From a virus (lineage: Duplodnaviria > Caudoviricetes): a stretch of 64,000 nucleotides of DNA. The notes under the pieces were generated by a model. The model was not told the origin of the DNA. It worked only from the letters and a program-made list of their open reading frames with translations, and did not search any database. Within the stretch, counting starts at the first letter, position 1. Each line of letters opens with the position of its first letter. Both the position numbers and the translations under genes were made by a program. The stretch spans positions 1,780 through 65,779 of IMG/VR virus record IMGVR_UViG_3300014656_003390. One strand, written 5' to 3'. Below are positions 1 through 64,000 of the stretch, piece after piece.

Positions 1-109
1 TAAGATTGGAGTGATTATGGTCGATAATGATAAACAAATGGCTTATATCATTCGTAGAATAGTGGATAGATGTGGTTTAGAAGGGCAAGAAGGAGCAATT
101 GTAGAATAG
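1..109 (+). CDS. 3' end of a truncated hypothetical gene
   Basis: Open frame from nt 2 (KIGVIMVDND...EGAIVE) ending at TAG 107-109. Confidence 0.4.
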   Translation, partial: KIGVIMVDNDKQMAYIIRRIVDRCGLEGQEGAIVE

Positions 110-283
110 ACTAATATAATTATGGTTAAAAACGAAAACTTAAATTTGATGGGCTTACAAGTGAATTTGAATGTACTAAAATAATTTAAATGGTATTTTT
201 GATTATATATAGCAAATTATATAATATATAAGTTAATATTTATAAATAATATATTCAGTTATATATTTAGTTTATAGTAAGTT

Positions 284-505
284 ATGGAAAAAGATGAGTT
301 TAAGTTTAAGGGCATAACAATTAGGCAAGACCAAATTGAATTTATTGATAGTATTAAGGCATTAGGTGGTAAGTTTAATTTATCTAAGTTTGTTCAAGTG
401 AAGATAGATGATTGGATTAAGTTTATGAAAGAGACACAAGCATTTACAAAGGAGGTTGAAGTCAATGAAGTTAATAAGGTTAATGAAGTTAGACAGAGAA
501 ATTAG
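284..505 (+). CDS. Ribbon-helix-helix (CopG/Arc-like) DNA-binding protein
   Basis: Beta-strand KGITIR, helix, then NLSKFVQ, as in small RHH regulators of archaeal viruses. Confidence 0.55.
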   Translation: MEKDEFKFKGITIRQDQIEFIDSIKALGGKFNLSKFVQVKIDDWIKFMKETQAFTKEVEVNEVNKVNEVRQRN

Positions 506-507
506 AG

Positions 508-852
508 ATGGTAAAATCAAATAGAAGACCTTTGAGTAAAGTTGAAGTGAATATTAATCAGAAGCAAATTGAGAATATTGAAAAAAGAAATATGTGGTTG
601 AGTTTTCAAGTTGAATATTATGATTTGATGTTGAATAAAGGATTGGAACAGAATTATTTAAAGACAATTAGAGAATATAAGGAAATTAGAAAAGGTTTTG
701 ATGATGAATTGAAATTAAATGAGAGAGTTGTAAAGGAATTGGGAATACAAATTGCTGATGGTGTAGAGATTAAGAATGTTGTAGAAGTAAAAAAGAAAAC
801 TATTGAAGAAATTGAAGATAATAAAGAGAGAGATAGAAGTTATATAGGATAG
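508..852 (+). CDS. Hypothetical coiled-coil protein
   Basis: ORF in operon context, no recognised motif. Confidence 0.6.
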   Translation: MVKSNRRPLSKVEVNINQKQIENIEKRNMWLSFQVEYYDLMLNKGLEQNYLKTIREYKEIRKGFDDELKLNERVVKELGIQIADGVEIKNVVEVKKKTIEEIEDNKERDRSYIG

Positions 853-925
853 TGAAGTGTTTATGAAGTGTTTATGAGGTGTTTATGAAGTGTTTATGAG
901 ATGATGAGGTGTTTATGAGGTTATG
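853..925. repeat. Intergenic 11-bp tandem repeat TGA(A/G)GTGTTTA, ~5 copies plus degenerate units
   Basis: Units at 853, 864, 875, 886 and 905, without unique spacers. Confidence 0.9.
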
Positions 926-979
926 AGGATAAAAGAAATAATGATAGATAATGGTGAAAGGAGGAATTAAAAAAATATA

Positions 980-1420
980 ATGGAAACAAATATTGAAAGA
1001 CCACAATCAGTTGTTGAAAGGTCTGATTTTATTTTGCTTGGAACAAAAACAATTTTTGATATATTTAATGCTAAATTAGCAAGTAAAGCTCAAGAATATG
1101 TAAAGAAAAGATTACCATTTGATGAACCTTGTGCGAGATTAGATTTTAGAGATAAGATAGAAAATATGCAAAAGGAAAGTCAAAGAATTTATGGATTTGT
1201 TAATGAGAATTTAAAGTTAGATATAAGCGATTTGGATAAATATGGAAAAGAGAGTAGATTTGATTTGATTGAAGACCAAGAAAATAAAGAAGATATTTTA
1301 GTAAATGGTTTAAGAACAAGTGTTATATCTGGACATACCTTGAGTTATAAATGTAAAGATAGAGGACATGGTATTGCTGTTTATATACCAATTGAAGAAT
1401 ATAAAGCGAGGAAGAAATAA
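980..1420 (+). CDS. Hypothetical protein
   Basis: 146-aa ORF preceded by TGAAAGGAGG (955-964). Confidence 0.7.
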   Translation: METNIERPQSVVERSDFILLGTKTIFDIFNAKLASKAQEYVKKRLPFDEPCARLDFRDKIENMQKESQRIYGFVNENLKLDISDLDKYGKESRFDLIEDQENKEDILVNGLRTSVISGHTLSYKCKDRGHGIAVYIPIEEYKARKK

Positions 1421-1454
1421 TTGATATTAATTTTATATTAATTATATAATAAAA

Positions 1455-1874
1455 ATGTCAAATCCTGATATAAAGAATTATGGGTTTGGGACTTCTGGAA
1501 GAACCAAAGAATATGATGACGAAGTTCGAAAACAAGGACAAGAAGCAAGAAAAGAAAAGGCAAGAATTTGGACTAAGGAAAAGTGTATTGAAGAATTAGA
1601 TGATATTCTTCAATGTTTTAAACGAATTTTACGCGAAGACGAAAAGCTTAATAAAGATAATCCTGGAAAATTAAAACAAGAAAGTATTAGAGATTTAAAT
1701 TCAATGATGAATAGACTTTTAGATTTTATGAAATATTTATATCCTGTACCACAAACTAATGTTAATGTAAATGTTGAAACAACAGTAGAAAATGTTATTC
1801 AACGTTTAAAGAATTATAAACAAAGTCAAGTTATAACAGAAGTTATTCCATCAGAGATTATGGAGAAGATATAA
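1455..1874 (+). CDS. Probable terminase small subunit
   Basis: Size, helical character and position upstream of TerL; preceded by the ATTATATAAT motif. Confidence 0.5.
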   Translation: MSNPDIKNYGFGTSGRTKEYDDEVRKQGQEARKEKARIWTKEKCIEELDDILQCFKRILREDEKLNKDNPGKLKQESIRDLNSMMNRLLDFMKYLYPVPQTNVNVNVETTVENVIQRLKNYKQSQVITEVIPSEIMEKI

Positions 1875-2446
1875 TGAGAATATATAGTAAAGAAAGAAAT
1901 AAAAAAATTAGCAATACAATTAAAAGAAGAATAAATGAAGGAAAAATACATCCATTTAAAAAAGGAAATTCTCCTTGGAATAAAAATAAAAAAGGATATA
2001 AGTTTTCAGAAAAAGCAAAAATAAATATATCAAATGGGCATAAAGGACATATAGTTTCTGAAAACACCAGAAAAAAAATAAGTTTATCCAATAAGGGGAA
2101 AAAAAGAACAAAAGAACAAATAGAAAAAATTAGTAAATCACATATAGGATTAAAACAAAACGAAGAAACAATTAAAAAAAGAATAAAAAAAGGTAAAGAA
2201 CATTATAATTGGAAAGGAGGAATTTCTTTAGAACCTTATACTACAGATTGGACAAACACTTTAAAAAGAGCCATAAGAGAAAGAGATAAATATATTTGTC
2301 AAATTTGTAATAAATATGGTTGGTGTATACATCATATAGATTATAATAAGAAGAACTGTAATTCAGATAATTTGATAACATTATGTAAAAGTTGTCATGC
2401 TAAAACTAATTTTAATAGAAATTATTGGAAAAATGTATTTAAATAA
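1874..2446 (+). CDS. HNH homing endonuclease with NUMOD3-like repeats
   Basis: SENTRKKISLSNKGKKRTKE repeats; RDKYICQIC...IHHIDYNKKN...NLITLCKSCH HNH motif. Confidence 0.85.
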   Translation: MRIYSKERNKKISNTIKRRINEGKIHPFKKGNSPWNKNKKGYKFSEKAKINISNGHKGHIVSENTRKKISLSNKGKKRTKEQIEKISKSHIGLKQNEETIKKRIKKGKEHYNWKGGISLEPYTTDWTNTLKRAIRERDKYICQICNKYGWCIHHIDYNKKNCNSDNLITLCKSCHAKTNFNRNYWKNVFK

Positions 2447-2678
2447 AGAAGATTATAAAGAATATCTGTGTTCAGAAGATTGGCAAGAAAGAAGAAAATT
2501 GTTAATGGAAGAAACAGATTGGACATGTTGTGAGTGTGGTGCAAAAGCAACGCAACTTCATCATTTGAGTTATGAGAATTTAGGTGAAGAGGAATTAGAT
2601 ATAGATGTTGTTGCATTGTGCAGTCATTGTCATAAAGAAATTCATCATAAGGATGAGGATGATTATGGCGAATGGTAG
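2433..2678 (+). CDS. Small HNH endonuclease (possible packaging-associated, HK97 gp74-like)
   Basis: CCECG...QLHHLSY...VALCSHCH; directly upstream of TerL; ATG at 2433. Confidence 0.75.
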   Translation: MYLNKEDYKEYLCSEDWQERRKLLMEETDWTCCECGAKATQLHHLSYENLGEEELDIDVVALCSHCHKEIHHKDEDDYGEW

Positions 2679-4002
2679 AGAAGTATTAATGGAATTATCT
2701 GTCGAAGATTTCTATGACCCAGTTGGGTTTCAAGTTGCTTATTTGAATCAGATACCACATAAGAAACAGATTGAGGTTTTAAGAAGTAAGAATAAAAATA
2801 AAATTGTTGTTTGTGGCAGAAGAAGTGGAAAGAGTCAGATGATTGCTGGTGAATTAATAAGAGGAGGAGTTTTACAATTATTTCCAAAACAAATTCTTAT
2901 AACACCACAATATAAGCAATGTATGATTATTTTTGATAAGATTGTTGAACTCACTGCTAAGTCTAAAACAGATTGTGATATAGAAAAAGTTATTCATTCT
3001 CCTTATCCTAAAATTATTTGGAAGAACGGCAGTTTTATTGATTTTGCTTCTGCTGATAATCCAAATAGTTTGAGAGGAGATGCTTATGATAGAGTGTTTA
3101 AAGATGAAAGTGCTTTTATTAAAAAAGGAGCAGATAATGCTATTAAACCTTTGACTTATGATAAAGGTGCACCAGTTTGGGAAACAACAACTCCTTGGGG
3201 AAAAGGTGATGTTTGGGAAAAATGGGATAGAGGAAAGAAAGGTGATGAAGATTATGGTTGTTTTCATTATAATTATAAAGATAATCCTTATTTGAATGCA
3301 GAAGGAGTAGCAGAGATTGAAAAGGATATAATTGAATATGGAGAAGATAGTTTATATGTTCAGTGTGAAATATATGGTAACTTTGTAGAGGATAGAGATT
3401 GTTATTTTAGTAGAGAGTTAGTTGAAAGTTGTACTGAAGAATATAATATTCCTGAAGAACCAAATATAAGATACGATTATGGATTGGGTAATGATATTGC
3501 AGGAGAAGGTGAAGATGAAAGTGTTTTTATAAGTGTTTTGAGTTGTGGTGGCAAATACAGAGTGGTTAGTATTGATAACTATGAGAAGAATAAACCAAGA
3601 GAAGTTGTTGGTAAAGATATAGAGTTATATCAGAAATATAAGTTTATTAAAATATGTCTTGATAAAACAGGAATGGGTGATGGACCTACAGATTGGTTAA
3701 AAGAAGAGTTAGATAAGATTGGAGTTTGTGGAGATAGTATAGTTGAAGGAATTAGATTTACAATTCAAAGCAAAATGGATATGTATAGTAATTTAAAGAA
3801 AATTATGGGACAGGGAAAATTGAAGATACCTAAACATAAGAAATTGGTTTATCAGCTTTTAGATTTAAGATATGAGATTATGAGTAATGGTGGAATAAAG
3901 ATACATCATAGTGCCAATAAACACGATGATTATCCTGATGCATTAGCATTGGCATGTTGGGCATGTAAAGATGAAGATAATTATTGTCCAATGTTAGGAT
4001 AA
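2665..4002 (+). CDS. terL: Terminase large subunit
   Basis: Walker A CGRRSGKS, Walker B VFKDESAF, TTPWG coupling motif, RNase H-like C-terminus HDDYPDALALA. Confidence 0.95.
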   Translation: MANGREVLMELSVEDFYDPVGFQVAYLNQIPHKKQIEVLRSKNKNKIVVCGRRSGKSQMIAGELIRGGVLQLFPKQILITPQYKQCMIIFDKIVELTAKSKTDCDIEKVIHSPYPKIIWKNGSFIDFASADNPNSLRGDAYDRVFKDESAFIKKGADNAIKPLTYDKGAPVWETTTPWGKGDVWEKWDRGKKGDEDYGCFHYNYKDNPYLNAEGVAEIEKDIIEYGEDSLYVQCEIYGNFVEDRDCYFSRELVESCTEEYNIPEEPNIRYDYGLGNDIAGEGEDESVFISVLSCGGKYRVVSIDNYEKNKPREVVGKDIELYQKYKFIKICLDKTGMGDGPTDWLKEELDKIGVCGDSIVEGIRFTIQSKMDMYSNLKKIMGQGKLKIPKHKKLVYQLLDLRYEIMSNGGIKIHHSANKHDDYPDALALACWACKDEDNYCPMLG

Positions 4003-4010
4003 TTAAATAA

Positions 4011-4051
4011 TATTAATTATATAATTTAAACATTTATATTTAAAAATAAAT
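4011..4051 (+). promoter_or_regulatory. Conserved late-promoter element, copy 1 (41 bp identical to 8238-8278)
   Basis: TATTAATTATATAATTTAAACATTTATATTTAAAAATAAAT: palindrome ATTATATAAT plus TATA-like TTTATAT. Confidence 0.7.
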
Positions 4052-4146
4052 ATTTTTATAATTAATTATTCATGAAGATTTTAATATGAAGTATAAACAA
4101 ACAAAGGAACGCAAATTAGAATGTTCTTTTCTAAGAATAAAAGATT

Positions 4147-7047
4147 ATGATTAAACTTCCTTGGAGCAAAAGAGTGAATGAGAATAGTAGTATTGTAAAT
4201 TTTGATTATAAACCTACAATATCTAATGATATTAAAGAATTTGTTGATAGTATATCTGAAAAGTTTAAAGGTGCTGTAGAGAAAAAAGATGTTAAATTTC
4301 CTAATGAATTAGGTGAAGAACATCCATTTGATTTTAAGCAGATGGAAGAGTTATGTAAGAGATGTGGATTGTATGGTGCTGTTCTTGATAAGTATAATGA
4401 TTTTATTTGGGGGTCTGGTTTTTATATAACTTGTGAAGATGAGAGAGCAAAAACAATTATTGAAGATTTTATAGAAGATGTTGATTTACCTACATGTGGA
4501 AGAGCTTGGACTAAAGAAGCATTGAATAAAGGAAGTGGATTCTTAGAACTTGGTGGAAGTATGAAAGAGGGAATTAAAGGAGTTAAGGTTCTGAATGCTA
4601 ATAATATGTATGTAAAACGAACTGATACTGGCGACATTCTTGGTTATAATCAGTATGTTGGGGGATTTAAGAATTTTAATATGGATAAACTTGTTAGAGA
4701 TAAAAAAGTTATTCCATTTGATAATGAACAAATTGCACATTTAGCATTTAATATTATTGGGGATTGTGCATATGGTTTAGGTCTTGGATATCCTGCAATG
4801 AGAGATATGGATAATTTATTAACGAATGAAAATGATATGCATAAGATTTATCATAGAAAAGCAAATAGTCCTCTTCATGCAAAATTGGGATATGTCGATG
4901 GTAATACTAAGATATTACCAAAAGAAAGCGATGTAATAAATTATGGTCAGAAGATGGAAATTATGGATAATAGAACTAATTGGGCAACAGATGCTCTTGT
5001 TGAATTGAAAGTTGTTGATTTTGGAAACATTGGAGATAAATTTAGCGTAGTTCTTGAACATGATATGCAGAAATTACTTTATGACTTTCAGATACCACCA
5101 GAATTGATGGGAATGGCTAATATTCCAGAAGGATTAGCTCGTGTTCGTATGGAAGCATTTCAAAAAAGAATACAATCAATGCAAAGTGAAATAGAAAAGA
5201 TTATAGAACAAAAAATATTTCGTCGTGTATTAATGGCTAATGGATTAGATGTTCATGTAGAATTTGAATGGGGGACACCATCAATTCTTGAAGTAGAAGG
5301 AAGATTAAAATTAATTACTGATATGATTAAGTCTCCAACTGTATCTATGCCAATGAGAGAGATATTAGAAGACGAATTAATAAATCAGCTAAAATTAGAT
5401 AAAGATACTTGGGAACAATTAAAAACGAAAGATGAAGAAGCAAGAGCAAGAGAAGAACAAAGAGCACAACCATTAGTGCCAGGACAGAATAAAGGATTTC
5501 CACAAAAGCCAATATCTAAAGCAGAACAACCTAAACAATCATCACCAAAAGAAATATTAGATGGATTTATAGAAGTATTGATGAAGCAAGAAGAAAAAAG
5601 GAATGAGCAGTGGATTAAGCAACAAGAAATTGATAAAAATAATTTAATTAAGAGAAAGGAAACAGATAATGAACTTATGAAATCTATGATAACTCAAATG
5701 ATGCAAGTTGCACAAGAAAAAGAAATAAAGATTAGAGAAGAGCAAAAAATAGATAGTATTAGTGGTACTAATAGTGAAAAGAAAAAGCAGAATAAAGTAA
5801 GAAGAATATTTAATAAGAAGAATGGGGTGTTGAAGAACGGGTTATTGCCTAAATTTAAGATAACAAGAAAGACAGAGTCTGTTAAAAATATTGATAGATT
5901 AAATAATGATATGCATAATGATATGAATAATGATATGAATAATGATATTAAAGTAATTGAAAATATTGAGAAGGTAGTTAAAAAAGAGAAAGAAGTAAAG
6001 TATATTAATAAAAACTATGAGCATATGAAAGAGTGTAAACATTGTCAAGAGAATTGGGATAATGTAAATGATATTGAAGAATGGTTAGGGTTTAAATATA
6101 AGGATTATATAAATCAAATTTTGAGCAAAGTAAAAAGTTATGATTTTAATCAAATTAAAGCAACGACAGAAGCAGAGAGAGTAGCTGGGTATTTATCTGA
6201 TAAACAAATTGATGAATTAAGAGCAATATTAGAAAATGGATTTAAGAAAGGTTTGAGTATGAAAGATATGGCAAAGGATATTGATAAGAAACTTGAATTA
6301 AAAGATTTATATCGAATGAATGAAGAAGGAGATATAAAGAAAGGTGCAAGTGGATTGCCAATATTACAGAAGACAAAAGAAAACAGAAGTATTGGAATTG
6401 TAAGAAGTGAAGTAACAAGGTTAGCTAATCAAGGAGCAGTTGAATACTATAAGGAAAATGGTATTAGTAAAATAAAATGGGTTGCATCATTCGGTGATAG
6501 AACATGTCCAGAGTGTGAAGCATTGAATGGACAGATATATGATATTGGTGAACAAGAAGAAATGCCTTTGCATCCGATGTGTAGATGCACTTATAGTCCA
6601 GTTGTGGATTTATATGGAGCAAAAGTAAAAGGACCTTCCGAAGAAATTGAATGGAAATCAGAAATGGTTGAGAGCGATGCAAATAAATTTATAAAAAACA
6701 GTGTTATAAAAGAAGATTTATATCATGGTTCAACACCTGAAAACATCAAAAATATAAAAAAATTAGGATTTAATGATGCTAATAAAGCTGGAACTTATTT
6801 ATCTAATTCAAAAAAATATAGTGAAACATATATTAAAGACAGAGGAGTTGGAGAAATTATTAAAGTAAAAGTAAATGCAAAAAAAGTTTATGATTTAACA
6901 TCTAATGATAAATCATGGCCAGATATAATAAAATTAAAAAAAGAAGGATATGAAGCATTAAAATATGAAGGTGCAACACTAGATTCTGGAGAAAAAGTAA
7001 TGTTTTATCAAATATTTAATAAAAAATCAATGGTGGTAATAAAATGA
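4147..7047 (+). CDS. Portal protein fused to MuF (SPP1 gp7-like) domain and a C-terminal ART-like domain
   Basis: Portal-like N-terminus after TerL; MuF motifs IVRSEVTR, DRTCPEC, PLHPMCRC; C-terminal LYHGS...GTYLS...GYEAL. Confidence 0.8.
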   Translation: MIKLPWSKRVNENSSIVNFDYKPTISNDIKEFVDSISEKFKGAVEKKDVKFPNELGEEHPFDFKQMEELCKRCGLYGAVLDKYNDFIWGSGFYITCEDERAKTIIEDFIEDVDLPTCGRAWTKEALNKGSGFLELGGSMKEGIKGVKVLNANNMYVKRTDTGDILGYNQYVGGFKNFNMDKLVRDKKVIPFDNEQIAHLAFNIIGDCAYGLGLGYPAMRDMDNLLTNENDMHKIYHRKANSPLHAKLGYVDGNTKILPKESDVINYGQKMEIMDNRTNWATDALVELKVVDFGNIGDKFSVVLEHDMQKLLYDFQIPPELMGMANIPEGLARVRMEAFQKRIQSMQSEIEKIIEQKIFRRVLMANGLDVHVEFEWGTPSILEVEGRLKLITDMIKSPTVSMPMREILEDELINQLKLDKDTWEQLKTKDEEARAREEQRAQPLVPGQNKGFPQKPISKAEQPKQSSPKEILDGFIEVLMKQEEKRNEQWIKQQEIDKNNLIKRKETDNELMKSMITQMMQVAQEKEIKIREEQKIDSISGTNSEKKKQNKVRRIFNKKNGVLKNGLLPKFKITRKTESVKNIDRLNNDMHNDMNNDMNNDIKVIENIEKVVKKEKEVKYINKNYEHMKECKHCQENWDNVNDIEEWLGFKYKDYINQILSKVKSYDFNQIKATTEAERVAGYLSDKQIDELRAILENGFKKGLSMKDMAKDIDKKLELKDLYRMNEEGDIKKGASGLPILQKTKENRSIGIVRSEVTRLANQGAVEYYKENGISKIKWVASFGDRTCPECEALNGQIYDIGEQEEMPLHPMCRCTYSPVVDLYGAKVKGPSEEIEWKSEMVESDANKFIKNSVIKEDLYHGSTPENIKNIKKLGFNDANKAGTYLSNSKKYSETYIKDRGVGEIIKVKVNAKKVYDLTSNDKSWPDIIKLKKEGYEALKYEGATLDSGEKVMFYQIFNKKSMVVIK

Positions 7048-7205
7048 CAATAATGTTTGATTTAATTTGTAAAGATTTTAAAATAAATAAAGAAGATAAA
7101 GAAATATTATTAAAAATGATATTAGATATAAATAATATTAATGAAATTATTTTTAAAATTACATTTTATTTTAATGAATTAAAAAATAAAGTGGAGATTA
7201 AATAA
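7044..7205 (+). CDS. Small protein (53 aa) translationally coupled to the portal-MuF-ART gene
   Basis: ATGA overlap at 7044-7047; MTIMFDLICKDF...KVEIK; not in the supplied track. Confidence 0.5.
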   Translation: MTIMFDLICKDFKINKEDKEILLKMILDINNINEIIFKITFYFNELKNKVEIK

Positions 7206-7448
7206 ATGGTAAATAAAATAATTGATAGAACAGGACATACTTGTATAGATTTAGAAAATTTACTAAAGGATGAAAGAGAAGTTATAGAAGGACATATAGA
7301 CGAACACAAATGGTTTCACCACATTTCAAATAAAGAAGATGGGATAAAAGATTTTATTCAAGAGTATGGATGGATTATGAAAGAGATGTATTGTAAGTAT
7401 GTGTGTAAGAATAAATGTTTATATGAATATAAAGGAGAAAGCAAATGA
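7206..7448 (+). CDS. Hypothetical protein
   Basis: Tightly packed ORF; HIDEHKWF motif. Confidence 0.65.
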   Translation: MVNKIIDRTGHTCIDLENLLKDEREVIEGHIDEHKWFHHISNKEDGIKDFIQEYGWIMKEMYCKYVCKNKCLYEYKGESK

Positions 7449-7594
7449 ATATACCAAAATGTGCAGTTAAGAATTGTGAAGGAAATGGGTTTGTATTGTA
7501 TGGCAGTAATTGGATATGTGGAGATTGTATGTTAAAGATTATGAATAAGGAGACAGAAAAGAAAAATAAAATGGTGGAGGATTTAGAGATATGA
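7445..7594 (+). CDS. Small Zn-finger protein (49 aa)
   Basis: MNIPKCAVKNC...WICGDC; ATGA overlaps at both ends. Confidence 0.6.
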   Translation: MNIPKCAVKNCEGNGFVLYGSNWICGDCMLKIMNKETEKKNKMVEDLEI

Positions 7595-7926
7595 CAATTC
7601 ATTACTGCCCACATTGTAATAAAAGGTATATAGTTAGTTTTGATACTACTGATTATATTCATGAATGCAATTCAGGAAACTTGACATTAGACCAAGACGA
7701 TGTAGTTATTGTTGGTAATTGGGAAGATAGTGATGGAAGTAGTGGAGTTAGGCATCCTCAAGAAGTTATGAGAGCAGGAATGGTTAATGAATTGCAAGGA
7801 AGAAGACCACAAATTGAAGAAGGTAAAGATAAAGAAGCAATAACAAGAAGAGGAGTAAGAGCAAGTACAAGGAGACAAACACAGCATAGTGAATTTATTA
7901 ATTTGAAAAAAGGAGGGCTAGATTAA
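7591..7926 (+). CDS. Hypothetical protein with N-terminal Zn-ribbon
   Basis: HYCPHC...IHEC. Confidence 0.7.
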   Translation: MTIHYCPHCNKRYIVSFDTTDYIHECNSGNLTLDQDDVVIVGNWEDSDGSSGVRHPQEVMRAGMVNELQGRRPQIEEGKDKEAITRRGVRASTRRQTQHSEFINLKKGGLD

Positions 7927-8256
7927 ATGAAAACAAAAGAAGAACTAATAGTTATGAATACAGTAGAATTGATATCATATAGAGATTCAACAGATTTAGA
8001 TGAGGTTGAAAAGAATATAAATTGTATAAACTGTGAAAAGATGGAAGATTGTGAAAGTTGTGAAGGATGTGCCAATTGTGTTAATTGTATAGGTTGCATT
8101 AATTGCAGTAATTGCATTAATTGTAATTATTGTAGAAATCTAAACGATGGAAAAAAGTATAAAGGATATGTATGCAATGTTAAAGTAATAGAAGATGTTG
8201 AAGAGATTGTAGAAATAACAGAAGATGAAATAAGGGATATTAATTATATAATTTAA
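7927..8256 (+). CDS. Cys-rich repeat protein
   Basis: CINCEKMEDCESCEGCANCVNCIGCINCSNCINCNYC, Cys every third residue. Confidence 0.7.
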   Translation: MKTKEELIVMNTVELISYRDSTDLDEVEKNINCINCEKMEDCESCEGCANCVNCIGCINCSNCINCNYCRNLNDGKKYKGYVCNVKVIEDVEEIVEITEDEIRDINYII

Positions 8257-8278
8257 ACATTTATATTTAAAAATAAAT
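8238..8278 (+). promoter_or_regulatory. Conserved late-promoter element, copy 2
   Basis: 41/41 identical to 4011-4051. Confidence 0.7.
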
Positions 8279-8300
8279 TTAATTTAAAAAAAATATTATA

Positions 8301-8654
8301 ATGAATAAGATGGTAGAAGAAGTAAAAAGAGAGGACAAATCAATGAATAATTCAGTAGATAAAGTAGATGTAGTAGATAAAGTAGATGTAGTAAATGAAA
8401 TAGATGTAGTAAATGAAATAGATGATGTAATAGATGATGTAGCAGATGATGTAGCAGATAAAAGAAACGATTTAAATATTCAACAATTTATGAATGATAT
8501 GCAATTGCTTGGTGAACAAGTTAATAGTAGAGAGTTGGTTAAACCAACATTTCATTATGGCGATGCAAGCGTTACCAATTATTTATTGTGGTTAGTATTG
8601 GGTGAATTGATGATGTTAAATAATAAACTGGATGGGAGTATAGAAGCAGAATAA
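8301..8654 (+). CDS. Acidic low-complexity protein
   Basis: VDKVDVVDKVDVVNEIDVVNEIDDV repeats. Confidence 0.65.
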   Translation: MNKMVEEVKREDKSMNNSVDKVDVVDKVDVVNEIDVVNEIDDVIDDVADDVADKRNDLNIQQFMNDMQLLGEQVNSRELVKPTFHYGDASVTNYLLWLVLGELMMLNNKLDGSIEAE

Positions 8655-8655
8655 A

Positions 8656-9771
8656 ATGCCAGAAGTAATTATATCAGCAAGTGGACCACAATATGGATTA
8701 GTTATAAATCCAGATGGAAGTATTAATGCTAATGTTAGTGGAGTAGATATTAGTATTGGTAGTTTAGCATTAAGTCTAGAGAATATTTATATAACAAGTG
8801 GTAATAATTTGCATTTAGGTAGTGCTTGGACAAATATTGGAAGTGTATTGATATCAAATGATTTAGGTTCAACAGCATATATTATAGGAAGCGTAGCAAT
8901 TACAAATATGGGTTCTATATTATTTGGTGGTGGAGTTGGTTCTGTTATGATATCAGGAACATCACAACCAGTGTGGAGAGGAATAGGTTCAGTAATGATT
9001 GGAGCAGGAGTAGGAAGTGTAGTAATTTCAGGTACATCAATACCTCCATTTAGAGGGATTGGTTCTGTTTATATTACAAATTCTTATTTAGGAAGCGAGA
9101 CTTATGTAACTATTTTAAGTGGAACACAATATGCCGACATTATGAATAGAGTTGCAGGTTCTATTGTAAATATGCCAATTGTTGGAGTTAGTGGACAAGT
9201 TGGAATTAGTGGTATCATAGGAGCAACAGTTGGTTCTGTAGCATTATATGATTTAGGGTCTACTGCATGGGTTGTTGGTAGTGTTGCTATAACGAATATT
9301 GGTTCATTTTATTTTGCAGGTGGAACAGGAAGTGTTATGATTTCTGGAACGAGTATTCCTGTATGGAGAGGAATCGGAAGTGTATTACCTACAGGAATTG
9401 GTAGTGTATATGTTGTCGATATAAATAATGATAATGGAATTGTAGATGTTGGTTCACCAAGTTTTAAGAGAGGATTATTAACAGCAAGTGGAACTTATAT
9501 TAATGTTTGGCCAATAGATGGTGTTGGTAGTCGATTAGAGATGCATGGATTTCATATATCAACTAATAGTGCTGGATATGTTAGTCTTTGTAGAAGTGGA
9601 ACTATTCCTGTTGTTATTAGTGATTGGAATTTGAATTATACTTCTGGAGCAACAATAGAAAAGACTTTTGTAAATCCTATTATACCTAATGGAGCTAATG
9701 TTCCTGTCGGTATTGGTGCAACAATTGCTGGAAGCACTATTTGTACTATTTATGGTAGAGAGGTGAAATAA
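8656..9771 (+). CDS. Virion structural protein with Gly/Ser-rich internal repeats
   Basis: Repeated GSVMISGTSxPVWRGIGSV units; beta-strand-rich. Confidence 0.65.
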   Translation: MPEVIISASGPQYGLVINPDGSINANVSGVDISIGSLALSLENIYITSGNNLHLGSAWTNIGSVLISNDLGSTAYIIGSVAITNMGSILFGGGVGSVMISGTSQPVWRGIGSVMIGAGVGSVVISGTSIPPFRGIGSVYITNSYLGSETYVTILSGTQYADIMNRVAGSIVNMPIVGVSGQVGISGIIGATVGSVALYDLGSTAWVVGSVAITNIGSFYFAGGTGSVMISGTSIPVWRGIGSVLPTGIGSVYVVDINNDNGIVDVGSPSFKRGLLTASGTYINVWPIDGVGSRLEMHGFHISTNSAGYVSLCRSGTIPVVISDWNLNYTSGATIEKTFVNPIIPNGANVPVGIGATIAGSTICTIYGREVK

Positions 9772-10484
9772 TGGTATTGACTGATGGTCTATTATCATAT
9801 TGGCCACTTGAAGATAATGCTGCTTCAACTACAGTTACAAGAAGTGCTGGTTCTCAAAATGGAACAGCATCACAGAATACAAATTTATTTAGTTCACAAG
9901 GAAAAATAAATAATGGATTTTATTTTCCTGGAAGTAATACAGGAATGTCTGGAACGAGATGTTATATTGGTTTACCTAGTAATGTATTGGGTAGTTCTAC
10001 AGAATTTACCGTGTCATCTTGGGCAAATACACAAGATTATGCTTATAATAATAATATTTTAGCTGCTTCTTTTAACTATGCTAATAATAAAGGGCTTATA
10101 ATAAGAGGTCCAAGAAGCACAGGATTTGAATTTTTTCTTGGGAAGTCAAGTTATGTTTTAACAAGTTTTATTGCATCTAATGATATATGGTATCATTATA
10201 TACTTACGCATTCAGGAGCATTATCTACTCTTTATGTTAATGGTGCATTCCAAGAAAGTAAAGCAACAAAAACAATTTCTGCAAGTGCAAGTTATAGTTC
10301 AATTGGAAACGAATATACGAGTTGGTTTAAAGGGTGGATAGATGAAGTAGGATTTTGGAATAGAGCATTATCAGGAACAGAAATAACAGAACTTTATAAC
10401 AATGGCAGAGGATTAACATATCCATTTATTAAAAATTCAGTAAGAGTTGGTGGAGCAGTTATGGAGGCATATTATGGACATTAG
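9771..10484 (+). CDS. LamG/concanavalin-A-like lectin domain virion protein
   Basis: GLLSYWPLED, GKINNGFYF, WYHYILT, LYVNG, GWIDEVGFWNRALSGTEITELYN. Confidence 0.85.
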   Translation: MVLTDGLLSYWPLEDNAASTTVTRSAGSQNGTASQNTNLFSSQGKINNGFYFPGSNTGMSGTRCYIGLPSNVLGSSTEFTVSSWANTQDYAYNNNILAASFNYANNKGLIIRGPRSTGFEFFLGKSSYVLTSFIASNDIWYHYILTHSGALSTLYVNGAFQESKATKTISASASYSSIGNEYTSWFKGWIDEVGFWNRALSGTEITELYNNGRGLTYPFIKNSVRVGGAVMEAYYGH

Positions 10485-10506
10485 AAATAAAAGGATGGTA
10501 AAGTAA

Positions 10507-11070
10507 ATGGTAGAGATGTATGATTTTGATAACCCTAATGAGTATAATTCTTATATCGTTGCAAGTACTCCTGTAGTATATGGACAACAATGGCGTTCAA
10601 ATATGAGGGGTCATGGGGGGAATTATAACCTATCTAGTATAAAATTAAAAGTATGTAGAGAAGGACTTCCTAATTTTTGTAATTTATATGTAAAAGAATA
10701 TGATTGGAATACAGATAATCCTATTGGTCCTATACTTTATACTGGTAGTTTCAATGGAAATATTGTAACAACAGACATAAATGGAGAACTTATAAATATT
10801 CCTTTGTCTGGTAATTCAATTCTTTATGTGGATGTCTATTATTGTTTCTATATTGATTGTATATCAGGAGCTCTCTATAGTTATATTAAATCCCCGATAT
10901 ATAGTGATTTTAACCCTGATTATTCATCATATGTCATAGATAATTGGAATGCAGGTTCTGGTACTGATTGGGATACATATGACAAGACTACTTATTGGGA
11001 GGCATGGGGAGCACATATTGGAAAACCAAATCCAACTAAAATAGGAGGCATGTTTGTAAAGACACATTAA
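10507..11070 (+). CDS. Probable virion beta-sandwich (carbohydrate-binding-like) protein
   Basis: YGQQW...LSSIKLKVCREG pattern, aromatic-rich, structural cluster. Confidence 0.5.
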   Translation: MVEMYDFDNPNEYNSYIVASTPVVYGQQWRSNMRGHGGNYNLSSIKLKVCREGLPNFCNLYVKEYDWNTDNPIGPILYTGSFNGNIVTTDINGELINIPLSGNSILYVDVYYCFYIDCISGALYSYIKSPIYSDFNPDYSSYVIDNWNAGSGTDWDTYDKTTYWEAWGAHIGKPNPTKIGGMFVKTH

Positions 11071-11085
11071 AAGAATAATAAAACA

Positions 11086-11640
11086 ATGACAATAGTAAAA
11101 GGAATAAATGCAGGATTTGTAAAGATTTCTCCTACAGCTGACCCATCAGGAAGTGCTAGCAATACAGATAATTATGCTGATGGTATAAGAGATGTTGCAC
11201 CTGCAGGAGCAGTAAGAGTAACAGAGATTGGTTGGTGGTGTGATAATGCTACTATTGAAACTAATTACGAAGTAGGAATTTATAGTCATGATGCTATAAA
11301 TAATAAACCTGACCAATTGATGGGTGTATCAAGAACAAATGCAAAAGGAACAGGTTCTGGTTGGAAAAAAGTAACAGGATTAAATATATCAATTAGTGCT
11401 GGGACAATTTATTGGATTGTTATACAAATTGACAGTACTCAACCTACTAATACAAATGGAAATTATACGGTTTCTGCAGGCGATTATGTTGTTGATGTAA
11501 TTGATGCAACAACATTACCTGACCCATGGAGTGGAGAAGATTCTATTGAAGGATATTATTATGCACGTTATGCTGTTTATGATACAACACATCTTCAAAC
11601 ATCTGGAGACGGATTAAATTGGGTAGTTTGTGAACAATAA
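11086..11640 (+). CDS. Probable virion structural protein
   Basis: Beta-rich (YEVGIYS...ISAGTIYWIVI), structural cluster. Confidence 0.55.
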   Translation: MTIVKGINAGFVKISPTADPSGSASNTDNYADGIRDVAPAGAVRVTEIGWWCDNATIETNYEVGIYSHDAINNKPDQLMGVSRTNAKGTGSGWKKVTGLNISISAGTIYWIVIQIDSTQPTNTNGNYTVSAGDYVVDVIDATTLPDPWSGEDSIEGYYYARYAVYDTTHLQTSGDGLNWVVCEQ

Positions 11641-11694
11641 TGAAAGAAAAAATGTGGTTATATCTGGATTGAAAATATAATGACTATAATTTAA

Positions 11695-11730
11695 AATTAT
11701 ATAATTTAAAAATATATATTTAAAAATAAA
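11695..11730 (+). promoter_or_regulatory. Late-promoter element, copy 3
   Basis: 34/36 match to the core, upstream of the protease gene. Confidence 0.65.
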
Positions 11731-11781
11731 ATATTTTAATATATATTAAAGTAAATATTCTAAAAGATAAAAAAATAAGAT

Positions 11782-12999
11782 ATGCCAACGGAATTTGATA
11801 AAATGGTGAATGCAATTAAACAATCACTTAGAAAAGCAAATCCCAAAATGAAGGAAGAGGATATTACTTCTAAGGCATATGCAATGGCAACAGCGTCGTG
11901 GAAAAAAAGTCATGGTGGGAAAGCACCAAGTGAAATGTTAAATAATTTAAATAATTTAGATAATGTAGATAATTTAGATAGTGTAGATAGTTTGAGTGAA
12001 AGGTTAAACGATTGGAGAGTTCTTGAGTTTTTTGTTCCTATTGAAGAAAAAGTATTTGATAAAGATACTGATGAATTTTTAATTAGAGGAGTTGCAATTA
12101 ATGAAACAACTACTTTGAATAATGTTAAGTATGTTGCACAAGAATTAGAGAAAGCATCAAGTTCTTTTAGAAATGTTCCTATTTTGTTAGACCATAAAAA
12201 CGAAATTAAAAATATTGTTGGTAGAACAACTAATAATGTAAATTTTAATTCAGCAAATAGAAGAATTGATTTTGAAGGTAAAATTATGGACAAAACAATT
12301 CGTGAAATGATTAAAGATGGTAGAATACAGAATGTTAGTATTGGTGCAAAAGTTGATGACTTAGTAGAAGAAACCGATGGAAGTAAAAAAGCTGTTGGTA
12401 TTAGAGGATTAGAAATTAGTTTAGTTGCTGTTCCTGGAGACAATCAAGCAAATTTAGCACAAGCAATTAACCATAATTTTCATTTAAAGGAAATGGCTAA
12501 TATTAATGCTAATAGATACAGTAAGCATATTGAACATACTGAAATTAGCAATGAGGAGATGTTAAAATTAGCACAAAATATAATTGATGAGTTTGATAAA
12601 AAAGAGAGTATAGATAATAGTTCTTCAGAACAAGTAAGTAAATTAAATTTAAAAGAGGACAACATGGCAGAAGATACAGCAGTAAAAGATATTGTTGATA
12701 GTCCTAAACAAGTTGAAAATCCTGAGCAGACAGAACAAAAATCTGAAAGTGTAAATACACAAAACCAGATTGATGAACTAAAGTCACTTATTATTTCTTC
12801 TTTTTCTGAAATGAAAAAAATACAAGAAAGTAAGAAAGAAGAAAAAGTTAATGAGACAAAAGGTATTGTATCAACAGAGAAAGTTGAAGCAAGTGAAAAC
12901 TCAAACGACTTTATTGTTGAAAGTGCTGAAAATGGAAAAGGATTTTCTTTGTATAGTGATTATAGCAAAAACTCTAAATTAAAAAGATTAAGCAGGTAG
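11782..12999 (+). CDS. Prohead maturation protease with C-terminal scaffold-like region
   Basis: PILLDH and VSIG / EISLVAVPGD motifs of HK97-type proteases; acidic tail. Confidence 0.85.
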   Translation: MPTEFDKMVNAIKQSLRKANPKMKEEDITSKAYAMATASWKKSHGGKAPSEMLNNLNNLDNVDNLDSVDSLSERLNDWRVLEFFVPIEEKVFDKDTDEFLIRGVAINETTTLNNVKYVAQELEKASSSFRNVPILLDHKNEIKNIVGRTTNNVNFNSANRRIDFEGKIMDKTIREMIKDGRIQNVSIGAKVDDLVEETDGSKKAVGIRGLEISLVAVPGDNQANLAQAINHNFHLKEMANINANRYSKHIEHTEISNEEMLKLAQNIIDEFDKKESIDNSSSEQVSKLNLKEDNMAEDTAVKDIVDSPKQVENPEQTEQKSESVNTQNQIDELKSLIISSFSEMKKIQESKKEEKVNETKGIVSTEKVEASENSNDFIVESAENGKGFSLYSDYSKNSKLKRLSR

Positions 13000-13075
13000 T
13001 TTAGGTAAATCATATTTAATATGAAAATAAAAATTTCATATTTATATTTAGAATTGAAAGGAGGTTAAAAAAGAA

Positions 13076-13579
13076 ATGGCAGGAGAAAGTTATGTAAATA
13101 CAAACGGAGCAGTTTGTATAGCAGAAGGTGGAGTACCAAGAACAGTTACTTTTAAAGCAAGATGTAATATATCTGGCGGTTATTGGGTTAATGGTTCAAG
13201 TGCAGCAAGTGCAGTAGTTGGTTCTGGAACAGAAACTTATATATCAAGTGATATTGAAGGGTATACAGTTTCGAATCAAATAGGTTCAGCAGTTATTGGA
13301 TTATGTTTAGCAGATACAGCATCTGGAACATATGGAACAGCAGCTATGAGAGGAACATATTTACTTCCAACATTAAGTGGAACTATTATAGGTTCAGTTA
13401 TGTCTGGATGGAAAGTTGCAGCAGGAAGTGCTGGAACAGTAGTAGCTTGGTGTTCAGGAACAATAGCAGGATTGAATGCAAATGGAGCACAAGTAGGACC
13501 AATTGATTTGACAGTAGGAAGAGCAATGTCTACAGCAAATTCAGATGGGCAATTTGCAGTCGTTTCATTAAATTTATAA
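13076..13579 (+). CDS. Capsid decoration/cement protein
   Basis: Position before the MCP; IGLCLADTASG...GRAM pattern. Confidence 0.6.
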   Translation: MAGESYVNTNGAVCIAEGGVPRTVTFKARCNISGGYWVNGSSAASAVVGSGTETYISSDIEGYTVSNQIGSAVIGLCLADTASGTYGTAAMRGTYLLPTLSGTIIGSVMSGWKVAAGSAGTVVAWCSGTIAGLNANGAQVGPIDLTVGRAMSTANSDGQFAVVSLNL

Positions 13580-13580
13580 A

Positions 13581-14444
13581 ATGGTAGAATATAAAGCAAT
13601 AAATGAATTATTGCAGACAGGCTTAGGAACAGAAGGTCAACTTTTGATTCCAAGACAGATTTATAATACATTAATTGACGAAGTTGATAAAACTTTAATT
13701 CCAAGAACAGAAGCAGCTATGTATTTTGGACCAGGAGATATTCCAGGTTCAAGTATTGATGTTGATTTAGTAACAGAGAATAAAGCAATTGTAAGAATTG
13801 TAGCTGAAGGTGCAGAAATACCAATAGACCAAAGTGAATATACAAGTTTTAATTTAAAACCAGTTAAATGGGGAGTTTCTGTAAGAATTACAAGAGAAAT
13901 GATAGAAGATGCGAAGTGGAATATGCTTCAACATAATCTAAAAATTTTCGGTAAAAGATTTGCAGAAAATGAACAAAAATTAATACTTCAAGATGCTTTG
14001 GACAATGCTACAAATACAGTAGCAGGTGGAGCAGCAATAACAATTGCAAATATTACAAGAGCTATTCAATATCTTGATGATGCAGACTACACAGCAACAA
14101 CATTGTTTGTTGGTATGGAAGTTTTGAATGATTTGAGAAATATTGATACTTTTGTAGAAGCTAATAAAGTTGGTAATACAGATATGATACGGAGAGGATT
14201 TTTAGGAACAATTTACGGATTGAGCGTTATAAAATTCTCAACTAATGCATGTCCAAGTACAACTTATAGCAAATATGCATATGTTACAGATAGAATGCAT
14301 GCATATGTTATAGCTGAAAAAAGACCAGTTACTATTGAGAATTTTGAGATGCCCGCATTCGATATGAGTGCAGCAACAGTTACTCAAAGAATCAAAGTAC
14401 GACATCTAAGAGCTAGTGCAATAACAAAGATTACAACTGAGTAA
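13581..14444 (+). CDS. Major capsid protein (HK97 fold)
   Basis: GQLLIPRQI, VAEGAEIP, KWGVSVRITREMIED; position after protease. Confidence 0.9.
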   Translation: MVEYKAINELLQTGLGTEGQLLIPRQIYNTLIDEVDKTLIPRTEAAMYFGPGDIPGSSIDVDLVTENKAIVRIVAEGAEIPIDQSEYTSFNLKPVKWGVSVRITREMIEDAKWNMLQHNLKIFGKRFAENEQKLILQDALDNATNTVAGGAAITIANITRAIQYLDDADYTATTLFVGMEVLNDLRNIDTFVEANKVGNTDMIRRGFLGTIYGLSVIKFSTNACPSTTYSKYAYVTDRMHAYVIAEKRPVTIENFEMPAFDMSAATVTQRIKVRHLRASAITKITTE

Positions 14445-14465
14445 ATAGGTTGTAGAGGAAGAATA

Positions 14466-14500
14466 AATTTTTATTTTTATTTTTATTTTTATTTTTTATA
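14466..14500 (+). terminator. Oligo-T terminator after the MCP gene
   Basis: (TTTTTA)n tract, archaeal-type; followed by hairpin AATTCCTT-ATAA-AAGGAATT (14516-14535). Confidence 0.55.
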
Positions 14501-14569
14501 TTTACAAAAAGAGAAAATTCCTTATAAAAGGAATTATAAATTAAATAACAAAGAAAGAAAACAAAAGAA

Positions 14570-15103
14570 ATGGTATGGAATAATACAATAGATGGGTTAG
14601 GTGGAGATAGATTTACACAACCCGGAAGTATATCTACGAATGTATGGGTAACTGGAAGTGTTATAACTAGTGAAAAAATTAGTGCAGCGGATTCAACATA
14701 TTCATCAGTAGGTAGTTTTGATAATTTAAATATAACAAATTTAATTAGTCAAGTTAAAACAATGTCATCAGTAAGTGGAGCATCCTTTAGAGATACATCT
14801 AAAGGAGGAGCATTATTACCAACAGCAATATGTAATGCAACAACTTTATATGGATATAGGGTAGTTGCAGGTAGTATATTAATGGGTAATAGTATTTCAG
14901 GTTTGATAGCATTTCCTTCTGCAGGTAGTTTTACATCAGCAAATTATTTCTTGGCTTTAACAGCAAGAGAATATAATGTTCCACAATTTAGTAGCACAGG
15001 AAGTCAGGCAATATATTGTGGCAGTGGAGTAAGAAGAGCAAGCGGATGTTGGATAGTTGGTGGTTCTGCTACAGTTGTAGATTGGATAGCAGTTGGAATA
15101 TAA
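14570..15103 (+). CDS. Virion structural protein
   Basis: G/S-rich; C-terminal VDWIAVG motif as in fiber-type domains. Confidence 0.55.
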   Translation: MVWNNTIDGLGGDRFTQPGSISTNVWVTGSVITSEKISAADSTYSSVGSFDNLNITNLISQVKTMSSVSGASFRDTSKGGALLPTAICNATTLYGYRVVAGSILMGNSISGLIAFPSAGSFTSANYFLALTAREYNVPQFSSTGSQAIYCGSGVRRASGCWIVGGSATVVDWIAVGI

Positions 15104-15139
15104 TTATATTTTATATAAACTGAAAGGAGGTAAAAACAA

Positions 15140-15391
15140 ATGGCAGATTCAACAACAACAGGAAGTGCAATGGCTGGAACAGTACCAGGTGGATTAAATC
15201 GTGGATTTGGACAAAGAACAACTGCATCACAAAATATGACTGATAAAGTTATTTTTGTATATGGTAGTCCACTCGATAATCTTACAGTTAGTGTAGGAAG
15301 TCAATTAGCATATGATGTAGAAAATAATGATATTTATATGGGTAAAGCACAAACTGGAAGTGAATGGGTAAGACTTGGTTCATTAACTTAA
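15140..15391 (+). CDS. Small virion protein
   Basis: Strong SD; C-terminal YMGK...SEWVRL. Confidence 0.6.
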   Translation: MADSTTTGSAMAGTVPGGLNRGFGQRTTASQNMTDKVIFVYGSPLDNLTVSVGSQLAYDVENNDIYMGKAQTGSEWVRLGSLT

Positions 15392-15406
15392 ATTTTTTAA
15401 TTTAAA

Positions 15407-15586
15407 ATGACAAATACAGCAAATTTAATAACAGGAAGCACAAGTGATTTTAGTATATTACAATTTAGTGGTACACAATTTGTTCATAATCAAACAATAA
15501 GTTTAACTTTACTTTGTGCATTAAGTGGGTTAGCAATTATACCAGTATATTGTGATAGTTTAGGTAGAATAGGTAGTGTTGCTTAA
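15407..15586 (+). CDS. Small protein (59 aa)
   Basis: MTNTANLITGS...GRIGSVA fills the gap; not in the track. Confidence 0.55.
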   Translation: MTNTANLITGSTSDFSILQFSGTQFVHNQTISLTLLCALSGLAIIPVYCDSLGRIGSVA

Positions 15587-15606
15587 ACTTATATTTGTTT
15601 TTTACA

Positions 15607-15978
15607 ATGGCAACTTTAACAGACATACAAATAAGAAGTATAGTAGCAGGAATGATTAGTTCTATACCAATTGGCATAAGTGGACTTTTAACAACAATTG
15701 TCGACCAACAAGTTTATTTTGCAGAACAATTAACTGATAATACAATAGGAACAACATCAATTTCTGAAGTATATCAACCTGGTATTATAAGTTTAAGTGT
15801 AGCTAGTGTGCTTAGATTAATGGAAGCACAAGGTATAGGAACAAAAAGTGTTTCTATTGGTGAATTATCTATATCAAAAGGATTAAGTGAAGGGTCTTCT
15901 AAACAATGGAAAGATTGGGGAATAGAACAATTAAATGCTGGTGGTGAAAAGGTGTCTTATTATCAATGCTGGGGATAA
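15607..15978 (+). CDS. Head-tail adaptor/connector
   Basis: Position; KSVSIGELSIS motif. Confidence 0.6.
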   Translation: MATLTDIQIRSIVAGMISSIPIGISGLLTTIVDQQVYFAEQLTDNTIGTTSISEVYQPGIISLSVASVLRLMEAQGIGTKSVSIGELSISKGLSEGSSKQWKDWGIEQLNAGGEKVSYYQCWG

Positions 15979-15983
15979 CAAAA

Positions 15984-16154
15984 ATGACATATAAAAAAGT
16001 TAAAGAATTGGATAGTAAATTCAATATTTTACTAGATAATCTTAATCATAAAGTCACACAGATAGAAAATGATATCAAATGGATGAGTAGAATTGGATAT
16101 TATATGGCAACAGCAGTAACAGCAATAGCAATTAAATCTATTTTTTTTAATTAA
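15984..16154 (+). CDS. Small coiled-coil protein with C-terminal TM helix
   Basis: Heptad region then IGYYMATAVTAIAIKSIFF. Confidence 0.6.
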   Translation: MTYKKVKELDSKFNILLDNLNHKVTQIENDIKWMSRIGYYMATAVTAIAIKSIFFN

Positions 16155-16155
16155 T

Positions 16156-16587
16156 ATGACTTCTTATTCTGATGATTTTGTTGCTGGAGTAAATGAAGCA
16201 ATTGGTTATGGACAGCAATTAAGGATTAAATATTATACTCAAAGTTTTGGGGCAGGTAGTTATTATGATGATGATATTACAGTAACTCAATCTGGAAATG
16301 ATTTATGGATATCAGGAGTTATATTACCTATAAATCAAAGTCGTGGTTCTAATGATGCTGTATTGGTAGAACAAGGAAAAGTTTTAACCAATGATAGTAA
16401 ATTGTATATTAAAGGTAGTGTAAATACTTCAGGAATTATTAAAATAGGATTAGGAAGTTATACTACCATGACAAACGAATATAGTGTTTTAGGTGAAGGA
16501 ATTATAAATTATTCTGTTAATGAAGTAGATATATTAAAAAAAGTTTATATAAGAAGACTAACAACAGGTTCTCTAATAGGAGAATAG
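16156..16587 (+). CDS. Head closure/stopper protein
   Basis: Position; beta-rich, size typical. Confidence 0.55.
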   Translation: MTSYSDDFVAGVNEAIGYGQQLRIKYYTQSFGAGSYYDDDITVTQSGNDLWISGVILPINQSRGSNDAVLVEQGKVLTNDSKLYIKGSVNTSGIIKIGLGSYTTMTNEYSVLGEGIINYSVNEVDILKKVYIRRLTTGSLIGE

Positions 16588-16588
16588 A

Positions 16589-16966
16589 ATGGCAACACAA
16601 GGAATTATAATTGCAGTAAAAGGTATAGATGAAGCAATTTCTAAACTTAAAGATATTGCATCGAATAAATTAAAGAACGTAGAGCAAGGAATTAAAAAGG
16701 CAGGATTTTATGTTCAAGCAGAAGTACAAGCATCAATTGCTGGTCAAAGAGCAGAAACAAGAAGTGTAGATACAGGACGATTTCTAAATTCAGTCAAAAC
16801 AACATTTCCCGAACCTTATACAGCAACTGTAGAAACAAATGTAGTTTATGCTACTCATTTAGAATTTGGAACATCAAAATTACAACCACGTTCTCATTTT
16901 AGAAATACGGCTAACAGAAATAAGGATAAAGTAAAAGATATTATAAAACAAGAAGTTTCTAAATAA
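16589..16966 (+). CDS. HK97 gp10-like neck/tail completion protein
   Basis: VDTGRFLNS, YATHLEFGTSKLQPRSHFR. Confidence 0.85.
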   Translation: MATQGIIIAVKGIDEAISKLKDIASNKLKNVEQGIKKAGFYVQAEVQASIAGQRAETRSVDTGRFLNSVKTTFPEPYTATVETNVVYATHLEFGTSKLQPRSHFRNTANRNKDKVKDIIKQEVSK

Positions 16967-16979
16967 TATATAAAATAAT

Positions 16980-17015
16980 AATTATATAATTTAAACATTT
17001 ATATTTAAAAATAAA
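16980..17015 (+). promoter_or_regulatory. Late-promoter element, copy 4
   Basis: 36/36 identical to the core of copies 1 and 2. Confidence 0.7.
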
Positions 17016-17166
17016 AAAAGATTGATTAATTTAACTAAATTACAAGCGAGTAATTTTAAAAAGAGAACAAGCGAGTTCAGAAGATGAAAAATACAAATTT
17101 CTATAATGTGTGTAATTATTTTCTTCAACCAAAGAGTTTTCTGAACTCGCATTATATTTATATCAA

Positions 17167-17631
17167 ATGACAATTACATCAATAACAGGTTCGGCATTTT
17201 TAGCAGATACTATTAATTTAATGAGAAATCTTTTAGTGACAAATATTACAGACCCAATTGTTTCGTCAAGAGCAGGTAATGAAAGATTTGTTATGACAAG
17301 TTATCCACAGCGAGTTGTTAAATATCCAATTATAACAATAATGGATAGAAATATATCACAACCTCAAAGATTAGGTATGGGTAGTGAAGGAACATTAATT
17401 AATATTACATTAGAAATTAGAATATGGGCACGAAATGTCAAAGAAAGAGATGAATTGTTTGATAATGTTTATAATTATTTGAAGAATAATCAATTAGATG
17501 ATACAACAGGATTAGTTGCAGCAAATCTTAATGGATTTAAGATGACAAGTGCTTTGAATATTAGTGAAGATGGAGAGCAAGGAATAAAATCAAAAGTCAT
17601 GGAAATAAATTTTATGTTTATAAATGAATAA
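17167..17631 (+). CDS. Tail terminator protein
   Basis: YPIITI...LEIRIWARNVKERDEL pattern; position before the tail tube. Confidence 0.7.
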   Translation: MTITSITGSAFLADTINLMRNLLVTNITDPIVSSRAGNERFVMTSYPQRVVKYPIITIMDRNISQPQRLGMGSEGTLINITLEIRIWARNVKERDELFDNVYNYLKNNQLDDTTGLVAANLNGFKMTSALNISEDGEQGIKSKVMEINFMFINE

Positions 17632-17658
17632 AAAATGAAAGGAGGTTTAATTAAATAA

Positions 17659-18627
17659 ATGGGAATAAAATATGTAGGAGATAACAATATATTGGCATTT
17701 CAATTTGAATCAGGAACTTATGCAGTAGCAAGTGGAACAAGACAATGGATTGGATTAGTTCAAGAACATTCGTCAACTATTGGAGTAGGAGCAGAACCAA
17801 TTAGATTTCAGGGAAATTATAGTAGAAATGTAGGCATGTTTACAGATGGAAAAATAGAATGTGAAGGAACATTTACTTATTATCCACAGGATTGGAAATT
17901 TCTAGCATTTGCAATTGGGAGTACTCAAAATATAGTAGGTAGTCATCTAATAAGAGAAACAAATAGTACTGATGCTAATTATGCAATACCAAACCAAACA
18001 TTGAGCAGTTTTACACTTGAGGATGCAAAGAAAACAGTAGCAGCAGGAAGTAATTTTATAAGGACTCTTAAAGGATGTATGGTAGATAGTTTGAAACTTA
18101 CAATGTCAGAAGGTGAAATAGCAAGTTGTGAAGTAGGATATAAAGCACAAAGTGTTGTGTATTCATCAGGAACAGTAACAAGTGTAACAGCAAGAACAAC
18201 AAAACCATATATGTGGAGTAATATTAATGTTCAGTTACCATCAGAAATAGAACTTACAAACTGTATAGAATATAGTTTAACTATAAATAACAATTTAGAA
18301 AGTAGATTTCCTCTTAATGGAAGTAGAACAATTGAAGCAGTAATACCTTTAAATAGAGACTATGAAGTTTCAGCAACTTTCTTAATGGATAGTGATAATG
18401 CAAGTAATTTATATAAATTGTATTACTTAAATGGTGATTCATTTAATAGTATGGTTAAAATCCATGCAGTTGCAGGAAGTGCTTATATTATAATGAGTGG
18501 GTGTAGAATTACAGATATGACAATACCAAGTCCAGTTGAAGGATTACATGAGCAAACTTGTACTATAATGCCAACAAATATTGCAGTAAATGTATATGAT
18601 GCAATAGGAAGTTATAATGCTTGGTAG
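17659..18627 (+). CDS. Major tail (tube) protein
   Basis: Size, position, beta-rich, preceded by strong SD. Confidence 0.75.
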   Translation: MGIKYVGDNNILAFQFESGTYAVASGTRQWIGLVQEHSSTIGVGAEPIRFQGNYSRNVGMFTDGKIECEGTFTYYPQDWKFLAFAIGSTQNIVGSHLIRETNSTDANYAIPNQTLSSFTLEDAKKTVAAGSNFIRTLKGCMVDSLKLTMSEGEIASCEVGYKAQSVVYSSGTVTSVTARTTKPYMWSNINVQLPSEIELTNCIEYSLTINNNLESRFPLNGSRTIEAVIPLNRDYEVSATFLMDSDNASNLYKLYYLNGDSFNSMVKIHAVAGSAYIIMSGCRITDMTIPSPVEGLHEQTCTIMPTNIAVNVYDAIGSYNAW

Positions 18628-18702
18628 CAAGAATGTGGTAAATATAAAGATTTATAAATGTATTTATAATTGTATATTTAGTTAAACTTAGGAGGATAAA
18701 AA

Positions 18703-18972
18703 ATGACAAACAAAGAAAGCAAGTTTTATACACAGTGGTGGTTTTGGGTAATTATTGCAGTTTGTGTACTTGGAATATTAAGTGCATTTAATACAAAGAA
18801 TTGTAATTGTCCAGCTACATATGAAGTAGAATATAAAGAATGCAGTCTGGTAGCAGAACGCTTATCAAATGGGTGGAATGATTATGTAATTGCATTATAC
18901 AATTATTGTGTATTAGATACAACTAATCCAATTTGTATAGCAAGTCAGGATGTATTTGACCGATATATATAA
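18703..18972 (+). CDS. Membrane-anchored Cys-containing protein (moron-like)
   Basis: FYTQWWFWVIIAVCVLG TM segment; own TATA-like AAAGATTTATAAA upstream (~18647). Confidence 0.65.
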   Translation: MTNKESKFYTQWWFWVIIAVCVLGILSAFNTKNCNCPATYEVEYKECSLVAERLSNGWNDYVIALYNYCVLDTTNPICIASQDVFDRYI

Positions 18973-19003
18973 TTTATTTTATTAAATTGAAAGGAGGATA
19001 AAA

Positions 19004-19387
19004 ATGACAGAATTAACAAAAAACGATTTAGTTTTTACAAGGGGAGAAAATGGTATTCTTATTGCACAGGAAGTTGTATTAGAGACACTACCAGATAAAC
19101 CTACTGTTAAAATTGTTCCTTTAACAAGAGGAAAATTACAGGAAGTGTTTGCTATGGCATCAAGCAATGATATAATAGAGAAAGCAAAGGCTGATGCTAT
19201 TATAATTAAGTATGGATTAATCAGCCCAAGCTTAACTGACGACGATATTGAGTTTATGAAACCATATATGTCTGCAGCAATAGTACAGGCAATATTATCA
19301 GTTAGCATGAACATTAGTCAAGCAGATTTAGGAAAGAAGACAGAAGAATTAATACAGGACCAGGAATATATCTTAAAAAAAAAATAG
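19004..19387 (+). CDS. Tail assembly chaperone (lambda G-like)
   Basis: Between tail tube and tape measure genes; ends in an A10 run. Confidence 0.75.
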   Translation: MTELTKNDLVFTRGENGILIAQEVVLETLPDKPTVKIVPLTRGKLQEVFAMASSNDIIEKAKADAIIIKYGLISPSLTDDDIEFMKPYMSAAIVQAILSVSMNISQADLGKKTEELIQDQEYILKKK

Positions 19388-19572
19388 AAAATGAACAGGA
19401 TATGATTTTGTTCTTACATGAACATGGTTATACAAATTTCAATATTCCAAATTTACTTTATTGTGAAATTGGAGGATTAGTTGATGCTTATAATAGGAAA
19501 ATGAAAAATCAAGAAAAACAATATAAAGAAGCAGAACGTAAAGCAAAAGCAAGCTCTGGGAGAAGACGATGA
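19004..19572 (+). CDS. Frameshifted chaperone (G-T-like), -1 slip at A10 19375-19384
   Basis: -1 frame is open: IENEQDMILFLHEHGY...SSGRRR, TGA 19570-19572 overlapping the TMP ATG. Confidence 0.75.
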
Positions 19573-20924
19573 TAGCAGATAGTGTTGTAGAAATAATAAT
19601 TCGAGCAAAGGATGAATTTAGTACAGTAATGAAGAATGCCCAAACAGAGATAGGTGGTCTTCAAGGGTTCGTTAAAAAGAATGCACTTGCTATCGGAGCT
19701 GTTGGGGCTGCCATGACAGCAGCAGGAGTAGCTAGCATAATGATTTTATCTGATTGGACAAAGGAAGCAGCAAAATATGAGGGAGTAGTAAATAGACTAA
19801 CTCAAATTACTAAAACATCAACTAATGCAAGTGATGCTCAAGTTAAATCGCTTATAAATCAAGCTAATGCTTTAGAACAAGTAGGAGTTGTTGGAAGAAC
19901 AACAGTTATGGTAACTCAATCTCAATTAGCTACTTTCGATATGACAACCGAAAGTATTGAAATGTTAACACCTGCTTTATTAGATTATATTGTAGCTGAA
20001 AAGGGAGTTAATGCTACTACTGAAGAAGCTAAAATGATGACAAATGGATTAGCCCAAGCACTTAATGGTAATTTTGCAAGTTTAACAAGAACAGGATTTG
20101 TTCTTACTGATGTACAAAGAAAAATGTTATCTACTGGAACAGAGACAGAAAGAGTTGCTGCATTAGTTGAAATTCTTAATTCTACTTATAAAGACTTTAA
20201 TAAAAGTGCAAGGGACACTGCAGAGGGAGGAATGGCAGTATTATCAAATAGTTTTCAAAGATTAAAAGAAACTGTAGGAATTGCACTATTACCTCTTCTT
20301 ACACAATTAGTTAATATATTACAAGCAGTAGTAACTTGGTTTAATGAATTACCTGGACCAGTTCAAACAGCAATAGCAATTATAGCTGCAATAGCTGCAA
20401 TATTATTAGTATTATCAGGTGTCATTTTAGTTGTTACAGCTGCAACAGCAGCATTTACAGCAGTTAATATTTGGTGGATTGCAATTATAGTTGCAGCAAT
20501 AGCAATTATAGCTGCTTTAATTGCAGCAGGAGTATGGTTATATAAAAATTGGGATATGATAAAGGAAAAGGCAATACAATTTGGTGTCGCTGTTCAAAAT
20601 GTTTTTATAGGCATAAGAAATGGTGTGGTTAGTGTATGGAATTTTATAGTTGATTTTATAGCTACTCAAATTAATAGGGCTATAGGTTTGATAAATATTT
20701 TAATTAAAGGGATTAATATGGTACCAGGTATTAATATTGGTATGATTGGCAAAGTCAGTTTGGATAATTTTAAAGGAGATATGTTAGAATATAAAACTTA
20801 TACTCCACCATCATCAGCTACAGTAACAAATGTTATAAATATAACTGGTGATAACTATGGCACAGACCCAGAAGAAATATCGTGGGCATTAGCAGATAAT
20901 TTAAGAGATAAAATATTAACATAA
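19569..20924 (+). CDS. Tape measure protein
   Basis: VEIIIRAKDEFS N-terminus, Ala-rich helical repeats, hydrophobic segment. Confidence 0.9.
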   Translation: MIADSVVEIIIRAKDEFSTVMKNAQTEIGGLQGFVKKNALAIGAVGAAMTAAGVASIMILSDWTKEAAKYEGVVNRLTQITKTSTNASDAQVKSLINQANALEQVGVVGRTTVMVTQSQLATFDMTTESIEMLTPALLDYIVAEKGVNATTEEAKMMTNGLAQALNGNFASLTRTGFVLTDVQRKMLSTGTETERVAALVEILNSTYKDFNKSARDTAEGGMAVLSNSFQRLKETVGIALLPLLTQLVNILQAVVTWFNELPGPVQTAIAIIAAIAAILLVLSGVILVVTAATAAFTAVNIWWIAIIVAAIAIIAALIAAGVWLYKNWDMIKEKAIQFGVAVQNVFIGIRNGVVSVWNFIVDFIATQINRAIGLINILIKGINMVPGINIGMIGKVSLDNFKGDMLEYKTYTPPSSATVTNVINITGDNYGTDPEEISWALADNLRDKILT

Positions 20925-20925
20925 A

Positions 20926-23130
20926 ATGGTAGTAGAAATACAAATAACAATATCGGGAGTTACAATTATTCCTGATACATGTAAAATAAAAAAATCAATC
21001 GGAGATATAGATACAATAAGTTCAATCAGTATTGGCATAAACAATTATACTGGTGCATATTCAACCGATTATACTATTGGTAATGAGATAAAGGCATATG
21101 TAAGTGGTATCAATGTTTTTACTGGGATACTTACTGATATTTCTCTTAAAGGAAAGGATTTAAAAGAAGATTTAACACTGACAGGTAGAGATTATTCATA
21201 TCAATTTTTAGATAGAACTGTTGAACCAGAAACTTATAGTAATCTTCCTGCTGGAAGTATTGTTAAGGATATAATTGAAAAATACACAATAGGGATTACA
21301 ACAACAAATGTAAGTGACGGAGATACAATCATTAAAAGAACATTTAATCAAATTCCAGTTTTCGATGCTATAAAACAACTAGCAGAAGATACTGCATTTA
21401 GTTTTTATGTTGATGAAAATAAAGATTTACACTTTGGAGATTTAAATTCTACATCATCTGGATACACATTTGGTTCTGGTATTGGTTCTGGTAATATTTT
21501 GAATGCAAGTTTTAGAGAAAGTAGAGATGGAATTTATAATGAAGTTTGGGTTTATGGAGATAGGTACCTTGACGGATTTAAAGAAACAATTGCTACTCCA
21601 GCAGGTGGAGGAAGTATATTTACTTTACTTTATAAACCACGTAATGTTGCTATAACAGTAAGTGGTGGTATTATACAGCCAGGAGGAATTTTTAATATGA
21701 CACCTGGTAGTGAAGTTAAATTTTTAGTTGATTATGATAGCAAACAAATTATATTTACATCTGGAACAACTCAAGGATATAATATTCCTTCTGAAGGTAA
21801 TTCCTGTGTATTTGATTATATGAGAGATTTACCTGTTATAAAGATGGGGCAAAATCATGATAGTGTAGAAAAATATAAAAAAAGAGTTAAAATAGTAGTA
21901 GATAAGAATATAAAAGATGCAGATACAGCAGAATTAGTTATGCTTTCTACACTTGAACAGTATTCAGACCCATTAAAGCAAGGAACATTAGTATTAAAAG
22001 ATATCTATAATTTAACTCCTGGAGAAAATTGTAATGTTAATATTCCGATATATGGAATTAATAATAATGAATACCAAATGACTGAAGTTGATTATAATTT
22101 ATCACAAGACAACCTTTTAAGAGGAACTATTATGACTGTTAAATTAAATAAAAATTTACCAGATATAACTGATAATCTAAAGGATATTCTTTTACAATTA
22201 AAGAAAATTCAAGGTGGTGATATATCAAATGCAGATTTAATAACTCGATTTCAATTAATAACAGGTAGTTTCGGTATAAGACAAAGTGGGTGTTCAATTT
22301 ATACAATTCCAATTAATGATAGTTTTATAGCAGGACATTCACAAAATAGTGTATTAGGAGTTGTTAATCCTTCTACAGTTGGAAGTTTGATTAGTGGTGT
22401 GAGTTGGGTAAGTGGAATTATGGGAACAGGATATGATAAAGCATGTAGTTTTAATGGAACCAATGGACAAATTAAAATAAATAATACTGGAATTTGGAGT
22501 AATGGTAGTTATACTATTTCTTTATGGACTTATCCTTATGTAATGACTACTGCTGCAGGAATTGGAAGAAGATTTTATTCAGAATGTAATAGTACTTTAA
22601 CTCCCCCTTTATTTTCTATAGAACAAACAGCTTCAATTATTGGTTCTAATGTAGAAGTAGTTATAAGAAATGATAATAATGATGTATATGTCTCTACTAT
22701 ATCCAACTCAGATATAAAAATAAATAATTGGTATAATATTATTCTTACAGAAAATGCAGGAAGTATTAATTTATATATAAATGGAAATTTAGATAAAACA
22801 ATTAATTATACTCATAGTGGAACATTAACAACAGATAGGATAGGCATCGGTGCAGTAGTTAGAAATTCTCCTGTAGGATTTGCATCCGGAATAATAGATG
22901 ATGTAAGAATTTATAATTATGCTCTCTCAGGAACAGAAATAGGAAGTTTATATTCAAAAGTAAATTATCCATTAAACGGATTAGTAGCATGGTATAAATT
23001 TGATGAAGGAATGGGTTCATTTGCTTATAATTCAGTTGGTTCAGGAAATACATCAGGCAATTATATTCAACCTTTTCTTGGAGATAGAAGAGGAAGTTCA
23101 GAATTAGTATATTCAGGAGGTTATTTTTAA
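20926..23130 (+). CDS. Tail tip/hub protein with C-terminal LamG domain
   Basis: After TMP; WYNIILT...LYINGNL...IDDVRIYNYALS, GLVAWYKFDEG. Confidence 0.75.
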   Translation: MVVEIQITISGVTIIPDTCKIKKSIGDIDTISSISIGINNYTGAYSTDYTIGNEIKAYVSGINVFTGILTDISLKGKDLKEDLTLTGRDYSYQFLDRTVEPETYSNLPAGSIVKDIIEKYTIGITTTNVSDGDTIIKRTFNQIPVFDAIKQLAEDTAFSFYVDENKDLHFGDLNSTSSGYTFGSGIGSGNILNASFRESRDGIYNEVWVYGDRYLDGFKETIATPAGGGSIFTLLYKPRNVAITVSGGIIQPGGIFNMTPGSEVKFLVDYDSKQIIFTSGTTQGYNIPSEGNSCVFDYMRDLPVIKMGQNHDSVEKYKKRVKIVVDKNIKDADTAELVMLSTLEQYSDPLKQGTLVLKDIYNLTPGENCNVNIPIYGINNNEYQMTEVDYNLSQDNLLRGTIMTVKLNKNLPDITDNLKDILLQLKKIQGGDISNADLITRFQLITGSFGIRQSGCSIYTIPINDSFIAGHSQNSVLGVVNPSTVGSLISGVSWVSGIMGTGYDKACSFNGTNGQIKINNTGIWSNGSYTISLWTYPYVMTTAAGIGRRFYSECNSTLTPPLFSIEQTASIIGSNVEVVIRNDNNDVYVSTISNSDIKINNWYNIILTENAGSINLYINGNLDKTINYTHSGTLTTDRIGIGAVVRNSPVGFASGIIDDVRIYNYALSGTEIGSLYSKVNYPLNGLVAWYKFDEGMGSFAYNSVGSGNTSGNYIQPFLGDRRGSSELVYSGGYF

Positions 23131-23511
23131 ATGGTATTAATGAATTGGGCTAAACAAACAATAGCAAATTTGATAGGCGGTAGTACAACTTTAATTCCAG
23201 CATATTTTATGATTGGAAGTGGTTCAGGTACAGTTGCTTTAACACAAACACAATTAGTTCATGCAGCAGATAGACAAATCTTTACGACTATTAATAATGA
23301 AACAGCATATAAAATAAAATATACGGGAGATTGGAATGCAATAGAAATGAGTGGATTAGGAGCACCAAACGCATTTCCTTTAAGAGAGATTGGAATTAGT
23401 ATAAGTGGAGCAGGAATTACAGGTAGTATGTGGAGTAATATTAATTTCCCAGCTATTAATTTTAATGGTTTAAATGAATTGAGAGTTGAAGAAAATTGGG
23501 AGATATTTTAA
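23131..23511 (+). CDS. Tail tip/baseplate-associated protein
   Basis: YFMIGSGSGT...LREIGI pattern. Confidence 0.55.
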   Translation: MVLMNWAKQTIANLIGGSTTLIPAYFMIGSGSGTVALTQTQLVHAADRQIFTTINNETAYKIKYTGDWNAIEMSGLGAPNAFPLREIGISISGAGITGSMWSNINFPAINFNGLNELRVEENWEIF

Positions 23512-23539
23512 TTAAAGTGAAAGGAGGTTTAAATAAAAT

Positions 23540-24010
23540 ATGACAGCAGAAGGAATTTTTCCAAAGGTAGATGGAGATATATTACATGCAAGCGAAGTAA
23601 ACCAGATGTATGATATTTCTAACCCATTTTGGAGTAAATATACAGTAGGAAGTTATGTATATAAAACAGAAACTAATGGTACCGTTAATGTAGGAAGTTT
23701 AGTATTTACTAATATTTCTGGAGTAAGTACAATAAATATAAATTATATATTTGATTTAAAGAATTGGTCATCGAGTAGCGATGCATCATTATATCAATGT
23801 GGTTCTCCTACTGGAGAAATAATTAAGACATATCCTGGAGGAAATTTTCCAAATGGATTTAGATGTAATCAATTTACAGCACCTATTAAAGAAAATAGTA
23901 TATACAATATCATATACAGTTTAGGTCCTGAAGGAGCAGGTTCGATATGGATAAAAGATATTTATATTTGGGGTGGAGTATCAGGAATAATAGTAGATTC
24001 AAGTTTTTAA
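23540..24010 (+). CDS. Tail fiber-like protein
   Basis: FPKVDGDILHASEVN N-terminal motif typical of fiber anchors. Confidence 0.55.
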   Translation: MTAEGIFPKVDGDILHASEVNQMYDISNPFWSKYTVGSYVYKTETNGTVNVGSLVFTNISGVSTININYIFDLKNWSSSSDASLYQCGSPTGEIIKTYPGGNFPNGFRCNQFTAPIKENSIYNIIYSLGPEGAGSIWIKDIYIWGGVSGIIVDSSF

Positions 24011-24107
24011 AATAAAACGAAAATCAAAATATTTATAAACTCTAAAATATTTAAATAATAGTTAAAATGTTCTATATTTATACAGATGTAAGGAGGTTAA
24101 AAGTTAA

Positions 24108-24761
24108 ATGGTAGAAACAAAAAATACAAACTGGCCAGTTGCATTATTGCTTTGTGCTATTATGATTGTTAGTATGTTAGTAATGGGATTAGCAATTAAT
24201 AATAGTATAGAGAAAAATGCAGACAAGCCAATTAATGTAGACCTAACACCAGTATTAAATGCTATTAATACAAATAATGAAAAGATTGATGTATTAGTAT
24301 CAACTTCATCAAGTGAAGTAACAGATGCTACTGAAAATAGTAGATTAGATAGTGCAGTTAATGAAATATTAAAAAGTGATGATGAAGAAAAAATCGCAGA
24401 AGATTTAGCTATAAGTTACATAGACTGTAAAGAATTTAAGAAAGCTCTTATGAGTTACTTGAATACTTTAAGTGAAGATGGAACTGATTTGAATATCGAA
24501 GATTATAAAGATATTTCAAGTATTGTGATTAAAGATACTGATGTTAGATTAAGAAGACATGGCGATAACGCAAATGTAGAATTTGAGTTGAAGATTACTT
24601 ATTTCAACGATGGAGATGATGACACTGAAGATGCTGAAACAGTAAGAGTTATTGTTACATTATCTATTGAAGAATTAGATGAAGACGAAGATTATGCAGA
24701 TGCAGAAGTTATCGAACCAGAAGAAGACGACTTCGAATTCGTTAAATTTTATTCAGATTAA
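24108..24761 (+). CDS. Membrane-anchored acidic extracellular protein (moron-like)
   Basis: N-terminal TM, very D/E-rich; own promoter AAACGAAAATCAAAATATTTATAAA (~24015-24039) and T-tract after. Confidence 0.7.
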   Translation: MVETKNTNWPVALLLCAIMIVSMLVMGLAINNSIEKNADKPINVDLTPVLNAINTNNEKIDVLVSTSSSEVTDATENSRLDSAVNEILKSDDEEKIAEDLAISYIDCKEFKKALMSYLNTLSEDGTDLNIEDYKDISSIVIKDTDVRLRRHGDNANVEFELKITYFNDGDDDTEDAETVRVIVTLSIEELDEDEDYADAEVIEPEEDDFEFVKFYSD

Positions 24762-24774
24762 TTCTGATTAAAAT

Positions 24775-24820
24775 ACTTTTTTAATTTTTTTATTTTTTTT
24801 ATTTTTTTTATTTTTTTATT
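24775..24820 (+). terminator. Oligo-T terminator
   Basis: Long interrupted T tract after the stop codon. Confidence 0.55.
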
Positions 24821-24854
24821 TAAGGATAAGTATAAAATGGTGAAAGGAGGATAA

Positions 24855-25064
24855 ATGGTAGAAGGAAAATCAAGATTTAGTATAGATAAAACAACTTGGA
24901 TAAAAGTTGGTAGAGGCTGTTTAATAGCAATAGCAGGTGGTATTTTAACATATGTAGAAACACTTGCAGGAATGCCAGATTTAGGAACATTAGGAACAAT
25001 TATACAATTTGCTATTAACTCAGGATTAATTAATTTAGCAAGAAAGTTTATATCTCAATATTAA
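24855..25064 (+). CDS. Putative holin
   Basis: 69 aa, two hydrophobic segments, upstream of a protease. Confidence 0.45.
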   Translation: MVEGKSRFSIDKTTWIKVGRGCLIAIAGGILTYVETLAGMPDLGTLGTIIQFAINSGLINLARKFISQY

Positions 25065-25101
25065 ATATATCAACACTAAATATTGTATTAATATAATTAG
25101 A

Positions 25102-25779
25102 ATGAATTGGATTAAAGAAATAGCAAAGATAGTTCTAAAAGAAGAAATTAAAATATTGGAAAGCCAAATTCCAAAGAAAAATTTTTATCAAGAATATTAT
25201 AATAATAAATATCCGAAAACTGATATTTTCTATAAAAGAACAGATAAACTTGGGACGATTAATATTGATGTTAGACAATTCTTAAATTTTAATAATTGTC
25301 TCTTTCCGAAAATAAATGGAGAAAATGATAATGAAAAAGTAATTAATTCATTAATATGGGTTATAGATAATATAAAATATATTCCTGATAAAACAGAATA
25401 TGGACTAGAAGAATATTGGGCATATGGATATGAAACTTTTAATTATAAAAAAGGTGATTGTGAAGATGGAGCAATATTACTTTATGATATTATGAGAGCA
25501 AATGGAATACCTGCTTGGAAATTAAGAATTAATGCTGGTTTAGTTAATAATCCTTTGAATCAGAAAGTAGGACATTGTTTTGTTGTATATTATAATGAAG
25601 AAACAAATAAATGGCAATTATTAGATTGGTGTTATTATCCATCAAAACTAGGTTTAGAATTTAGAGACGAATATAAAAATGAAGCAAATTATATAACTAC
25701 TTGGTTTAGTTTTAATGAAAATTTTTCTTATAATAAAGATATAAAAGATATTCCTAAAATGGAAAATATAACTAATTGA
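25102..25779 (+). CDS. Transglutaminase-like cysteine protease
   Basis: GDCEDGAIL (Cys), GHCF (His), LLDW (Asp) triad. Confidence 0.85.
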   Translation: MNWIKEIAKIVLKEEIKILESQIPKKNFYQEYYNNKYPKTDIFYKRTDKLGTINIDVRQFLNFNNCLFPKINGENDNEKVINSLIWVIDNIKYIPDKTEYGLEEYWAYGYETFNYKKGDCEDGAILLYDIMRANGIPAWKLRINAGLVNNPLNQKVGHCFVVYYNEETNKWQLLDWCYYPSKLGLEFRDEYKNEANYITTWFSFNENFSYNKDIKDIPKMENITN

Positions 25780-26902
25780 ATAATTGTTTGATACTTTCTA
25801 TTATTCTATTTGCTGAGTTATTCCAAGTAAAGATGGTAATAAATTCTTTTGCTTTTAATCCCATTTCTTTTACTCTATCTTGATGTTCATAACACCATCT
25901 CATTTTCTTTCGTAAATCGTTTATAACTATTGTAGCCCATTCTATTCCTTCATACATAATATCTTCTTTTACTTCTGATAGTTCTGCATCTACAAACAAT
26001 GCACAAGTACTATCCATATGCTCTATTTGACCACCATAATTAGTTGCTATAACAGGTAATCCACATGCCATTGCCTCTCCAGAACCTAAATCAAATGCTT
26101 CTGAACGAGTAGGACATATATATGCATCACCTAAATTATAGAAATCACATAATTTATCATATGGTACATTTTCTAGCATAACTTGTATGTCTGCTTTATT
26201 TGCTTGTAGATTTAATTGTTGTACTGATTGCTGTAACATTTGTGGACTTATATAAGCTGGGTTTAATCTTACTATAAGCCTTATGTTATCCTCCATTGTA
26301 AATTCTTCGTTAAATGCTTTAATCATATATTGAACTCCTCCTCTATCCCAAGAAGAACCTCTCCATCCCTTATTACAAACAAATGTAAATTTATCATGTT
26401 TCTTTTCTAATGATTTAAATATAGATAAGTCTACTCCATGCGGAATTACTTTTATTTTATCTAAAATTTCTAATCCTTGGGTCGATGTCATAATTTCTTT
26501 TTCATAATCGTTTATAGTATTTTCAATTGCTTGCTTTGTATGTTCACTCGGGACAAATATCAAATCAATCTTCGGATTTAACATCTCATCAATGTAACTT
26601 AGAGGGACTTTACTTCCTTCCCAAACACAATAAGCACAATTAATTCCTGTTCCTAAAAACAACTTCCACATATGAGGAGTTGTTATAATTATTTGAATAT
26701 CATTTTCTTTTCCTTGTTTTGTAATCATATCTAATTCATTATCATTAACCATTCTTTCCCAACCTTGCATTAGTTGAGTTGATAATTTTACATCTGCTAT
26801 TTTATATAAAGCATTCACTAAATTTCTTGTATGACTAGCATATCCAGTAGTCGAGAATATATCTCCTATGATATTTATTTTTAATTTTTTATCTTCATTC
26901 AT
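25772..26902 (-). CDS. GT-B (GT4-like) glycosyltransferase
   Basis: VIPHGVD, RSEAFDLGSGEAMACGLPVIATNYGG. Confidence 0.9.
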   Translation of the reverse strand: MNEDKKLKINIIGDIFSTTGYASHTRNLVNALYKIADVKLSTQLMQGWERMVNDNELDMITKQGKENDIQIIITTPHMWKLFLGTGINCAYCVWEGSKVPLSYIDEMLNPKIDLIFVPSEHTKQAIENTINDYEKEIMTSTQGLEILDKIKVIPHGVDLSIFKSLEKKHDKFTFVCNKGWRGSSWDRGGVQYMIKAFNEEFTMEDNIRLIVRLNPAYISPQMLQQSVQQLNLQANKADIQVMLENVPYDKLCDFYNLGDAYICPTRSEAFDLGSGEAMACGLPVIATNYGGQIEHMDSTCALFVDAELSEVKEDIMYEGIEWATIVINDLRKKMRWCYEHQDRVKEMGLKAKEFITIFTWNNSANRIIESIKQLFN

Positions 26903-27747
26903 TTTATTCCATACACTCCTTCAAGTAAATCTTTTGACTTTCCACTATTAGTCAAAAGAAATTTATTATATTCTTCTGCAGCTCTTAACATCTGATTAGC
27001 AAGAGTATTGCCACAAGTTTTTTGATATAAACTTCTAAATCCAGCAAAATCTTTTATAAAACAATGTCCACCTGCTCCTCTTCCACCTTGATGTTCGGCA
27101 ATAAGATGTGTTCTTCCAACTCTTTTATCTGCTCCCATCATATAAATCAACTTATCATAATCAATTTTATTTGCCTTTGCTACTTCATAAAAAGTATTCA
27201 TAGTTAAAACTTTTATATAAAACCAACAATTAATCATATATTTTACAAATTCACTTTCTTTACAATCACATATTTCTTCAAATGGTGAGCAAGGTAAAAT
27301 TCTCATAACTTTTCCTGCAACATGTTTAGATTTACTTGTTGTTCCGATGATATTCATCATTGGATTAGCAACATCGTATTTTGCTGTTGCTTCTGTTAAT
27401 AATTCCGGACTATGAATTACATATCTATCTGGAAACATCTTTTGCATTTTTTCTGTTGTGCCAGGCATTATTGTTGATTTGATAACAATTATTTGCCCTT
27501 TTCTTGTTGCTTTAATTGCATCTATGATAGCATTATCATCAACTTCAACACATTCTTGCCATCGCTTACTTATACTTGGAGTTGGCACAGCTATAAAAAC
27601 AATGTCACAATCTTTTATTTTTGCTTTATTCTTTTTATATTTGTCAATATCATAACGAATAACCTTAAATCCTCTTTCTTCAAAGTTGTCTGCATAGTTA
27701 GAACCTATCCAACCAATACCAATAAATCCAATTTTATTTGTTATCAT
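26899..27747 (-). CDS. UDP-glucose/GDP-mannose 6-dehydrogenase family
   Basis: GFIGIGWIG, IAVPTP, IKSTIMPGTT, PELL, GAGGHCFIKD. Confidence 0.9.
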   Translation of the reverse strand: MITNKIGFIGIGWIGSNYADNFEERGFKVIRYDIDKYKKNKAKIKDCDIVFIAVPTPSISKRWQECVEVDDNAIIDAIKATRKGQIIVIKSTIMPGTTEKMQKMFPDRYVIHSPELLTEATAKYDVANPMMNIIGTTSKSKHVAGKVMRILPCSPFEEICDCKESEFVKYMINCWFYIKVLTMNTFYEVAKANKIDYDKLIYMMGADKRVGRTHLIAEHQGGRGAGGHCFIKDFAGFRSLYQKTCGNTLANQMLRAAEEYNKFLLTNSGKSKDLLEGVYGIK

Positions 27748-27884
27748 ATAACTCCTAAATTTAGTTCTGTTCCTTTTAATTTAAATAAATAATGCATTTC
27801 CTTAATTGCATGTTTTCCTAACTCTTCATAATTATTAAATTCTTTTCCACAATTTTTACATATCATTTCTCTTTTCTTTTCCAT
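27744..27884 (-). CDS. C2H2-type Zn finger protein (46 aa)
   Basis: ICKNCGKEFNNYEELGKHAIKEMH; not in the track. Confidence 0.65.
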   Translation of the reverse strand: MEKKREMICKNCGKEFNNYEELGKHAIKEMHYLFKLKGTELNLGVI

Positions 27885-27898
27885 AATTAAATTACTCA

Positions 27899-28738
27899 TC
27901 ATTTGAATTGCTTCCTATAAGTTTCTAAAAAGTCTCCTTTTTCTTTATATATTTTTTGACAAAATCTACTTAACAAATCATGATTAGTTTGTAATCCATT
28001 TTGATATTGTTGTGTTCTTTCGCCCCCACTTGGAGTTGCTAAATGATAAGCAATAGCTCCTGTATTAATTCCAATTTTAAATCCTTCGAGAATTGCTCTA
28101 AAACTAAACCATTGTTCTTCTCTAAAACTACAAAAGCCAATATTATCTTCATATTTAACTTTTTGATGAACTTCCTTTTTAATTAATGCCATACTTCTAA
28201 AATTTACACTTGGTATAATTTCTTTTTCTATATACTCCATTCCACATTCATCACCAAAATATATTATCTCTCCTTTATCATTTAATCGAACATCACTTAT
28301 GAATGGTTTAACATACTTCGTTGAGCGTTTTATAAATGGTATTGCACAATGAGGAACTAAACAACCTGCAATATCATATCCTTGGTCTAATGTATCACAT
28401 AGTCTTTCAAGAAAGTCTGGTTGTAAAAGATTATCATCATCTAATCTTAAAATACAATCCCCATTCCCGACTTCTATTATTCTATCAACTATTATTTGTC
28501 TCAATCTTGTAACTCCATAAGCTATATCATTTCTCCAAATAGTAACACAGTGGTTTTCAAGTTTCAGTCTATTTACTATTGCTTGAATGAAGTTAAAATT
28601 TTGTATTGAAACACCACTTCGGTCATCCATAATATATAAATCCCAATCTTTATGAGTTTGTGTTCTTAAACTCTGAAGTAATAAAGCAACTTCGCTTGGT
28701 CTATCCTTTGTACATAACATGATATCTATTTTATGCAT
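27899..28738 (-). CDS. GT-A (GT2) glycosyltransferase
   Basis: MLCTKDRP, IMDD, LRLDDD. Confidence 0.85.
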   Translation of the reverse strand: MHKIDIMLCTKDRPSEVALLLQSLRTQTHKDWDLYIMDDRSGVSIQNFNFIQAIVNRLKLENHCVTIWRNDIAYGVTRLRQIIVDRIIEVGNGDCILRLDDDNLLQPDFLERLCDTLDQGYDIAGCLVPHCAIPFIKRSTKYVKPFISDVRLNDKGEIIYFGDECGMEYIEKEIIPSVNFRSMALIKKEVHQKVKYEDNIGFCSFREEQWFSFRAILEGFKIGINTGAIAYHLATPSGGERTQQYQNGLQTNHDLLSRFCQKIYKEKGDFLETYRKQFK

Positions 28739-30030
28739 ATTTTTCTTCTAACCTCTTTATCAATTTCTTCTCTTAGTCTTTTTAAATTTTTATTACTTAA
28801 TTCATTCGTCCTAACATTACTACAATCTTGTTTGTCAAATCCTCTATAAAAACTATCTTCAGTTGCATATCTTGGCTTATTAAAATATAAACCATTATAC
28901 TCCCATTTATAATCTTTAAACTTTTTGGATGGAATAGCATTATCATATATCTTACTACCAGGGTATGGAGTTATTAAATTAAAATCAAAATCATTTGGTT
29001 TATTTTTTAAAAGCCAATCTTTTGACATCATAATATCTTCAAAAGTTTCATCTGGAAACCCAAGCATCATAAATGCTTCATAATGTATTCCTGCATCTTT
29101 TATAAGTTTGCATGCTTTTGAATTTTCTTCACTTGTTGTTCTTTTATTTATATTTTTCAACATTCTATCAGACCCACTCTCAATACCTGTACAAAGTTTT
29201 ACAAACCCAGCATCTTTTAACCATTGAACGCTTTCAGGATATTTACAAATCATATCGCTTCTAACAAACCCTCTATGTTGATATTTTCTTTTTGACAACA
29301 ACTTACACAATTCTTTTAGTCTTTTGATATTAATATTAATCTCATCATCATACCACATAAAACTTTCATATCCATACTTTTTATTTAATTCATCTAATTC
29401 TTCTAAAATTCTTGTTGGAGAGTGTGTTCTTGTTTTATTATACATTTCAATATCTCTCCCACAACAAAAAGTGCATTGAAATGGACATCCTCTTTGTGTC
29501 ATAATACATGTTGTATCTTTTCCTAGAAGACTATAATGATAACTTTTAATATCTATGAAATCTCTATTTGGTATTGGGACATCATCTAAATTTTTGATAA
29601 GATTACCTTTTTGCCATCCAGATTTAAACATATTACTTGTTTCTTCTCCTTCACCAGCAAATATAGTATCAAACACTTCTAAATCTTTTATATTGATATC
29701 TTCTATACCTTTTTCTCGTAATGAATATAAAGCACTTGAATGTGCACCACCAATCATAGTTTTTGCCTTTGGATTATATTGCTTTAATATATTAAATATC
29801 TTCATTATATAAGGGAATTGTGGAGTGGTAGAACTAAACCCAAACCATTCGTAATTATTGGTATAAGGAATTATATCTTCTGCTTTTTTTCCTGTTAAAT
29901 CAATAACATCTACCAATTTTCCTTCATTTCGTAGTTGAGTTGCCACTCTTAATATACCTATATTTGGAAATGTTTTTTCATTAATTAAAAACGGACTATT
30001 TGAAATTATTAATGCTATATCTTTTTTCAT
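28726..30030 (-). CDS. B12-binding radical SAM protein
   Basis: IGGAH; TQRGCPFQCTFC (CX3CX2C); GIESGS. Confidence 0.9.
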   Translation of the reverse strand: MKKDIALIISNSPFLINEKTFPNIGILRVATQLRNEGKLVDVIDLTGKKAEDIIPYTNNYEWFGFSSTTPQFPYIMKIFNILKQYNPKAKTMIGGAHSSALYSLREKGIEDINIKDLEVFDTIFAGEGEETSNMFKSGWQKGNLIKNLDDVPIPNRDFIDIKSYHYSLLGKDTTCIMTQRGCPFQCTFCCGRDIEMYNKTRTHSPTRILEELDELNKKYGYESFMWYDDEININIKRLKELCKLLSKRKYQHRGFVRSDMICKYPESVQWLKDAGFVKLCTGIESGSDRMLKNINKRTTSEENSKACKLIKDAGIHYEAFMMLGFPDETFEDIMMSKDWLLKNKPNDFDFNLITPYPGSKIYDNAIPSKKFKDYKWEYNGLYFNKPRYATEDSFYRGFDKQDCSNVRTNELSNKNLKRLREEIDKEVRRKICIK

Positions 30031-30134
30031 TTGAAATAATTTTGTGGAAAAGGAAAATATGCATCTGTCTCTGCATCATAATAACCTGAACCACAAACCA
30101 CAACTCCATTTTGTTTTAATTCTTTTTTATTCAT
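30027..30134 (-). CDS. Small ORF (35 aa)
   Basis: MNKKELKQNGVVVCGSGYYD...; ATGA overlap. Confidence 0.4.
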   Translation of the reverse strand: MNKKELKQNGVVVCGSGYYDAETDAYFPFPQNYFK

Positions 30135-30135
30135 T

Positions 30136-30489
30136 TTATATTCCTCTTATTAATCCCCTATTGTCGTAATGTTTTGGGTCTAATTTACTTATAATATATC
30201 TAAATTGTTTATACTTATTTGTTTTAAGCCAAAATGTAAACCAAACTGCATTCATATGAGGACTACAAACATTCACTTTATGATGTTGGTAGCATAAAGT
30301 AATTCCATTATTTACATCCCATCTTGTTAATTTAATACCTTTTGGTATTATATGATGAGCATGACAATTATTCTTTTCTATTTTCTTTTGGCATATTTGA
30401 CAAGTATAATTATCTCTTTCTTTAACTTTTAGTTTCCAAGCATTATCTAAGTCGCTTATTTCTTTTTTATTTGTTATTTTTTTTGGCAT
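30136..30489 (-). CDS. HNH endonuclease (NinG-like)
   Basis: RDNYTCQIC, HAHHII, RWDVNNGITLCYQHH. Confidence 0.8.
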   Translation of the reverse strand: MPKKITNKKEISDLDNAWKLKVKERDNYTCQICQKKIEKNNCHAHHIIPKGIKLTRWDVNNGITLCYQHHKVNVCSPHMNAVWFTFWLKTNKYKQFRYIISKLDPKHYDNRGLIRGI

Positions 30490-30710
30490 TTTTTCTCCAG
30501 TTCACTTATCAAATATTTTATAATTGGTATATCATCTGTTATATCTACAAATTTATATTTTGTATTAACATGGTAACTCATATACAATTTATTCTTGTCT
30601 ATCCAATAATTATTAACTTTACCTACCATTGTTTTTTCCATATTACTTTCGTCTGTTCTAATATAAGGAATGTTTTCTTCATTAAAAGGCATGGCTATCT
30701 CCTCCATCAC
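30474..30710 (-). CDS. Hypothetical protein
   Basis: Overlapping ORF in operon. Confidence 0.5.
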   Translation of the reverse strand: MMEEIAMPFNEENIPYIRTDESNMEKTMVGKVNNYWIDKNKLYMSYHVNTKYKFVDITDDIPIIKYLISELEKKCQKK

Positions 30711-31305
30711 AAGTTATTATTGCACCATTAATATGGCTAGCTTTATTTGAACAAAGAAATGTAACTATATTTGCTATATCTTCTGGTTCTCCTAGTGATA
30801 ACTTATTCTTTTGTGCAAATTCTTTTATTGATGGTTTAGTATTAATACACCCAGGACATATAACATTAAAAGTAATTCCGTCATGTTTTCCTGCAATTGA
30901 TTTCATAAATCCAATTTGTGCTGCCTTTGATGCAACGAAATATGGATTAGGTCCTTTCTCTTTTCCATAAAAAGAAGATATAGTAATAACTCTACCCCAT
31001 GTTCTATCTTTTGCTAAAAAGAAATCTGTCAGTAATTGAGTTATCCTATAATTTTTAAATATACAATCATCAGCATCTTCTCTTGCACATGTACCCATAC
31101 CACCAATATTATTAATTAAAATATCTACCTCTAATAATTTTGATAAATCTACCAAATCAAGTGCTCTCATTAAATCTTGTCCTTCTTCTCTACTCCAACT
31201 AATAACTTTAACTCCTTCTGCTTCTAATGCTTTTTTAATTGCTAATCCTATTCCATGACTCCCACCAGTTACAATTGCTTTCTTTCCTTTAAGATTTAAA
31301 TCCAT
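30682..31305 (-). CDS. Short-chain dehydrogenase/reductase
   Basis: TGGSHGIG, LINNIGG, YVASK, NVICPG. Confidence 0.9.
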   Translation of the reverse strand: MDLNLKGKKAIVTGGSHGIGLAIKKALEAEGVKVISWSREEGQDLMRALDLVDLSKLLEVDILINNIGGMGTCAREDADDCIFKNYRITQLLTDFFLAKDRTWGRVITISSFYGKEKGPNPYFVASKAAQIGFMKSIAGKHDGITFNVICPGCINTKPSIKEFAQKNKLSLGEPEDIANIVTFLCSNKASHINGAIITCDGGDSHAF

Positions 31306-32222
31306 TTTAATATCTCCTTTACTATTGTATCATTATCTAAACCATTTAATTTATCAATCATTTCTCTCTTTCCGTAATTTTGTATATAATCTTTTACTCC
31401 AAACCTTTTAAATCTTATTGAAATATTATTATTACATATAAAATCTGCAATTGAACTTCCTATACCACCACATTCTAAATGCTCTTCTAGTGTTATAACA
31501 TTTTTAAAATTTTTTAAATATTTTAATAATAATTTTTTATTTAAAGGTGCTATTCTATACAAGTCAATAACACCAACACTTTTTATTTCATTTAATCTTC
31601 TACTAATTTCTAATGCTTTATGAACCATAATTCCTGTAGCAATAATTATTACATCTCTACCTCCACCTTCTATTAATGATAAACCATCATTAAAATTATT
31701 TTTCATATTATTGTATATTAAAGGCAACGGATGGTGGTCAAACTTAACATAGGATAAATGTGGTCTATTATAAAATATATTTGAAAGTTCTGCTAAACAT
31801 ATCGTATCAGCAACATTATAAATATTCATATTAGGAATTGTTTTTAATATTCCAATATCTTGAATTGAATGATGTGTTGGTCCTTCGTGACAATAAGAAT
31901 AACCAGCACCTATACCTATAATTGTTACTGGTAGATTTTTTACTCCCAAATCTAAACTTATTTCTTCAAAACATCTTAAAGTAACAAAGGGTGATATACC
32001 ATGAACAAATACTTTCTTTCCACATGTTGCTAATCCTGCAGCAACTCCAATTAAATTTTGTTCTGACGGTCCAATATTTATTAATTGTTCTGGAATATTT
32101 TCTCTAAACTTCTTGAATGTTCCTGCATTTTGGTCTCCAAGAAGTAAGATTACATCTTTATCTTTTAAAGCATTCTTATAAAGTTCTTCAAACATTGCAT
32201 CTCTCATATCATTATATATCAT
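31296..32222 (-). CDS. Transketolase, C-terminal (pyrimidine-binding) subunit
   Basis: NIGPSEQNLIGVAAGLA, GPTHHS, ITLEEH. Confidence 0.9.
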   Translation of the reverse strand: MIYNDMRDAMFEELYKNALKDKDVILLLGDQNAGTFKKFRENIPEQLINIGPSEQNLIGVAAGLATCGKKVFVHGISPFVTLRCFEEISLDLGVKNLPVTIIGIGAGYSYCHEGPTHHSIQDIGILKTIPNMNIYNVADTICLAELSNIFYNRPHLSYVKFDHHPLPLIYNNMKNNFNDGLSLIEGGGRDVIIIATGIMVHKALEISRRLNEIKSVGVIDLYRIAPLNKKLLLKYLKNFKNVITLEEHLECGGIGSSIADFICNNNISIRFKRFGVKDYIQNYGKREMIDKLNGLDNDTIVKEILKWI

Positions 32223-33040
32223 TCTAATTCTCTCCTTGCAATTTCCAATTGTTCTCCTTTTGGTATTCCGTGATGCCATGCAGGATTACCTTCCATATAT
32301 GAAATACCTTTTCCTTTTATAGTATTTGCAATAATTACCTTTGGTTTATTTAATTTTGAATATTTAAAGACTTTAAGACAGGTAAGAATTTCATTAAAAT
32401 TGTGTCCGTTACATTCTATAACATCCCAACCAAACGATTTCCATTTTTCTACTAATCCAAGTCCGTCTCCAACATAAGTTGATGTTAATTGATGAGTTCC
32501 AAATTTGTTATTATCAACAATCACAATCAAATTACTTAACTTTTGTGCAGAAGCAAACATAACTCCTTCCCAAATACTTCCTTCATTGCATTCTGTATCT
32601 CCTAGCATAACATATGTTTTATAATCTTTTTTATCTAATTTTGCAGCAAGAGCAATTCCACATCCTAATCCTAATCCATGTCCTAGTGAACCACCTGTCA
32701 TTTCAATGCCAGGAGTATGATAATCTGAATGTTCAGGCATAGATGTTTGTCCATATTTTTCTAAATCTGCAATAGTAAAGAAATTATTGTCAGCTAATAT
32801 TGTATATAATGCAAGAGGGCAATGCCCTTTACTATAAATCAATCTATCCCTATCTGGAGAGTTAATTGTCTTTGGAGTTACATTTATAATACCACCATTG
32901 TAAAGAGAAAGTAATAATTCAACACTTGACAATGCCCCACCAAGATGTGCCTGCCCGGTATTTATGGCAACATCAAATAGTTTTTTTCTAACCCATCTGG
33001 CTTTTTCTATTAATTGTTTTTCGTTAAGCGTTTTTTTCAT
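32219..33040 (-). CDS. Transketolase, N-terminal (ThDP-binding) subunit
   Basis: HLGGALS, DRLIYSKGH, GGSLGHGL, GDTECNEG, KGKG. Confidence 0.9.
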   Translation of the reverse strand: MKKTLNEKQLIEKARWVRKKLFDVAINTGQAHLGGALSSVELLLSLYNGGIINVTPKTINSPDRDRLIYSKGHCPLALYTILADNNFFTIADLEKYGQTSMPEHSDYHTPGIEMTGGSLGHGLGLGCGIALAAKLDKKDYKTYVMLGDTECNEGSIWEGVMFASAQKLSNLIVIVDNNKFGTHQLTSTYVGDGLGLVEKWKSFGWDVIECNGHNFNEILTCLKVFKYSKLNKPKVIIANTIKGKGISYMEGNPAWHHGIPKGEQLEIARRELE

Positions 33041-33735
33041 TTTATATTAATTAAATTTAATTGTTTCATTTCTTTATTTGATAATTTTGTTGGAAGACAA
33101 TATAAAATACCACGATATAATAATCTCGGAGCACTCCACATATATTGAATATTGTCAAATGTTTCACTATCAACATTTAGTCCAGCTTCTTCTATATTTT
33201 TTATAAATGGTTTTACAGGGTCACATCCTTCAAGAGTATTTGTATAAAAGTAAAATTTAGGATTGACTTTTAATAATGGTTTTCTAACCAAATCCATATT
33301 CAAATCAATTCCATCATAACAAATTCCTCCAAGAAAATGTTTAAAGTCGTGAATTATTATAATTGAGTTTTTCCTTTCTTTTAATGCTTCTAATTCTTGT
33401 AATATAACAAATCTTTCTTTATTTGTCTTACAACCTTTTACGAAAAAATGAGCGTCCAAATAATAACATAATATAGTTTTTTCTTGATTAATTCTTTTTA
33501 AAAATTCTGAACTATCATCTTTAAAAATAATAACATTTTTATAATCTTTCAATCTTTCTTTTGCTTTATTAAAATAATCTTCATTCTTCTCACAAGTTAG
33601 AACATAATCAAAATTCTTACTTTGAACTTCTGCATTTATTCCTCTGAAAGTTCCTGTTTCAATAAAAGTAGAAACATGATATTTATCTCTTAAATAACAA
33701 ATTGTTTTAATTGCACCCAAATCTGTCCAACTCAT
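33037..33735 (-). CDS. Class I SAM-methyltransferase-like protein
   Basis: FIETGTFRG, YYLDAH, IIIHDF. Confidence 0.65.
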   Translation of the reverse strand: MSWTDLGAIKTICYLRDKYHVSTFIETGTFRGINAEVQSKNFDYVLTCEKNEDYFNKAKERLKDYKNVIIFKDDSSEFLKRINQEKTILCYYLDAHFFVKGCKTNKERFVILQELEALKERKNSIIIIHDFKHFLGGICYDGIDLNMDLVRKPLLKVNPKFYFYTNTLEGCDPVKPFIKNIEEAGLNVDSETFDNIQYMWSAPRLLYRGILYCLPTKLSNKEMKQLNLINIK

Positions 33736-34418
33736 ATTTTATATTCTCCCACTTTCCATTTCTCTCTCATAAGTCTATAAGCCTCTTTTTTTAATTCTTC
33801 AATATTTGCAACCTTTTCATGTTGATGTCCTTTAATATAATCCGGCATATGGTCTACCCAGTAATCAACTTGATAAACTTCTAATCCTAATTGTTTAATC
33901 GCATAAGTATAATCTATATCCACTCCCCATCCTATTGGATACCTCTCATCATATCCTCCTAATTTTTCAATAGTTCTGTAAGGAATATAAGTACACCAAG
34001 CACCAACCCAATAAAATCCATTTATGAAATCGGAACCAGAATAATTACCTCCACCATAAGAAGTTATAATTCCGCAATCTATTCTTTCTTGTGCTAATCC
34101 TTTCATATGCATTAACCAATCTCTTCCTAAACATTTTGGAAAGATAACATCAGTTTGTGTAAGGAATAAATCTTCTTTTCTTTCTTTTGCTATCTGGAAT
34201 AATCTATTGTATGCCTTTAATGGACCTTCTTTTGGAGTATGTATTACTTCAACAAAGTCATAAAACTTTGCTAATTCATCACAAAATTCTGCACTACCAT
34301 CTATACTTCCACTTTCAAGAAGTATTATTTTATCTCTAACCATTGTTGAATTTATAAAACTATAAAAACAATATTTTAATCCTTGTAAGTTATTATAAAT
34401 TGGAATACCTATTATCAT
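33732..34418 (-). CDS. GT-A (GT2-like) glycosyltransferase
   Basis: IGIPIYNN, LLESGSIDGS, GGYDE, GVDIDY. Confidence 0.8.
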   Translation of the reverse strand: MIIGIPIYNNLQGLKYCFYSFINSTMVRDKIILLESGSIDGSAEFCDELAKFYDFVEVIHTPKEGPLKAYNRLFQIAKERKEDLFLTQTDVIFPKCLGRDWLMHMKGLAQERIDCGIITSYGGGNYSGSDFINGFYWVGAWCTYIPYRTIEKLGGYDERYPIGWGVDIDYTYAIKQLGLEVYQVDYWVDHMPDYIKGHQHEKVANIEELKKEAYRLMREKWKVGEYKI

Positions 34419-35689
34419 TTATTAGCACCTCTTTGTCTCAAGAACTCTTGTAACTCTAACATATTATTCATAATCTGTTTTCTTGTTAACCCTTTCCCTT
34501 CTTCATATTCATATGGAACAGCATCTTCAGGATTATCTTTGCTATCCTTAAACCTACAAACTAAATGATTCATTTTTCCCCAATCTTTACTTACCCATTT
34601 TATTCCATATTTTTCAGGAGTGTTATAAATAGGACTTCCTGGATATGGTTGAAGTGAAGACAATAAAACTAAATCAGGATTAATTTTATTAACAAATTCT
34701 TTTGTCTCTCTAACAATATCTATTGTCTCTCCAGGTAACCCATTAAGTAAATATATCCTTGTTTTTATATCATACTTTTTACAAAGAGCCATCATTGTTG
34801 ATGCATCGTCTATATTAATTTTCTTATCAGCAATTTCTAAAACCTTTTTGTTAACACTTTCAATACCAAAACTTAATTCAACTAATCCACTTTCTTTTGC
34901 TAATTTCAATATGTCTTCGTCTGTATTTAACCTTATCTGTCCTCTCCATTTTATATCTTTACTCTTGATTAAGTTTAGCCAATCTACTGCTTCTGTTTTA
35001 TTTAAAGGGATACATATTTCATCTTGAAGTGATAATCCTTTTACTCCATATTCTTTTTTTAGATAATCAATCTCATCTGATATTTTTTGTAATGAATTTC
35101 TTTTAATTGCTCCTCTTTGATAATTTGCACAAAAATTACAACCAAACGGACAACCAAAACTAAATTGTGCTGTTGTTGATGTCATTTCGTCTGTTTTAAA
35201 TAAATGTTCATTAATTATATGTTTTTTTGGAAGGAAGTGTCTTTTAGGAAAAGGATACTCACATATTGGTTTTTCTGATATAATATTTACATATCTTTCT
35301 TTTATATTAGGATAATCTTTTAATATTTGTTCTAATGCTCCTTCTCCTCTACCAATAACAATACTATCAAATCCTCTTGTTATGTCTGGAAGTATAGTAG
35401 GATGAGGACCACCTGCAATATGCTTTGAATTAGGATATATTATTTTTAAATCTTCTGCAATCATTTGACACTCAATTAAATCTGGACTTGCTATTGTATA
35501 AAAATATAAATCTGCTTCCTTTGGTATTAACTTTTTATTCTTTTCATCTCTAAAATCAGTAAAACTAACTTCACATCCTTTCTCTTCAAGTATTGTCGCA
35601 AGATATAATTGTGTTAATGGTTGTGCTCTTAAAGGTTCAGCCCAGTAGTGCCAAGTTGGTATAATAAAGTTTATAGAAAGTTTAGACAT
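34415..35689 (-). CDS. B12-binding radical SAM protein (second copy)
   Basis: AGGPHPT; FGCPFGCNFC; FGIES. Confidence 0.9.
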   Translation of the reverse strand: MSKLSINFIIPTWHYWAEPLRAQPLTQLYLATILEEKGCEVSFTDFRDEKNKKLIPKEADLYFYTIASPDLIECQMIAEDLKIIYPNSKHIAGGPHPTILPDITRGFDSIVIGRGEGALEQILKDYPNIKERYVNIISEKPICEYPFPKRHFLPKKHIINEHLFKTDEMTSTTAQFSFGCPFGCNFCANYQRGAIKRNSLQKISDEIDYLKKEYGVKGLSLQDEICIPLNKTEAVDWLNLIKSKDIKWRGQIRLNTDEDILKLAKESGLVELSFGIESVNKKVLEIADKKINIDDASTMMALCKKYDIKTRIYLLNGLPGETIDIVRETKEFVNKINPDLVLLSSLQPYPGSPIYNTPEKYGIKWVSKDWGKMNHLVCRFKDSKDNPEDAVPYEYEEGKGLTRKQIMNNMLELQEFLRQRGANK

Positions 35690-36722
35690 TTTCTCTCCAC
35701 CAATTTAATAAATCTTTCATAGTAGTTTCAAAAGAAATTGTTCTTGTCCATCTTGTATCTTTTATAAATTTATAACAATCAGGAATTTGTAATGTAACAT
35801 CGTATGGGCGAAGTAAAGTTGGGTCCAATTCTTTTTTAATTCTATCCTTTAAAGGGGAAAGAGATATAAGATAATCTAACATTTCTCCTATTGTCTTTGT
35901 TGTCTTGCCACCAATATTATAAACTTCTCCAATTGTTCCTTTTCTTACAAGAAGATAATATGCTTGAACTGCATCTCTTACATCAGCCCATGTTCTTATT
36001 GAATCTAAGTTTCCGTGTTTTAATATAAATTCTGCTTTTGTATTTACACAAGCATGTTCTAATGCATCTTCTTTATAATTTTTCTCAAACTCTGCAATCT
36101 GTTTAGCAAAATTAACTTCTGCACTTAACATAGTTCTTCTTGGTCCAGTATGCGTAAACATTCTTGTTCTTATTGTTTTTATTTTAAAATTTGTCCAATA
36201 CATTAATGCAATCATATCTTCTCCTACTTTTCCAACAGCATAAGGATTTGCAGGATTAAATGCTTGAGTTTCTTTTATTGGAACATCTTCTGCTTTAACA
36301 AGTCCGTATACTTCACTTGATGAACAAACATGAATGATTGGGTCGTAATGATATTTATATCCATAAGTCGGTACATTATATTTTGATTTCTCTCTAACAA
36401 TCCTAATTGCTTCTAATAAATTATAAGTTCCAAGAGTATTTGTTCTTATTGTTTCTTCAGGATAAATAAAACTTGCAGATGGATAACTTTGTGCTCCAAG
36501 ATGAAATATATAATCTGGTCTTACTTCATCAACTGCTTTAATACAAGAACTTAAATCATTTAAGTCCATTAATATCCAATGAACTTTATCTTTTATATGT
36601 TTAAAACTTTCTTGGTTATCAGTCCATCTATAAGTAACATAAACTTCTTCTTTCTTTTCAAGAAGTAAATCTGCAAGATGACTTGCTACAAATCCTGGTC
36701 CTGTTATTAAATTTTTAATCAT
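35682..36722 (-). CDS. gmd: GDP-mannose/GDP-heptose 4,6-dehydratase family
   Basis: HLGAQS, SSSEVYG, NPYAVGK, GNLDSIRTWADVRD. Confidence 0.8.
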   Translation of the reverse strand: MIKNLITGPGFVASHLADLLLEKKEEVYVTYRWTDNQESFKHIKDKVHWILMDLNDLSSCIKAVDEVRPDYIFHLGAQSYPSASFIYPEETIRTNTLGTYNLLEAIRIVREKSKYNVPTYGYKYHYDPIIHVCSSSEVYGLVKAEDVPIKETQAFNPANPYAVGKVGEDMIALMYWTNFKIKTIRTRMFTHTGPRRTMLSAEVNFAKQIAEFEKNYKEDALEHACVNTKAEFILKHGNLDSIRTWADVRDAVQAYYLLVRKGTIGEVYNIGGKTTKTIGEMLDYLISLSPLKDRIKKELDPTLLRPYDVTLQIPDCYKFIKDTRWTRTISFETTMKDLLNWWRENV

Positions 36723-37099
36723 TCTATAATCACATCCCTTACATCATTAAATGCAGCAGATATATAACTTTCACAAGCAGCATCTATAATTATACTATCT
36801 TCACTAAACCAGCCACCATGAGTTATTCTACCACTTCTAAATACAACATCTCCTGCTTCTAAATCAAAGTCTTCTACTTCTCCTGTATCAATATTTTTCA
36901 TTCTGTATTTTGATTTACCTTGTAAGACATACATAACTTCAGCATATGGATGCCAATGATTACCAAGTAGTTGTTCACCTTTTTTTATTTTTAATATTTT
37001 CATATTCTTAACTGCTAATTCTCCATTTATAATTTCAAATATGCATCTTCTTTCGTCTTCACTTACTAATTTTGCTTTTCTAATTGTTACGCCATTCAT
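36719..37099 (-). CDS. Cupin (sugar 3,5-epimerase/isomerase, WxcM-C/RmlC-like)
   Basis: GNHWHP...EVMYV...ITHG. Confidence 0.7.
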   Translation of the reverse strand: MNGVTIRKAKLVSEDERRCIFEIINGELAVKNMKILKIKKGEQLLGNHWHPYAEVMYVLQGKSKYRMKNIDTGEVEDFDLEAGDVVFRSGRITHGGWFSEDSIIIDAACESYISAAFNDVRDVIIE

Positions 37100-37100
37100 T

Positions 37101-37268
37101 TTAATAAACTTTTTGAGTATTTCCTCCAAATTGAGATTTTATATTTAAATCTACTTCCTGTTTAAGTTCTTCTTTAAATTTATCATCTTCTCCTGTTGCT
37201 GATACAATATACCATTTTATATATGCTACCTTTGGTTCTATTTCACATATGTATATTATTAAATTCAT
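37101..37268 (-). CDS. Small ORF (55 aa)
   Basis: Fills the gap; ATGA overlap with the upstream gene. Confidence 0.4.
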   Translation of the reverse strand: MNLIIYICEIEPKVAYIKWYIVSATGEDDKFKEELKQEVDLNIKSQFGGNTQKVY

Positions 37269-37819
37269 TTTCCAAATGCTCCTGTCGGTACTTCAATTAA
37301 TAAAGTTGACAACCCCTGGTTAGCCATATCTAATGCATATTTATAACTTGGTATTACATCCTTTTCATTCTTAATTTTTATTACTTTAACATTCTTTAGC
37401 ATTTTTTTTAATCCTGTCGTATAATCTCCTGTATGCTGTAATCCTCCATTCATTGGATATTTACTTCCAATTTGAGTTCGTATTATAACTCCAGGATAAA
37501 ACTCTCCTTTACTCATATCCTCTATTTTATCTAAATGATTTACTAACTGATTAATAGCGCATATTAAAAAATCAATTCTCGGAAATATTGTTATAGGTAT
37601 AAATCCTTCTAATGATAACCCAATACTTAATCCCATTTGAGTATCTTCAAAGACAGGCATTTCTATTTTCTTTTTATCTAAAATATTCTTTAAACTTCCG
37701 TATATTGGACTACCCTCATAAATAACTGTTTGTCCTAGGAAAACTGTATTTGTATCTCTTGCTAACATATCCATTGCCTTAACTAAATTTTGCTGATACT
37801 TTTTATTATTTATAGGCAT
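37265..37819 (-). CDS. 2-oxoacid dehydrogenase E1-beta-like subunit (short)
   Basis: VFLGQ, MPVFEDTQMGLSIG, NQLVNH, GLQHT. Confidence 0.85.
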   Translation of the reverse strand: MPINNKKYQQNLVKAMDMLARDTNTVFLGQTVIYEGSPIYGSLKNILDKKKIEMPVFEDTQMGLSIGLSLEGFIPITIFPRIDFLICAINQLVNHLDKIEDMSKGEFYPGVIIRTQIGSKYPMNGGLQHTGDYTTGLKKMLKNVKVIKIKNEKDVIPSYKYALDMANQGLSTLLIEVPTGAFGK

Positions 37820-38519
37820 TATAATCTCCTTGCGATTTAAATTTCTTTTTCTTAAATATTATCCATTCTCCTACTCCATAATGAGGATACACTCTATTAT
37901 AAGTATAATAAATACAATATTTATTTATAGGAAAACTTCTTTGACCCCATACTTCATATGTAGGAGTATTATTTGCAATACCATTATCCTCAATTATAAA
38001 AGTTATTGGTAAATCATGTCCTTTAGCATATTTAATTGCTTCATCAAAGCATCCCATTTCAGAAGCCATATCACCAACAAAGCACCAAACGTGTGGCATA
38101 TCCATACAAGTTCCTATTATTCCTTTTTCAACATCCATAGTAGACAGATTAACATTTCTCCATCCGTTATCCCAATTTCTTTTAATTCCCATAGCGGTTC
38201 CTAAAGCAATTGGAATACAACCTCCGACAATAGCACTTGAAAATATTTTATACTTCGCTGAATTAATATGACTTGAATTTGCATTAACTATAATTTCATT
38301 CATAAGCCAACTCCAATCTTCAGATTTAAGTAAAGCATGATAATGACTTCGATGTGTTGTAAATACCCAATCATTATCTTTTATTTTTTTGAATATTTTA
38401 ATAAGTTGGTCTTCATTTCCACCACTTAAATGAACAGGTCCATAAGTATTTCCTTCTTTATATTTTGCTATTACTTCTTGTTCAAAGTTAATTAAATCTT
38501 GTTTTGTTATTTGTTTCAT
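37806..38519 (-). CDS. 2-oxoacid dehydrogenase E1-alpha-like ThDP subunit
   Basis: GPVHLSGGNE, THRSHYH, AIVGG, GDMA...EDN. Confidence 0.85.
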   Translation of the reverse strand: MKQITKQDLINFEQEVIAKYKEGNTYGPVHLSGGNEDQLIKIFKKIKDNDWVFTTHRSHYHALLKSEDWSWLMNEIIVNANSSHINSAKYKIFSSAIVGGCIPIALGTAMGIKRNWDNGWRNVNLSTMDVEKGIIGTCMDMPHVWCFVGDMASEMGCFDEAIKYAKGHDLPITFIIEDNGIANNTPTYEVWGQRSFPINKYCIYYTYNRVYPHYGVGEWIIFKKKKFKSQGDYNAYK

Positions 38520-38836
38520 ATTTTATAACTATCCTCATCATCATGATGTGTTGATGCTTCTATAAATTTACAATATGGAGTTACAGAAGTGAATTTGTGA
38601 AGTGTAAAGGGAGGAATTCTAAATGAGTCTCCCTTTTCTAAGATTATACTGTATCCATCGACTACTAAATGTAACTCTCCTTCTAAAATAAAAAATGTTT
38701 CATCTTTATTTTTATGATAATGATACTTTCCTTTTGATGACCATTTATCTTTAAAACATATCATTACTTTACTACAATATAATTCATTATTTAATAACCA
38801 CATTTCACTTCCCCAAGATTTAATTACTAATTTCAT
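38516..38836 (-). CDS. Cupin-fold sugar isomerase
   Basis: KSWGSE, YHYHKNKDETF, HKF, EASTHH. Confidence 0.75.
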   Translation of the reverse strand: MKLVIKSWGSEMWLLNNELYCSKVMICFKDKWSSKGKYHYHKNKDETFFILEGELHLVVDGYSIILEKGDSFRIPPFTLHKFTSVTPYCKFIEASTHHDDEDSYKI

Positions 38837-39252
38837 TTTTCTTTTATTCCTGTTAGCCAAGATGATGACTGAATTTTATCTCCTAAATCATTAAGCATCA
38901 TAATTCCCAATTCATTACAAACTTTTGTTTCTCTATTATCTTTAATATCTCCACCATTTGCAAATATAAAAGTATTTTCTGGAAATGACTTAACTAAAAA
39001 TCTTAATGTTTCACAAACACTTCTATCTTTATCTATTGAAATAAATACTTTATCCACTCCTTTAATGTTTGTCATAATCTTAATTCTCTCATCTTCATTC
39101 ATAAAACTACCTCCTTTCTTTAATTTTGCTTGTTCATCATTATTAACTATTACCCATAACTCATTACTATAAGATTTTGATATTTTTAAATATTCTAAAT
39201 GCCCAATGTGAAGTGGGTCATAATATCCCGAACAAATAATTATACAATCCAT
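38833..39252 (-). CDS. Cytidylyltransferase-like nucleotidyltransferase (HxGH)
   Basis: SGYYDPLHIGH, FANGGD, SSS. Confidence 0.85.
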   Translation of the reverse strand: MDCIIICSGYYDPLHIGHLEYLKISKSYSNELWVIVNNDEQAKLKKGGSFMNEDERIKIMTNIKGVDKVFISIDKDRSVCETLRFLVKSFPENTFIFANGGDIKDNRETKVCNELGIMMLNDLGDKIQSSSWLTGIKEK

Positions 39253-40187
39253 GTTTCTACCCCATGAATACTGAAATTAAAATCAATAATTGCATTATAT
39301 TTATTTTTTAAAGCATCAATTAAATCTTTTCTATTTTCTGGTTTAACGAAAAATATAAAATGTCCTGCTTGTCCAGAACCACATAGTTTTCCTCCTTCTG
39401 CTCCATTCTTTAATGCCCAATTATATAAAATATCAATTCTTTTTGAAGAAGTAAATTTATTTCTTTTTAATTCCCAATTTGCTCTGAGTAGACTTGGTAT
39501 ATTTTTAACATCAGATTTTAGTAAAGCATCTCTCATTCTATAAGCCAATCCTTTTATATCTGCTGTTCTTTTCATTTCATCTTTATGTTTTTCACTATGT
39601 TCTCTTAATTCTTTATGAATATCTCTTCCTTCTTTAGAACCACCAATATAACATAAAACAAAATGTTCATTCAATTCTCTTATAAAAGAATACTTTAATT
39701 TTAATGGATAAACAGTTTGATAATCTTTTCCGAAGTCCATGAAATTAAATCCTCCAAGAGTTGTTGCATATTGGTCTTGCCAACCACCTTCTTTAATTGA
39801 TGTTTCAATTTCATATGCTTCTTTTATTAAATCATAATCATTAGTTCTTCCTCCATGAAGTTCATATAAAAGACGCAACAATAAAATTACAAAACTTGAA
39901 CTACTACCTAAACCACTTCCTGGAGGAATATCATTATAATAAATTAAGTTAAATCCTTTGGTTGGTTTAAAATATTCTATAACTTTGCTTGCTAATATTT
40001 CTGTACTATTTAATTCTTTATCGTTGATATAAATCTTTTTATCTTTTCTTTCTTCTATTGTCATGTGACAGAATTTATTAATTGTTGAACTAATGACTGC
40101 TCCACCATATTTTTCAAATATATAATTTAAATCAGTTCCTCCTCCAGTAAACGAAATCCTAAGCGGTGCTATTCCTCTAATTCTCAT
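39240..40187 (-). CDS. hddA: GHMP kinase, heptose-7-phosphate kinase family
   Basis: APLRISFTGGGTD, PPGSGLGSSSS, GWQDQY, GGKLCGSG. Confidence 0.85.
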   Translation of the reverse strand: MRIRGIAPLRISFTGGGTDLNYIFEKYGGAVISSTINKFCHMTIEERKDKKIYINDKELNSTEILASKVIEYFKPTKGFNLIYYNDIPPGSGLGSSSSFVILLLRLLYELHGGRTNDYDLIKEAYEIETSIKEGGWQDQYATTLGGFNFMDFGKDYQTVYPLKLKYSFIRELNEHFVLCYIGGSKEGRDIHKELREHSEKHKDEMKRTADIKGLAYRMRDALLKSDVKNIPSLLRANWELKRNKFTSSKRIDILYNWALKNGAEGGKLCGSGQAGHFIFFVKPENRKDLIDALKNKYNAIIDFNFSIHGVETWIV

Positions 40188-40473
40188 TTTCTTTTTTCCA
40201 TACTTGTTTTACTTTTTTTACTAAATCTGTATCCCTTGAGTTATGCCATATATCTTTTGGAAAATATTTTCTTGTATCTATAACTTTGTCTGCCCATTTT
40301 CTAAGTATATCCATTGTTTCTTTTGTAGAATATTTTTCTCCAATAGCTATTGCTTCATATTTTATAACTAAATTTGGGTCATTTGTTCTTCCATTCAAAC
40401 CTTTTATAAATTGTGCCAGAGCTACACTTCTTATATTTCCCCCATCACATATACATAATACTTTTGTTGTCAT
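40177..40473 (-). CDS. Small LMW-PTP-like phosphatase
   Basis: VLCICDGGNIRS = CX5R(S) P-loop. Confidence 0.7.
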   Translation of the reverse strand: MTTKVLCICDGGNIRSVALAQFIKGLNGRTNDPNLVIKYEAIAIGEKYSTKETMDILRKWADKVIDTRKYFPKDIWHNSRDTDLVKKVKQVWKKENEN

Positions 40474-41738
40474 TTCTTTTCTCCTATCAACAACTGATTT
40501 GAAAATAACCAATCCTGTGGTACATCTTTAACTAATATTCCATAACTACTTATTTTATCTATCCACCATTGTTTATCATGAAATTGTTTATGAGTGCTAT
40601 CTGCTTCTAAGTTTGGGTCTCCTTCAAATGGTATTGAGAATAAAAAATTATCACTATATGAAAGAATATTTTTTAATGCTTTGTCAAGTTGTTCATCTGT
40701 TAAATGTTCCAATATATCTATACATAAACAAACTTTATATTTCCATTTGTTCTTATTTTTTATTTTTGTAATATCTCCTTCACAAACATCCATTACTCCA
40801 CTATTAGTTCTAAAGGCATTATCAACTGCAAATTTACTAATATCAAATCCTAAATAATCATAATCATAACTAGCAATTGCAAACCCGAACGGTGCTCGTC
40901 CACAACCAAATTCTACAAAATTACATTCTCTATCATTATTATCAAAATAATTTATCCATTGTTTTGCCATAAGAAAATGTTTAACTTCTAATCCTCTATT
41001 AGCAAAATAAAATTCATCTTTATTAATTTCATATCTATCACAAATTTGTTTTGGTAATTCAACAGGATTAATTTGTTTAGTTGGATATAAACCAAGCAAA
41101 TGAGCCATCTTCCATTGTTTCAAGAAGTCCTGATTATGAATAATGCTATCCGATGCATGTTGTTTATATCTTTTTAAAATATAATCCATATATTCTACAG
41201 GCAAATGTCCAAGATGCCAAATAGTAGTATCTAAACAAGCACCTTTTAATTCTCCTTCTAATACTGGATGACTATGAAGTGGATATCCTTTTGCTTCTGA
41301 TATTTTAAATAACCTTCCTGGAACAACATGCACAGGACGAGTGTTATCTTCATGCCCTAAATCTCCAATGAAGTGTCTCATCTTAACATTATAAATTCCA
41401 GGTTCTCTTTCTGATATGAATTTCTTTATTTTTTCAATTCCTTCTTCTTCTAATATTTCATCTTCGTCTAAAACCAAACACCAATCATTAGGATAAGCTT
41501 GTTTTAAATAATCTAAATATTTCTGTCTACATTTTCCATTTGTTGCCATATCATTATCATCCCAGCCATTATAATGAACTTCTTGATTGTCTGGTAAATG
41601 TTTTAAGCACGGACTTATTGAAAAGCTATAATCGCTTGTAAAATATAAAATTTTATCTGCATCTTTTACACTATCAAAACACATATCAAGAAAATGTTGT
41701 TTTCCAGGTCCCATGATAACTATTACCAATTTATTCAT
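40470..41738 (-). CDS. Glycosyltransferase-methyltransferase fusion
   Basis: N-terminal LVLDEDE (DxD) and IWHLGH; C-terminal EFGCGR, GFDIS, IDILEHL. Confidence 0.85.
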   Translation of the reverse strand: MNKLVIVIMGPGKQHFLDMCFDSVKDADKILYFTSDYSFSISPCLKHLPDNQEVHYNGWDDNDMATNGKCRQKYLDYLKQAYPNDWCLVLDEDEILEEEGIEKIKKFISEREPGIYNVKMRHFIGDLGHEDNTRPVHVVPGRLFKISEAKGYPLHSHPVLEGELKGACLDTTIWHLGHLPVEYMDYILKRYKQHASDSIIHNQDFLKQWKMAHLLGLYPTKQINPVELPKQICDRYEINKDEFYFANRGLEVKHFLMAKQWINYFDNNDRECNFVEFGCGRAPFGFAIASYDYDYLGFDISKFAVDNAFRTNSGVMDVCEGDITKIKNKNKWKYKVCLCIDILEHLTDEQLDKALKNILSYSDNFLFSIPFEGDPNLEADSTHKQFHDKQWWIDKISSYGILVKDVPQDWLFSNQLLIGEKK

Positions 41739-42589
41739 TTCTTCTCCTCCCTTAAATAAAATTCAACAAGTCGTTTAATTCCTTCTTCTAACTTTATTTT
41801 TGGTTCATATCCGAATCTTTTTATTTTACTTATATCAATATTTACTTGTTGAGGTTGTGCTATTTCTGGTTCTTTCAGTTCTATATCCATATGACACTCT
41901 CCTATTTGGTCTGCAATTTCATGAGAAATTAGTTGAGCGACATCAATTAAATTTCTACTATCTTCTCCACTAATATCATAATCTGTATTTTTTGCTTCTT
42001 CCCAATTATTTAATAAACAAAATATCCCATCTACAAAATCACTAATGTAAGTAAAATCAAGTGTTTTATGACTATCACCACATAAAACTAAATATTCTCC
42101 TTTTAAAGCATTAATAACCCAAGTTGTTAAAAGTCGAGTTGTTATATCTTTACAAGGAGCATATACTGTGCTTGGCCGAATTATAATATAATCTATCCCA
42201 TAACAATTGTGGTATGCTTTACATAAATGTTCTCCATACTTTTTACTTGCTGTATAAGGATTTTCTTCTTCACTTAAAACTCTTGATGAAGAAAAATAAA
42301 CTATTTTCTTTATATGATTTCTTCTACAGTATTCTAAAACATGTTCTATGCCATCTGAATTTTCAAATGCTAAATCTGGGTTGCTTATTGTATCTTTTAT
42401 TTTACAATTACTTGCTAAATGAAACATAATATCGGCATTTAATTGTTCATCAATAACGGATAAATAATCTGTACTAATATCACTATTTCTCTTATCAACT
42501 TCTAAAATACATTCGCATCCTTGCTTATCTAATTCTCTTTTTAAATATTGTCCAATCATACCACATGAACCTGTAATAATATACTTCAT
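41735..42589 (-). CDS. NAD-dependent epimerase/dehydratase (extended SDR)
   Basis: TGSCGMIG, FSSS, PYTASK, RPSTVY, LDFTYISD. Confidence 0.9.
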   Translation of the reverse strand: MKYIITGSCGMIGQYLKRELDKQGCECILEVDKRNSDISTDYLSVIDEQLNADIMFHLASNCKIKDTISNPDLAFENSDGIEHVLEYCRRNHIKKIVYFSSSRVLSEEENPYTASKKYGEHLCKAYHNCYGIDYIIIRPSTVYAPCKDITTRLLTTWVINALKGEYLVLCGDSHKTLDFTYISDFVDGIFCLLNNWEEAKNTDYDISGEDSRNLIDVAQLISHEIADQIGECHMDIELKEPEIAQPQQVNIDISKIKRFGYEPKIKLEEGIKRLVEFYLREEKK

Positions 42590-43755
42590 CTTGTAATCTC
42601 CACAATTAATTTATTCCAGTCAGCACCAACCTTATCCCAATTATATAATTTATTTACTTTATCTATTCCAATTTTTCCATAATGTTCTCTTAATTCAGGA
42701 TTATCATATAAGAGTGTTAATGCTTTTGCTCCACTTTCATCATCCATAATTGCTCGTTCTACATTCCAACTTCCTGTTAATTCTGTTGCTATTTTTATAG
42801 GAATACCACACACACCATCCTCAACTAATAATTCCTGTGTTGTAGCATAATCAGTTACTATAGGTGTAATGCCACAAGCCATTGCTTCAATAGTAGGAAT
42901 ACCAAATCCTTCTCCAGATGTTGTTAAGAAGAATACATCCATAACATTATAAACTTCATTCATTTGTTTATAATCGAAACCATTAAAGAATGTCATTCCA
43001 GAAAACATAACCCTATTATTTATTTTATATCTGTTAATCAATTGAATTATATCTATTGGTGCTGCTACATCATATGGGTCAGTATGTAAAAATAAAATAG
43101 CATCTGGATGGTCTTTAGCAAATAGAGCAAATGATTTAATTAATCTATCAGGCATCTTTCTTCCTTGATTTCTTTGAACAACACCAACAACAAACTTTCC
43201 CTGAAGTCCCCACTTTGCTTTTATCTTTTCTTTTTCTTCTTTTGGTAATGGAAAATAAATCTTTGTATCTATAGCATGTGGAATATATTTTGTATCAAAT
43301 CCATAACATTCTTTTACTTGCCTTTGTCCATGCCGAGCCATAGCAACAGGACAATTAACTTTCTTTAAAATATTTTCACATTGAAGAGGTAATCCTCCAC
43401 CACCATCGCTTGGGTAATAGAATATAGTTTTTGCAGGTGAAAAATCAATATTCATTAACCATGGCCAACACATAAAAGTATCAAGTAAAATTCCAAACAC
43501 ATCTATATTATATTTCTTTATGTATGGTTGAATTAAATTTTGAGCATATGGAACATGACTTCCACCTAATATAGTAAAATTAAATTTTGTTCCATCTTTA
43601 AGAATTAATCCAGGAGGTATTTCTTGACCAACATAATTATGGCCTAGAAAATAAACATTATGTCCTGCTTCTGCAAGCTTATTACATATATTCCAAGATA
43701 TTGTCGCATAACCAGTACAACAAAGAGGAGAGTCGCTTAACCAAAGAATGTTCAT
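42586..43755 (-). CDS. GT-B (GT4-like) glycosyltransferase
   Basis: IPHAID, RNQGRK, GEGFGIPTIEAMACG. Confidence 0.9.
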   Translation of the reverse strand: MNILWLSDSPLCCTGYATISWNICNKLAEAGHNVYFLGHNYVGQEIPPGLILKDGTKFNFTILGGSHVPYAQNLIQPYIKKYNIDVFGILLDTFMCWPWLMNIDFSPAKTIFYYPSDGGGGLPLQCENILKKVNCPVAMARHGQRQVKECYGFDTKYIPHAIDTKIYFPLPKEEKEKIKAKWGLQGKFVVGVVQRNQGRKMPDRLIKSFALFAKDHPDAILFLHTDPYDVAAPIDIIQLINRYKINNRVMFSGMTFFNGFDYKQMNEVYNVMDVFFLTTSGEGFGIPTIEAMACGITPIVTDYATTQELLVEDGVCGIPIKIATELTGSWNVERAIMDDESGAKALTLLYDNPELREHYGKIGIDKVNKLYNWDKVGADWNKLIVEITR

Positions 43756-44012
43756 CTGAACATCACTGGCTTATTACCACTATACATTTTTGTTTGTCTA
43801 TCAAAATCATTTTGATATAATATATCTTCTTGTGTTAATTTACATCCACTTGTAAAAGTTAAAGACATTCCACTAACACTTAATTTAAAATAACAATCCT
43901 GAAATTGTTCTGCAAAAATTCTTGGAATTGTAATAGCATAACTATCACCAGTTTTATTGTTAATAGTAGTCTTTCTTATTTTATATTGTATCCCAAATCC
44001 TCTATATGCCAA
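43752..44012 (-). CDS. AbrB/SpoVT-like transcription regulator
   Basis: SYAITIP motif; first gene of the operon; GGTGA SD before a TTG start. Confidence 0.55.
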   Translation of the reverse strand: MAYRGFGIQYKIRKTTINNKTGDSYAITIPRIFAEQFQDCYFKLSVSGMSLTFTSGCKLTQEDILYQNDFDRQTKMYSGNKPVMFR

Positions 44013-44058
44013 AAAATCACCTTTTTTAATCTTATATTATATAATTAAATAACTCATG

Positions 44059-44083
44059 TTTAAATATATTATGATTTTCGTTT
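44059..44083 (-). promoter_or_regulatory. Promoter of the glycan operon
   Basis: AAACGAAAATCATAATATATTTAAA on -; 20 bp shared with both arms at 55808-55882. Confidence 0.6.
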
Positions 44084-44110
44084 TAAATATATATATATAT
44101 ATTTAAATTA

Positions 44111-45058
44111 TCACTTATATATATTATATTTACTCATAAATTTACAACCACTAATACAAAACCCATCTCTCTCTATGCTAACACATTTAGGAAATATTAA
44201 ATCATCTCTTTCAAATAAATATTGAAGTTGCTTTTCTTCAACTACACAATGTCTTAACTTCTTTTCAGATAAATGTTGTTTAAGTATTTCAAGGACCTCT
44301 TTTTTTGTATAACCCTTTTCCTTGAAATATAATATGATTAATCCTCGTTCTTTATAGTTCAAATCTTTTCGTTTCAACAATTCTTCTATACACAATGGCA
44401 ACTCTTTTATAACTATACTTTCTGAAGAACTAACATTAGAATTTATAAAAAGAGTTGGTTCTTCTTTTGTTTTGAAATCAAATTTTTTTAAATCAAACAT
44501 ATTATCTCCTCCAAGTAAAGAAGTATGTTTAATAAAATGTTGTTTTAATCCCCAATTCTTACAAAACAAATCTCCTTTATTAAATTCGCTTTCTGTTAAA
44601 GGAATACAAAATCTTTTTCTTTTAACATTAAAAGTATTTTCAATTCTATACAATCGAGCAATATCACCAACGACTGCCATATCGCATTTTAATTTTAATT
44701 CATCAATAAAATATTTTTGAGAGTTATAAAGACAACTCTTTGGATTTATTGGAACATAATCATTACAAAATAAAAATATATGATATCCTCCTCCACTCAT
44801 ATTAACCTTATGCCTCAATTTTTGTTTATTAAGTTCTTGATGAAGTTTGTTTGCTTCTTCCCAACTTCCTTCACCATCAAAGTCCCAAAATATTTTATCG
44901 ATGATAGCACTATTGTAATCTATTTTATTGTTTTCATTTAAATGTTCAAAGTCATATATTGTTCTATAAAGTGCTTTCTTTCCATTGTAAACATTTATAA
45001 ACTTAACCAATTCGCCTTTATCTTTACAAAGTTTACGAGGTAATCCTATTTCAAACAT
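44111..45058 (-). CDS. Archaeo-eukaryotic primase: PriS catalytic domain fused to a PriL-like Cys-rich C-terminal domain
   Basis: FWDFD, SGGGYH, DIARLYRIENTFN; C-terminal LPLCI...RHC...FPKC...FCISGC. Confidence 0.8.
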   Translation of the reverse strand: MFEIGLPRKLCKDKGELVKFINVYNGKKALYRTIYDFEHLNENNKIDYNSAIIDKIFWDFDGEGSWEEANKLHQELNKQKLRHKVNMSGGGYHIFLFCNDYVPINPKSCLYNSQKYFIDELKLKCDMAVVGDIARLYRIENTFNVKRKRFCIPLTESEFNKGDLFCKNWGLKQHFIKHTSLLGGDNMFDLKKFDFKTKEEPTLFINSNVSSSESIVIKELPLCIEELLKRKDLNYKERGLIILYFKEKGYTKKEVLEILKQHLSEKKLRHCVVEEKQLQYLFERDDLIFPKCVSIERDGFCISGCKFMSKYNIYK

Positions 45059-45785
45059 TAATATTATTACCTCCACATTTATCTTTAAATTGGCACCATT
45101 TACACCAAAAACTTGGTTTCATTTTATATTCACCACATTCCATTTCTAATCTAACTTTATTTATAATTTTTATAGCTTTTTGAATATACTTATCACTTAC
45201 TGATTCAAAGAAAAGTTTTCCTTTATCTAAAAAATAAATACCCCAATAACCTACTTCTACTCCATCAATTTTGTTTATTGTTTTATCATTATCGAAAAGT
45301 ATTTTATAAATCGCTAGTTCTAATCTATAATCATCGAGTTGATTTTGATTAAATTGCCCTGTCTTCCAATCAATAATTATTAATTTGTTATCTTTAGGAT
45401 TTAAATAAACTGCATCTATAATTCCTCTTAACATTAATTCAGGGCAACTAACTTTTAATTCTTGAAATACAGGATTAAAATACGCTGGATTAAACTCTCC
45501 AATTTCACTAACACAATCCTTTATTCTTTGATTTTCAAATTCAACAAACTTAACTAAGTCTTCATCTGGTTTCTTTAATTTAATTTCTTGCTTTCCATCG
45601 GCAGTTTTTGTGATATCAATATTCTTATAAAATCTTTCTACCTTTTTATGAATTAAACTTCCTCTATCTTGTGCAGGAGAAGCAATATTTTTAATTTCAT
45701 CTAAGTAAATATACTTCCATTTCATAGGACACTGTAAAAATGTCTTAATTTGACTTTTACTTAACCATCTTTTTTGTTGTTCCAT
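45051..45785 (-). CDS. PD-(D/E)XK RecB/Cas4-like exonuclease
   Basis: LSKSQIKTFLQCP, GIIDAV, IIDWKTG, CKWCQFKDKC. Confidence 0.85.
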   Translation of the reverse strand: MEQQKRWLSKSQIKTFLQCPMKWKYIYLDEIKNIASPAQDRGSLIHKKVERFYKNIDITKTADGKQEIKLKKPDEDLVKFVEFENQRIKDCVSEIGEFNPAYFNPVFQELKVSCPELMLRGIIDAVYLNPKDNKLIIIDWKTGQFNQNQLDDYRLELAIYKILFDNDKTINKIDGVEVGYWGIYFLDKGKLFFESVSDKYIQKAIKIINKVRLEMECGEYKMKPSFWCKWCQFKDKCGGNNINV

Positions 45786-45789
45786 ATTA

Positions 45790-46557
45790 TTATTTAAATA
45801 ATTTAGTATAAAGAGGACAAACATATTCTGTATTTTGTTTTCCTAACAATTTGTTTTCTTTTAGCTGCTGTTCATTCTCTCCTTTCATCATGCAATAATT
45901 TTGAACTTTACAAGGTGGACCAATCCATCTTAATATTCTTGGATCTATCTTGTTTGATATTTCTTCCATCATTAAATTAGCAACTTCTCTAAATTCTCCT
46001 TGTGTTTTTAAACATAATCTTTTGTTAAGCATTCCTATTAATGCTCGTAGTGAACAAGAAAATGTTACTGTAGAATAAATGTTCATTGGTAATAAGCCTC
46101 TTGCATCTTGAGTTGAAACATTTTCTTTCAATGCTTGTCTATATTCTTTTTGAATTTTAAGCATCTTGTTGTGATATCCAATATATTCTTTTGAATTTTT
46201 TTTAAAAGGATTAAAGTAATCCCCATTTTCTGCAAAGTTAGGAAGATTTATGCATCTTAAACTTTGGATTGAATATGAAAAACCAATTCTGTGTCTTGTT
46301 AATTGCTGTTGAAGTGCCCTTGATATATTTTCAAGTTTGAATGTTAATCCTACATATTCAAGAAATGTTGGCATTCCATCATTGAGTAAAACATCATTAA
46401 CATAATCATCAATACTTGAACCAAGCCATTTCTGTGGATCTTTTTTTAATTCTTCTAAAGTATCAGGAACAGGAGAGTGCATAACTCTTCTTGCCCAGCA
46501 CATAGTTTCTATGGGATCTGGTGTATAGTTAATAAGTTTTATATTTGGTTTTTTCAT
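45790..46557 (-). CDS. thyX: Flavin-dependent thymidylate synthase family protein
   Basis: RHRIGFSYSIQSLR, DARGLLP, NKRLC. Confidence 0.85.
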   Translation of the reverse strand: MKKPNIKLINYTPDPIETMCWARRVMHSPVPDTLEELKKDPQKWLGSSIDDYVNDVLLNDGMPTFLEYVGLTFKLENISRALQQQLTRHRIGFSYSIQSLRCINLPNFAENGDYFNPFKKNSKEYIGYHNKMLKIQKEYRQALKENVSTQDARGLLPMNIYSTVTFSCSLRALIGMLNKRLCLKTQGEFREVANLMMEEISNKIDPRILRWIGPPCKVQNYCMMKGENEQQLKENKLLGKQNTEYVCPLYTKLFK

Positions 46558-49500
46558 TTTATTATCTCTATGTCCATGAATGGTTCTTTATTCATTCTAT
46601 ATTTGACTTTTATTCCTGGGTATAATTTAACTAAAGATCTAAAACAAAGTCCTTCTATACCATTACTTAATTTTATTCTATAATATGATTTTTCGTTTTT
46701 ACTAACTGCTGGTGTCGACGATATTATTATAGTTTCTCCACTATTTAAGTTCTTCTTAAATTCATCAACATCATGCATTTTATCTGGAATTTGAAGTAAT
46801 TCACCATACATTTTTTGTCCTACTTTGTTGAATGTTCCATAAACAACAACTGGTTTTTTATCAAAGGAATAAATTAATTCTTTATATTTGTCATATGTAT
46901 GAGGTGATATTTGAATGGCAAGATTTCCTGTTCCATCATTTATATTAAGATATATCATATGAGGTTCAAAATTATGGATGTGCTTTTTATCCATTGGACG
47001 AATAAGTTTGTCTTTGTTTATGATTGCTGTAACAACTCCTCTAACATATCCTTGCTTTCCTCCATTGCTTTCTCCGAGATTTTCAATATTTATAAAATCA
47101 AAATCTCCAAAATTAAGTGATTTTAATATATTAATTTTTGGTCTTAGAGATGTATTCTCCATTATTAATTCTGCATATTCAATATCTGAATAATCAGCAA
47201 TTTCTTTTGTATAACAATTTCTTATTTCTTTTATGTCTCTTTCATAACATGCTCTTTTGTTAATTCCAAAATCTCTAAAACAATCAGCAATTACAAGTGA
47301 TTTAATTGTTGATGCTCCAATGTTACATCTTTTTGTAAAGTCTTCGAAATTTACAAATGGTTGTAGTTTAATTATTTTTTCTGCTGTTTTTTTACCAATT
47401 CCATTTATTGAATTAAAACCAGAATATATTGCTTTTTGTTTTGCAGAATAACTAAATTCAGAATAATTAATATTTGGATATTCAACTTTGACACCATTGT
47501 CTAAAGCATCATTTAAGTAATTTGAGATTTGTTCACTTTTGTTTTCAAATTTTAAAATTGCCTTATAAAATTCAAAAGGATAATATGTTTTAAGCCATGC
47601 ACACCAATAACTTATGATTGAATATTCAACAGCGTGTGCCTTATTGAATGAATATGAACCAAATGTTGATACAACATCATAAAGTTTTTCTGCATCTTTT
47701 TTTGGCATATTATGAAGTTTATTTGCATTTCTTACAAACTCTGCTCTCATTTCTTCAAATGCTTTTTTACCTTTGCTTTTAGTAATTACTTTTCTTGCCA
47801 TTTCTGCAGTTGCCCAAGACATTCCTCCAATTCTATTCATAATCTGCATTATTTGTTCTTGATATAAAATAATTCCTTTTGTATCTTTTGTTAATTCTTT
47901 AAGTAATGGATGTTCATAATTTGTTTCTGCTTTTCCTAAATGACGATTAACATATAACATTGTTTGTCCACTATGCAAAGCACCTGGTCTAAATAATGTT
48001 GTTGCATCATAAAGAGTTGAAAAATTATCTGTTTTTAATTCTTTAATGAGTTTGCTTAATCCTACAGTTTCAAATTGAAATATGCCAAGACTTTTACCAT
48101 TTGAAAAAACCTTTTTATATACTTCAGGATCTTCAAAATCACTTGGAAGTTTTTGTGGTACCATTTTCATACATTCCGAAATTACAGTTAGTGTTTTCAG
48201 TCCAAGAATGTCAAATTTTGTTAAACCAGCATCCTCAACTAATTGCTTTTCCCATTCAGTTACAATCTCTCCACCAATTTTATTTAAAGGTAAATATTCT
48301 GAAATTGGTTTGTCTGTTAATACCAAAGCAGCAGCATGAACACCTTTGTGTCTTATATGTCCTTCAAGTTTAATAGCTACATCAACAGCACTTGGATATT
48401 TTAATTTAAATGCTTTTGCTTCTTCAAATTCAGCAAAAGTATCAAGCAGTCCAAATGATGCTCTTGCATCTCCACCACTTCTTATTAAAACAAGATTGCA
48501 AATTTTTTCTATCTCACTTATTGATATGGAAAATATTCTTCCAACATCTCTTAATATTCCTTTTGGATGAAATCTTGAATATGTTGCAACTTTAGCAGAA
48601 TTATAAATTCCATATTTATTAATAAGATATTGAACAACTTCTTGTCTTCTATTGTCTTGATAGTCCATATCAACATCAGGTGCATCTCTTCTTATCTCAG
48701 AAATAAATCTATCAAATAATAAATTAAATTTAATTGGATCGCATTCTGTTATATTTAAAGCATAAGCTGCTAAACTTGCACCAACACTTCCTCTTCCTGG
48801 ACCAACCATTATTCCTTGCTGTTTTGCCCATCGTATCATGTCTTCTACAATTAGAAAATAATTTTCATATCCTTTTTCAAAAAATCTACTCATCTCTAAG
48901 TCAAGTTTTTCTTTTGCTACTCCTTCATATTTATATGGAGTATATTTTTCTAAACCAGTAACACACATTTCTTTAAGTTTAATTCGTGCTTCTTCTTTTG
49001 AAGAGAATAATCTTGGTAATGTTTCTTGATTGTTTGCTGTTTTAATTTCAAAATTTATTTTGCTCAAAACATTATAAGTATTATTTTTCAACTTTTCAAT
49101 AATTAATCCAAACCAATTATTCTCTTTATTTGTTAATATTCTTTGATTTATGTCTTCATCAGTCATTAAATAAAAACAATTGTCACCAAATCCTGCTTCA
49201 CCATATTTTTTTCTTAATCCAATTGCTTTAACTGCTTCATGATATTTTTTGTCTGATTGATAAGAATAGTGTGCATCTGTTGTTATAACAGATTTTATAT
49301 TATATTTTTGGTATAAAGCATAAGATTTTTTCATTATATTTTGATTGTTAATGCAAGTATGAAGTTGAAGCTCTCCATAAAAATCATCTTTCCAAGTTTC
49401 TTTATATCTTGCAATATACTTTTCAGCAACATCTTCTTTGTTCTCTTTTAATAAATTTGATATTGCACTATCAATACAGCCAGACAATATGATTAATCCT

Positions 49501-50699
49501 TCTGAATATTTAAATAAATTTTCAATTTTAACAATTGGTTTGTAATAAAAATCTTCACGAACAGCAATTTCATGTAGTTTCAATAAATTTTTATAACCAA
49601 TTTCATTTTTAACAAGCACTGTTTGGTGCATTCTTTTTTCACTTTCTGGAATTTGGATATATAGTTCACATCCAATAATTGGTTTAATTCCTCTTTCAAG
49701 TAATGCTTTTTGAAATTCCCAAACACCAGCTAGTGTTCCATGATCTGTTATAGCACATGCTTTAAATCCTTTTTTATATAAACTTTCAGCAATATATTTA
49801 CATGTTCCAAATCCATCACCAATTGAAAACTCTGAATGAACATGAAGAGGAACATAATTTTGCTGGACAATTTGTTCTTCTTGTTTCTCTTTTTCATATA
49901 TTTTAATCAAATCAGAAATTGGTTTATATTGCTCTGCAAAAATTCTTCTTATCTCTGAACTTTCTTTTTCTGAGTCATTTCCAATCATCTGAACAATTCT
50001 TGTATCAGCAACAATTTCTTTTGTTATGTAACCAACATACCAATACTCACCAGCCTTCATCTTACAACAAATGTATAAATCAATTTCAGGATGTTTTTTA
50101 TAATAACTTTCATATATCATCATGTCTTCATCAGACATTATATCTCTTGTATAAATCTTTACTTTTTTATTTCCCAAAAAACATTCATCTTTTTGATTTA
50201 TATCCTTAAAATAAACATCTGTTTGTTTACAAAAATTATGAAGACCAGCCAAAATTCCTGATATCATTTCTTTGTGTCCAAGATTTTCTGCTATCTGTTT
50301 GTTAATTATAAATTTTTCTTTTAGAGCTCTTGTTTCTTTAATTTTAAAAAATTGTAAATTCTGTAAATTGCTATCAACAACCATATAATAAAATTTGTTA
50401 TTTCTATAGATATCTCTTTTTGGAGTTGATAATAATTGCTCTTTTGAACACCATCCTGGTATTCTTGTTCTTGATGCTCCTGTTTTTACAAGAAGAAAAT
50501 TATCATATTTGTTAATAATACTTTCTGAAATTATTATGTCATCTGAATGATCGTAAGGATGATAATCAATAAACCATTTTTGATTATTAAATATAAATTC
50601 TTCTTTGCTTATTTTCTTGGTATTTATTTTGGTAATAAAATTATCAATAACTTGTTCTGTTGATTTTTCAGTCTCTTCAATTTGTTTTATAAATTCCAT
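46554..50699 (-). CDS. dnaE: Family C DNA polymerase (DnaE alpha) with ~280-aa N-terminal extension
   Basis: PHP LHVHSEFS.DG, PGRGSVGASL, PDVDMD, KFDILGL, FNKAHA, C-terminal OB fold. Confidence 0.95.
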   Translation of the reverse strand: MEFIKQIEETEKSTEQVIDNFITKINTKKISKEEFIFNNQKWFIDYHPYDHSDDIIISESIINKYDNFLLVKTGASRTRIPGWCSKEQLLSTPKRDIYRNNKFYYMVVDSNLQNLQFFKIKETRALKEKFIINKQIAENLGHKEMISGILAGLHNFCKQTDVYFKDINQKDECFLGNKKVKIYTRDIMSDEDMMIYESYYKKHPEIDLYICCKMKAGEYWYVGYITKEIVADTRIVQMIGNDSEKESSEIRRIFAEQYKPISDLIKIYEKEKQEEQIVQQNYVPLHVHSEFSIGDGFGTCKYIAESLYKKGFKACAITDHGTLAGVWEFQKALLERGIKPIIGCELYIQIPESEKRMHQTVLVKNEIGYKNLLKLHEIAVREDFYYKPIVKIENLFKYSEGLIILSGCIDSAISNLLKENKEDVAEKYIARYKETWKDDFYGELQLHTCINNQNIMKKSYALYQKYNIKSVITTDAHYSYQSDKKYHEAVKAIGLRKKYGEAGFGDNCFYLMTDEDINQRILTNKENNWFGLIIEKLKNNTYNVLSKINFEIKTANNQETLPRLFSSKEEARIKLKEMCVTGLEKYTPYKYEGVAKEKLDLEMSRFFEKGYENYFLIVEDMIRWAKQQGIMVGPGRGSVGASLAAYALNITECDPIKFNLLFDRFISEIRRDAPDVDMDYQDNRRQEVVQYLINKYGIYNSAKVATYSRFHPKGILRDVGRIFSISISEIEKICNLVLIRSGGDARASFGLLDTFAEFEEAKAFKLKYPSAVDVAIKLEGHIRHKGVHAAALVLTDKPISEYLPLNKIGGEIVTEWEKQLVEDAGLTKFDILGLKTLTVISECMKMVPQKLPSDFEDPEVYKKVFSNGKSLGIFQFETVGLSKLIKELKTDNFSTLYDATTLFRPGALHSGQTMLYVNRHLGKAETNYEHPLLKELTKDTKGIILYQEQIMQIMNRIGGMSWATAEMARKVITKSKGKKAFEEMRAEFVRNANKLHNMPKKDAEKLYDVVSTFGSYSFNKAHAVEYSIISYWCAWLKTYYPFEFYKAILKFENKSEQISNYLNDALDNGVKVEYPNINYSEFSYSAKQKAIYSGFNSINGIGKKTAEKIIKLQPFVNFEDFTKRCNIGASTIKSLVIADCFRDFGINKRACYERDIKEIRNCYTKEIADYSDIEYAELIMENTSLRPKINILKSLNFGDFDFINIENLGESNGGKQGYVRGVVTAIINKDKLIRPMDKKHIHNFEPHMIYLNINDGTGNLAIQISPHTYDKYKELIYSFDKKPVVVYGTFNKVGQKMYGELLQIPDKMHDVDEFKKNLNSGETIIISSTPAVSKNEKSYYRIKLSNGIEGLCFRSLVKLYPGIKVKYRMNKEPFMDIEIIK

Positions 50700-50944
50700 T
50701 ATTCAACTTCAGGAGTATTCTTTCTCCATCCTCCTTCTCCTGCTTTCCATGTCTTATATCTCTCACCATGTAGTTGAACCATAGATATTTTTCGTAGGAT
50801 CTCAAGCAAATCTTCTTCAGAATTGCACCATATTCCTTCGTCTTTGTAATTTACTGCCCAAGCAATTATGTTCTCTCCTTTCTTTTTTCCTTTGATTAAA
50901 GAAGTATGAACTCTTGCTCCAGCACATTCACTTATTTTTTTCAT
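50699..50944 (-). CDS. Hypothetical protein
   Basis: Preceded by TGAAAGGAGG. Confidence 0.6.
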   Translation of the reverse strand: MKKISECAGARVHTSLIKGKKKGENIIAWAVNYKDEGIWCNSEEDLLEILRKISMVQLHGERYKTWKAGEGGWRKNTPEVE

Positions 50945-51233
50945 TTTTATTTTTTCCTCCTTTCAATATAATTAATTCCATTATAGCATATATAGCAAGA
51001 TCCATCCAAGTATCAATTAAAGTTTCGTCTGGAAGATTTTGTTTATTCTCTCCTGAATAATATGTCTGAAGTCGTGCAATTTTTCTTCTTACTGAAAGCC
51101 ATCTTTCAAGTTCAGAGTATTCTCCTTCAAAATAATCATTGCCATAATGCTTATTTTTTGCTGAAAATTGACTTAATAATTCATTGCAGACTACAGCAAA
51201 TTCTTCATTCTTTTCCATAAATTTATCAGTCAT
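50928..51233 (-). CDS. DUF1599/nucleotide-modification-associated all-alpha domain
   Basis: KNKHYG...RKIARL...DTWMDLAIYAIM. Confidence 0.7.
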   Translation of the reverse strand: MTDKFMEKNEEFAVVCNELLSQFSAKNKHYGNDYFEGEYSELERWLSVRRKIARLQTYYSGENKQNLPDETLIDTWMDLAIYAIMELIILKGGKNKNEKNK

Positions 51234-52186
51234 ATTTTTATATCCTTTAATGTTTTAATTCTTACAATATTTTTGTGTTGAATATTTTGATTATAGGTCT
51301 TATCAATTAAGTAGACTTTATAACCTTTATTGGCGATTTTCAAAGCAATCTCAGCACAATCCTCTATCATGAAATTCATATTTGGAAATTTGTTTATAAT
51401 CTTCTCTTCTTTATTTTCATCAAAGATTATTGCATCACATAGAATATTCTTCTTTTTTAACCATTCAATTGTATCAGCAAATACTCTTGAATATTCTTTA
51501 TATGGACGAGCAGATAAAATGATTATTTTATATCCTTTCTCTTTAAGATTTTTTGTAAATTCATCAGGATTATTTATTGTTTTTATAAATCTTTTTTCTC
51601 CACTTTCTCTATACTCTCTTTTTAGCTGTTTTGCTCTTTCTTCACCAAGAACATCTGAAACATTTTTAAAAATATTGTATGTACCATCATCTTTTATTCT
51701 TTTTCCTGTTTTTTTAAATATGAAGTTGTAATAACTTTTTGGATAATCAGCAATGCATCCATCAAGGTCTAGACCAATAATTTTTTTGTCTTTAAGTAAA
51801 TTTAATTGCTTTTCTTGTTTATATCTTTGTTCAACAACTTCAGACTTTCTATTAAATTCAGAAATAAATTCTTTAGGAGACATATTCCAAAATTGAGCAA
51901 TACTTAACCAATATTTAAAAATGTCTATTATTTCATCTTTTAATCTGCTTTCTTTAATTGGATTATATTTATTGTATACTTTTTCTCTGTGCATCTTCCA
52001 ATTAATTTCATTGAGTAATTCTGTTGCTTCTGTTATTAAGTGCAGAATAAATTCTTTTGTTAATGCTTCTTTCTCTTCAATTGTATTTGCTTTATTCTTA
52101 AGAAGTTCATTAAAGTCTTTTTGCCTTTTCCAAATCTTATTTAATTCTTCCATTTTATTGTTTTTATTCCTCCATTTGTTATCCAA
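51230..52186 (-). CDS. Dimeric dUTPase/MazG-like pyrophosphatase fused to HAD 5'(3')-nucleotidase
   Basis: EATELL...WK...DEIID; GLDLDGCIAD; FMIED. Confidence 0.85.
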   Translation of the reverse strand: MDNKWRNKNNKMEELNKIWKRQKDFNELLKNKANTIEEKEALTKEFILHLITEATELLNEINWKMHREKVYNKYNPIKESRLKDEIIDIFKYWLSIAQFWNMSPKEFISEFNRKSEVVEQRYKQEKQLNLLKDKKIIGLDLDGCIADYPKSYYNFIFKKTGKRIKDDGTYNIFKNVSDVLGEERAKQLKREYRESGEKRFIKTINNPDEFTKNLKEKGYKIIILSARPYKEYSRVFADTIEWLKKKNILCDAIIFDENKEEKIINKFPNMNFMIEDCAEIALKIANKGYKVYLIDKTYNQNIQHKNIVRIKTLKDIKI

Positions 52187-52557
52187 TATTTTAAATCTTC
52201 TTTATTATAGTCTTCAAGATATATAATTTTTTTAATTCCTGCTTGAATACATAATTTATAACATATTTCACAAGGCAATAAAGTTGAATATAAAGTTGCT
52301 CCTTCTGCTTCTTTTCCTGCTTGAAGAAGAGCATTCATTTCAGCATGAAGAACTCTTATGCAATGATTGTCTTTCATAAGACAGCCAACATCAGTACAAT
52401 GTTCCATTCCTTTAGGTGCTCCATTGTAGCCAGAAGCAATTATTCTATTATTCTTTGTTATTATTGCACCAACTTGTTTTCTTGGACAAGATGCCTTTTT
52501 GCTTATAAGTTTTACAATTTCAATAAAATATTCATCCCAGCTTATTCTTTTTTGCAT
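52141..52557 (-). CDS. dCMP deaminase
   Basis: SGYNG, HAEMNA, PCEIC. Confidence 0.9.
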   Translation of the reverse strand: MQKRISWDEYFIEIVKLISKKASCPRKQVGAIITKNNRIIASGYNGAPKGMEHCTDVGCLMKDNHCIRVLHAEMNALLQAGKEAEGATLYSTLLPCEICYKLCIQAGIKKIIYLEDYNKEDLKYWITNGGIKTIKWKN

Positions 52558-53434
52558 ATTCAATTGCCTCTTTTATTACTTTTTCAGTTTTATATGCTCT
52601 ATTCCATGTACCATATCTTCCTGAAAATATAATATTTTTTATGCTAGGTATTTTTTTCAAAGTTATTATTTGAACATCTTTTAAAATTTGAGAATTAATA
52701 TAATTCATACCAAATTCTTTTCTACACTCTTTTTCTGTATGCTCTCCAAACCATTCTACAACAAGTCCTTTTTCTGTTTTTGTAATTCTATGGAATTTTT
52801 CATTTAAGCAATAAACAAAATTAAATTCTTTAATATCAAAAAAATTGTTCTGCAATAAAATATAAGTAATATCTTCTGATGCTAATTTTTCTTTTTTGAT
52901 TTCAGGAGAAGTTATTTTATAAAATGTGTTTAATGGTATGGTGTTTATAAGTTTGCTATAACAGAATGTATTGCTCTGATTTTTTAAAAAGAAACACTTA
53001 TATTTTAAATTAATTTTTGCTATCTCTCCTACGATTATTCTATCAAATAATTTTATTTTTAAAGCATGAATTATCTTGTCAAAATCTATATTGAAAACTT
53101 GCATCTCTTTCTTGTCTGAATTCATTAATGTTTTATCAGAAATATTTTTATTTGTTCCTCTACTTTTCTTAAAGTACTTTTTTTTAAAAGAATTATCTGG
53201 ATCAATAAATTGATTATCATAATATCCAACTTTAATTATTTTTTTATCTGTTATAATATTTAAGTCTTTTAATAATTTCTGTGTGTCTTTTGTAACTTCA
53301 AGATATCTAGGACCAAGCTGAAAAGAATAATTGTATTGTCCTCCAATTTCTGTGCTAATAATTTTATATTCTTTGTTATAAAATGCCCAAATAAGTCCTG
53401 CAATTCCACCACCTAAGATATAATTATTTTCCAT
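52532..53434 (-). CDS. FAD-dependent oxidoreductase (Glf/amine-oxidase-like fold)
   Basis: ILGGGIAGL dinucleotide motif; C-terminal GRYGTW. Confidence 0.75.
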   Translation of the reverse strand: MENNYILGGGIAGLIWAFYNKEYKIISTEIGGQYNYSFQLGPRYLEVTKDTQKLLKDLNIITDKKIIKVGYYDNQFIDPDNSFKKKYFKKSRGTNKNISDKTLMNSDKKEMQVFNIDFDKIIHALKIKLFDRIIVGEIAKINLKYKCFFLKNQSNTFCYSKLINTIPLNTFYKITSPEIKKEKLASEDITYILLQNNFFDIKEFNFVYCLNEKFHRITKTEKGLVVEWFGEHTEKECRKEFGMNYINSQILKDVQIITLKKIPSIKNIIFSGRYGTWNRAYKTEKVIKEAIEYAKKNKLG

Positions 53435-53435
53435 T

Positions 53436-53606
53436 TTATTGCTCTTTTATTTGTTTTTCTGTCTGGATTTTTCTTTCATTTAATTTTAGTAGTTTGTTTT
53501 GTACTACTGGACTATCTTTAAAGTTATATTTTAAATCCCATTCACAATTTTTAATTTCACTTTGTATTCTTTTTAATTTTAACTGCATTTCCTCTTTTAT
53601 TTCCAT
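53436..53606 (-). CDS. Small coiled-coil protein (56 aa)
   Basis: MEIKEEMQLKL...KQIKEQ fills the gap. Confidence 0.5.
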   Translation of the reverse strand: MEIKEEMQLKLKRIQSEIKNCEWDLKYNFKDSPVVQNKLLKLNERKIQTEKQIKEQ

Positions 53607-53609
53607 AAA

Positions 53610-54398
53610 TCATTTTAACATCTCCTTTAATTTGTCAATTGTAGGGCTTTCTATAATCTTTCCAATTAAATCTCCATTTTGACGACACTTCTCTATTTTA
53701 GCTTGGAATGTTATTCCTCTTGCTCCAAGGAATTTGATTTCATGATAAAGAACAATATCAACAAAAAATGGAATTTTCTTTTGGACTTCTGGTTTATAAC
53801 GACCAGTTGGTTGTCCTGCTCCAGCATAAATTTCTCCTTCTCGTGCTGTAAAAATGATATTACAATTTTTATTTATAAGTTTTAAAACATTTTTTCGCAT
53901 AAGTGAATTTGGAACACCCCAATCAAATTGTTGTTTGAAACGCTCTTCAATCGGAATTTTGAATACTTTTGTTTTAGCATAAGCTTGACACCAACTCCAG
54001 ATATCTGTCATAGAGTCAACAATTATTGTTCCTATCTGTTCATCTGGAAGTGAAGTTAATTGTCTAACTGCTTCTTGGAAATTTTCAAAATTTCTTACTT
54101 CATCTTTTTCATCTGTATCTTCTCCTGACATATCGCATATATTAATAACATTAGCTTCAGGAAACTTATTAGCAAGTGGTCCTGTTCCATTTTCAGTATC
54201 AATAACATAAATTGGTTCAGTTGAAGTAAGTGCAAAGTGAGTTTTGCCTGTACTAAAATTTCCATAACTGAGAATTTTTATTCCTCTACTTTGTTTTACA
54301 TCTTTTAATTTTTTAAATTCCATTTTTGCTTCTTGCTTTGCCTCTTGTTTTGCTTTTATTTCTTCTGGTTTAATATTTGCTTGTGTATTCCAACTCAT
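53610..54398 (-). CDS. AAA_24/Sak4-like ATPase (probable recombinase)
   Basis: YGNFSTGKT, VIDTE, IVDS, TARE. Confidence 0.75.
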   Translation of the reverse strand: MSWNTQANIKPEEIKAKQEAKQEAKMEFKKLKDVKQSRGIKILSYGNFSTGKTHFALTSTEPIYVIDTENGTGPLANKFPEANVINICDMSGEDTDEKDEVRNFENFQEAVRQLTSLPDEQIGTIIVDSMTDIWSWCQAYAKTKVFKIPIEERFKQQFDWGVPNSLMRKNVLKLINKNCNIIFTAREGEIYAGAGQPTGRYKPEVQKKIPFFVDIVLYHEIKFLGARGITFQAKIEKCRQNGDLIGKIIESPTIDKLKEMLK

Positions 54399-54411
54399 TT
54401 TCTTTTTCTCC

Positions 54412-54477
54412 TTTATTTTGTTTTTCGGCTCATGCCTCATCAGCAACCAGACTTTTACTGGTTGGAAACAAAATAAA
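54412..54477 (-). ncRNA. Type III hammerhead ribozyme
   Basis: 12-bp stem III, UUC cleavage triplet, 7-bp stem I, CUGAUGA, 3-bp stem II, GAAA; all core nucleotides present. Confidence 0.9.
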
Positions 54478-54509
54478 ATAACAATTTTATTAATCTTCTT
54501 TAATCTTCT

Positions 54510-54650
54510 TTAATCTTCTTGGTGTTCTAAACAACATTCGCTCTGTTTACTCTTAACTTCATCTTTTTCAATTGTATCTACACTTTCCAATATTTCATCA
54601 ACCTTAATTTCTATCTTTTCGAAATCTTGTATTGTTGTTTGTTTTTCCAT
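54510..54650 (-). CDS. Small acidic protein (46 aa)
   Basis: MEKQTTIQDF...EHQED; followed by AGAAGATTAA x3. Confidence 0.45.
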   Translation of the reverse strand: MEKQTTIQDFEKIEIKVDEILESVDTIEKDEVKSKQSECCLEHQED

Positions 54651-54651
54651 T

Positions 54652-55722
54652 TTATATATTTTCTTCTGTTATCTCTTCAACTTCAGGAAGTTCAATTTTG
54701 TATTTGGGAATTGCATAAATACCAAAAGTATTTATTGTTACATTACTAAGTTCATCAGTTAAATTTCCCATATCATCTCTCTTTTTTCCTTGAGATGTTC
54801 TTCCTACTACAAGCACTTTACTACCTTCTGCAAAATCTATATTTATTCTTGAAGGTATCCAACAAGTAATACCATTGTTTGCTTCTATATCTTCTAGAGC
54901 AAGTGTTTCGTCTTCTATATTCATAATTCTGCTACCAATACTTGTTGGTTCAAGTCTTAAACTACTAACACTGCCTTCAGTTATGACAAATCTATTGAAG
55001 TTATCTTTAGTTAGTAGATGATACTCTGCTAAATCTTTTATCTCAACAAAAACATTTGTTATTTTTAATAAAGTTTCAAATTCAGGTATTTTTAGTTCAT
55101 TATCAACATTAAATGTTGTAAATGACGATGGATTTAACACATAACTTGATGTATTTTCTTTTGGTGTTTTATCAATAGCCATAAATCTTACTGGCTGAAA
55201 TATTGGTAAGTTTTCATCCTTTGCTTTATCACCTGATAAGTTCATTGTAAAAACTTTTGGTATATCATTAACATTTTTTGAATTAATAGCAATACCTATA
55301 ATATTTCTTAAATAGTTATGCTCTGGTAATGGTTTACCATATGATGAATTTCTTCTTCCCCCAGCCCATTCTTTTCTTGTATCAAGAGGTATTCCTTGTT
55401 CATCAACAATTCCTTGAAGGATGGCTTGTTGTGGATCATTTTTGTATTTTTCTAAAGCATCACGTTTTTGTTTTGCTACTATATCAACACAATCACCCAT
55501 TCCAATTATAAATCCTTCAAACCCTGTTGCTGGACTTCTTAATTGTTTCTTATAAAGAAGTGCTAATCTACTAAGTGCTCTTTGGTTCTTATCTTCTTCT
55601 GATAAATCTTTGTGAATATCATTTTCTTCAGCTAGAAGAATTTGATAATCTTTTTCAATATCTTTTTGAGGCATGGAAAGTTTATCACTCCATTCTTTTA
55701 TAAGCTCGTTAAATTGTTTCAT
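54652..55722 (-). CDS. Probable single-stranded DNA-binding protein (RPA-like OB folds)
   Basis: Next to the recombinase; helical N-terminus, beta-rich OB-like C-domain (ITCWIP...KVLVVGR), acidic tail. Confidence 0.45.
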   Translation of the reverse strand: MKQFNELIKEWSDKLSMPQKDIEKDYQILLAEENDIHKDLSEEDKNQRALSRLALLYKKQLRSPATGFEGFIIGMGDCVDIVAKQKRDALEKYKNDPQQAILQGIVDEQGIPLDTRKEWAGGRRNSSYGKPLPEHNYLRNIIGIAINSKNVNDIPKVFTMNLSGDKAKDENLPIFQPVRFMAIDKTPKENTSSYVLNPSSFTTFNVDNELKIPEFETLLKITNVFVEIKDLAEYHLLTKDNFNRFVITEGSVSSLRLEPTSIGSRIMNIEDETLALEDIEANNGITCWIPSRINIDFAEGSKVLVVGRTSQGKKRDDMGNLTDELSNVTINTFGIYAIPKYKIELPEVEEITEENI

Positions 55723-55807
55723 TTTTTAACCTCCTTTCAACTATATTTTGGAACATAATAAAATGCATCATATCTTTTTTTTCAACCATAGAAGATATAA
55801 AAATCGG

Positions 55808-55882
55808 ATATTTAAATATATTATGATTTTAAATTTAATGGTTTTTATTATCTACAACCAAAATCATAATATATTTAAATAT
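55808..55882. promoter_or_regulatory. Divergent promoter pair forming a perfect 23-bp inverted repeat
   Basis: ATATTTAAATATATTATGATTTT (55808-55830) / AAAATCATAATATATTTAAATAT (55860-55882) at the strand switch. Confidence 0.75.
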
Positions 55883-55967
55883 TATTATATTTTTAACATT
55901 ATTATGTTATCAAAAGAGTGGATAGGTGGTTTTATTTCTGGAGAAGGATGGTTTAATTAGATAAATT

Positions 55968-56264
55968 ATGGCATACAAAATAAAACACAAATGCGATTTA
56001 TGTTCTAATAAAAGCAATAATACAGTTGTATATAAAGGAAAAGAACTTTGTAAAAGTTGTTATCGTAGAACAATGATAAAGTGTTTAAGTTTAAATAGTG
56101 TTCATAAAAGAAAAACAATTGAACAAGCATTAAATAAAATTTATGAAATTCGTGGATATGGAATAAAGAGAAATGGACGAGGATTTATAAGAGCTGTTTG
56201 TAGCTTTCCTGCTATATTAATAGGTCATAAAGTTAAATTAGTTTTGATTGATAATATTAAATAA
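55968..56264 (+). CDS. Zn-finger plus DUF2080-like small DNA-binding domain
   Basis: CDLC...CKSC; C-terminal FPAILIGHKVKLVLI. Confidence 0.5.
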   Translation: MAYKIKHKCDLCSNKSNNTVVYKGKELCKSCYRRTMIKCLSLNSVHKRKTIEQALNKIYEIRGYGIKRNGRGFIRAVCSFPAILIGHKVKLVLIDNIK

Positions 56265-56302
56265 GTTAAATAAGTTAAATAAGTTAAATAAGTTAAATAA
56301 GT
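56258..56302. repeat. 9-bp tandem repeat TAAATAAGT x5
   Basis: Five exact units. Confidence 0.95.
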
Positions 56303-56316
56303 TAAAACATATTAAA

Positions 56317-56646
56317 ATGGGATATATAAAATGGAGATGTACAAAATGTGGAGACATTATTATAAGTAATACTAATAGGCGACATCAAGCAGATTTTTGT
56401 AAATGTGGGCAAGCAATGTGTGATTCTGAAAACGATTATGTTAGGTGGGGTGGTAATGTAGAATATTTAAATAAATTTGATTATAATTTCTTTAATGAAT
56501 TAGTGTATTGTATGGATAAACAAGGATTTATAGCAATAGGAATTAAATGGAATGATGGACATTTTTGGATAACATTACAAGAAAGTATGTTTATAAGAAA
56601 ATTAGAAGACGAGATTTGTAAAAAGTTGAAAGGAGGAGATATATAA
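56317..56646 (+). CDS. Zn-ribbon protein
   Basis: RCTKCGDIIIS...FCKCG. Confidence 0.7.
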   Translation: MGYIKWRCTKCGDIIISNTNRRHQADFCKCGQAMCDSENDYVRWGGNVEYLNKFDYNFFNELVYCMDKQGFIAIGIKWNDGHFWITLQESMFIRKLEDEICKKLKGGDI

Positions 56647-56649
56647 AAA

Positions 56650-56832
56650 TTGGATATGGGAATTGAATTAGGATTTATAGGATTATTAACAATTATTTTA
56701 GTTTTTTTAAAGGCATTTAATATTATTGATTGGTCTTGGATTTGGGTATTGTCGCCATTATGGATTAGTGCATTAATTGGAATGTTAATTGTTATATTGC
56801 TTATTATAATTGGTTATTGTTGGTTGTTATAG
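56650..56832 (+). CDS. Small two-TM membrane protein
   Basis: IDWSWIWVLSPLWI. Confidence 0.7.
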   Translation: MDMGIELGFIGLLTIILVFLKAFNIIDWSWIWVLSPLWISALIGMLIVILLIIIGYCWLL

Positions 56833-56888
56833 TTGAAGTAATTGTTAATAAAAAGTAAAAAGGTTGATAGTAGACTTAATTAATGTTA

Positions 56889-56916
56889 GGTTAAAGGTTA
56901 AAGGTTAAAGGTTAAA
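56889..56916. repeat. 7-bp tandem repeat GGTTAAA x4
   Basis: Four exact units before the helicase ATG. Confidence 0.9.
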
Positions 56917-56927
56917 ATATTAAAAAA

Positions 56928-58250
56928 ATGATAAAAACTAATTTTGATGAATGGTATAAAACATTTGAAAAAGCATGGAATGTTAGAATGATTGAAAATG
57001 AACACTTGAAAACCATTTGTTTTTTAGAAATGTTGAGTTGTATTAATAGGGTGAGATATATTTATGGGGGGCAATATAAGACAACAAATATTAGTAGTTT
57101 TAAGGTTCAACAATCAGGAACAGGAAAAGGGGTAGCAGATAAAATTGTTGGAGATTGTTTAAGACATATGGGTTATAATGTTTGTAAGATTAATAATTTT
57201 ACTGAAGCTGCAATTATTGGTAGTTTAACAATAGATATGGTAGGAAAAGCTCATATAATTAAAGGAGCATTAGGTGAATATGATTTTATATGGATTGATG
57301 AAGCAAGAAATTTAATAGTTGGTAATAATTGGACACAAGGTTTATTAGAAGTAATTAATGGATATTTAGATGATGGAATGATTTTTAAGAGATTAGCAAA
57401 AGGAGAGATTAAGTATTGGAGTAATTGTAATTTTGGAACAGGAACTTTCTTTTTTGATAAATTAAAACCAACAATATTAGCAACTGGTATATTTCAAAGA
57501 ACACTTTTTAGTTATAAGGTTTTTGATAAAGAAGATATTTTAAGGATTAGTGGAAAATTTAATAATTTAGCCGAAAAGAGTTATATTGAAGATTTATTGC
57601 CAATATTAAATAATTTAAAAAAGTTAAAAGAACAACTAAGTTTTGAAAAATATAACATAAGTAAGAATAAGGACCATCCAAATTATGTCATTAGAATGAA
57701 GATAGAAGCAAGTAAATATTTAGGTGAAAAAATTGATAAATATTTTAATGAAGAAATTTTTGAAAAAGTTAAGGACAAAAGATTGAATGATATATTAACA
57801 AGTTTTTTGATAAGAAGTAAAGAAATGGGTCATAGAATTATGTGTATTTACGCAGTTTGGAACAATAAGGATGTTATAGATGAAGAATGTGCTGAAGTAG
57901 TGTATCCTATAATTAAAGACCAATTAAGTTTTGTTCTTGAATTTGTAAGTGATATTTTTGAAGGAACTGGATTTGATAGTGATGATTTAGTTAAGGAAGA
58001 GTTAAAGAAGAAGAAGGTTAAGCAAACAGAATTAGCTTTGTTAAAGTTGATTAAAGACCATCCTGGATTGACGAAGTTGGAGATTAGAGAGTTGATTAAG
58101 AAGAATAAAGAGTTATTTAGTTTAGGAGAAAGTCAAATTTTTAATAAGATTTTGCCATATCTTATAGAAAGTTCAGGAAAGGTTAGATTAGAACAAGGAG
58201 ATACGGCAGCAGAAAAGAAGATTTTTTTAGTTGAAATTAAAACAAAATAA
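56928..58250 (+). CDS. AAA+ ATPase, probable MCM-like replicative helicase with C-terminal wHTH
   Basis: QSGTGKG Walker A, IIKGALG..FIWIDE Walker B, GIFQR Arg finger, C-terminal HPGLTKLEI. Confidence 0.55.
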   Translation: MIKTNFDEWYKTFEKAWNVRMIENEHLKTICFLEMLSCINRVRYIYGGQYKTTNISSFKVQQSGTGKGVADKIVGDCLRHMGYNVCKINNFTEAAIIGSLTIDMVGKAHIIKGALGEYDFIWIDEARNLIVGNNWTQGLLEVINGYLDDGMIFKRLAKGEIKYWSNCNFGTGTFFFDKLKPTILATGIFQRTLFSYKVFDKEDILRISGKFNNLAEKSYIEDLLPILNNLKKLKEQLSFEKYNISKNKDHPNYVIRMKIEASKYLGEKIDKYFNEEIFEKVKDKRLNDILTSFLIRSKEMGHRIMCIYAVWNNKDVIDEECAEVVYPIIKDQLSFVLEFVSDIFEGTGFDSDDLVKEELKKKKVKQTELALLKLIKDHPGLTKLEIRELIKKNKELFSLGESQIFNKILPYLIESSGKVRLEQGDTAAEKKIFLVEIKTK

Positions 58251-58670
58251 TATATATTTAGATATATGTTAAATATATATTCTAAAATATTTAACCCCAA
58301 AAAAACTTTTAAATATTTTAAATATATTGGGTGGTTTTAGGTGATTTTGGTATATAGTTGATATATAAGTATCTCAATATATTTAAATTATTTAATATAT
58401 TTAATAAATATATTACTATACTAATTAAATATATTGGGAAAAAACACTAAAAAACCCTATAAGGGTATAATAAAAAGTAAATATTTTAAATATATTAAAT
58501 ATTTCAGGATTTGTGCCTCTTTTATTGTGTTTTGAGGACTAAAATATATGTTTAGATATATAGTAGATAAATATTCTAAATCCACTTCAAAATAACCCTT
58601 TTTAAGCATTTATATTCTGTAGTATATAGTTAATATATACTAATACATTTAAATACTCTTTTAGTTTCAA
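58251..58670. other. AT-rich non-coding region, candidate replication origin
   Basis: No ORF; two 30-bp near-palindromic copies at 58257 and 58551. Confidence 0.4.
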
Positions 58671-58671
58671 T

Positions 58672-58832
58672 ATATTAGGTAGACAGAATGCAATCAATCA
58701 AACAGACTTTGTGTCTTGAAACTTGCTAATGGTCTACCTAATATTCGCCGATTGCAAAAATTTATTTCCATCTTTTTTAACCAAAAGATTGGGAGATGGT
58801 GGTTCGCACTCTCACATAATAAAAAGCGACCA
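58672..58832 (+). ncRNA. Candidate structured RNA (pseudoknot plus two hairpins)
   Basis: 13-bp stem 58672-84/58732-44 crossed by 7-bp stem 58689-95/58750-56; TTTAAATA at 58648-55. Confidence 0.5.
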
Positions 58833-58854
58833 AATCATAATCAAAAAAACAAAC

Positions 58855-59899
58855 ATGGAAAACGAAAAACAAAAACAAGCAAGTGAAAATATCTCAAAGA
58901 TATTCAATCCTAATAATAAGTTTAAGAGAGTGCAGAATGAAATATTGGAGAGTATATTCAAATGATAAAGGAAAATGATGAGATGATAAAAGAAATTAAA
59001 TCATATTGGTTTCATACTCAGAATGTTGCTGAGATAAAAGCAAGCAAATTAAGTGTGCATTATAGTGATATTGAAATTAAGAAAGTAAAGTCAAAAGTAT
59101 ATGGAGATATATATTTAGTGCTTTATGGGAGATTGAAATTATGATACAAAAATTTAAATGTCCAAATTGCTTTAGAACAAGCGAAGTTGAAACAAAGGAT
59201 GAAGAAATAACAATCTTGACTCTTTGTGGTTGTGGATATGAAATGTTGGAGGAAGAAGAATGACAGAACAATTTGAAATAGATGCAGAAACTCAATTGAT
59301 TTGGAGTAAGTGTGCCATTTGTGGAATTGGACTTCATAAAGACGAGATTAATAAGTTTGACGAATTTGATGTTTGCAATGAATGCTTTGAAGAACAAACA
59401 GGAGGAGTGAATTTAGAATGATAGAAATAAATAAAATACAAAAAATTCAGGAGACAATAGATTTATTAAGAGGCTTAACCATTGAAGATATGAAGGAAGA
59501 AAAAATGAGGTTGAGGATGTCAGACTTAAAAAGATTATTAGAAGACTATAGTTTAGTTTTCAAGAGGTTGAGAATATGAAAAGATATAAGTTTACAATTG
59601 AGGTTGAAACAGAAGAGAAGTTTAATTCAAAAGTTTTGGATAAAATTAAACAAAATTTAGAAGAAGAATTTATTATTGGTAATAAAGGTGGTGAACAAAA
59701 GATAAAGGTTGATTGGAGAAAAGGATTTCAATTTGTTAGTAAGCCTTTTGGAGCTATTCAATATATAGAAGGAAAAAACAAAGTAGATATTGTTAAGAAA
59801 TTAAAATCATTAGGAATAAAAACTAAAAATTTGAGTGATAATCTTGCTGAAAATCGGCAGATAATTAAACATAAAAGGAGGAAAAATGTCAATATATAA
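58855..59899 (+). CDS. Run of six small ATGA-coupled early ORFs (58855-58965, 58962-59144, 59141-59263, 59260-59421, 59418-59579, 59576-59899), two with Zn-binding Cys pairs
   Basis: Consecutive ATGA overlaps; FKCPNC...CGCG and KCAIC...VCNEC. Confidence 0.55.
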
Positions 59900-60113
59900 G
59901 AACGCAACAATTGGTAGAGTTCAGAACGGAGCTATGGCTGCTGTACCTTTCACTGATGGTGATTCAGTAAGTAGTTTGCTTCTAAAGGCAAAGATTAACT
60001 TAGTTCAAGGCGAAGAAGTTAATGATAGTTATGGTAATCCTGTAGCATTAACAGCACTTGCTTCGGAAATGACCTACTACATTGTTCGTAATATGAAAAA
60101 TGGAAAAAACTGA
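59886..60113 (+). CDS. Ubiquitin-like beta-grasp protein
   Basis: 75 aa; beta-beta-alpha pattern (ATIGRV..AAVPFTDGDSVSSLLLKA); last strand YYIV then MKNG-KN; upstream of E2 and JAB genes. Confidence 0.65.
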   Translation: MSIYKNATIGRVQNGAMAAVPFTDGDSVSSLLLKAKINLVQGEEVNDSYGNPVALTALASEMTYYIVRNMKNGKN

Positions 60114-60175
60114 AATCCGAAAGGATTTTGGCTTTGAAGATTTTTTTATTTTTCTTCTTTTTTCTTTTTCATAAA
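60113..60175 (+). terminator. Hairpin AAATCC-GAAA-GGATTT plus T-rich tract
   Basis: 6-bp stem with GNRA loop at 60113-60128, then poly-T/C. Confidence 0.55.
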
Positions 60176-60193
60176 AAGACATAAACAAAAACA

Positions 60194-61567
60194 ATGATAA
60201 CAGGAATTGAACAAATAACAAGATTAACAGGTAAAGAAGACTACAAGACAAAGTTAAACGATTGTTTAACTGAACTTGGGTTTAAGAAAGTGTTTTATAA
60301 CAAGAAGTTTAAATCAATATTAGATTATTATAACAAATTAACAATTAGTATAAGACCAAGTATTGGTGAAGATTGTTATAGTACTGAAATTTTAAAAGAT
60401 ATTCAAAACTTAGAAGGATATAGAACTAGTTATTCGAATAGTCCTATTTTTTATAATAGAAATATAACCTCTGATTTTCTATGGACAAATAGTATTGATA
60501 ATACTGAATATTTCATAGCTCGTTATTATAAAGAAAGAAACTTGTTAATGTTTTTTTATCCCATGTTTGATAATTTGAAATATGATATTGAAGCAAGTAA
60601 AAATAAAGCATTTGATTTTGTTTTAGATGTAATAAAGAAGATTTGTAAAGAAAGAGAAGTTGTAGAAATTGTACAAACAATGACTAAAGAGAAGTTGGTT
60701 GTTGAAGCATTTTTAGAACAATTTAGAAAAGAAGTAGAACATAATGAAAATAATCAAAATCAGAATTTGGTAGAAATAGTAAGTTATAGAGAGGCATTAG
60801 TAAGAAAGGAAAAAGATTTAATGATGTTAATTAACCGAAAAAAAGCAGCAGAAGAGTTTATTATTAAAGGTGAGGAGAATTTAAACACACAAATTAATGA
60901 TATTAAAACATTGCCGTTTGTTAAACAAGTGGTTTTAGAAGAAGGCATGATTAAAGTATATGTTGGTGAGATTGAAATAGTTCTTGATGCTACCAAGAAG
61001 GCAAGTCTTGGAGAAATGTTTTTTATGATAATGCCAAATAAAATTGAAGTTGATGCTGTTAAAAGAAAAAAGGTTTGGATAGATAATGGTTGGCGAGAAC
61101 TTATACATCCTCATATTAGAACTAATAATGTCGCAGAGGTTTGTCTTGGAGAAAGAAATAAAGATATTTATAATTTGTTGGCAAACTTTGAATTAAGAAA
61201 ATTGGTATTTGCTTTATATCTTTGGGCGAAGAGTTATAATCCAAATGATAAGTATCATGCTATTGGTTATTGGACAGGAGATTTAGGATTGTCTCCAGAA
61301 GAAATTAAAGCAAGAAGAGAAAAAGAAGAAACAGAAAGAGCAAGTGTTGCTTTTGGAAGCATTAATACTTTACCAACAGTTCAAGGTTTACAAGTTGTTT
61401 CTTCTGAGCTTAATGTTGTTACACCAGTTCTCCCTGTGTATAGAAGACCTTTTTTAACAAACTATGAAATTAATGACATTAGAAATATGCACACAGCTTA
61501 TATTGATGATGAAGACGATGAAGATGATAATGACGATAACGAGGAGGATGAAGATGATTTCATCTGA
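60194..61567 (+). CDS. Coiled-coil protein with C-terminal E2/UBC-like domain
   Basis: IHPHI...EVCLG matches the E2 HPN(H)I...CL active-site signature; SYNPND; acidic tail. Confidence 0.7.
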   Translation: MITGIEQITRLTGKEDYKTKLNDCLTELGFKKVFYNKKFKSILDYYNKLTISIRPSIGEDCYSTEILKDIQNLEGYRTSYSNSPIFYNRNITSDFLWTNSIDNTEYFIARYYKERNLLMFFYPMFDNLKYDIEASKNKAFDFVLDVIKKICKEREVVEIVQTMTKEKLVVEAFLEQFRKEVEHNENNQNQNLVEIVSYREALVRKEKDLMMLINRKKAAEEFIIKGEENLNTQINDIKTLPFVKQVVLEEGMIKVYVGEIEIVLDATKKASLGEMFFMIMPNKIEVDAVKRKKVWIDNGWRELIHPHIRTNNVAEVCLGERNKDIYNLLANFELRKLVFALYLWAKSYNPNDKYHAIGYWTGDLGLSPEEIKARREKEETERASVAFGSINTLPTVQGLQVVSSELNVVTPVLPVYRRPFLTNYEINDIRNMHTAYIDDEDDEDDNDDNEEDEDDFI

Positions 61568-62468
61568 AGAGTGTCCAATAAAAATTAATGTTTTTATGAG
61601 TTTTACTTTTAAGAACAAAATTGATTGGTTAAGTAAAAATTATGATAAAGAGATTGGAGGATTTATATTAGGTGTTATAAATACAGATGGTGTGTTTATG
61701 GAAGACTTGTTGATACCAAAACAAGAAGTTAGTAGTGCTTCTGTCGATTTTGATAAGAAAGATTTGATTGATATGAGAGTTAATAATGAAGAGAAGTGCC
61801 AAAGAATTATTGGCGAGTGGCATAGTCATAATGATATGGAAGCATATTGGAGTGCAACAGACGAAGAATTAATTAGTCAGTTTTGTGAAGGTAGAGATAT
61901 TAGTATGTTTATTGTGAGTAATATTAATAAGCATATAATAAGGTTGGAAATGAGAAATCCAATTAAGTTGAGCTTGAATAAATTAAGTTTTGCTGTTTAT
62001 GGTAATCCTATTGATGAAGAGATGAAGAAAGAATTAGAAGACAAGATTAAAATAAAAAAAGAAATTAAGGTTAATAAGTTTGCACCAACAAATTTAAAAG
62101 ATTTTATGAATGATAAAAATGTTGAAAGTATTGCAGATTATGATAATAATGTTTATGGTAGAAATGTTATGAGAAAGAATAAAATTGTTAAGGTGTTTGG
62201 TATTAATGAAATAACAAGGCAAGCAGTTATGGAAGCATTTGAAAGTTATACTCCTAAACTGGTTCAGAATAAAGATGTATTGTTTATTTTAGATGATATT
62301 AATGATGCGATAGAATTTTATATGGAAGTTTGTGATTTTGTATTTATGTTTAAGAAGAGAGTGGAGAAAGATATGAAAGATGATGGAGAAGAAGTTGATT
62401 TAGAAGAAGAAAGTGAGTTGTCATCTATTGAAGAAATACAGGAGGATTTTGATTATTATAGGAGATAA
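61554..62468 (+). CDS. JAB/MPN+ metalloprotease (deubiquitinase-like)
   Basis: EIGG...PKQEVSSASVD...GEWHSHNDMEAYWSATD (E, HxH, S, D). Confidence 0.9.
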   Translation: MISSEECPIKINVFMSFTFKNKIDWLSKNYDKEIGGFILGVINTDGVFMEDLLIPKQEVSSASVDFDKKDLIDMRVNNEEKCQRIIGEWHSHNDMEAYWSATDEELISQFCEGRDISMFIVSNINKHIIRLEMRNPIKLSLNKLSFAVYGNPIDEEMKKELEDKIKIKKEIKVNKFAPTNLKDFMNDKNVESIADYDNNVYGRNVMRKNKIVKVFGINEITRQAVMEAFESYTPKLVQNKDVLFILDDINDAIEFYMEVCDFVFMFKKRVEKDMKDDGEEVDLEEESELSSIEEIQEDFDYYRR

Positions 62469-62469
62469 A

Positions 62470-63906
62470 ATGACAGACCTTAAAACTTTGAAGGATTTAG
62501 AATTTGTAGATGAGGCAGTTAGAAATAAAACATCTTATTTGGTTAATTCTACTGATTTAAGACAAGAAGCGATTAAATGGGTGAAAGAATCTGATAAAAT
62601 AGCAGAAAATCCAGAATCATCACAAGATTCATTAAGAGATTTTTGGCTAGAAAGATTTAATCTAACAGAGGAGGATTTAAAATGATATTTTTTGAAACAC
62701 AAGGAGATGCAGGAGACGAAGAGAGAGTTAAACTTAATCTTATTCAATTAGCAGCAGAAGAAGGAACTTTAAAGAGAACTGAAACAGATAAAGAAATAAG
62801 ATTTCAAGGCACATTAAAAATTAAAGCAGATTTGATAACAGTAAAATGAACGACAAAGAATTAGAAAAGGCACTTAAGAAAGATATTGAAAGAGGCATAA
62901 ATAGTGGAGAATATCCTGAATTATTTAATGGAAATGAAGTTGTTCAATTAATGTTGCAATCACAACTCCTCGGAAGAAAAGAAGGAAGAAAACAAGCCAC
63001 ATCCGACTTGCAGGAGAAGATTGAAAAAATATTATCAGAATTTAATCTATTAAGAAATGATGTTAGGCATACTGAAGGGTTTAAAGGTGGAATATGTCTG
63101 GGAATAATAAGATTTGTAGAATTAAAGCAGGAAATTCAAGGGGTGGGGGAGAAATGACAAAGAAACTAAATGTGAAAGAAAATATTGAAATGAATAGAAT
63201 AGCAAATGAATTAAGAGAAATTCCAGATGAAGAAAGAACACTTAAAACTTTGAAAGATTTGAAAGTTTTATCTAAAAATCCAATGTTTAATATAGGAGCA
63301 GATGAACAAAGTAATTGGATAAAATTAGAAGCTGTGAAATGGTATAAATATTTTCAAGAAAATTATGAGAGAGAAGATTTTACAGATTTTGGCGGGGAAT
63401 TAAGTAGTTGGATTAAGCATTTCTTCAATCTAACAGAGGCGGATTTAAAATGAACGATAAAGAAATTGTTAAAAAGAAAAGATGGAAAAAAGGATTTAAA
63501 TTATTAAAAAAAAGATATAAACTTCTTTTCGACTGGCAGGAGAATATTTTAAATTTGCAGGAGAAGATTGAAAATTACAAAGCAATATTAGAACTTGCTA
63601 ATCCAGAAGATAAAGAATATTTATTAGAACAATTTAATGAAATCTTCGCAGAAGAATTAAAGCAGAAAATTCAAGGGGTGGAAAATGCCTAAAACTAAAA
63701 TTTGTCAAGTATGTGGAAAAGCAAAGACACGAATGATTTGTGACGATTGTGTAGCAAGAGATGTTAATGAAATTAATTCTAAATTAATTAAAAAAGATAA
63801 AGAGATGTTGGAGTTTTTAGAAGATATATATCAAGAAGCAAATGATAATAGAATAGAATTTAAAATTAGAGAATTAAAGCAGAGAATTCAAGGGGTGGGG
63901 GAATGA
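62470..63906 (+). CDS. Array of six small ORFs in two paralogous families (62470-62685, 62682-62849, 62846-63157, 63154-63453, 63450-63692, 63685-63906)
   Basis: Shared ends LKTLKDL...FNLTE(E/A)DLK and MNDKE...ELKQ(E/K/R)IQGV. Confidence 0.7.
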
Positions 63907-64000
63907 AAGTTGAATACGAAACACAAGAATATATCCAAGGTTGTATTAAAACCTGTGAAGGAAAGAAACATTTACAGCAAGTAGCATTTAGCACATTTCA

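Follow-up and report, generated by a model that had tools for sequence, protein, structure and literature searches.

The gene at 4147..7047 (+) of the window, by which we mean the whole 64,000-nucleotide stretch of viral DNA analysed here, encodes in a single uninterrupted frame a 966-aa protein that consists of a portal domain, a linker, a MuF domain and a C-terminal PARP-like domain of the ADP-ribosyltransferase (ART) fold (hereafter, the tail). In DNA of 28% G+C, chance cannot account for an open frame this long, and each part of the portal, MuF and ART-like architecture proposed in the earlier note was identified independently. This single gene carries an ART cassette inserted in frame, and the tail is probably an NAD+-binding effector packaged in the virion.

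Domain architecture of the portal-MuF-ART protein

The gene lies directly downstream of that for the terminase large subunit (2605..4002, +; PHROG 2, E 4.8e-40; Pfam Terminase_6C and Terminase_6N above cut-off), and the 65.8-kb record, estimated to be ~46% complete, contains no other portal gene. The portal domain (aa ~51-440; 4297..5466, +) was recognised by a match to PHROG 9232 on aa 59-370 (E 1.8e-20) and by its fold: in the AF2 model of the full-length protein, this part is predicted with pLDDT 60-90, and its top Foldseek matches are all portals, namely HFTV1 (E 9.4e-13, TMt 0.63), followed by T4, 812, lambda and G20c. The best of these fold matches is the portal of an archaeal virus, HFTV1. 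None of the Pfam portal families matches the 966-aa protein itself, with relatives of the protein matching PF04860, PF05133 or PF06074, and a phmmer search of the whole protein against the PDB sequences gave no match.

The linker (aa 467-636; 5545..6054, +) is modelled as a single 67-residue helix (aa 467-533) that leads into a tether of ~100 residues (aa 531-636), which is rich in K, E and N, is predicted with low confidence by AF2 and can be read as disordered. The tether includes an 'NDM' repeat (12 nt x 3.9, 5902-5948), and the linker is the region that varies most in length among the relatives, which are proteins of 609-1236 aa. The MuF (SPP1 gp7-like) domain follows (aa ~640-820; 6064..6606, +) and ends in an HPMCRC motif (H809) of a type that is invariant among the relatives. 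Its position, initially given as ~6190-6600, is borne out by the match to Pfam PF04233 on aa 691-816 (nt 6217-6594; 44.2 bits compared to the cut-off of 29.6), and the AF2 model of this part is of good quality (pLDDT 77-93). A flexible junction (aa 821-835; 6607..6651, +; pLDDT < 50) connects MuF to the tail; at this point, the relatives have '...ELK' and a stop, whereas the present frame continues.

Fold and family of the tail

The tail (aa 836-966; 6652..7044, +) is a 130-aa domain that is predicted to adopt the ART fold, in a form resembling both PARPs and ART-PolyVal, and to belong to the H-Y-[EDQ] clade, with ART-PolyVal as the nearest Pfam family. The AF2 model has a pLDDT of 92, and all top Foldseek matches in the PDB are PARP ART domains (E 3.5e-5). 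In the VIA-align comparison, the highest-scoring structures are tankyrase-2 (Z 8.5), PARP2 (8.3), PARP1 (8.1), diphtheria toxin (8.0) and exotoxin A (7.7); because these Z values are middling, the assignment rests on the homogeneity of the list, in which the ~35 top rows are nearly all ARTs. A profile of the tail family run against the PDB retrieved PARPs only, with PARP10 as the best match (E 6e-6). Taken together, the sequence-profile and structural comparisons relate the tail to PARP, diphtheria-toxin and ART-PolyVal domains, a similarity well outside what chance would produce. These results agree with the ART fold that had been proposed for the tail from the motifs YHGS (aa 859-862), GTYLS (aa 882-886) and GYEAL (aa 934-938). 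The motifs are as described, but the boundaries of ~6690-7047 required correction: the domain begins around W836 (nt 6652) and ends at 7044.

A phmmer search with the tail against 1.8 billion proteins yielded 20 matches (best E 5e-11, P0114), most of which bear ART-PolyVal or PARP Pfam matches: P0114 reaches 99 bits on ART-PolyVal, and P0129, P0124, P0127 and P0131 are above the ART-PolyVal and/or PARP cut-offs. The suggested kinship with ART-PolyVal and with MuF-toxin domains is thus supported through the homologues. The tail itself scores below the ART-PolyVal (PF18760) cut-off (25.8 bits alone and 20.1 within the whole protein compared to 31.2), with a match that spans only profile positions 9-90 of 140, and has no match to the PARP Pfam family. 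Because its own score is below the cut-off while those of its homologues pass, the tail is best described, at the sequence level, as a divergent relative of ART-PolyVal rather than filed as a member. A protein search with the family profile gave 4 matches each in the 'near' and 'longer' sets, the word index being poor for a family this divergent, and a Gig2 protein was recovered by the profile. P0115, with 12 'stretches' among the tail matches, was rejected as a low-complexity false lead.

ART-PolyVal (the Tox-ART-HYD2 clade of Iyer et al. 2017), the best Pfam match of the tail, shares with it the strand-1 His, the strand-2 Tyr and the association with phage heads (PMC5512222). The two differ in that the strand-5 Asp is not evident in the tail (M952/F953) and in that the tail is part of a short, three-part protein rather than of a giant polyvalent one.

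The active site and the possibility of a pseudo-enzyme

All NAD-contacting residues, H860, G861, Y884 and Y895, are retained in the tail. H860 is invariant in the family (20/20 members), the Y884 and Y895 positions are each occupied by Tyr in 17 of the 20 members, and the three residues align to the LYHGT and GKGVYF motifs of PARP10. In contrast, the position of PARP1 E988 corresponds to F953 (to M952 one register earlier), so that the tail has no catalytic acid there. This placement follows from the alignment of the motif MFYQIFN with NEYIVYD of PARP1 and from where the VIA alignment ends (model 142 = PARP1 1001). In the family, the M952-F953 site is D/N in 9 of the 20 members and E in 4. The Glu of GYEAL (E936), one of the motifs from which the ART fold had been proposed, is not at that position in the PARP alignment; instead, it occupies a family-conserved acidic 'G-Y-D' site (D in 17/20 members) one strand before the PARP-E988 strand. 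Compared to the configuration described for ART-PolyVal, with H in strand 1, Y in strand 2 and D in strand 5 (PMC5512222), the tail has the H and the Y, and its conserved acidic site is one strand before the one that carries PARP E988.

The same arrangement, in which a hydrophobic residue replaces the catalytic Glu, is found in the mono-ART PARPs (PARP10, PARP14, PARP15, PARP12 and PARP16) and in fish Gig2, which have an H-Y-Phi triad; the motifs in common are LYHG(T/S), GxG(I/V)Y(F/L) and the Y-D-like one. Unlike the PARPs, the tail is viral and comprises a minimal 130-aa core without regulatory or acceptor loops, with ~15-20% identity. The predicted active site of the tail is hence of the H-Y-Phi form and, because F953 occupies the canonical Glu position, enzymatic activity is uncertain, and the tail may be inactive. 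Either E949, which is nearby, or the conserved E936 could stand in for the missing acid.

These features bring up the possibility, unlikely but to be taken seriously, that the tail is a pseudo-enzyme, that is, a catalytically dead ART fold that stays on the portal, where it would bind NAD/ADP-ribose or nucleic acid or form a purely structural or internal part of the head. The F953/M952 pair at the strand-5 catalytic-acid site would be compatible with such a role, the PARP-fold pseudo-enzymes PARP13 and TASOR are among the fold matches of the tail, and inactive effector domains of MuF proteins exist, such as PBECR of phage Mu gp30 (PMC5512222). Furthermore, being covalently tied to the portal ring, the tail cannot exit the capsid unless it is cleaved, and neither a cleavage site nor a clear prohead protease was identified, the only candidate being a weak PHROG match at 11782-12999. 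Conversely, retention of the NAD-contacting residues along with the acidic E936 site argues against a dead enzyme. PARP10, the PDB entry that the tail matches best in sequence, is among the H-Y-Phi PARPs that are active mono-ARTs, and the cassette that contains the tail brings with it a conserved small ORF, as in toxin-immunity pairs.

The ART cassette and its small ORFs

Comparison with the loci of short-form relatives delineates an 855-bp insert (6588..7442, +) that consists of the tail and two small ORFs and has a G+C content of 23%, compared to 30-34% in the flanks. In run X4, a co-occurring relative has the corresponding joint (6587->7443), with weak support (depth 2). The first small ORF, ORF53 (7044..7205, +), overlaps the stop codon of the large ORF with its start (ATGA) and is translationally coupled to it. 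Its homologue is ORF50 (5844-5996) of L024, the only other tailed relative with a readable locus (40% identity over 43 aa, E 3e-6); ORF50 immediately follows the portal-MuF-ART gene of that locus, and an ATGA overlap is again present. L024 gave the sole match when 31 loci were searched, so that ORF53 is present in both readable tail-bearing loci and absent from ~29 tail-less ones. Going by this co-occurrence, ORF53 is a candidate partner or immunity protein of the tail; the predicted complex of the two scores 0.02, which speaks neither for nor against binding. The second, ORF80 (7206..7448, +), is specific to this virus and forms part of the insert. For both small ORFs, Pfam gave nothing significant and the ESM Atlas no usable matches. 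Next come genes for a conserved small zinc-ribbon protein (7445..7594, +), which in the relatives directly follows and overlaps the portal-MuF stop, and for a conserved 111-aa CxxC protein (7591..7926, +) with tblastn matches in 15 relatives, which delimits the variable slot at its far end.

This layout invites comparison with the MuF-ART toxins, that is, EFV of the Enterococcus faecalis V583 prophage, Bxa of a Bacteroides stercoris phage and MuF-VIP2 of Microbacterium phages Percival and Goodman, all of which combine MuF with a C-terminal ART, are encoded beside portal and terminase genes and are followed by small ORFs (PMC5576092, PMC11699363, PMC7302621), with a sporadic distribution among otherwise similar phages. 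ARTs make up 14% of the MuF toxins, which have been reported only in temperate phages (PMC5576092), and in the case of Bxa, the small ORFs behind the MuF-ART toxin provide immunity (PMC11699363). The differences are also substantial: these toxins belong to the Alt/VIP2-type R-S-E clade whereas the tail is PARP-like, with the H-Y-Phi site; their MuF is a separate protein present in few copies but here is within the portal chain; and activity has been demonstrated for Bxa and EFV whereas the tail is a putative enzyme. The phages with MuF-ART toxins are mostly temperate, and no tyrosine-type integrase was found in this 65.8-kb record, nor were ADP-ribose hydrolases (Macro, ARH, NADAR), although at ~46% completeness these absences mean little.

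It appears quite unlikely that the protein is a classical MuF polymorphic toxin, employed in competition between host cells or in lysis-lysogeny control, with ORF53 and perhaps ORF80 conferring immunity. The order of MuF, an optional C-terminal enzymatic domain and tightly coupled small ORFs, which matches Bxa and Apk2 (PMC11699363), would fit this scenario, as would the restriction of ORF53 to loci with the tail. However, the C-terminus is either absent or an ART in this lineage, with no alternative toxin domain seen, so that any polymorphism is hypothetical; an integrase was not found although such toxins come from temperate phages; and the usual active-site acid is missing.

Distribution of the tail and authenticity of the fusion

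The source is an uncultured groundwater virus, and no close cultured relative of this low-GC groundwater lineage was found. More than 100 portal-MuF relatives stop 9 residues past the HPxCRC motif, and the tail is carried by 1 of these >100 proteins; in 22 related loci examined for the tail, it is encoded in none. Given its absence from the relatives and from these loci and the low G+C content of the insert, the tail appears to be a recent gain in this virus.

Tails of this type are attached to other portals as well. P0116, from the same portal lineage (32% identity), carries the tail; P0117 combines a different portal family (PF04860) with MuF and the tail, and 8 relatives in its lineage likewise lack the tail; P0121 consists of a portal and the tail; and P0130 includes a portal, an Acb1-like 2H domain, MuF and two ARTs. 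Counted without the protein described here, the portal-ART proteins found number three, alongside a portal polyvalent protein of 2137 aa. Matches of cultured-phage MuF proteins that extend past aa 822 in tblastn (Streptococcus phage EJ-1, cyanophages, Stenotrophomonas and Xanthomonas phages) were rejected as MuF-ART fusions; the tail of EJ-1 ORF41 shows no similarity to the ART tail and has only a weak DUF7874 match.

The view that a portal-borne toxin is unusual thus holds among the virus's own relatives but not more generally. Effectors fused to MuF and portal are known (PMC5512222), as are fusions of ARTs with head or portal proteins (PMC9503650), and with portal/MuF-effector and MuF-ART fusions already published, the present protein is one more example. 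Portal and MuF are likewise joined in one polypeptide in Microbacterium phage clusters EA3/5/8 and EB (PMC7302621), and annotations as 'portal and MuF-like fusion protein' exist. Published architectures join a PBECR RNase or a 2H phosphoesterase to MuF and portal domains (PMC5512222) whereas the effector here is an ART.

Because two assemblies agree, the junction is spanned by a contig of independent origin and other portal proteins share the tail, the fusion is genuine and not the product of an assembly error, which the earlier note had named as a refutation. That a sequencing or assembly error erased the portal-MuF stop and joined a separate downstream ART gene is very improbable: the stop is at the equivalent point in all close relatives and the public runs cover the region thinly and unevenly, but the same 957-966-aa protein is found in one JGI and one ENA assembly, a contig from another study's run (X4) covers 6525-6691 with 0 differences, three other lineages have an equivalent junction, in frame and with 10-20 aa of linker, and no start with a ribosome-binding site that could plausibly serve a separate gene was seen by eye just before W836. 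Parts of 6690-6910 are without contigs in four runs, a gap to which we attach no meaning. The C-terminal end of the ART domain coincides with the end of its homologues (7044). One low-depth contig has a 1-nt deletion at 6974, which would remove the last strands of the tail.

Predicted role of the tail

Portal and MuF always form one chain in this virus lineage, and in this virus alone, a cassette of the ART domain, a ~50-aa ORF and an 80-aa ORF was inserted in frame at the C-terminus. In portal structures, the C-terminal end is directed into the capsid. Since no other portal gene is present in the record, all subunits of the portal would, unless the chain is processed, bear a long flexible tether with MuF and the tail. 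The most likely function of the tail, judged by the analogous MuF toxins, polyvalent proteins and T4 Alt, is that of an effector packaged in the virion. With the His and both Tyr retained, it would bind NAD+ and either mono-ADP-ribosylate a host target, like H-Y-Phi PARPs, or work via NAD/ADP-ribose binding, at genome entry or just after, and ORF53 may regulate or neutralise the tail in the producing cell. Packaging of T4 Alt is directed by a capsid-targeting sequence, and the prohead protease cleaves the protein. Being a head-packaged ART that is injected with the DNA, Alt provides a functional model for head-borne ARTs (PMC5512222) but, unlike the tail, is a separate protein of the R-S-E clade, and no homology between the two was found. 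While the architecture, fold and homology, the genuineness of the fusion and the insertion with its co-travelling ORF are shown by the analysis, we infer the packaging geometry, activity, release, delivery and target of the tail, along with the role of ORF53; delivery at ejection and action against host defence, both suggested in the earlier note, would follow by analogy.

Alternatively, the tail could act late in infection and assembly, without being injected, and modify either the cell that produces the virus or viral components (portal, terminase, packaged DNA or head proteins), which we consider improbable. Its production along with the late structural proteins and its tethering to the packaging vertex would suit such a role, and Iyer et al. 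have put forward the idea that head-linked ARTs counter immunity directed against the packaging apparatus (PMC9503650). However, particle assembly in >100 relatives proceeds without the tail, which is hence dispensable for morphogenesis.

Host and implications

A bacterial host, initially assumed from the DnaE-type polymerase, was withdrawn after matches to Woesearchaeota and Paceibacterota MAGs, which suggest DPANN archaea or CPR bacteria as the host. We give only a small chance to the most far-reaching scenario, in which the host would be a DPANN (Woesearchaeota-like) archaeon, up to twelve portal-tethered H-Y-Phi enzymes would be released on ejection to mono-ADP-ribosylate a host protein or nucleic-acid end, and ORF53 would represent a new ~50-aa family of ART inhibitors. 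Were an archaeal host, a released enzyme and an ORF53 antidote all real, this would be the first head-delivered ADP-ribosylating effector with an antidote in an archaeal virus.

The fusion as such reveals no new principle. It does, however, amount to a natural experiment in which 1 virus of >100 portal-MuF relatives acquired an ART cassette in frame at the C-terminus of its portal chain; at least two or three further portal lineages have made such an acquisition. This recurrence of ART capture across lineages supports the notion that effectors, whether injected or packaged, generally dock at the head end of the portal/MuF module. The very small, 130-aa PARP-like domain with its H-Y-Phe site and the co-travelling 53-aa ORF make the system experimentally tractable and, should the host belong to the DPANN archaea or the CPR bacteria, head-borne NAD+-based warfare would extend to these little-known groups.

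The portal-MuF-ART gene and its neighborhood

The IMG/VR record (65,779 bp, linear, 28% G+C; completeness of approximately 46% by the CheckV estimate) is almost entirely covered by the window and contains a single portal-like gene, an uninterrupted frame of 966 codons on the plus strand (4147-7047). This gene is immediately preceded by that for the large terminase (2605-4002), which adjoins an HNH endonuclease gene (1874-2446) in the usual HNH-terminase packaging pairing, and is followed by two small ORFs, ORF53 (7044-7205), the start of which overlaps the stop of the portal gene (ATGA), and ORF80 (7206-7448), and then by a zinc-ribbon gene (7445-7594) and a conserved gene (7591-7926) that in relatives encodes a CxxC protein of about 110 aa. 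Elsewhere, the structural module includes two proteins with Laminin_G_3 (concanavalin-like lectin) domains (9771-10484 and 20926-23130), the late operon closes, in the lysis position, with a gene for a transglutaminase-core cysteine protease-like protein (25102-25779), and the minus strand carries genes for two B12-binding radical SAM enzymes, a methyltransferase and a glycosyltransferase (28726-30030, 34415-35689 and 40470-43755).

The portal family was recognized on aa 59-370 (PHROGs, E 1.8e-20) and Phage_Mu_F on aa 691-816 (Pfam, 44.2 bits vs a cut-off of 29.6). The full-length AlphaFold2 model (18 relatives in the alignment, mean pLDDT 66.5) consists of a fairly confident portal domain (aa 51-440), a single long helix (aa 467-533), an unstructured K/E/N-rich stretch (aa 531-636), a confident MuF domain (aa 640-820), a floppy junction (aa 821-838) and a compact C-terminal domain. 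In the Foldseek search, aa 51-440 group with solved portals, the closest being that of the archaeal Haloferax tailed virus 1 (E 9.4e-13, TMt 0.63) and the next ones those of T4, 812, lambda and G20c. A 12-nt tandem repeat (3.9 copies, 5902-5948) encodes NDM(H/N) repeats in the disordered linker.

The earlier note described this ORF as a triple fusion, which is borne out, an assembly artifact being very unlikely. The identical protein was called in the JGI assembly (65.8-kb contig) and the ENA assembly (47.4-kb contig); a contig from X4, a groundwater sequencing run whose study is probably not the one that yielded this record, spans 6525-6691 with zero differences and joins the end of MuF to the start of the tail; the C-terminus of the tail coincides with the end of its homologs; ORF53 begins on the stop codon of the gene; and the in-frame junction, namely the HPxCRC motif that ends the MuF domain, a linker of 10-20 aa and a W-K...LYHG motif, recurs in other proteins. 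At least part of the stretch is present in six groundwater runs from four studies, with at least half of the sampled words found in four runs. One X4 contig (depth 2) lacks 1 nt at 6974; the resulting change of frame would affect the final ~24 residues of the ART domain, and the deletion reflects either an error or a truncated variant of minor abundance.

The proteins with this junction are P0116, which belongs to the portal lineage of the window protein (32% identity) and has the tail; P0117, in which a portal of another family (PF04860) is joined to MuF and the tail; P0121, a portal with the tail that lacks MuF; and P0130 (2137 aa), a giant portal-anchored polyvalent protein that combines a portal (Phage_portal), an Acb1-like 2H phosphoesterase of the anti-CBASS type, MuF, an exotoxin-type ART (ADPrib_exo_Tox) and the PARP-like ART of the tail. 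In P0114 (1226 aa), at least two ART-PolyVal domains and an intein splicing domain accompany a MuF domain located, in an unusual order, at the C-terminus.

The tail adopts an ART fold

The ART-PolyVal match of the tail is below the Pfam cut-off of 31.2 bits, both in the whole protein (20.1 bits) and for the tail alone (25.8 bits, E 2e-5). HMMER, run with aa 825-966 against all 1.84 billion representatives, yielded 20 matches at E <= 1e-3, one of which, P0115, was rejected as low-complexity noise. Most of the other scanned homologs bear ART-PolyVal and/or PARP matches, with P0114 (99 bits), P0129, P0124, P0127, P0131 and P0118 exceeding the Pfam cut-offs. When a profile of the tail and ten small homologs was searched against the PDB, only PARP catalytic domains were retrieved, PARP10 being the best (E 6e-6), followed by PARP14, PARP1, PARP3, PARP15, PARP12, PARP16 and tankyrases; the shared motif is LYHG(T/S)...GF...GxG(I/V)Y(F/L).

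The AlphaFold2 model of the tail (20-sequence alignment) has a pLDDT of 92 and a pTM of 0.84, and the PDB matches listed by Foldseek are the ART domains of PARP1 and PARP4 (best E 3.5e-5). Comparison with 48,161 chains using VIA-align gave tankyrase-2 (Z 8.5), PARP2 (8.3), PARP1 (8.1), diphtheria toxin (8.0) and exotoxin A (7.7); these Z scores are only middling, so that the argument rests on the homogeneity of the match list, in which the ~35 top rows almost all belong to the ART superfamily. Among viral models (BFVD), the tail matches the MuF fusion protein of a Microbacterium phage (E 2.7e-9, TMq 0.76), numerous ART-PolyVal proteins and, from iridovirus IIV-6, the PARP-like protein 100L. 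Because the profile, homolog and structure searches agree, we assign the tail to the H-Y-[EDQ] clade of ART-fold domains, with ART-PolyVal and PARPs as relatives, in accord with the fold proposed in the earlier note.

The best viral structural match, A0A3Q9RA76 of Microbacterium phage Schubert, is annotated as 'capsid maturation protease and MuF-like fusion protein', and PHROG 595 ('head maturation protease') and PHROG 115 match aa 492-930 of the window protein, with PHROG 595 spanning MuF and the tail; in annotations of this kind, the part called 'protease' may in fact be an ART-like domain. The tail model also matches an ejection protein of a cyanopodovirus, from the cyanophage A4 pre-ejectosome (PDB 9k3a_B; Z 7.0, 23% identity over 99 residues); if this match holds, an ART-like domain is present in a structurally characterized ejected protein.

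The predicted active site

In the tail alignment, H860 is invariant (20/20 members), and Y884 (GTYLS) and Y895 are each Tyr in 17/20; the equivalent residues of PARPs bind NAD+. The catalytic Glu of PARP1 (E988 in NEYIVYD) corresponds to F953 (in MFYQIFN; M952-F953), a register supported by the motif alignment and by the gap-free end of the VIA alignment (model residue 142 = PARP1 residue 1001). Among the relatives, E takes the place of F953 in 4/20 cases, and D or N stands one residue before it in 9/20. The Glu (E936) of the GYEAL motif pointed out in the earlier note lies one strand before the F953 site, which is where PARP1 E988 aligns. The E936 site, occupied by Asp in 17/20 members and by Glu in 2, is similar to the Y-D-S motif found in mono-ART PARPs. 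For the ART of polyvalent proteins, Iyer et al. gave the residues H / Y / D, with the D on strand 5 (PMC5512222). With the His and Tyr kept and F953 in place of Glu, the site reads H-Y-Phi, as in PARP10-type mono-ARTs; it is compatible with NAD+ binding, but ADP-ribosylating activity is uncertain.

Origin of the insert

Nearly all of the 112 homologs found are portal-MuF fusions. About 100 stop 6-11 residues (mostly 9) past HPxCRC and a few have tails of 21-26 residues; the window protein alone has a tail of 152 residues. A search of 22 related IMG/VR loci found the tail encoded in none. In relatives, a small zinc-ribbon gene comes after the portal-MuF stop, in many cases overlapping it, and the conserved 110-aa CxxC gene comes next; the slot after portal-MuF varies from 0.15 to 1.7 kb, at times with other cargo, and is a variable hotspot for cargo. 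Between portal-MuF and the zinc-ribbon gene, three related loci (L003:2768-3469, L011:5967-7427 and L022:7871-9031) carry proteins of 233-486 aa that start with MAQIQGS... and a 54-79-aa 'IYKNLY' ORF. In the window, the slot contains the tail, ORF53 and ORF80, an 855-bp insert (6588-7442) with 23% G+C (11% in ORF53) vs 30-34% around it. One X4 contig joins 6587 to 7443 with 25 nt between, reading '...TLSPVTELK' and a stop (depth 2, short flank); tentatively, the contig is read as coming from a short-form relative that co-occurs with this virus.

The linker is another place at which enzymatic cargo has been inserted: the portal-MuF protein P0009 of a relative (L011:2256-5966, 1236 aa) has ATP-grasp/GARS-type domains (PF02843 and PF01071) between portal and MuF. 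P0040 (904 aa) has PF28159 in that position.

In the relative L024, the ORF directly behind the tail (5844-5996), which likewise overlaps the preceding stop (ATGA), is a homolog of ORF53 (40% identity over 43 aa, E 3e-6); it is the only ORF53 match among 31 loci, and L024 is the sole other tailed relative with a readable locus. Hence the ART domain and the ~50-aa ORF travel together. The P0117 lineage also includes eight relatives without the tail; the tail has been gained repeatedly.

Host, proposed role and relation to known fusions

No close cultured phage was found, cultured-phage matches being to the MuF part only. The best full-length genome matches lie on contigs that belong to the bins of two Woesearchaeota MAGs and one Paceibacterota MAG; the virus encodes a bacterial-type DnaE, and a PriL-like match is weak.

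The C-terminal (crown) end of the portal faces the capsid interior and the record has no portal gene besides the fusion, so that MuF-ART arms would be present in every particle, up to twelve inside the head, on ~200-residue tethers, if the chain is unprocessed. The tail is most likely a head-packaged effector active at or just after genome entry, by analogy with T4 Alt, MuF toxins, Bxa, polyvalent proteins, PBECR/2H fusions and head- or portal-linked ARTs. Leaving the portal ring would require cleavage; a search for a clear protease or cleavage site for tail release found none in the ~46% complete record. Among MuF toxins, 14% are ARTs, including EFV toxin (PMC5576092), and besides polyvalent proteins there are PBECR/2H domains that are joined to MuF and portal (PMC5512222). 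The candidate for a regulator or immunity protein would be ORF53; Bxa has two adjacent immunity ORFs (PMC11699363).

Every pairwise fusion, that is, portal-MuF, MuF-ART and portal/MuF-effector, is already published, and fusions of ARTs to proteins of the head or portal have been mentioned in the literature (PMC9503650). To these, the locus contributes a clear case of portal-MuF-ART fusion, recently gained in an uncultured lineage from groundwater, together with a minimal H-Y-Phe PARP-like domain and a small ORF that travels with the ART tail.

Follow-up and report, generated by a model that had tools for sequence, protein, structure and literature searches.

A putative 6-deoxyheptose-type glycan operon free of membrane components in a tailed groundwater virus and its relatives

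The virions of the mycobacteriophages Che8, Corndog and Myrna are glycosylated by phage-encoded glycosyltransferases. These systems comprise two to a few genes and take their nucleotide sugars from the host. Giant viruses glycosylate autonomously, as seen with A064R and A111/114R of PBCV-1 and the fibril sugars of Megavirinae (PMC9614988, PMC7826918, PMC10117803). In some phages, gene clusters direct the attachment of heptose to DNA, and glycosyltransferases associated with 5mYOX and ThyS have been described (10.1101/2023.12.21.572611). In CPR/DPANN groundwater viruses, glycosyltransferases are reported to be common and are described, as single genes and in general terms, as serving ‘cell-surface modification’ (PMC11310336).

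Two of the enzymes considered here, a kinase and a 4,6-dehydratase, have their closest solved relatives in the GDP-6-deoxy-heptose pathways that supply capsules and O-antigens in Campylobacter jejuni, Yersinia pseudotuberculosis and Burkholderia pseudomallei. These pathways comprise GmhA, HddA/WcbL, GmhB, HddC, DmhA/WcbK, C3/C5 epimerases and C4 reductases (PMC10680097, PMC7949155, PMC4691232). There is also a precedent for branching by two-subunit ThDP enzymes, since AviB1/AviB2 (avilamycin) and Pau11/Pau12 (paulomycin) are proposed to attach acetyl branches at C-4 of keto-sugars, followed by ketoreduction (PMC4753412).

The locus described here is an 18-kb, membrane-free operon of apparent 6-deoxyheptose type that takes up 28% of the genome of a 66-kb tailed virus, and many relatives of this virus carry versions of it. 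No description of such an operon, or of its clade-wide conservation, was found in the CPR/DPANN virus literature examined. The record (IMGVR_UViG_3300014656_003390) is flagged linear, has a CheckV completeness of 46% and may be incomplete; the window is the 64,000-nucleotide stretch of it that was analysed. The virus comes from groundwater and its host is probably a DPANN archaeon. Its genome is 72% AT and includes tail tube and tape measure genes, with no sheath match among the virus proteins scanned.

The operon occupies positions 25772–44012 on the minus strand, that is, 18,241 of the 65,779 bases of the record (27.7%). A preliminary description had given it over a quarter of the sequence and about 25 antisense genes, which agrees with the 23 ORFs and few mini-ORFs called here, all co-directional and tightly coupled, with neighbours mostly overlapping by 4–14 nt. 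In transcriptional order it comes straight after the early replication genes, in the same orientation, on the early/replication strand and not among the late genes, and its last gene is convergent on the late module. A TTTAAATA box is found at about 44107, upstream of the first ORF.

Syntenic or variant cassettes, placed between the replication and tail modules, are present on at least five related viral contigs recovered from other samples. The operon is syntenic in L013, L014 and L025 (47–83% amino-acid identity), while variant cassettes occur in L015, L026, L027, L032 and the 45-kb DTR genome G002. Annotation combined ORF calls with Pfam/NCBIfam profile searches, and all enzyme assignments in the operon score below equivalog cut-offs. 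The features are as follows.

44111–45076, minus: primase-like gene, last of the replication module, upstream flank on the same strand
43752–44012, minus: first operon ORF, 86 aa, weak AbrB/MazE-like match (PF04014, E 0.035, below cut-off)
42586–43755, minus: soluble GT-B glycosyltransferase (GT1/GT4), 389 aa (PF00534, 1.4e-17; L013 ortholog 78% identical)
41735–42589, minus: extended SDR, RmlD/epimerase-like, 284 aa, candidate C4 reductase
40470–41738, minus: GT-A-like N-terminal domain fused to a class I methyltransferase, 422 aa (PF13704, E 0.015)
40177–40512, minus: small CX5R(S) protein (‘phosphatase’) with invariant C, G, R, S and WAD (pLDDT 91)
39240–40187, minus: GHMP kinase, HddA/WcbL type, 315 aa (NF049969, 4e-62, below cut-off)
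38833–39252, minus: cytidylyl/adenylyl-transferase-like nucleotidyltransferase, 139 aa, RfaE domain II-like
38516–38860, minus: metal-binding cupin, 114 aa (HxH...E...H motif)
37806–38519, minus: E1alpha-like ThDP subunit, 237 aa (GD...EDNG ThDP motif)
37265–37819, minus: E1beta-like subunit, pyrimidine-binding domain only, 184 aa (PRK09212, 3.9e-10; L013 ortholog, 62% identity)
36719–37129, minus: cupin, 136 aa, invariably adjoining the dehydratase, whether the locus is viral or cellular
35682–36722, minus: NDP-heptose-type 4,6-dehydratase, 346 aa
34415–35689, minus: B12-binding radical SAM enzyme, 424 aa (profile matches)
33732–34418, minus: soluble GT2 glycosyltransferase, 228 aa (profile match, hydropathy)
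33037–33735, minus: unnamed family with class I SAM-methyltransferase fold, 232 aa (pLDDT 94)
32219–33040, minus: split transketolase, N-terminal ThDP-binding half, 273 aa (NF004559, 6.6e-63; absent from L013)
31296–32279, minus: split transketolase, pyrimidine-binding and C-terminal half, 327 aa (profile matches)
30682–31305, minus: classical SDR, FabG-like, 207 aa, candidate branch ketoreductase
30136–30489, minus: HNH endonuclease-like ORF, 117 aa (same place in L013, 76% identity)
28726–30030, minus: second B12-binding radical SAM enzyme, 434 aa (profile matches)
27899–28738, minus: soluble GT2 glycosyltransferase, 279 aa (profile match, hydropathy)
26899–27747, minus: NDP-sugar 6-dehydrogenase-like, 282 aa (TIGR03026, 2.2e-39; same length in L013)
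25772–26902, minus: GT4 glycosyltransferase, 376 aa, last gene, a hallmark of the virus clade
25102–25779, plus: transglutaminase-like cysteine protease, downstream flank, its 3' end overlapping the operon end by 8 nt

This inventory is a nearly exact match to the genes first listed. The HNH endonuclease and the AbrB-like ORF, a possible regulator judging by its weak match, are additions to that list.

Since the sugar genes have cellular homologs and the record is linear and rated far from complete, the operon could in principle be host DNA that misassembly has attached to a viral contig, the circumstance named at the outset as fatal to a viral reading. This is extremely improbable. Both junctions are bridged by contigs of run X1 at even read depth, the tail-side junction is also bridged by a contig from a second study (X3), and independent assemblies from other samples show the same operon placement. 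GC content is identical, and GC and skew run on unbroken across the operon. GATC is absent from it (0 observed, 34.8 expected), as in the genome outside the replication module; genome-wide, 12 are observed against 154 expected. The operon is native, and its conservation spans a viral lineage.

The pathway is read as a 6-deoxyheptose route because the kinase and the 4,6-dehydratase have heptose enzymes as their nearest solved relatives, a putative assignment that is new here. For the kinase these are heptose-7-phosphate kinases (4N3O, 1e-50; WcbL, 4USK, ~1e-46), which suggests a heptose-7-phosphate 1-kinase-like enzyme. For the dehydratase, the top solved relative is the GDP-D-glycero-D-manno-heptose 4,6-dehydratase 7US5 (2.6e-62), as against ~1e-24 for GDP-mannose dehydratases. 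Searches for a GmhA (SIS) isomerase found none, and the candidates for the GmhB, HddC and GmhA slots are, respectively, the CX5R protein, the small nucleotidyltransferase and the metal cupin, which is a candidate sugar-phosphate isomerase or epimerase. The CX5R protein is 98–111 aa long, probably 98 aa from an ATG at 40473. It has no Pfam match and no significant Foldseek match; LMW-PTP/ArsC folds are the top matches to its predicted structure (Z 6.2–7.5), making it a candidate heptose bisphosphate phosphatase. The missing GmhA and a nucleotidyltransferase outside the HddC family both count against this reading. The trio of CX5R protein, kinase and nucleotidyltransferase is also kept in L032. 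The transketolase and kinase may be accessory because both are missing in L013. The methyltransferase-fold protein of 232 aa belongs to a new family that accompanies the SDR in both the viral and the cellular forms of the module, and the 6-dehydrogenase has its catalytic Cys (GGHCFIKD) and is missing the C-terminal nucleotide-sugar domain. Taken together, the homologies support an operon that encodes an exotic-sugar pathway in full, along with five transferases.

The operon would be expressed together with the replication genes and act wholly in the cytoplasm. By homology, it would begin with a nucleotide-activated heptose: the split transketolase can supply sedoheptulose-7-phosphate, the metal cupin may isomerise it, the kinase would phosphorylate C1, the CX5R protein would remove the 7-phosphate, and the nucleotidyltransferase would activate the sugar. 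The dehydratase would then yield a 4-keto-6-deoxy intermediate, which the cupins and SDRs may epimerise and reduce. The E1alpha/beta pair could add a two-carbon branch, as proposed for AviB1/AviB2, and the classical SDR could reduce it. Methylation or other tailoring of the sugar may fall to the methyltransferase-fold protein and the fused methyltransferase, together with both B12 radical SAM enzymes, and the short dehydrogenase may provide a uronic-type sugar.

As in the bacterial GDP-6-deoxy-heptose pathways, cupins and SDRs would act after the dehydratase. Unlike them, the operon is virus-borne, lacks a SIS isomerase, a HAD phosphatase and an HddC-type transferase, and adds ThDP, B12 radical SAM and methyltransferase steps. 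The likeness to the AviB/Pau systems and to YerE of yersiniose is one of gene context, the ThDP pair lying beside a 4,6-dehydratase and a candidate ketoreductase; both viral subunits are shortened, and the substrate would be a 6-deoxyheptose. Giant viruses share virus-encoded nucleotide-sugar synthesis and soluble cytoplasmic glycosyltransferases, including a glycosyltransferase–methyltransferase fusion, but have genomes of 0.3–1.2 Mb and eukaryotic hosts. We know of no ThDP or B12 radical SAM sugar tailoring in them. To regard such pathways as known from giant viruses alone, as the first framing suggests, is too strong, given mycobacteriophage virions, phage DNA heptose clusters and the glycosyltransferases of CPR/DPANN viruses, which share this virus's habitat and probably its host group. 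With the mycobacteriophages it has in common a siphovirus-type particle and soluble phage glycosyltransferases, with or without a methyltransferase; it differs in having some 23 viral genes, including a predicted de novo synthesis of an exotic sugar.

The glycosyltransferases appear to be virus-specific, as judged from their homologs. The 120 best homologs of the last GT4 all lie on contigs of at most 66 kb, often alongside the methyltransferase-fold gene, and orthologs of the fusion protein in L013 and L032 carry PF00535 and Methyltransf_23. By hydropathy, the operon encodes no membrane protein, and the coding strands of the window hold no multi-TM protein as large as a flippase. Searches of the whole record for Wzx, WecA/AglH-type and STT3/AglB families were negative, with positive controls detected, and no integrase was found. 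The absence of a flippase, polymerase or membrane glycosyltransferase therefore stands, as does the case against O-antigen-type conversion: the operon is fully soluble, the gtrABC/Wzy type is excluded, and classical lysogenic conversion does not apply because priming transferase, flippase, polymerase, OST and integrase are all missing.

As acceptor we tentatively favour virion proteins, one or several, which would give a glycan-coated particle; the five soluble transferases would assemble an oligosaccharide and glycosylate these proteins before or during assembly. The negative searches for priming, flippase, OST, membrane and integrase components favour this, as do the lack of homologs of the viral glycosyltransferases in cellular loci that have the sugar module and the confinement of the last GT4's 120 best homologs to contigs no longer than 66 kb. 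Among tripeptides, SGT shows the strongest over-representation in virion proteins (21 observed, 3.7 expected, z 9.2); it occurs once in the 13,096 aa outside them, and relatives share the excess. Against this, the excess is partly general (lambda, 10 versus 3.4 expected; PhiF1, 10 versus 4.6) and in part comes from an internal repeat and LamG motifs. The operon's place away from the late genes and the membership of its cellular homologs in envelope glycan clusters also count against virion proteins.

Soluble, TM-free GT2/GT4 enzymes normally also act on lipid-linked intermediates at the inner membrane face. Because of this, and because the sugar core is homologous to envelope-cluster modules, the host envelope is a serious rival acceptor, and the earlier statement that a soluble acceptor fits better is not established. 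The same nucleotide sugars would be used to extend host dolichyl-phosphate-linked intermediates, and the host's flippase and AglB/GT-C would display the altered glycan on S-layer or lipids. This could block superinfection, keep progeny off dying cells or alter attachment between DPANN cells and their partners. Five cellular or MAG loci repeat the module of dehydratase, cupin, E1alpha/beta, SDR and methyltransferase fold, three of them with the kinase and one with a GT9 heptosyltransferase, which also supports the heptose reading; the MAGs are of Woese-/Pacearchaeota and Saccharibacteria, and the module lies within their surface-glycan clusters. The viral core shares up to 66% identity with such cellular modules, and in a Woesearchaeota MAG the cluster includes GT2/GT4/GT9 as well as a PMT_2 membrane GT-C. 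Cassette content differs among relatives, as in O-antigen loci, the operon immediately follows and is co-oriented with early genes, and the literature reads CPR/DPANN virus glycosyltransferases as modifying the cell surface (PMC11310336). We nevertheless place envelope remodelling somewhat behind virion glycosylation, as the membrane-side components are missing, the viral glycosyltransferases differ from cellular ones, and 28% of the genome is a heavy investment for a cell soon to lyse.

Viral DNA, also proposed at first as an acceptor, is an improbable one. A heptose-type sugar would be transferred to a hydroxymethylated pyrimidine, with a precedent of the same logic in phage clusters, where kinase/HAD enzymes (kinase plus phosphatase), a cytidylyltransferase and a GT-B produce mono-/di-heptosyl-5hmC (10.1101/2023.12.21.572611). 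The operon adjoins ThyX and replication genes, a dCMP deaminase, a dUTPase-nucleotidase fusion and a weak DUF1599 ‘nucleotide modification’ match lie nearby, and the last GT4 weakly matches GT4-conflict. Unlike in those clusters, enzymes forming hydroxymethyl-pyrimidines were not found: searches of the record for ThyA-type hydroxymethylase and C5-methyltransferase were negative, and none of ten replication/early-gene proteins scanned has a Tet/JBP domain. ThyX, dCMP deaminase and dUTPase amount to ordinary dTTP supply for an AT-rich genome, five transferases and about 15 tailoring enzymes go far beyond known DNA-glycan clusters, and GATC avoidance argues for DNA exposed to restriction rather than globally shielded.

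Virion proteins remain our preferred acceptor, and an operon with no specific viral acceptor is as doubtful as one acting on DNA. Such an operon would boost host sugar-nucleotide or pentose-phosphate metabolism, or make a glycosylated small molecule or glycolipid. The apparently accessory transketolase and kinase could feed carbon in a minimal-metabolism host, and many pathways are missing in DPANN hosts (PMC11310336). A defined acceptor and product are instead implied by the conservation of five transferases, which include a hallmark of the clade, and the gene order kept across relatives argues for one integrated pathway.

The virus record is a single contig of 65,779 bases, of which the window spans 64,000, with a GC content of about 28% that is even along the whole window. 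The operon lies between the late and replication modules, on the strand of the replication genes, and accounts for 27.7% of the genome. Among the proteins scanned, none matched a sheath.

Main features of the window
2.6 to 25.8 kb, plus strand: late module with large terminase, portal-MuF fusion, major capsid protein (13581-14444), HK97-gp10-like protein, tail tube (PF18906; 17659-18627), tape measure and distal tail proteins
25772-44012, minus strand: operon of mostly sugar-biosynthesis and glycosyltransferase (GT) genes
25772-26902, minus strand: terminal gene of the operon, the hallmark GT4
33037-33735, minus strand: 232-aa protein
40177-40512, minus strand: CX5R protein
55.7 to 44.1 kb, minus strand: replication and nucleotide genes, with AAA_24/Sak4-like protein, dCMP deaminase, dUTPase-nucleotidase fusion, DnaE, ThyX, PD-(D/E)XK nuclease and primase

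ORF calls give 23 ORFs of 86-434 aa, running from 44012 down to 25772. Adjacent ORFs mostly overlap by 4-14 nt, and four intergenic gaps of 105-192 nt contain mini-ORFs. Pfam and NCBIfam scans confirmed the gene families listed in the preliminary description, to which must be added an AbrB-like first ORF and, at 30136-30489, an HNH endonuclease-like ORF. The fifth transferase stands as a weakly scoring GT-A-like N-terminal domain in a 422-aa methyltransferase fusion, whose orthologs score PF00535. The dehydrogenase retains its catalytic Cys motif in a short form (282 aa, of equal length in a relative virus). The listed phosphatase has no family match, and its assignment draws on an invariant CX5R(S) loop and an AlphaFold model.

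The HNH-like ORF (minus strand) matches L013:11398-11763, on a contig of a syntenic relative virus, at 76% identity and in the identical place within the operon, a retained position unusual for a freely mobile homing endonuclease. In another viral relative (L032:9822-11315), the 4,6-dehydratase product is 497 aa long with a faint HNH match, which suggests an intein or inserted endonuclease domain. The gap between the GT2 and dehydrogenase genes (27748-27898, minus strand) holds a zinc-finger-like mini-ORF of about 45 aa (CxxC...HxxxxxH), and the gaps at 30490-30681 and 37130-37264 may hold mini-ORFs such as those annotated in relatives. TATA-like TTTAAATA boxes occur 36-45 times per strand and were rejected as promoter markers, being too common in this AT-rich genome.

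As far as these data go, the operon is not a misassembled host region, a concern raised in the preliminary description: GATC content, bridging contigs and relatives show it to be native to the virus. It contains no GATC sites, against 34.8 expected, and GATC is as low in the remaining genome, except for the replication module at 45.9-55.4 kb. Groundwater runs X1-X4 contain the virus. In X1, which is possibly the source sample, 24900-31387 is spanned by one contig and a second extends from 43300 to beyond 44899, both with no differences; a contig from another study (X3) spans 25300-25976, and sequencing depth is even. A 67-68 kb relative assembled from two other data sets (contigs L013, L014 and L025) has this gene set in unchanged order, with identities of 47-83%. 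Its operon is flanked on one side by PolB, a PD-(D/E)XK nuclease, further ORFs and a transglutaminase-like gene, and on the other by tail genes. Beside PolB, this relative has three DNA methyltransferase genes (L025:382-3556; one weak C5 match, two N6/N4); the window has none, and both viruses avoid GATC.

The operon can be read, from sequence comparison, as a non-canonical NDP-heptose route supplying a 6-deoxyheptose pathway, with all enzyme functions assigned by homology under equivalog cut-offs. This reading draws on the kinase and dehydratase homologies, the nucleotidyltransferase (NTase), a metal cupin, the absence of SIS, HAD and HddC enzymes, and the order of the CX5R protein, kinase and NTase, which is kept in L032. 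The GHMP kinase is of the HddA/WcbL heptose-7-phosphate 1-kinase type (NF049969, 4e-62, under the equivalog cut-off), and its top PDB matches (4N3O, 4USK/4USM and 3K85, at 1e-45 to 1e-50) are heptose-7-phosphate kinases, including WcbL. The dehydratase, of the DmhA/WcbK NDP-heptose 4,6-dehydratase type, matches 7US5 at 2.6e-62 with 214 bits, against at most 90 bits for GDP-mannose dehydratases; its match to GDP-D-glycero-D-manno-heptose 4,6-dehydratase is also far above that to dTDP-glucose dehydratases. These two enzyme types are shared with the NDP-6-deoxy-heptose systems of C. jejuni, Yersinia and Burkholderia, but the intervening enzymes differ. The whole record lacks the SIS family of the GmhA sedoheptulose-7-phosphate isomerase (PF13580), the control being detected, and no operon ORF scanned against Pfam matched SIS. 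A 114-aa cupin has a complete metal motif and resembles sugar isomerases; a metal cupin is only a candidate for the isomerase substitute. The split transketolase may be an optional source of sedoheptulose-7-phosphate.

Pfam scans found no HAD protein of the GmhB heptose bisphosphate phosphatase type in the operon, and the CX5R protein is a candidate phosphatase for this slot. The best structural neighbours of its AlphaFold model (pLDDT 91) are arsenate reductases and LMW-PTPs, with 80-88 of 98 residues aligned at Z 6.2-7.5, a middling range weighed only jointly with the motif. Foldseek returned nothing at E <= 0.001, an Atlas look-alike, the LMWPc cluster at rank 14 (score 0.86), serves as a lead only, and in two viruses the gene of the protein accompanies that of the kinase. 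An HddC-type (NTP_transferase) guanylyltransferase was not encountered; the operon NTase is cytidylyltransferase-like (PF01467) and similar to stand-alone RfaE-domain-II-like proteins.

The sugar product is likely to be a C-branched, methylated 6-deoxyheptose. An E1alpha-like protein with a ThDP motif and an E1beta-like partner accompany the dehydratase in both viral and cellular loci. Its setting next to a 4,6-dehydratase and a reductase makes this pair reminiscent of AviB1/AviB2 and Pau11/Pau12, two-subunit E1-like ThDP enzymes of C-4 acyl-branched sugar pathways, for which addition of a C-4 acetyl branch followed by reduction has been proposed (PMC4753412). The 232-aa protein is modelled with a class I SAM methyltransferase fold (pLDDT 94), which Foldseek matched only generically, at TM about 0.5. 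Its family has invariant ETG, DAHF and HDF motifs and belongs to no Pfam family, and sequence and profile searches of the protein against the PDB gave no significant match.

The machinery is fully soluble. Hydrophobic 19-mers of the kind seen in TM helices are lacking from all operon proteins, and the sole hydropathy window scoring over 1.6 falls within the E1alpha-like enzyme. The coding strand of the window has no flippase- or polymerase-like ORF, no multi-TM protein was found, and Polysacc_synt (Wzx), Glycos_transf_4 (WecA/AglH) and STT3 are absent, with controls detected. Components of seroconverting O-antigen systems (gtrABC, Oac, Wzy-beta), that is, GtrA flippase, GtrB and a serotype-specific GT, or Wzy/Wzx, were likewise not encountered. 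Integrase (PF00589), taken as the sign of a temperate lifestyle, is absent, with its control detected, from a record that may be incomplete; several of the absences reported here hold for this record only. The virus encodes four clear GTs and one GT-A-like fusion, all free of TM segments, and such soluble, virus-encoded GTs are a likeness to the virion glycosylation systems of phages and other viruses.

Part of the sugar pathway also occurs in cells. A genome search with the 232-aa family returned eight loci, in five of which the family member lies among homologs of the viral dehydratase (at up to 66% identity), E1alpha, E1beta, a classical SDR and RmlD-like SDRs. These cellular loci come from a Woesearchaeota MAG, a Pacearchaeota MAG, a 163-kb ‘archaeon’ contig, a Saccharibacteria MAG and a 284-kb ‘Planctomycetia’ contig; three of the five have a homolog of the 136-aa cupin, and three have the kinase. 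The Woesearchaeota locus additionally has GT2s, GT4s, a GT9 heptosyltransferase and a PMT_2 membrane GT-C, and is therefore read as a cell-surface glycan cluster; it carries an NTP_transferase-CBS-GHMP fusion, not a PF01467-type NTase. Homologs of the five viral GTs (E < 1e-5) were not found in the cellular loci sharing the sugar module. The Saccharibacteria (CPR) MAG and the low-GC Planctomycetia-labelled contig hold the dehydratase, E1alpha/beta, methyltransferase fold, SDR and kinase; the sugar of this module may be common to ultra-small bacteria and archaea, or these two contigs may be mis-binned.

The virus host is probably a DPANN archaeon, since Woese-, Pace- and Nanoarchaeota supply the best cellular homologs as well as the MAG bins in which relatives fall, the relatives carry PolB and PCNA, GC is low and the source is groundwater. 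GATC depletion in the Woesearchaeota and ‘archaeon’ loci (observed/expected 0.22 and 0.31) points the same way, as a weak hint; the Saccharibacteria and ‘Planctomycetia’ loci show no such depletion.

The cassette marks a large uncultured virus clade. The 232-aa family comprises 163 proteins at E <= 0.001 and the terminal GT4 405 at E <= 1e-10; their best members lie on contigs of up to 68 kb and 66 kb, respectively, often the same contigs, and the GT4 was found on more than 100 contigs. All relatives sampled carry cassettes, which differ in content: L015 (63 kb; part of a Nanoarchaeota MAG bin), L026, L027 (61 kb), L032 and G002, a 45-kb genome with terminal repeats. The last was rejected as a cassette-free control virus because its cassette includes five GTs. 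In L013, L026 and L027 the cassette ends in GT2-GT4, convergent with the tail module. Relative to L013, the window shows gain of the CX5R protein, kinase and split transketolase. A megablast search of phage records with the operon gave no match, and a kinase-based search for related loci in viral contigs found no relatives.

Virion proteins are our leading, though tentative, choice of acceptor, given the soluble machinery, the lack of an integrase in the record, the virus-specific GTs and the precedents in mycobacteriophages and giant viruses. Enrichment of the SGT motif in virion proteins is suggestive only: 21 occur in 6,848 aa against 3.7 expected from per-protein shuffles (0/300 reach 21), compared with one in the 13,096 aa of all other proteins. 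SGT is the strongest tripeptide outlier (z 9.2; next 5.9), and virion homologs of eight relatives show a 3.5-8.5-fold excess. However, virion proteins of lambda, PhiF1, HK97 and SPP1, taken as controls, have a 1.8-2.9-fold excess, above which the viral excess is only about 2-fold, and the motif was rejected as proof of a virion acceptor. Of the sites, three belong to a single internal repeat and two to LamG motifs. A 371-aa virion-module protein without a family match (8656-9771, plus strand) contains three copies of a unit of about 22 aa, ending ...GS-V-M/V-I-SGT-S-x-P-x-W/F-RGIGS, and 6 of the 21 motifs. The adjacent protein (9771-10484, plus strand), between the portal-MuF and capsid genes, has a Laminin_G_3/concanavalin-A-like lectin domain (2e-18) and may be a carbohydrate-binding decoration protein.

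Glycosylation of the host envelope is somewhat less likely; it would fit the cellular context of the sugar module and the position of the operon on the early strand, and GTs of CPR/DPANN viruses have been read in this way (PMC11310336). DNA is an improbable acceptor. A preprint describes a phage kinase/HAD enzyme, cytidylyltransferase and GT-B that put heptose on 5hmC (10.1101/2023.12.21.572611), but the enzyme that forms 5-hydroxymethyl-pyrimidine in T-even and 5mYOX/ThyS-associated systems was not encountered in this record. A ThyA-type enzyme (PF00303) and C5-methylase (PF00145) are absent from it, with controls detected, ThyX looks canonical by Pfam, and ten replication and early-gene proteins scanned contain no Tet/JBP domain. 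A further argument against global shielding of the DNA is its strong avoidance of GATC. Some other acceptor or product retains a small share of probability, at least as large as that of DNA.

Virus-encoded glycosylation is well documented in giant viruses, on T-even DNA and in a few mycobacteriophages. The operon is a further case, unusual in its genome share (27.7%), its substituted heptose route and its use of tailoring enzymes of the ThDP and cobalamin radical SAM types. We know of no virus reported to have ThDP and B12-radical SAM sugar tailoring, and no description of a comparable operon was found in the literature searched. A mid-sized tailed virus here devotes more than a quarter of its genome to glycosylation, and substituted heptose enzymes, two-carbon ThDP branching and cobalamin radical SAM steps are unusual even among cells. 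It is conceivable, though rather doubtful, that this is the first archaeal (DPANN) tailed virus to glycosylate proteins autonomously. A siphovirus-like clade of 45-68 kb would then coat its particles with a self-made C-branched, methylated 6-deoxyheptose glycan copying the surface sugar of its ultra-small hosts, made by a non-canonical route (cupin, CX5R phosphatase and small NTase) with ThDP and B12-radical SAM tailoring. If so, the glycan coat could make particles adhere to the partner cells to which DPANN hosts attach. The sugar module is shared with MAGs of Woese- and Pacearchaeota and of Saccharibacteria, pointing to a surface sugar of ultra-small episymbionts that has yet to be described, and the viral copy offers a compact, soluble and expressible gene set for identifying it.

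A transglutaminase-like cysteine protease adjoins the operon in both the window (25102-25779, plus strand) and the 68-kb relative (L025:8155-8832), at opposite ends: the former is convergent at the tail-side end, and the latter is on the operon strand, immediately preceding the first GT. A lysin and a protein-modifying partner are possible roles for it. CheckV rates the record as 46% complete, and it may be incomplete; despite this figure, relatives of 61-68 kb suggest that it is near full length. The record ends show no terminal repeat. Both carry a nearly identical element of about 30 nt, GCAGA-R-AATTCAAGGGGTGGGG-R-AATGAAA (60-115 and 65660-65690 of the record), directly 5' of an ATG, which is probably a repeated early promoter/RBS unit.

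What the first reader, a model, noticed from the sequence alone, without database searches (positions are those of the whole stretch)
38516..40473. Non-canonical NDP-heptose route: cupin and CX5R phosphatase in place of GmhA and GmhB
The HddA-like kinase is normally accompanied by GmhA (SIS isomerase), GmhB (HAD phosphatase) and HddC. None is recognisable here. Instead the kinase is flanked by a CX5R LMW-PTP-like protein, an HxGH nucleotidyltransferase and a cupin isomerase, which match the missing steps one to one. This would be an analogous-enzyme version of the pathway.
Basis: inference. Interest (0 to 1): 0.7.

Follow-up and report, generated by a model that had tools for sequence, protein, structure and literature searches.

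The report
Phage heptose-type sugar activation, swapped enzymes
An uncultured groundwater phage carries four overlapping genes that most likely turn a common sugar phosphate into a nucleotide-activated heptose-type sugar, using a small cupin and a miniature cysteine phosphatase where bacteria use GmhA and GmhB; nothing has been assayed, and sister phages do without those two genes.

Summary
Four translationally coupled minus-strand genes lie at 38516-40473: a 98-aa CX5R(S) protein with a confident LMW-PTP/ArsC-like fold, an HddA-like GHMP kinase, an HxGH cytidylyltransferase-family nucleotidyltransferase, and a metal-binding cupin. No SIS, NTP_transferase or HAD-IIIA gene is found in the record.

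The record is a phage contig, about 46% complete, not a cellular genome. The genes sit in a ~20-kb glycan island beside ThyX, primase and DNA polymerase.

In its favour:
- The cupin is an orthologue (35-40% identity) of a cupin found in cyanophage heptose modules, next to HldA/HldC-like or HddA/HddC-like genes and a mini-HAD phosphatase. Three such complete phage genomes have no SIS gene.
- Its best full-length homologues of known function are D-lyxose/D-mannose and phosphomannose isomerases.
- The CX5R gene occupies the slot of the mini-HAD.

Against it:
- Only kinase plus nucleotidyltransferase are invariant across the ~13 sister lineages with readable flanks. CX5R is in about half and the cupin in about a third.
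- Heptose versus hexose is undecided.

Earlier notes of this scan proposed cupin-for-GmhA on other DNA. The CX5R phosphatase and the HddA plus HxGH pairing are the new elements here. Verdict: new variant of a known kind.

The parts
40177..40473 (-). 98-aa CX5R(S) protein with a minimal LMW-PTP/ArsC-like fold. Candidate distal (C7 or C6) sugar-phosphate phosphatase.
   Evidence: P-loop C9-x5-R15-S16. Across 48 family members G12, R15 and W60 are invariant, and C9, S16, D62 and D74 are at least 90% conserved (numbering +1). Model pLDDT is 94.9. Top structural matches are LMW-PTP/ArsC, Z 6.2-8.1. Homologues lie beside the kinase in L003, L005, L009, L013, L014, L021, L024, L025 and L027; in L013 the nucleotidyltransferase lies between them.
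39240..40187 (-). HddA-like GHMP anomeric sugar(-phosphate) kinase, 315 aa.
   Evidence: NF049969 gives 210 bits, E 4e-62, below the equivalog cut-off of 600. PDB hits are 4n3o, 4usk/4usm (WcbL) and 3k85 at 1e-50 to 1e-45. R10, D19, S95-97, Q137 and D138 align with WcbL R13, D22, S118-120, Q162 and D163. The gene is invariant in all related loci.
38833..39252 (-). HxGH cytidylyltransferase-family nucleotidyltransferase, 139 aa. It should convert the sugar-1-phosphate to an NDP-sugar; the nucleotide is unknown.
   Evidence: PF01467 at 1e-11; H15xGH18; C-terminal KIQSSS motif. The family profile hits ECT, 3glv, TagD and HldC 5x9q. The gene is always beside the kinase.
38516..38836 (-). Metal-binding cupin, 106 aa from the ATG that overlaps the nucleotidyltransferase stop. 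Candidate ketose-to-manno-aldose (phosphate) isomerase.
   Evidence: Ligands H39, H41, E46 and H80 are invariant in 11 homologues. It is 36% identical to the cyanophage Bellamy cupin that lies between an HddA-like kinase and an NTP_transferase. Best full-length PDB matches are D-lyxose/D-mannose isomerases and Thermococcus PMI.
40470..41738 (-). Context: 422-aa protein with a C-terminal SAM methyltransferase domain. It lies just upstream of the module in nearly every related locus whose upstream flank is held.
37265..38519 (-). Context: truncated E1 alpha/beta-like ThDP enzyme pair. It lies downstream of the module wherever the downstream flank is held.
42586..43755 (-). Context: Glycos_transf_1 family (PF00534) glycosyltransferase at the head of the sugar island; a likely user of the activated sugar (inference).
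   Evidence: PF00534 at 1.4e-17. Conserved in related loci.
45790..46557 (-). Context: ThyX-family protein between the DNA polymerase III alpha gene and the PD-(D/E)XK nuclease and primase genes. Several sister phages carry a C5 DNA methylase in this upstream block.
   Evidence: PF02511 at 2.3e-34.

Best explanation
The four genes are the sugar-activation front end of a phage glycan island.

Proposed order (inferred, not shown):
1. The cupin isomerises a host ketose phosphate to the manno-configured aldose phosphate. The most likely substrate is sedoheptulose-7-P, giving D-glycero-D-manno-heptose-7-P.
2. The HddA-like GHMP kinase phosphorylates C1.
3. The CX5R LMW-PTP-fold protein removes the distal phosphate, through a cysteinyl-phosphate intermediate (C9 nucleophile, R15, D74 as general acid).
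4. The HxGH nucleotidyltransferase makes the NDP-sugar.

Downstream enzymes of the island then tailor the sugar and glycosyltransferases transfer it.

Kinase and nucleotidyltransferase are the obligatory core. The cupin and the phosphatase are auxiliary genes that make the phage independent of host GmhA/GmhB-type activities. Sister phages that lack them presumably rely on host or promiscuous enzymes.

What is shown: the folds, motifs, gene coupling and comparative distribution. What is inferred: every substrate and the order of steps.
For: Kinase:
- Its closest solved relatives are HddA/WcbL, E 1e-50 to 1e-45.
- All WcbL residues essential by mutagenesis are conserved, including Q162, which the WcbL authors link to heptose rather than hexose.
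- Cellular relatives at 38% identity sit with an NTP_transferase and a SIS_2 isomerase.

Cupin:
- Homologues at 35-40% identity occur in 42 phage records, mostly cyanomyoviruses.
- In P-SSM2 and S-CAM1, which I scanned, the module is rfaE_dom_II-like nucleotidyltransferase, rfaE_dom_I-like PfkB kinase, mini-HAD phosphatase and cupin. S-SSM7 and P-TIM68 carry the same annotated gene set, and I confirmed their mini-HAD and cupin with profiles.
- In Bellamy the module is mini-HAD, HddA-like kinase, cupin, NTP_transferase.
- The complete genomes of P-SSM2, S-CAM1 and Bellamy have no SIS or SIS_2 domain.
- The family profile's best full-length PDB hits are D-lyxose/D-mannose isomerases (1e-7, 1e-6) and Thermococcus phosphomannose isomerase. 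Foldseek's top hits are the same enzymes, TM 0.83-0.87.
- The metal ligands are invariant.

CX5R protein:
- Confident LMW-PTP/ArsC-like model.
- C, R, S and a loop Asp are conserved across 48 family members.
- It is beside the kinase or the nucleotidyltransferase in 9 lineages.
- It occupies the slot of the mini-HAD in the other module types. That mini-HAD is absent from the window and from all groundwater sister loci.

Precedents for the same logic in phages:
- UDP-arabinofuranose route: isomerase, kinase, HAD phosphatase, nucleotidyltransferase (PMC13326640).
- A HAD-APH enzyme, a cytidylyltransferase and a GT-B that put heptose on 5hmC in E. coli (bioRxiv 10.1101/2023.12.21.572611).
Against: - No enzyme has been assayed.
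- Among the ~13 sister lineages with readable flanks, the cupin is present in about 5 and CX5R in about 7 (9 when loci with only the upstream flank are counted). The two vary independently. L006, L015, L023 and L026 have neither.
- CX5R needs at least 3 gains or losses on the kinase tree. It is missing from the window's closest relative, whose kinase is 83% identical.
- To my knowledge no LMW-PTP-fold enzyme is known to act on sugar phosphates. Z of 7-8 is only moderately above background for this aligner.
- Cupins are functionally diverse. KdgF and quercetinase score about as well as the isomerases. D-lyxose isomerases act on unphosphorylated sugars.
- The kinase is far below the HddA equivalog cut-off, and the nucleotidyltransferase is not specifically HldC-like.
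- HddA makes the alpha-anomer, whereas known HxGH heptose nucleotidyltransferases use the beta-anomer (established pathway knowledge).
- The record is 46% complete and the host is unknown, so canonical enzymes may exist off-contig or in the host.
Confidence: 0.5

Rival explanations
1. Two-step salvage. The GHMP kinase phosphorylates a free sugar at C1 and the nucleotidyltransferase activates it, as in Fkp, GalK-type or AmgK/MurU routes. No isomerase or phosphatase step is needed. The cupin acts elsewhere, for example on the NDP-4-keto sugar or on a free sugar. The CX5R protein is a protein phosphatase or regulator.
For: Only kinase and nucleotidyltransferase are invariant; the cupin and CX5R are dispensable and scattered. 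Most GHMP anomeric kinases take free sugars (established knowledge). The cupin's highest-identity solved relatives, the D-lyxose isomerases, use unphosphorylated sugars. LMW-PTPs are classically protein phosphatases.
Against: The kinase groups with HddA/WcbL, not with galactokinase or fucokinase: E 1e-50 against 1e-10. A phosphatase-like gene of one fold or another accompanies the kinase in three independent module types. The cupin is tied to heptose-type kinases and nucleotidyltransferases across very distant phages.
Confidence: 0.2
2. Same four-step logic but with a hexose. The cupin acts as a phosphomannose isomerase (Fru-6-P to Man-6-P), the kinase makes Man-1,6-bisphosphate, CX5R gives Man-1-P, and the nucleotidyltransferase gives NDP-mannose. 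NDP-mannose then feeds the GDP-mannose-4,6-dehydratase-like SDR of the island.
For: The cupin hits PMI models, and Thermococcus PMI is the top structural match. WcbL binds mannose in its sugar pocket. SDR 35682-36722 matches GDP_Man_Dehyd at 8e-57. The sister phage L001 carries a second cupin that is a clear PF01050 member at 52 bits.
Against: The kinase keeps the Gln that WcbL's authors tie to heptose. In cyanophages the orthologous cupin partners HldA- and HldC-like enzymes, at 148 and 106 bits on the heptose-specific models. GDP-heptose dehydratases also belong to the GMD family (established knowledge).
Confidence: 0.2
3. The host supplies GmhA and GmhB. The phage adds only an alternative kinase and nucleotidyltransferase to divert host heptose-7-P. 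The cupin and CX5R have unrelated roles in tailoring or host takeover.
For: Four sister lineages have neither gene. In the published heptosyl-5hmC reconstitution, E. coli provided the early steps. From memory, E. coli gmhB mutants are leaky, so the phosphatase step can be covered by other enzymes.
Against: This does not explain why a PMI-like cupin recurs inside heptose modules in phage genomes that lack any SIS gene. It also does not explain why a minimal phosphatase of either fold is so often translationally coupled to the kinase.
Confidence: 0.1

Closest known systems
GDP-D-glycero-alpha-D-manno-heptose pathway (GmhA, HddA, GmhB, HddC)
   Same: HddA-like GHMP kinase with conserved catalytic and sugar-binding residues. 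The same four chemical steps are proposed.
   Different: The isomerase candidate is a cupin, not SIS. The phosphatase candidate is an LMW-PTP fold, not HAD. The nucleotidyltransferase is the HxGH cytidylyltransferase type, not NTP_transferase. The kinase scores 210 bits against a 600-bit equivalog cut-off. The genes are encoded by a phage.
Cyanomyovirus heptose module (T4-GC 304-308 of P-SSM2, S-SSM7, S-CAM1, P-TIM68; Bellamy variant)
   Same: Orthologous cupin at 35-40% identity. HxGH nucleotidyltransferase in the P-SSM2 type and HddA-like kinase in the Bellamy type. A miniature phosphatase next to the kinase. No SIS gene in the complete phage genomes.
   Different: The phosphatase there is a ~110-aa HAD, mis-annotated as 'phosphoheptose isomerase', not CX5R. 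The combination of HddA-like kinase with HxGH nucleotidyltransferase was seen only in the groundwater phages. Function is unassayed there too.
Phage 'contig 53' cluster that makes heptosyl-5hmC DNA (bioRxiv 10.1101/2023.12.21.572611)
   Same: Phage-encoded phosphatase plus kinase plus cytidylyltransferase-family nucleotidyltransferase feeding a GT-B glycosyltransferase. It lies in a DNA-metabolism neighbourhood and yields a heptose.
   Different: There the kinase is APH-like and fused to a HAD, and no isomerase is encoded because E. coli supplied it. I held no sequences, so homology to the window's genes was not tested.
Phage UDP-arabinofuranose pathway for arabinosyl-5-hydroxycytosine (A5P isomerase, AfhE, AfhF; PMC13326640)
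   Same: Identical logic: ketose-P isomerase, anomeric kinase, distal phosphatase, nucleotidyltransferase, in a phage.
   Different: A pentose, a SIS isomerase, a HAD phosphatase and a fused nucleotidyltransferase-kinase. The folds are unrelated to the four proteins here.
LMW-PTP / LMW-type arsenate reductase superfamily (e.g. 1jf8, 5got, YwlE)
   Same: Fold, the CX5R(S/T) P-loop at the N-terminus of helix 1, and a conserved Asp in the loop before the last helix.
   Different: About 50 residues shorter. The P-loop is C-x-x-G-N-[VI]-R-S rather than C-x-G-N-x-C-R-S. There is no Pfam LMWPc hit. A sugar-bisphosphate substrate would be new for this fold.
Cupin-type aldose-ketose isomerases (D-lyxose/D-mannose isomerase 2y0o, 7nzo; Thermococcus PMI 7zvm; type II PMI domain PF01050)
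   Same: Single-domain metal cupin with HxH-E-H ligands. These are the best full-length sequence and structure matches. Their chemistry gives manno-configured aldoses.
   Different: At most 26% identity. The family has its own invariant residues (K6, W8, G9, E11, K23, K31, K44, E93, S95, T96, D102). A C7 phosphorylated substrate is proposed and untested.

Membership tests
HddA (D-glycero-alpha-D-manno-heptose-7-phosphate kinase, NF049969) | Score at or above the curated equivalog cut-off of 600 bits | tested here: not met
   210.6 bits, E 4e-62. HddA-like, not an equivalog member.
HddA (D-glycero-alpha-D-manno-heptose-7-phosphate kinase, NF049969) | GHMP fold with the catalytic and sugar-binding residues of WcbL (R13, D22, S118-120, Q162, D163) | tested here: met
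   R10, D19, S95-97, Q137 and D138 align with them. They are invariant in 27 phage homologues.
HddA (D-glycero-alpha-D-manno-heptose-7-phosphate kinase, NF049969) | Phosphorylates heptose-7-P at C1 (alpha) | not testable with these tools
   Needs an enzyme assay.
HldC / RfaE domain II (heptose-1-P adenylyltransferase, TIGR02199) | Score at or above the 181.5-bit cut-off over the whole domain | tested here: not met
   42.6 bits, residues 4-76 only. The profile search ranks ECT, 3glv and TagD above HldC 5x9q.
Cytidylyltransferase-like superfamily (PF01467) | HxGH motif and a C-terminal ISTT-like motif | tested here: met
   H15-I-G-H18 and KIQSSS.
LMW-PTP / ArsC-type phosphatase superfamily | CX5R(S/T) P-loop between strand 1 and helix 1 | tested here: met
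   C9-DGGNI-R15-S16. The motif is present in 54 of 59 family representatives. In the model the loop lies between E2-8 and H14-24.
LMW-PTP / ArsC-type phosphatase superfamily | Four-stranded parallel sheet fold matching solved members | tested here: met
   15 of the top 20 chains are LMW-PTP or ArsC, Z 6.2-8.1, 81-89 residues aligned. The top Foldseek rows are mostly the same families, but E is only 0.05-0.5.
LMW-PTP / ArsC-type phosphatase superfamily | Sequence membership (Pfam LMWPc, PF01451) | tested here: not met
   No Pfam hit at E 0.01. The profile against PDB gives only 2gi4 at E 1.4.
LMW-PTP / ArsC-type phosphatase superfamily | General-acid Asp in the loop before the last helix | tested here: inconclusive
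   D74 is at least 90% conserved and lies in the 66-80 loop. I could not measure its distance to the P-loop.
Cupin aldose-ketose isomerases (type II PMI PF01050; D-lyxose isomerase PF07385) | Metal ligands HxH...E...H | tested here: met
   H39, H41, E46 and H80 are invariant in 11 homologues.
Cupin aldose-ketose isomerases (type II PMI PF01050; D-lyxose isomerase PF07385) | Score above the Pfam gathering threshold | tested here: inconclusive
   Lyx_isomer scores 24.5 bits, above its 20.8 cut-off, but with no stretch passing on its own. PF01050 scores 19.3, below 23.6. MPI_cupin_dom scores 22.5, below 27. The profile hits 2y0o at 1e-7 and 7nzo at 1e-6 over the full length.
GmhA (SIS sedoheptulose-7-P isomerase) | SIS or SIS_2 domain | tested here: not met
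   None in the 65.8-kb record. The cupin is an analogue candidate, not a member.
GmhB (HAD-IIIA heptose-1,7-bisphosphate phosphatase) | HAD motifs (DxDxT and the rest) | tested here: not met
   No TIGR01656 hit and no mini-HAD profile hit in the window. The only HAD-like domain is an NT5C-type domain fused to a dUTPase-like domain at 51230-52186.

The most novel reading that the evidence does not exclude
The module is a fully non-orthologous NDP-heptose route. It would contain the first LMW-PTP-fold sugar-bisphosphate phosphatase and a cupin sedoheptulose-7-P isomerase. Its product, after ThDP-, B12-radical-SAM- and SDR-dependent tailoring, would be attached by the adjacent Glycos_transf_1 family glycosyltransferase to a C5-modified pyrimidine in the phage DNA. 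That would be an exceptionally elaborate DNA hypermodification. The DNA target is suggested only by position: ThyX (or a C5 DNA methylase in sister phages), primase, PD-(D/E)XK nuclease and DNA polymerase lie directly upstream.
Probability: 0.15. Interest if true: 0.85.

Novelty: new variant of a known kind. Interest (0 to 1): 0.6.

Why it matters
If the assignments hold, all four steps of nucleotide-heptose synthesis can be done by folds other than the textbook ones.

- Annotation pipelines that look for GmhA and GmhB would then miss heptose synthesis in phages. Earlier notes of this scan suggest the same for CPR bacteria and DPANN archaea.
- The cupin would be an undescribed class of sedoheptulose-7-P isomerase.
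- The CX5R protein would extend the LMW-PTP fold to sugar-phosphate metabolism.
- Cultured cyanophages carry orthologues of the cupin, so the central claim can be tested at the bench now.
- The surrounding island hints that phages build far more complex glycans, on DNA or on virions, than those characterised so far.

Tried and rejected
- DNA similarity of the four genes to the phage collection: no match.
- Two IMG/VR scans for kinase relatives (single protein, then alignment): no confirmed relative.
- The CX5R alignment was too divergent for a pattern scan.
- tblastn of CX5R against 50,697 phage records: no match. The family therefore seems confined to uncultured phages.
- Sequence and profile searches of CX5R against PDB: nothing significant.
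- Context look-ups of two distant CX5R members returned only contigs under 1 kb. Whether the wider family always accompanies a kinase is unknown.
- I suspected the conserved 321-aa ORF at 44111-45076 might be a TET/JBP dioxygenase. Its invariant DFD and SGxGxH motifs look to me like an archaeo-eukaryotic primase instead.
- Reading the ThDP pair as phosphonopyruvate decarboxylase: rejected, because the hits are to the E1_dh family.
- No RNA holder was listed among the sequencing runs.
- Literature searches returned nothing for: heptose + GHMP + cytidylyltransferase; cyanophage + heptose + cupin; sedoheptulose + cupin + isomerase + heptose; GmhB + LMW-PTP. The library covers only open-access papers and preprints.
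- I could not read model coordinates, so the active-site geometry of CX5R was not measured.
Full report
WHAT THE WINDOW IS

The window is 64 kb of a 65.8-kb IMG/VR virus record that CheckV rates about 46% complete. It encodes a large terminase, a portal/head-morphogenesis fusion, a tape measure and a baseplate hub on the plus strand. On the minus strand it encodes a DNA polymerase III alpha-type polymerase, ThyX, a PD-(D/E)XK nuclease and an ORF whose invariant DFD and SGxGxH motifs look primase-like to me. G+C is about 28%. Nearly identical DNA is held by groundwater metagenome runs from four studies.

The finding lies inside a sugar island of about 20 kb (25.8-43.8 kb, minus strand). The island holds five glycosyltransferases, three SDRs of the epimerase/dehydratase family, a short-chain dehydrogenase, a UDP-glucose/GDP-mannose dehydrogenase-like protein, two B12-radical-SAM enzymes, two ThDP enzyme pairs, a second cupin and a methyltransferase.

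THE OBSERVATION

It is confirmed. The four genes are translationally coupled.
- CX5R ORF, 40177-40473. Its ATG overlaps the stop of the upstream methyltransferase gene (ATGA) behind an AGGAG.
- Kinase, 39240-40187. It overlaps the CX5R ORF by 11 nt.
- Nucleotidyltransferase, 38833-39252. It overlaps the kinase by 13 nt.
- Cupin. Its most likely start, 38836, overlaps the nucleotidyltransferase stop. The ESM Atlas holds the protein from that methionine.

Searches of the whole record for SIS_2, SIS, NTP_transferase and HAD-IIIA found nothing, while the control genomes responded.

THE KINASE

NCBIfam's HddA model is by far the best hit at 210 bits and E 4e-62. The next hit is mevalonate kinase at 79 bits. 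The HddA score is still well under the equivalog cut-off of 600.

The best solved relatives are Campylobacter HddA 4n3o, Burkholderia WcbL and Bacteroides 3k85, at 1e-50 to 1e-45. Galactokinase scores 1e-10.

In the alignment to WcbL, R13, D22, S118-120, Q162 and D163 correspond to R10, D19, S95-97, Q137 and D138. The WcbL paper shows that mutating any of these abolishes activity. It also reports that D22, Q162 and D163 contact the bound mannose, and that Q162 distinguishes the heptokinase from galactokinases (PMC4691232). These residues are invariant in 27 phage homologues.

Cellular relatives at 38% identity carry an N-terminal CBS extension. They sit between an NTP_transferase and a SIS_2 isomerase in a capsule-type locus.

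THE NUCLEOTIDYLTRANSFERASE

It has HxGH and a C-terminal KIQSSS motif. The family profile matches ethanolamine-phosphate cytidylyltransferase, Thermoplasma 3glv, TagD and HldC 5x9q, in that order. It is a cytidylyltransferase-superfamily enzyme of unresolved specificity, and it is not an HldC equivalog (42.6 bits against 181.5).

THE CX5R PROTEIN

It has no Pfam, NCBIfam or PDB sequence hit. An exhaustive HMMER search found 55 representatives, most of about 100-125 aa. In a 48-member alignment G12, R15 and W60 are invariant, and C9, S16, D62 and D74 are at least 90% conserved (numbering on the 98-aa protein). Of the 59 sequences returned by the two homology searches, 54 carry CX5R[ST].

AlphaFold gives pLDDT 94.9. 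The wide structural search puts pI258 ArsC first (Z 8.1). Fifteen of the top 20 chains are LMW-PTPs or LMW-type arsenate reductases, with 81-89 of 97 residues aligned. The top Foldseek rows are mostly the same families, at weak E-values. D74 lies in the loop before the last helix, where LMW-PTPs carry their general acid. I could not verify the geometry.

Sequence-level membership of Pfam LMWPc does not.

THE CUPIN

H39, H41, E46 and H80 form the classical metal site. The family profile's best full-length PDB matches are D-lyxose isomerases (2y0o at 1e-7, 7nzo at 1e-6) and Thermococcus phosphomannose isomerase (6e-5). Quercetinase scores higher but only over the core.

Foldseek on a pLDDT 92.9 model ranks Thermococcus PMI, KdgF and the D-lyxose isomerases together, at TM 0.82-0.87. 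The lyxose isomerases have the highest identity, 23-26%. All of these isomerases make manno- or lyxo-configured aldoses from the ketose. S7P to D-glycero-D-manno-heptose-7-P has the same stereochemistry.

COMPARATIVE EVIDENCE 1: SISTER PHAGES

Kinase homologues of 43-83% identity, and one of 33%, lie in syntenic islands on groundwater and other metagenome contigs, some binned into DPANN MAGs. I mapped all island genes onto 27 loci.

The methyltransferase, kinase, nucleotidyltransferase and E1 alpha/beta pair recur in essentially every locus whose flanks are long enough to show them. CX5R is found in the window, L003, L005, L009, L013, L014, L021, L024, L025 and L027. The cupin is found in the window, L001, L003, L009 and L013. 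L006, L015, L023 and L026 have neither.

On a kinase tree CX5R needs at least three changes and is not clustered. The window's closest relative, L001 (83% identical kinase), lacks it and carries an extra bona fide PF01050 cupin instead. The four genes are therefore not a fixed cassette. Two are core and two are accessory.

COMPARATIVE EVIDENCE 2: CYANOPHAGES

tblastn of the cupin finds 42 phage records, mostly cyanomyoviruses, at 35-40% identity.

In P-SSM2 and S-CAM1 the neighbours are as follows:
- a 132-138-aa HxGH nucleotidyltransferase (in P-SSM2, 106 bits on rfaE_dom_II);
- a PfkB kinase (in P-SSM2, 148 bits on rfaE_dom_I);
- a protein of about 110 aa annotated 'phosphoheptose isomerase';
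- the cupin.

S-SSM7 and P-TIM68 carry the same annotated gene set, and my profiles confirm their mini-HAD and cupin.

The '~110-aa isomerase' is in fact a miniature HAD phosphatase. It has the DxDxT, T/S, K and DD motifs, and the P-SSM2 copy hits TIGR01689 at 1e-8.

In Bellamy and SynMITS9220M01 the orthologous cupin (36% identity, E 2e-19) lies between an HddA-like GHMP kinase and an NTP_transferase. In Bellamy a mini-HAD lies three genes upstream of the kinase.

The complete genomes of P-SSM2, S-CAM1 and Bellamy contain no SIS or SIS_2 domain.

Across three module types the kinase, nucleotidyltransferase and phosphatase change fold. The cupin stays, and GmhA is missing. That is the strongest argument that the cupin supplies the isomerase step. 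By position, CX5R is the counterpart of the mini-HAD. None of this is biochemical evidence, and the hosts may have GmhA.

PUBLISHED PRECEDENTS

The route isomerase, anomeric kinase, distal phosphatase, nucleotidyltransferase is established for phage UDP-arabinofuranose (PMC13326640, section 27).

A phage cluster encoding a HAD-APH bifunctional enzyme, a cytidylyltransferase and a GT-B puts one or two heptoses on 5hmC when expressed in E. coli (bioRxiv 10.1101/2023.12.21.572611). That work also finds such glycosyltransferases next to thymidylate-synthase homologues, C5 methylases and DNA polymerases.

Here ThyX, and in several sister phages a C5 DNA methylase, lies in the replication block a few genes upstream of the island's first glycosyltransferase. 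A DNA target is therefore conceivable. Position is the only evidence. In cyanophages the module lies beside tail-fibre and head genes.

VERDICT

Best reading (about 0.5): a phage auxiliary module that makes an NDP-heptose-type sugar from a host ketose phosphate. A cupin would be the isomerase and a minimal LMW-PTP-fold enzyme the distal phosphatase. The core pairs an HddA-like kinase with an HxGH nucleotidyltransferase.

Rivals:
- a two-step salvage pair with unrelated accessory genes (0.2);
- the same logic on mannose (0.2);
- host-supplied early steps (0.1).

The general statement that kinase plus nucleotidyltransferase make an NDP-sugar for the island is much safer, about 0.85 by my estimate.

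RELATION TO EARLIER NOTES OF THIS SCAN

After completing the analysis above I found that this scan had already proposed cupin-for-GmhA on other DNA: marine phages, CPR bacteria and a DPANN archaeon. Those notes agree with my result but are not independent evidence.

The CX5R protein was not noted anywhere else. One unchecked note describes a GHMP kinase, a nucleotidyltransferase and an LMW-PTP in another genome.

I found no paper that describes a cupin S7P isomerase or an LMW-PTP-fold GmhB analogue.

Noticed in passing
L032:5664-6008, L033:5682-6005, L035:4649-4984, L036:5342-5680, L030:5441-5749: The ~102-114-aa cyanophage genes annotated 'phosphoheptose isomerase' (T4-GC 306) are miniature HAD phosphatases, not SIS isomerases. 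They have the DxDxT, T/S, K and DD motifs, and the P-SSM2 copy hits TIGR01689 at 1e-8. The orthologous cupin next door is annotated 'cysteine dioxygenase' or 'putative nucleotidyltransferase'.
   Followed up: yes
L007:1094-2065 (protein P0128): One CX5R family member is fused to a ~230-aa C-terminal region containing a degenerate Nudix-box-like stretch. It sits next to a Formyl_trans_N gene on a small phage-like contig. Pfam finds nothing in it.
   Followed up: partly
window 45790-46557; L001:834-1898; L003:2119-3462; L006:2675-3706: A ThyX-family gene lies directly downstream of the DNA polymerase in the window and in the P0019 contig. Several sister phages instead carry a C5 DNA methylase (PF00145) in the upstream block: next to the polymerase in L001 and L003, and upstream of the island in L006. 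Both kinds of enzyme act at pyrimidine C5.
   Followed up: partly
window 44111-45076: A conserved 321-aa ORF with invariant DFD and SGxGxH motifs, which I read as archaeo-eukaryotic primase-like, plus a weak PriL-like C-terminal hit. It lies between the PD-(D/E)XK nuclease gene and the small conserved ORF at 43752-44012 that precedes the island's first glycosyltransferase.
   Followed up: partly
L003:10720-11688 (also L004, L010): In this lineage the cupin gene is a 322-aa ORF with an HNH domain ahead of the cupin. This suggests a homing-endonuclease insertion or fusion.
   Followed up: no
window 31296-33040: A split transketolase-like pair (273 and 327 aa). Among the first loci I compared it has no counterpart: only a marginal hit in L005, at that locus's E1-alpha-like gene. 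The E1 alpha/beta-like pair at 37265-38519, by contrast, recurs throughout. P-TIM68 also has a transketolase-like gene, a FabG-like reductase and an alcohol dehydrogenase beside its heptose module.
   Followed up: no
window 51230-52186: Fusion of a dUTPase_2-like domain with an NT5C-type HAD 5'-nucleotidase. This is the only HAD-like domain in the window, and it is more likely part of nucleotide-pool editing than of sugar metabolism.
   Followed up: no
L001:8423-8764: The window's closest relative lacks the CX5R gene. It carries a second small cupin that is a clear PF01050 phosphomannose-isomerase-domain member (52 bits) between the SDR and the methyltransferase.
   Followed up: partly
window 36719-37129: A second metal-type cupin (HWHPYAE motif). 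A homologue lies just upstream of the 4,6-dehydratase-like SDR in most sister loci whose flank reaches that far, whereas the finding's cupin is much patchier. Its function is unknown. It could cover the isomerase step where the first cupin is absent.
   Followed up: partly
L005 (GCA_022561055.1), P0037, P0048: Several sister contigs are deposited in MAGs labelled Nanoarchaeota or Pacearchaeota. The window's polymerase is bacterial Pol III alpha-type. Either the binning is wrong or the host range is unclear.
   Followed up: no
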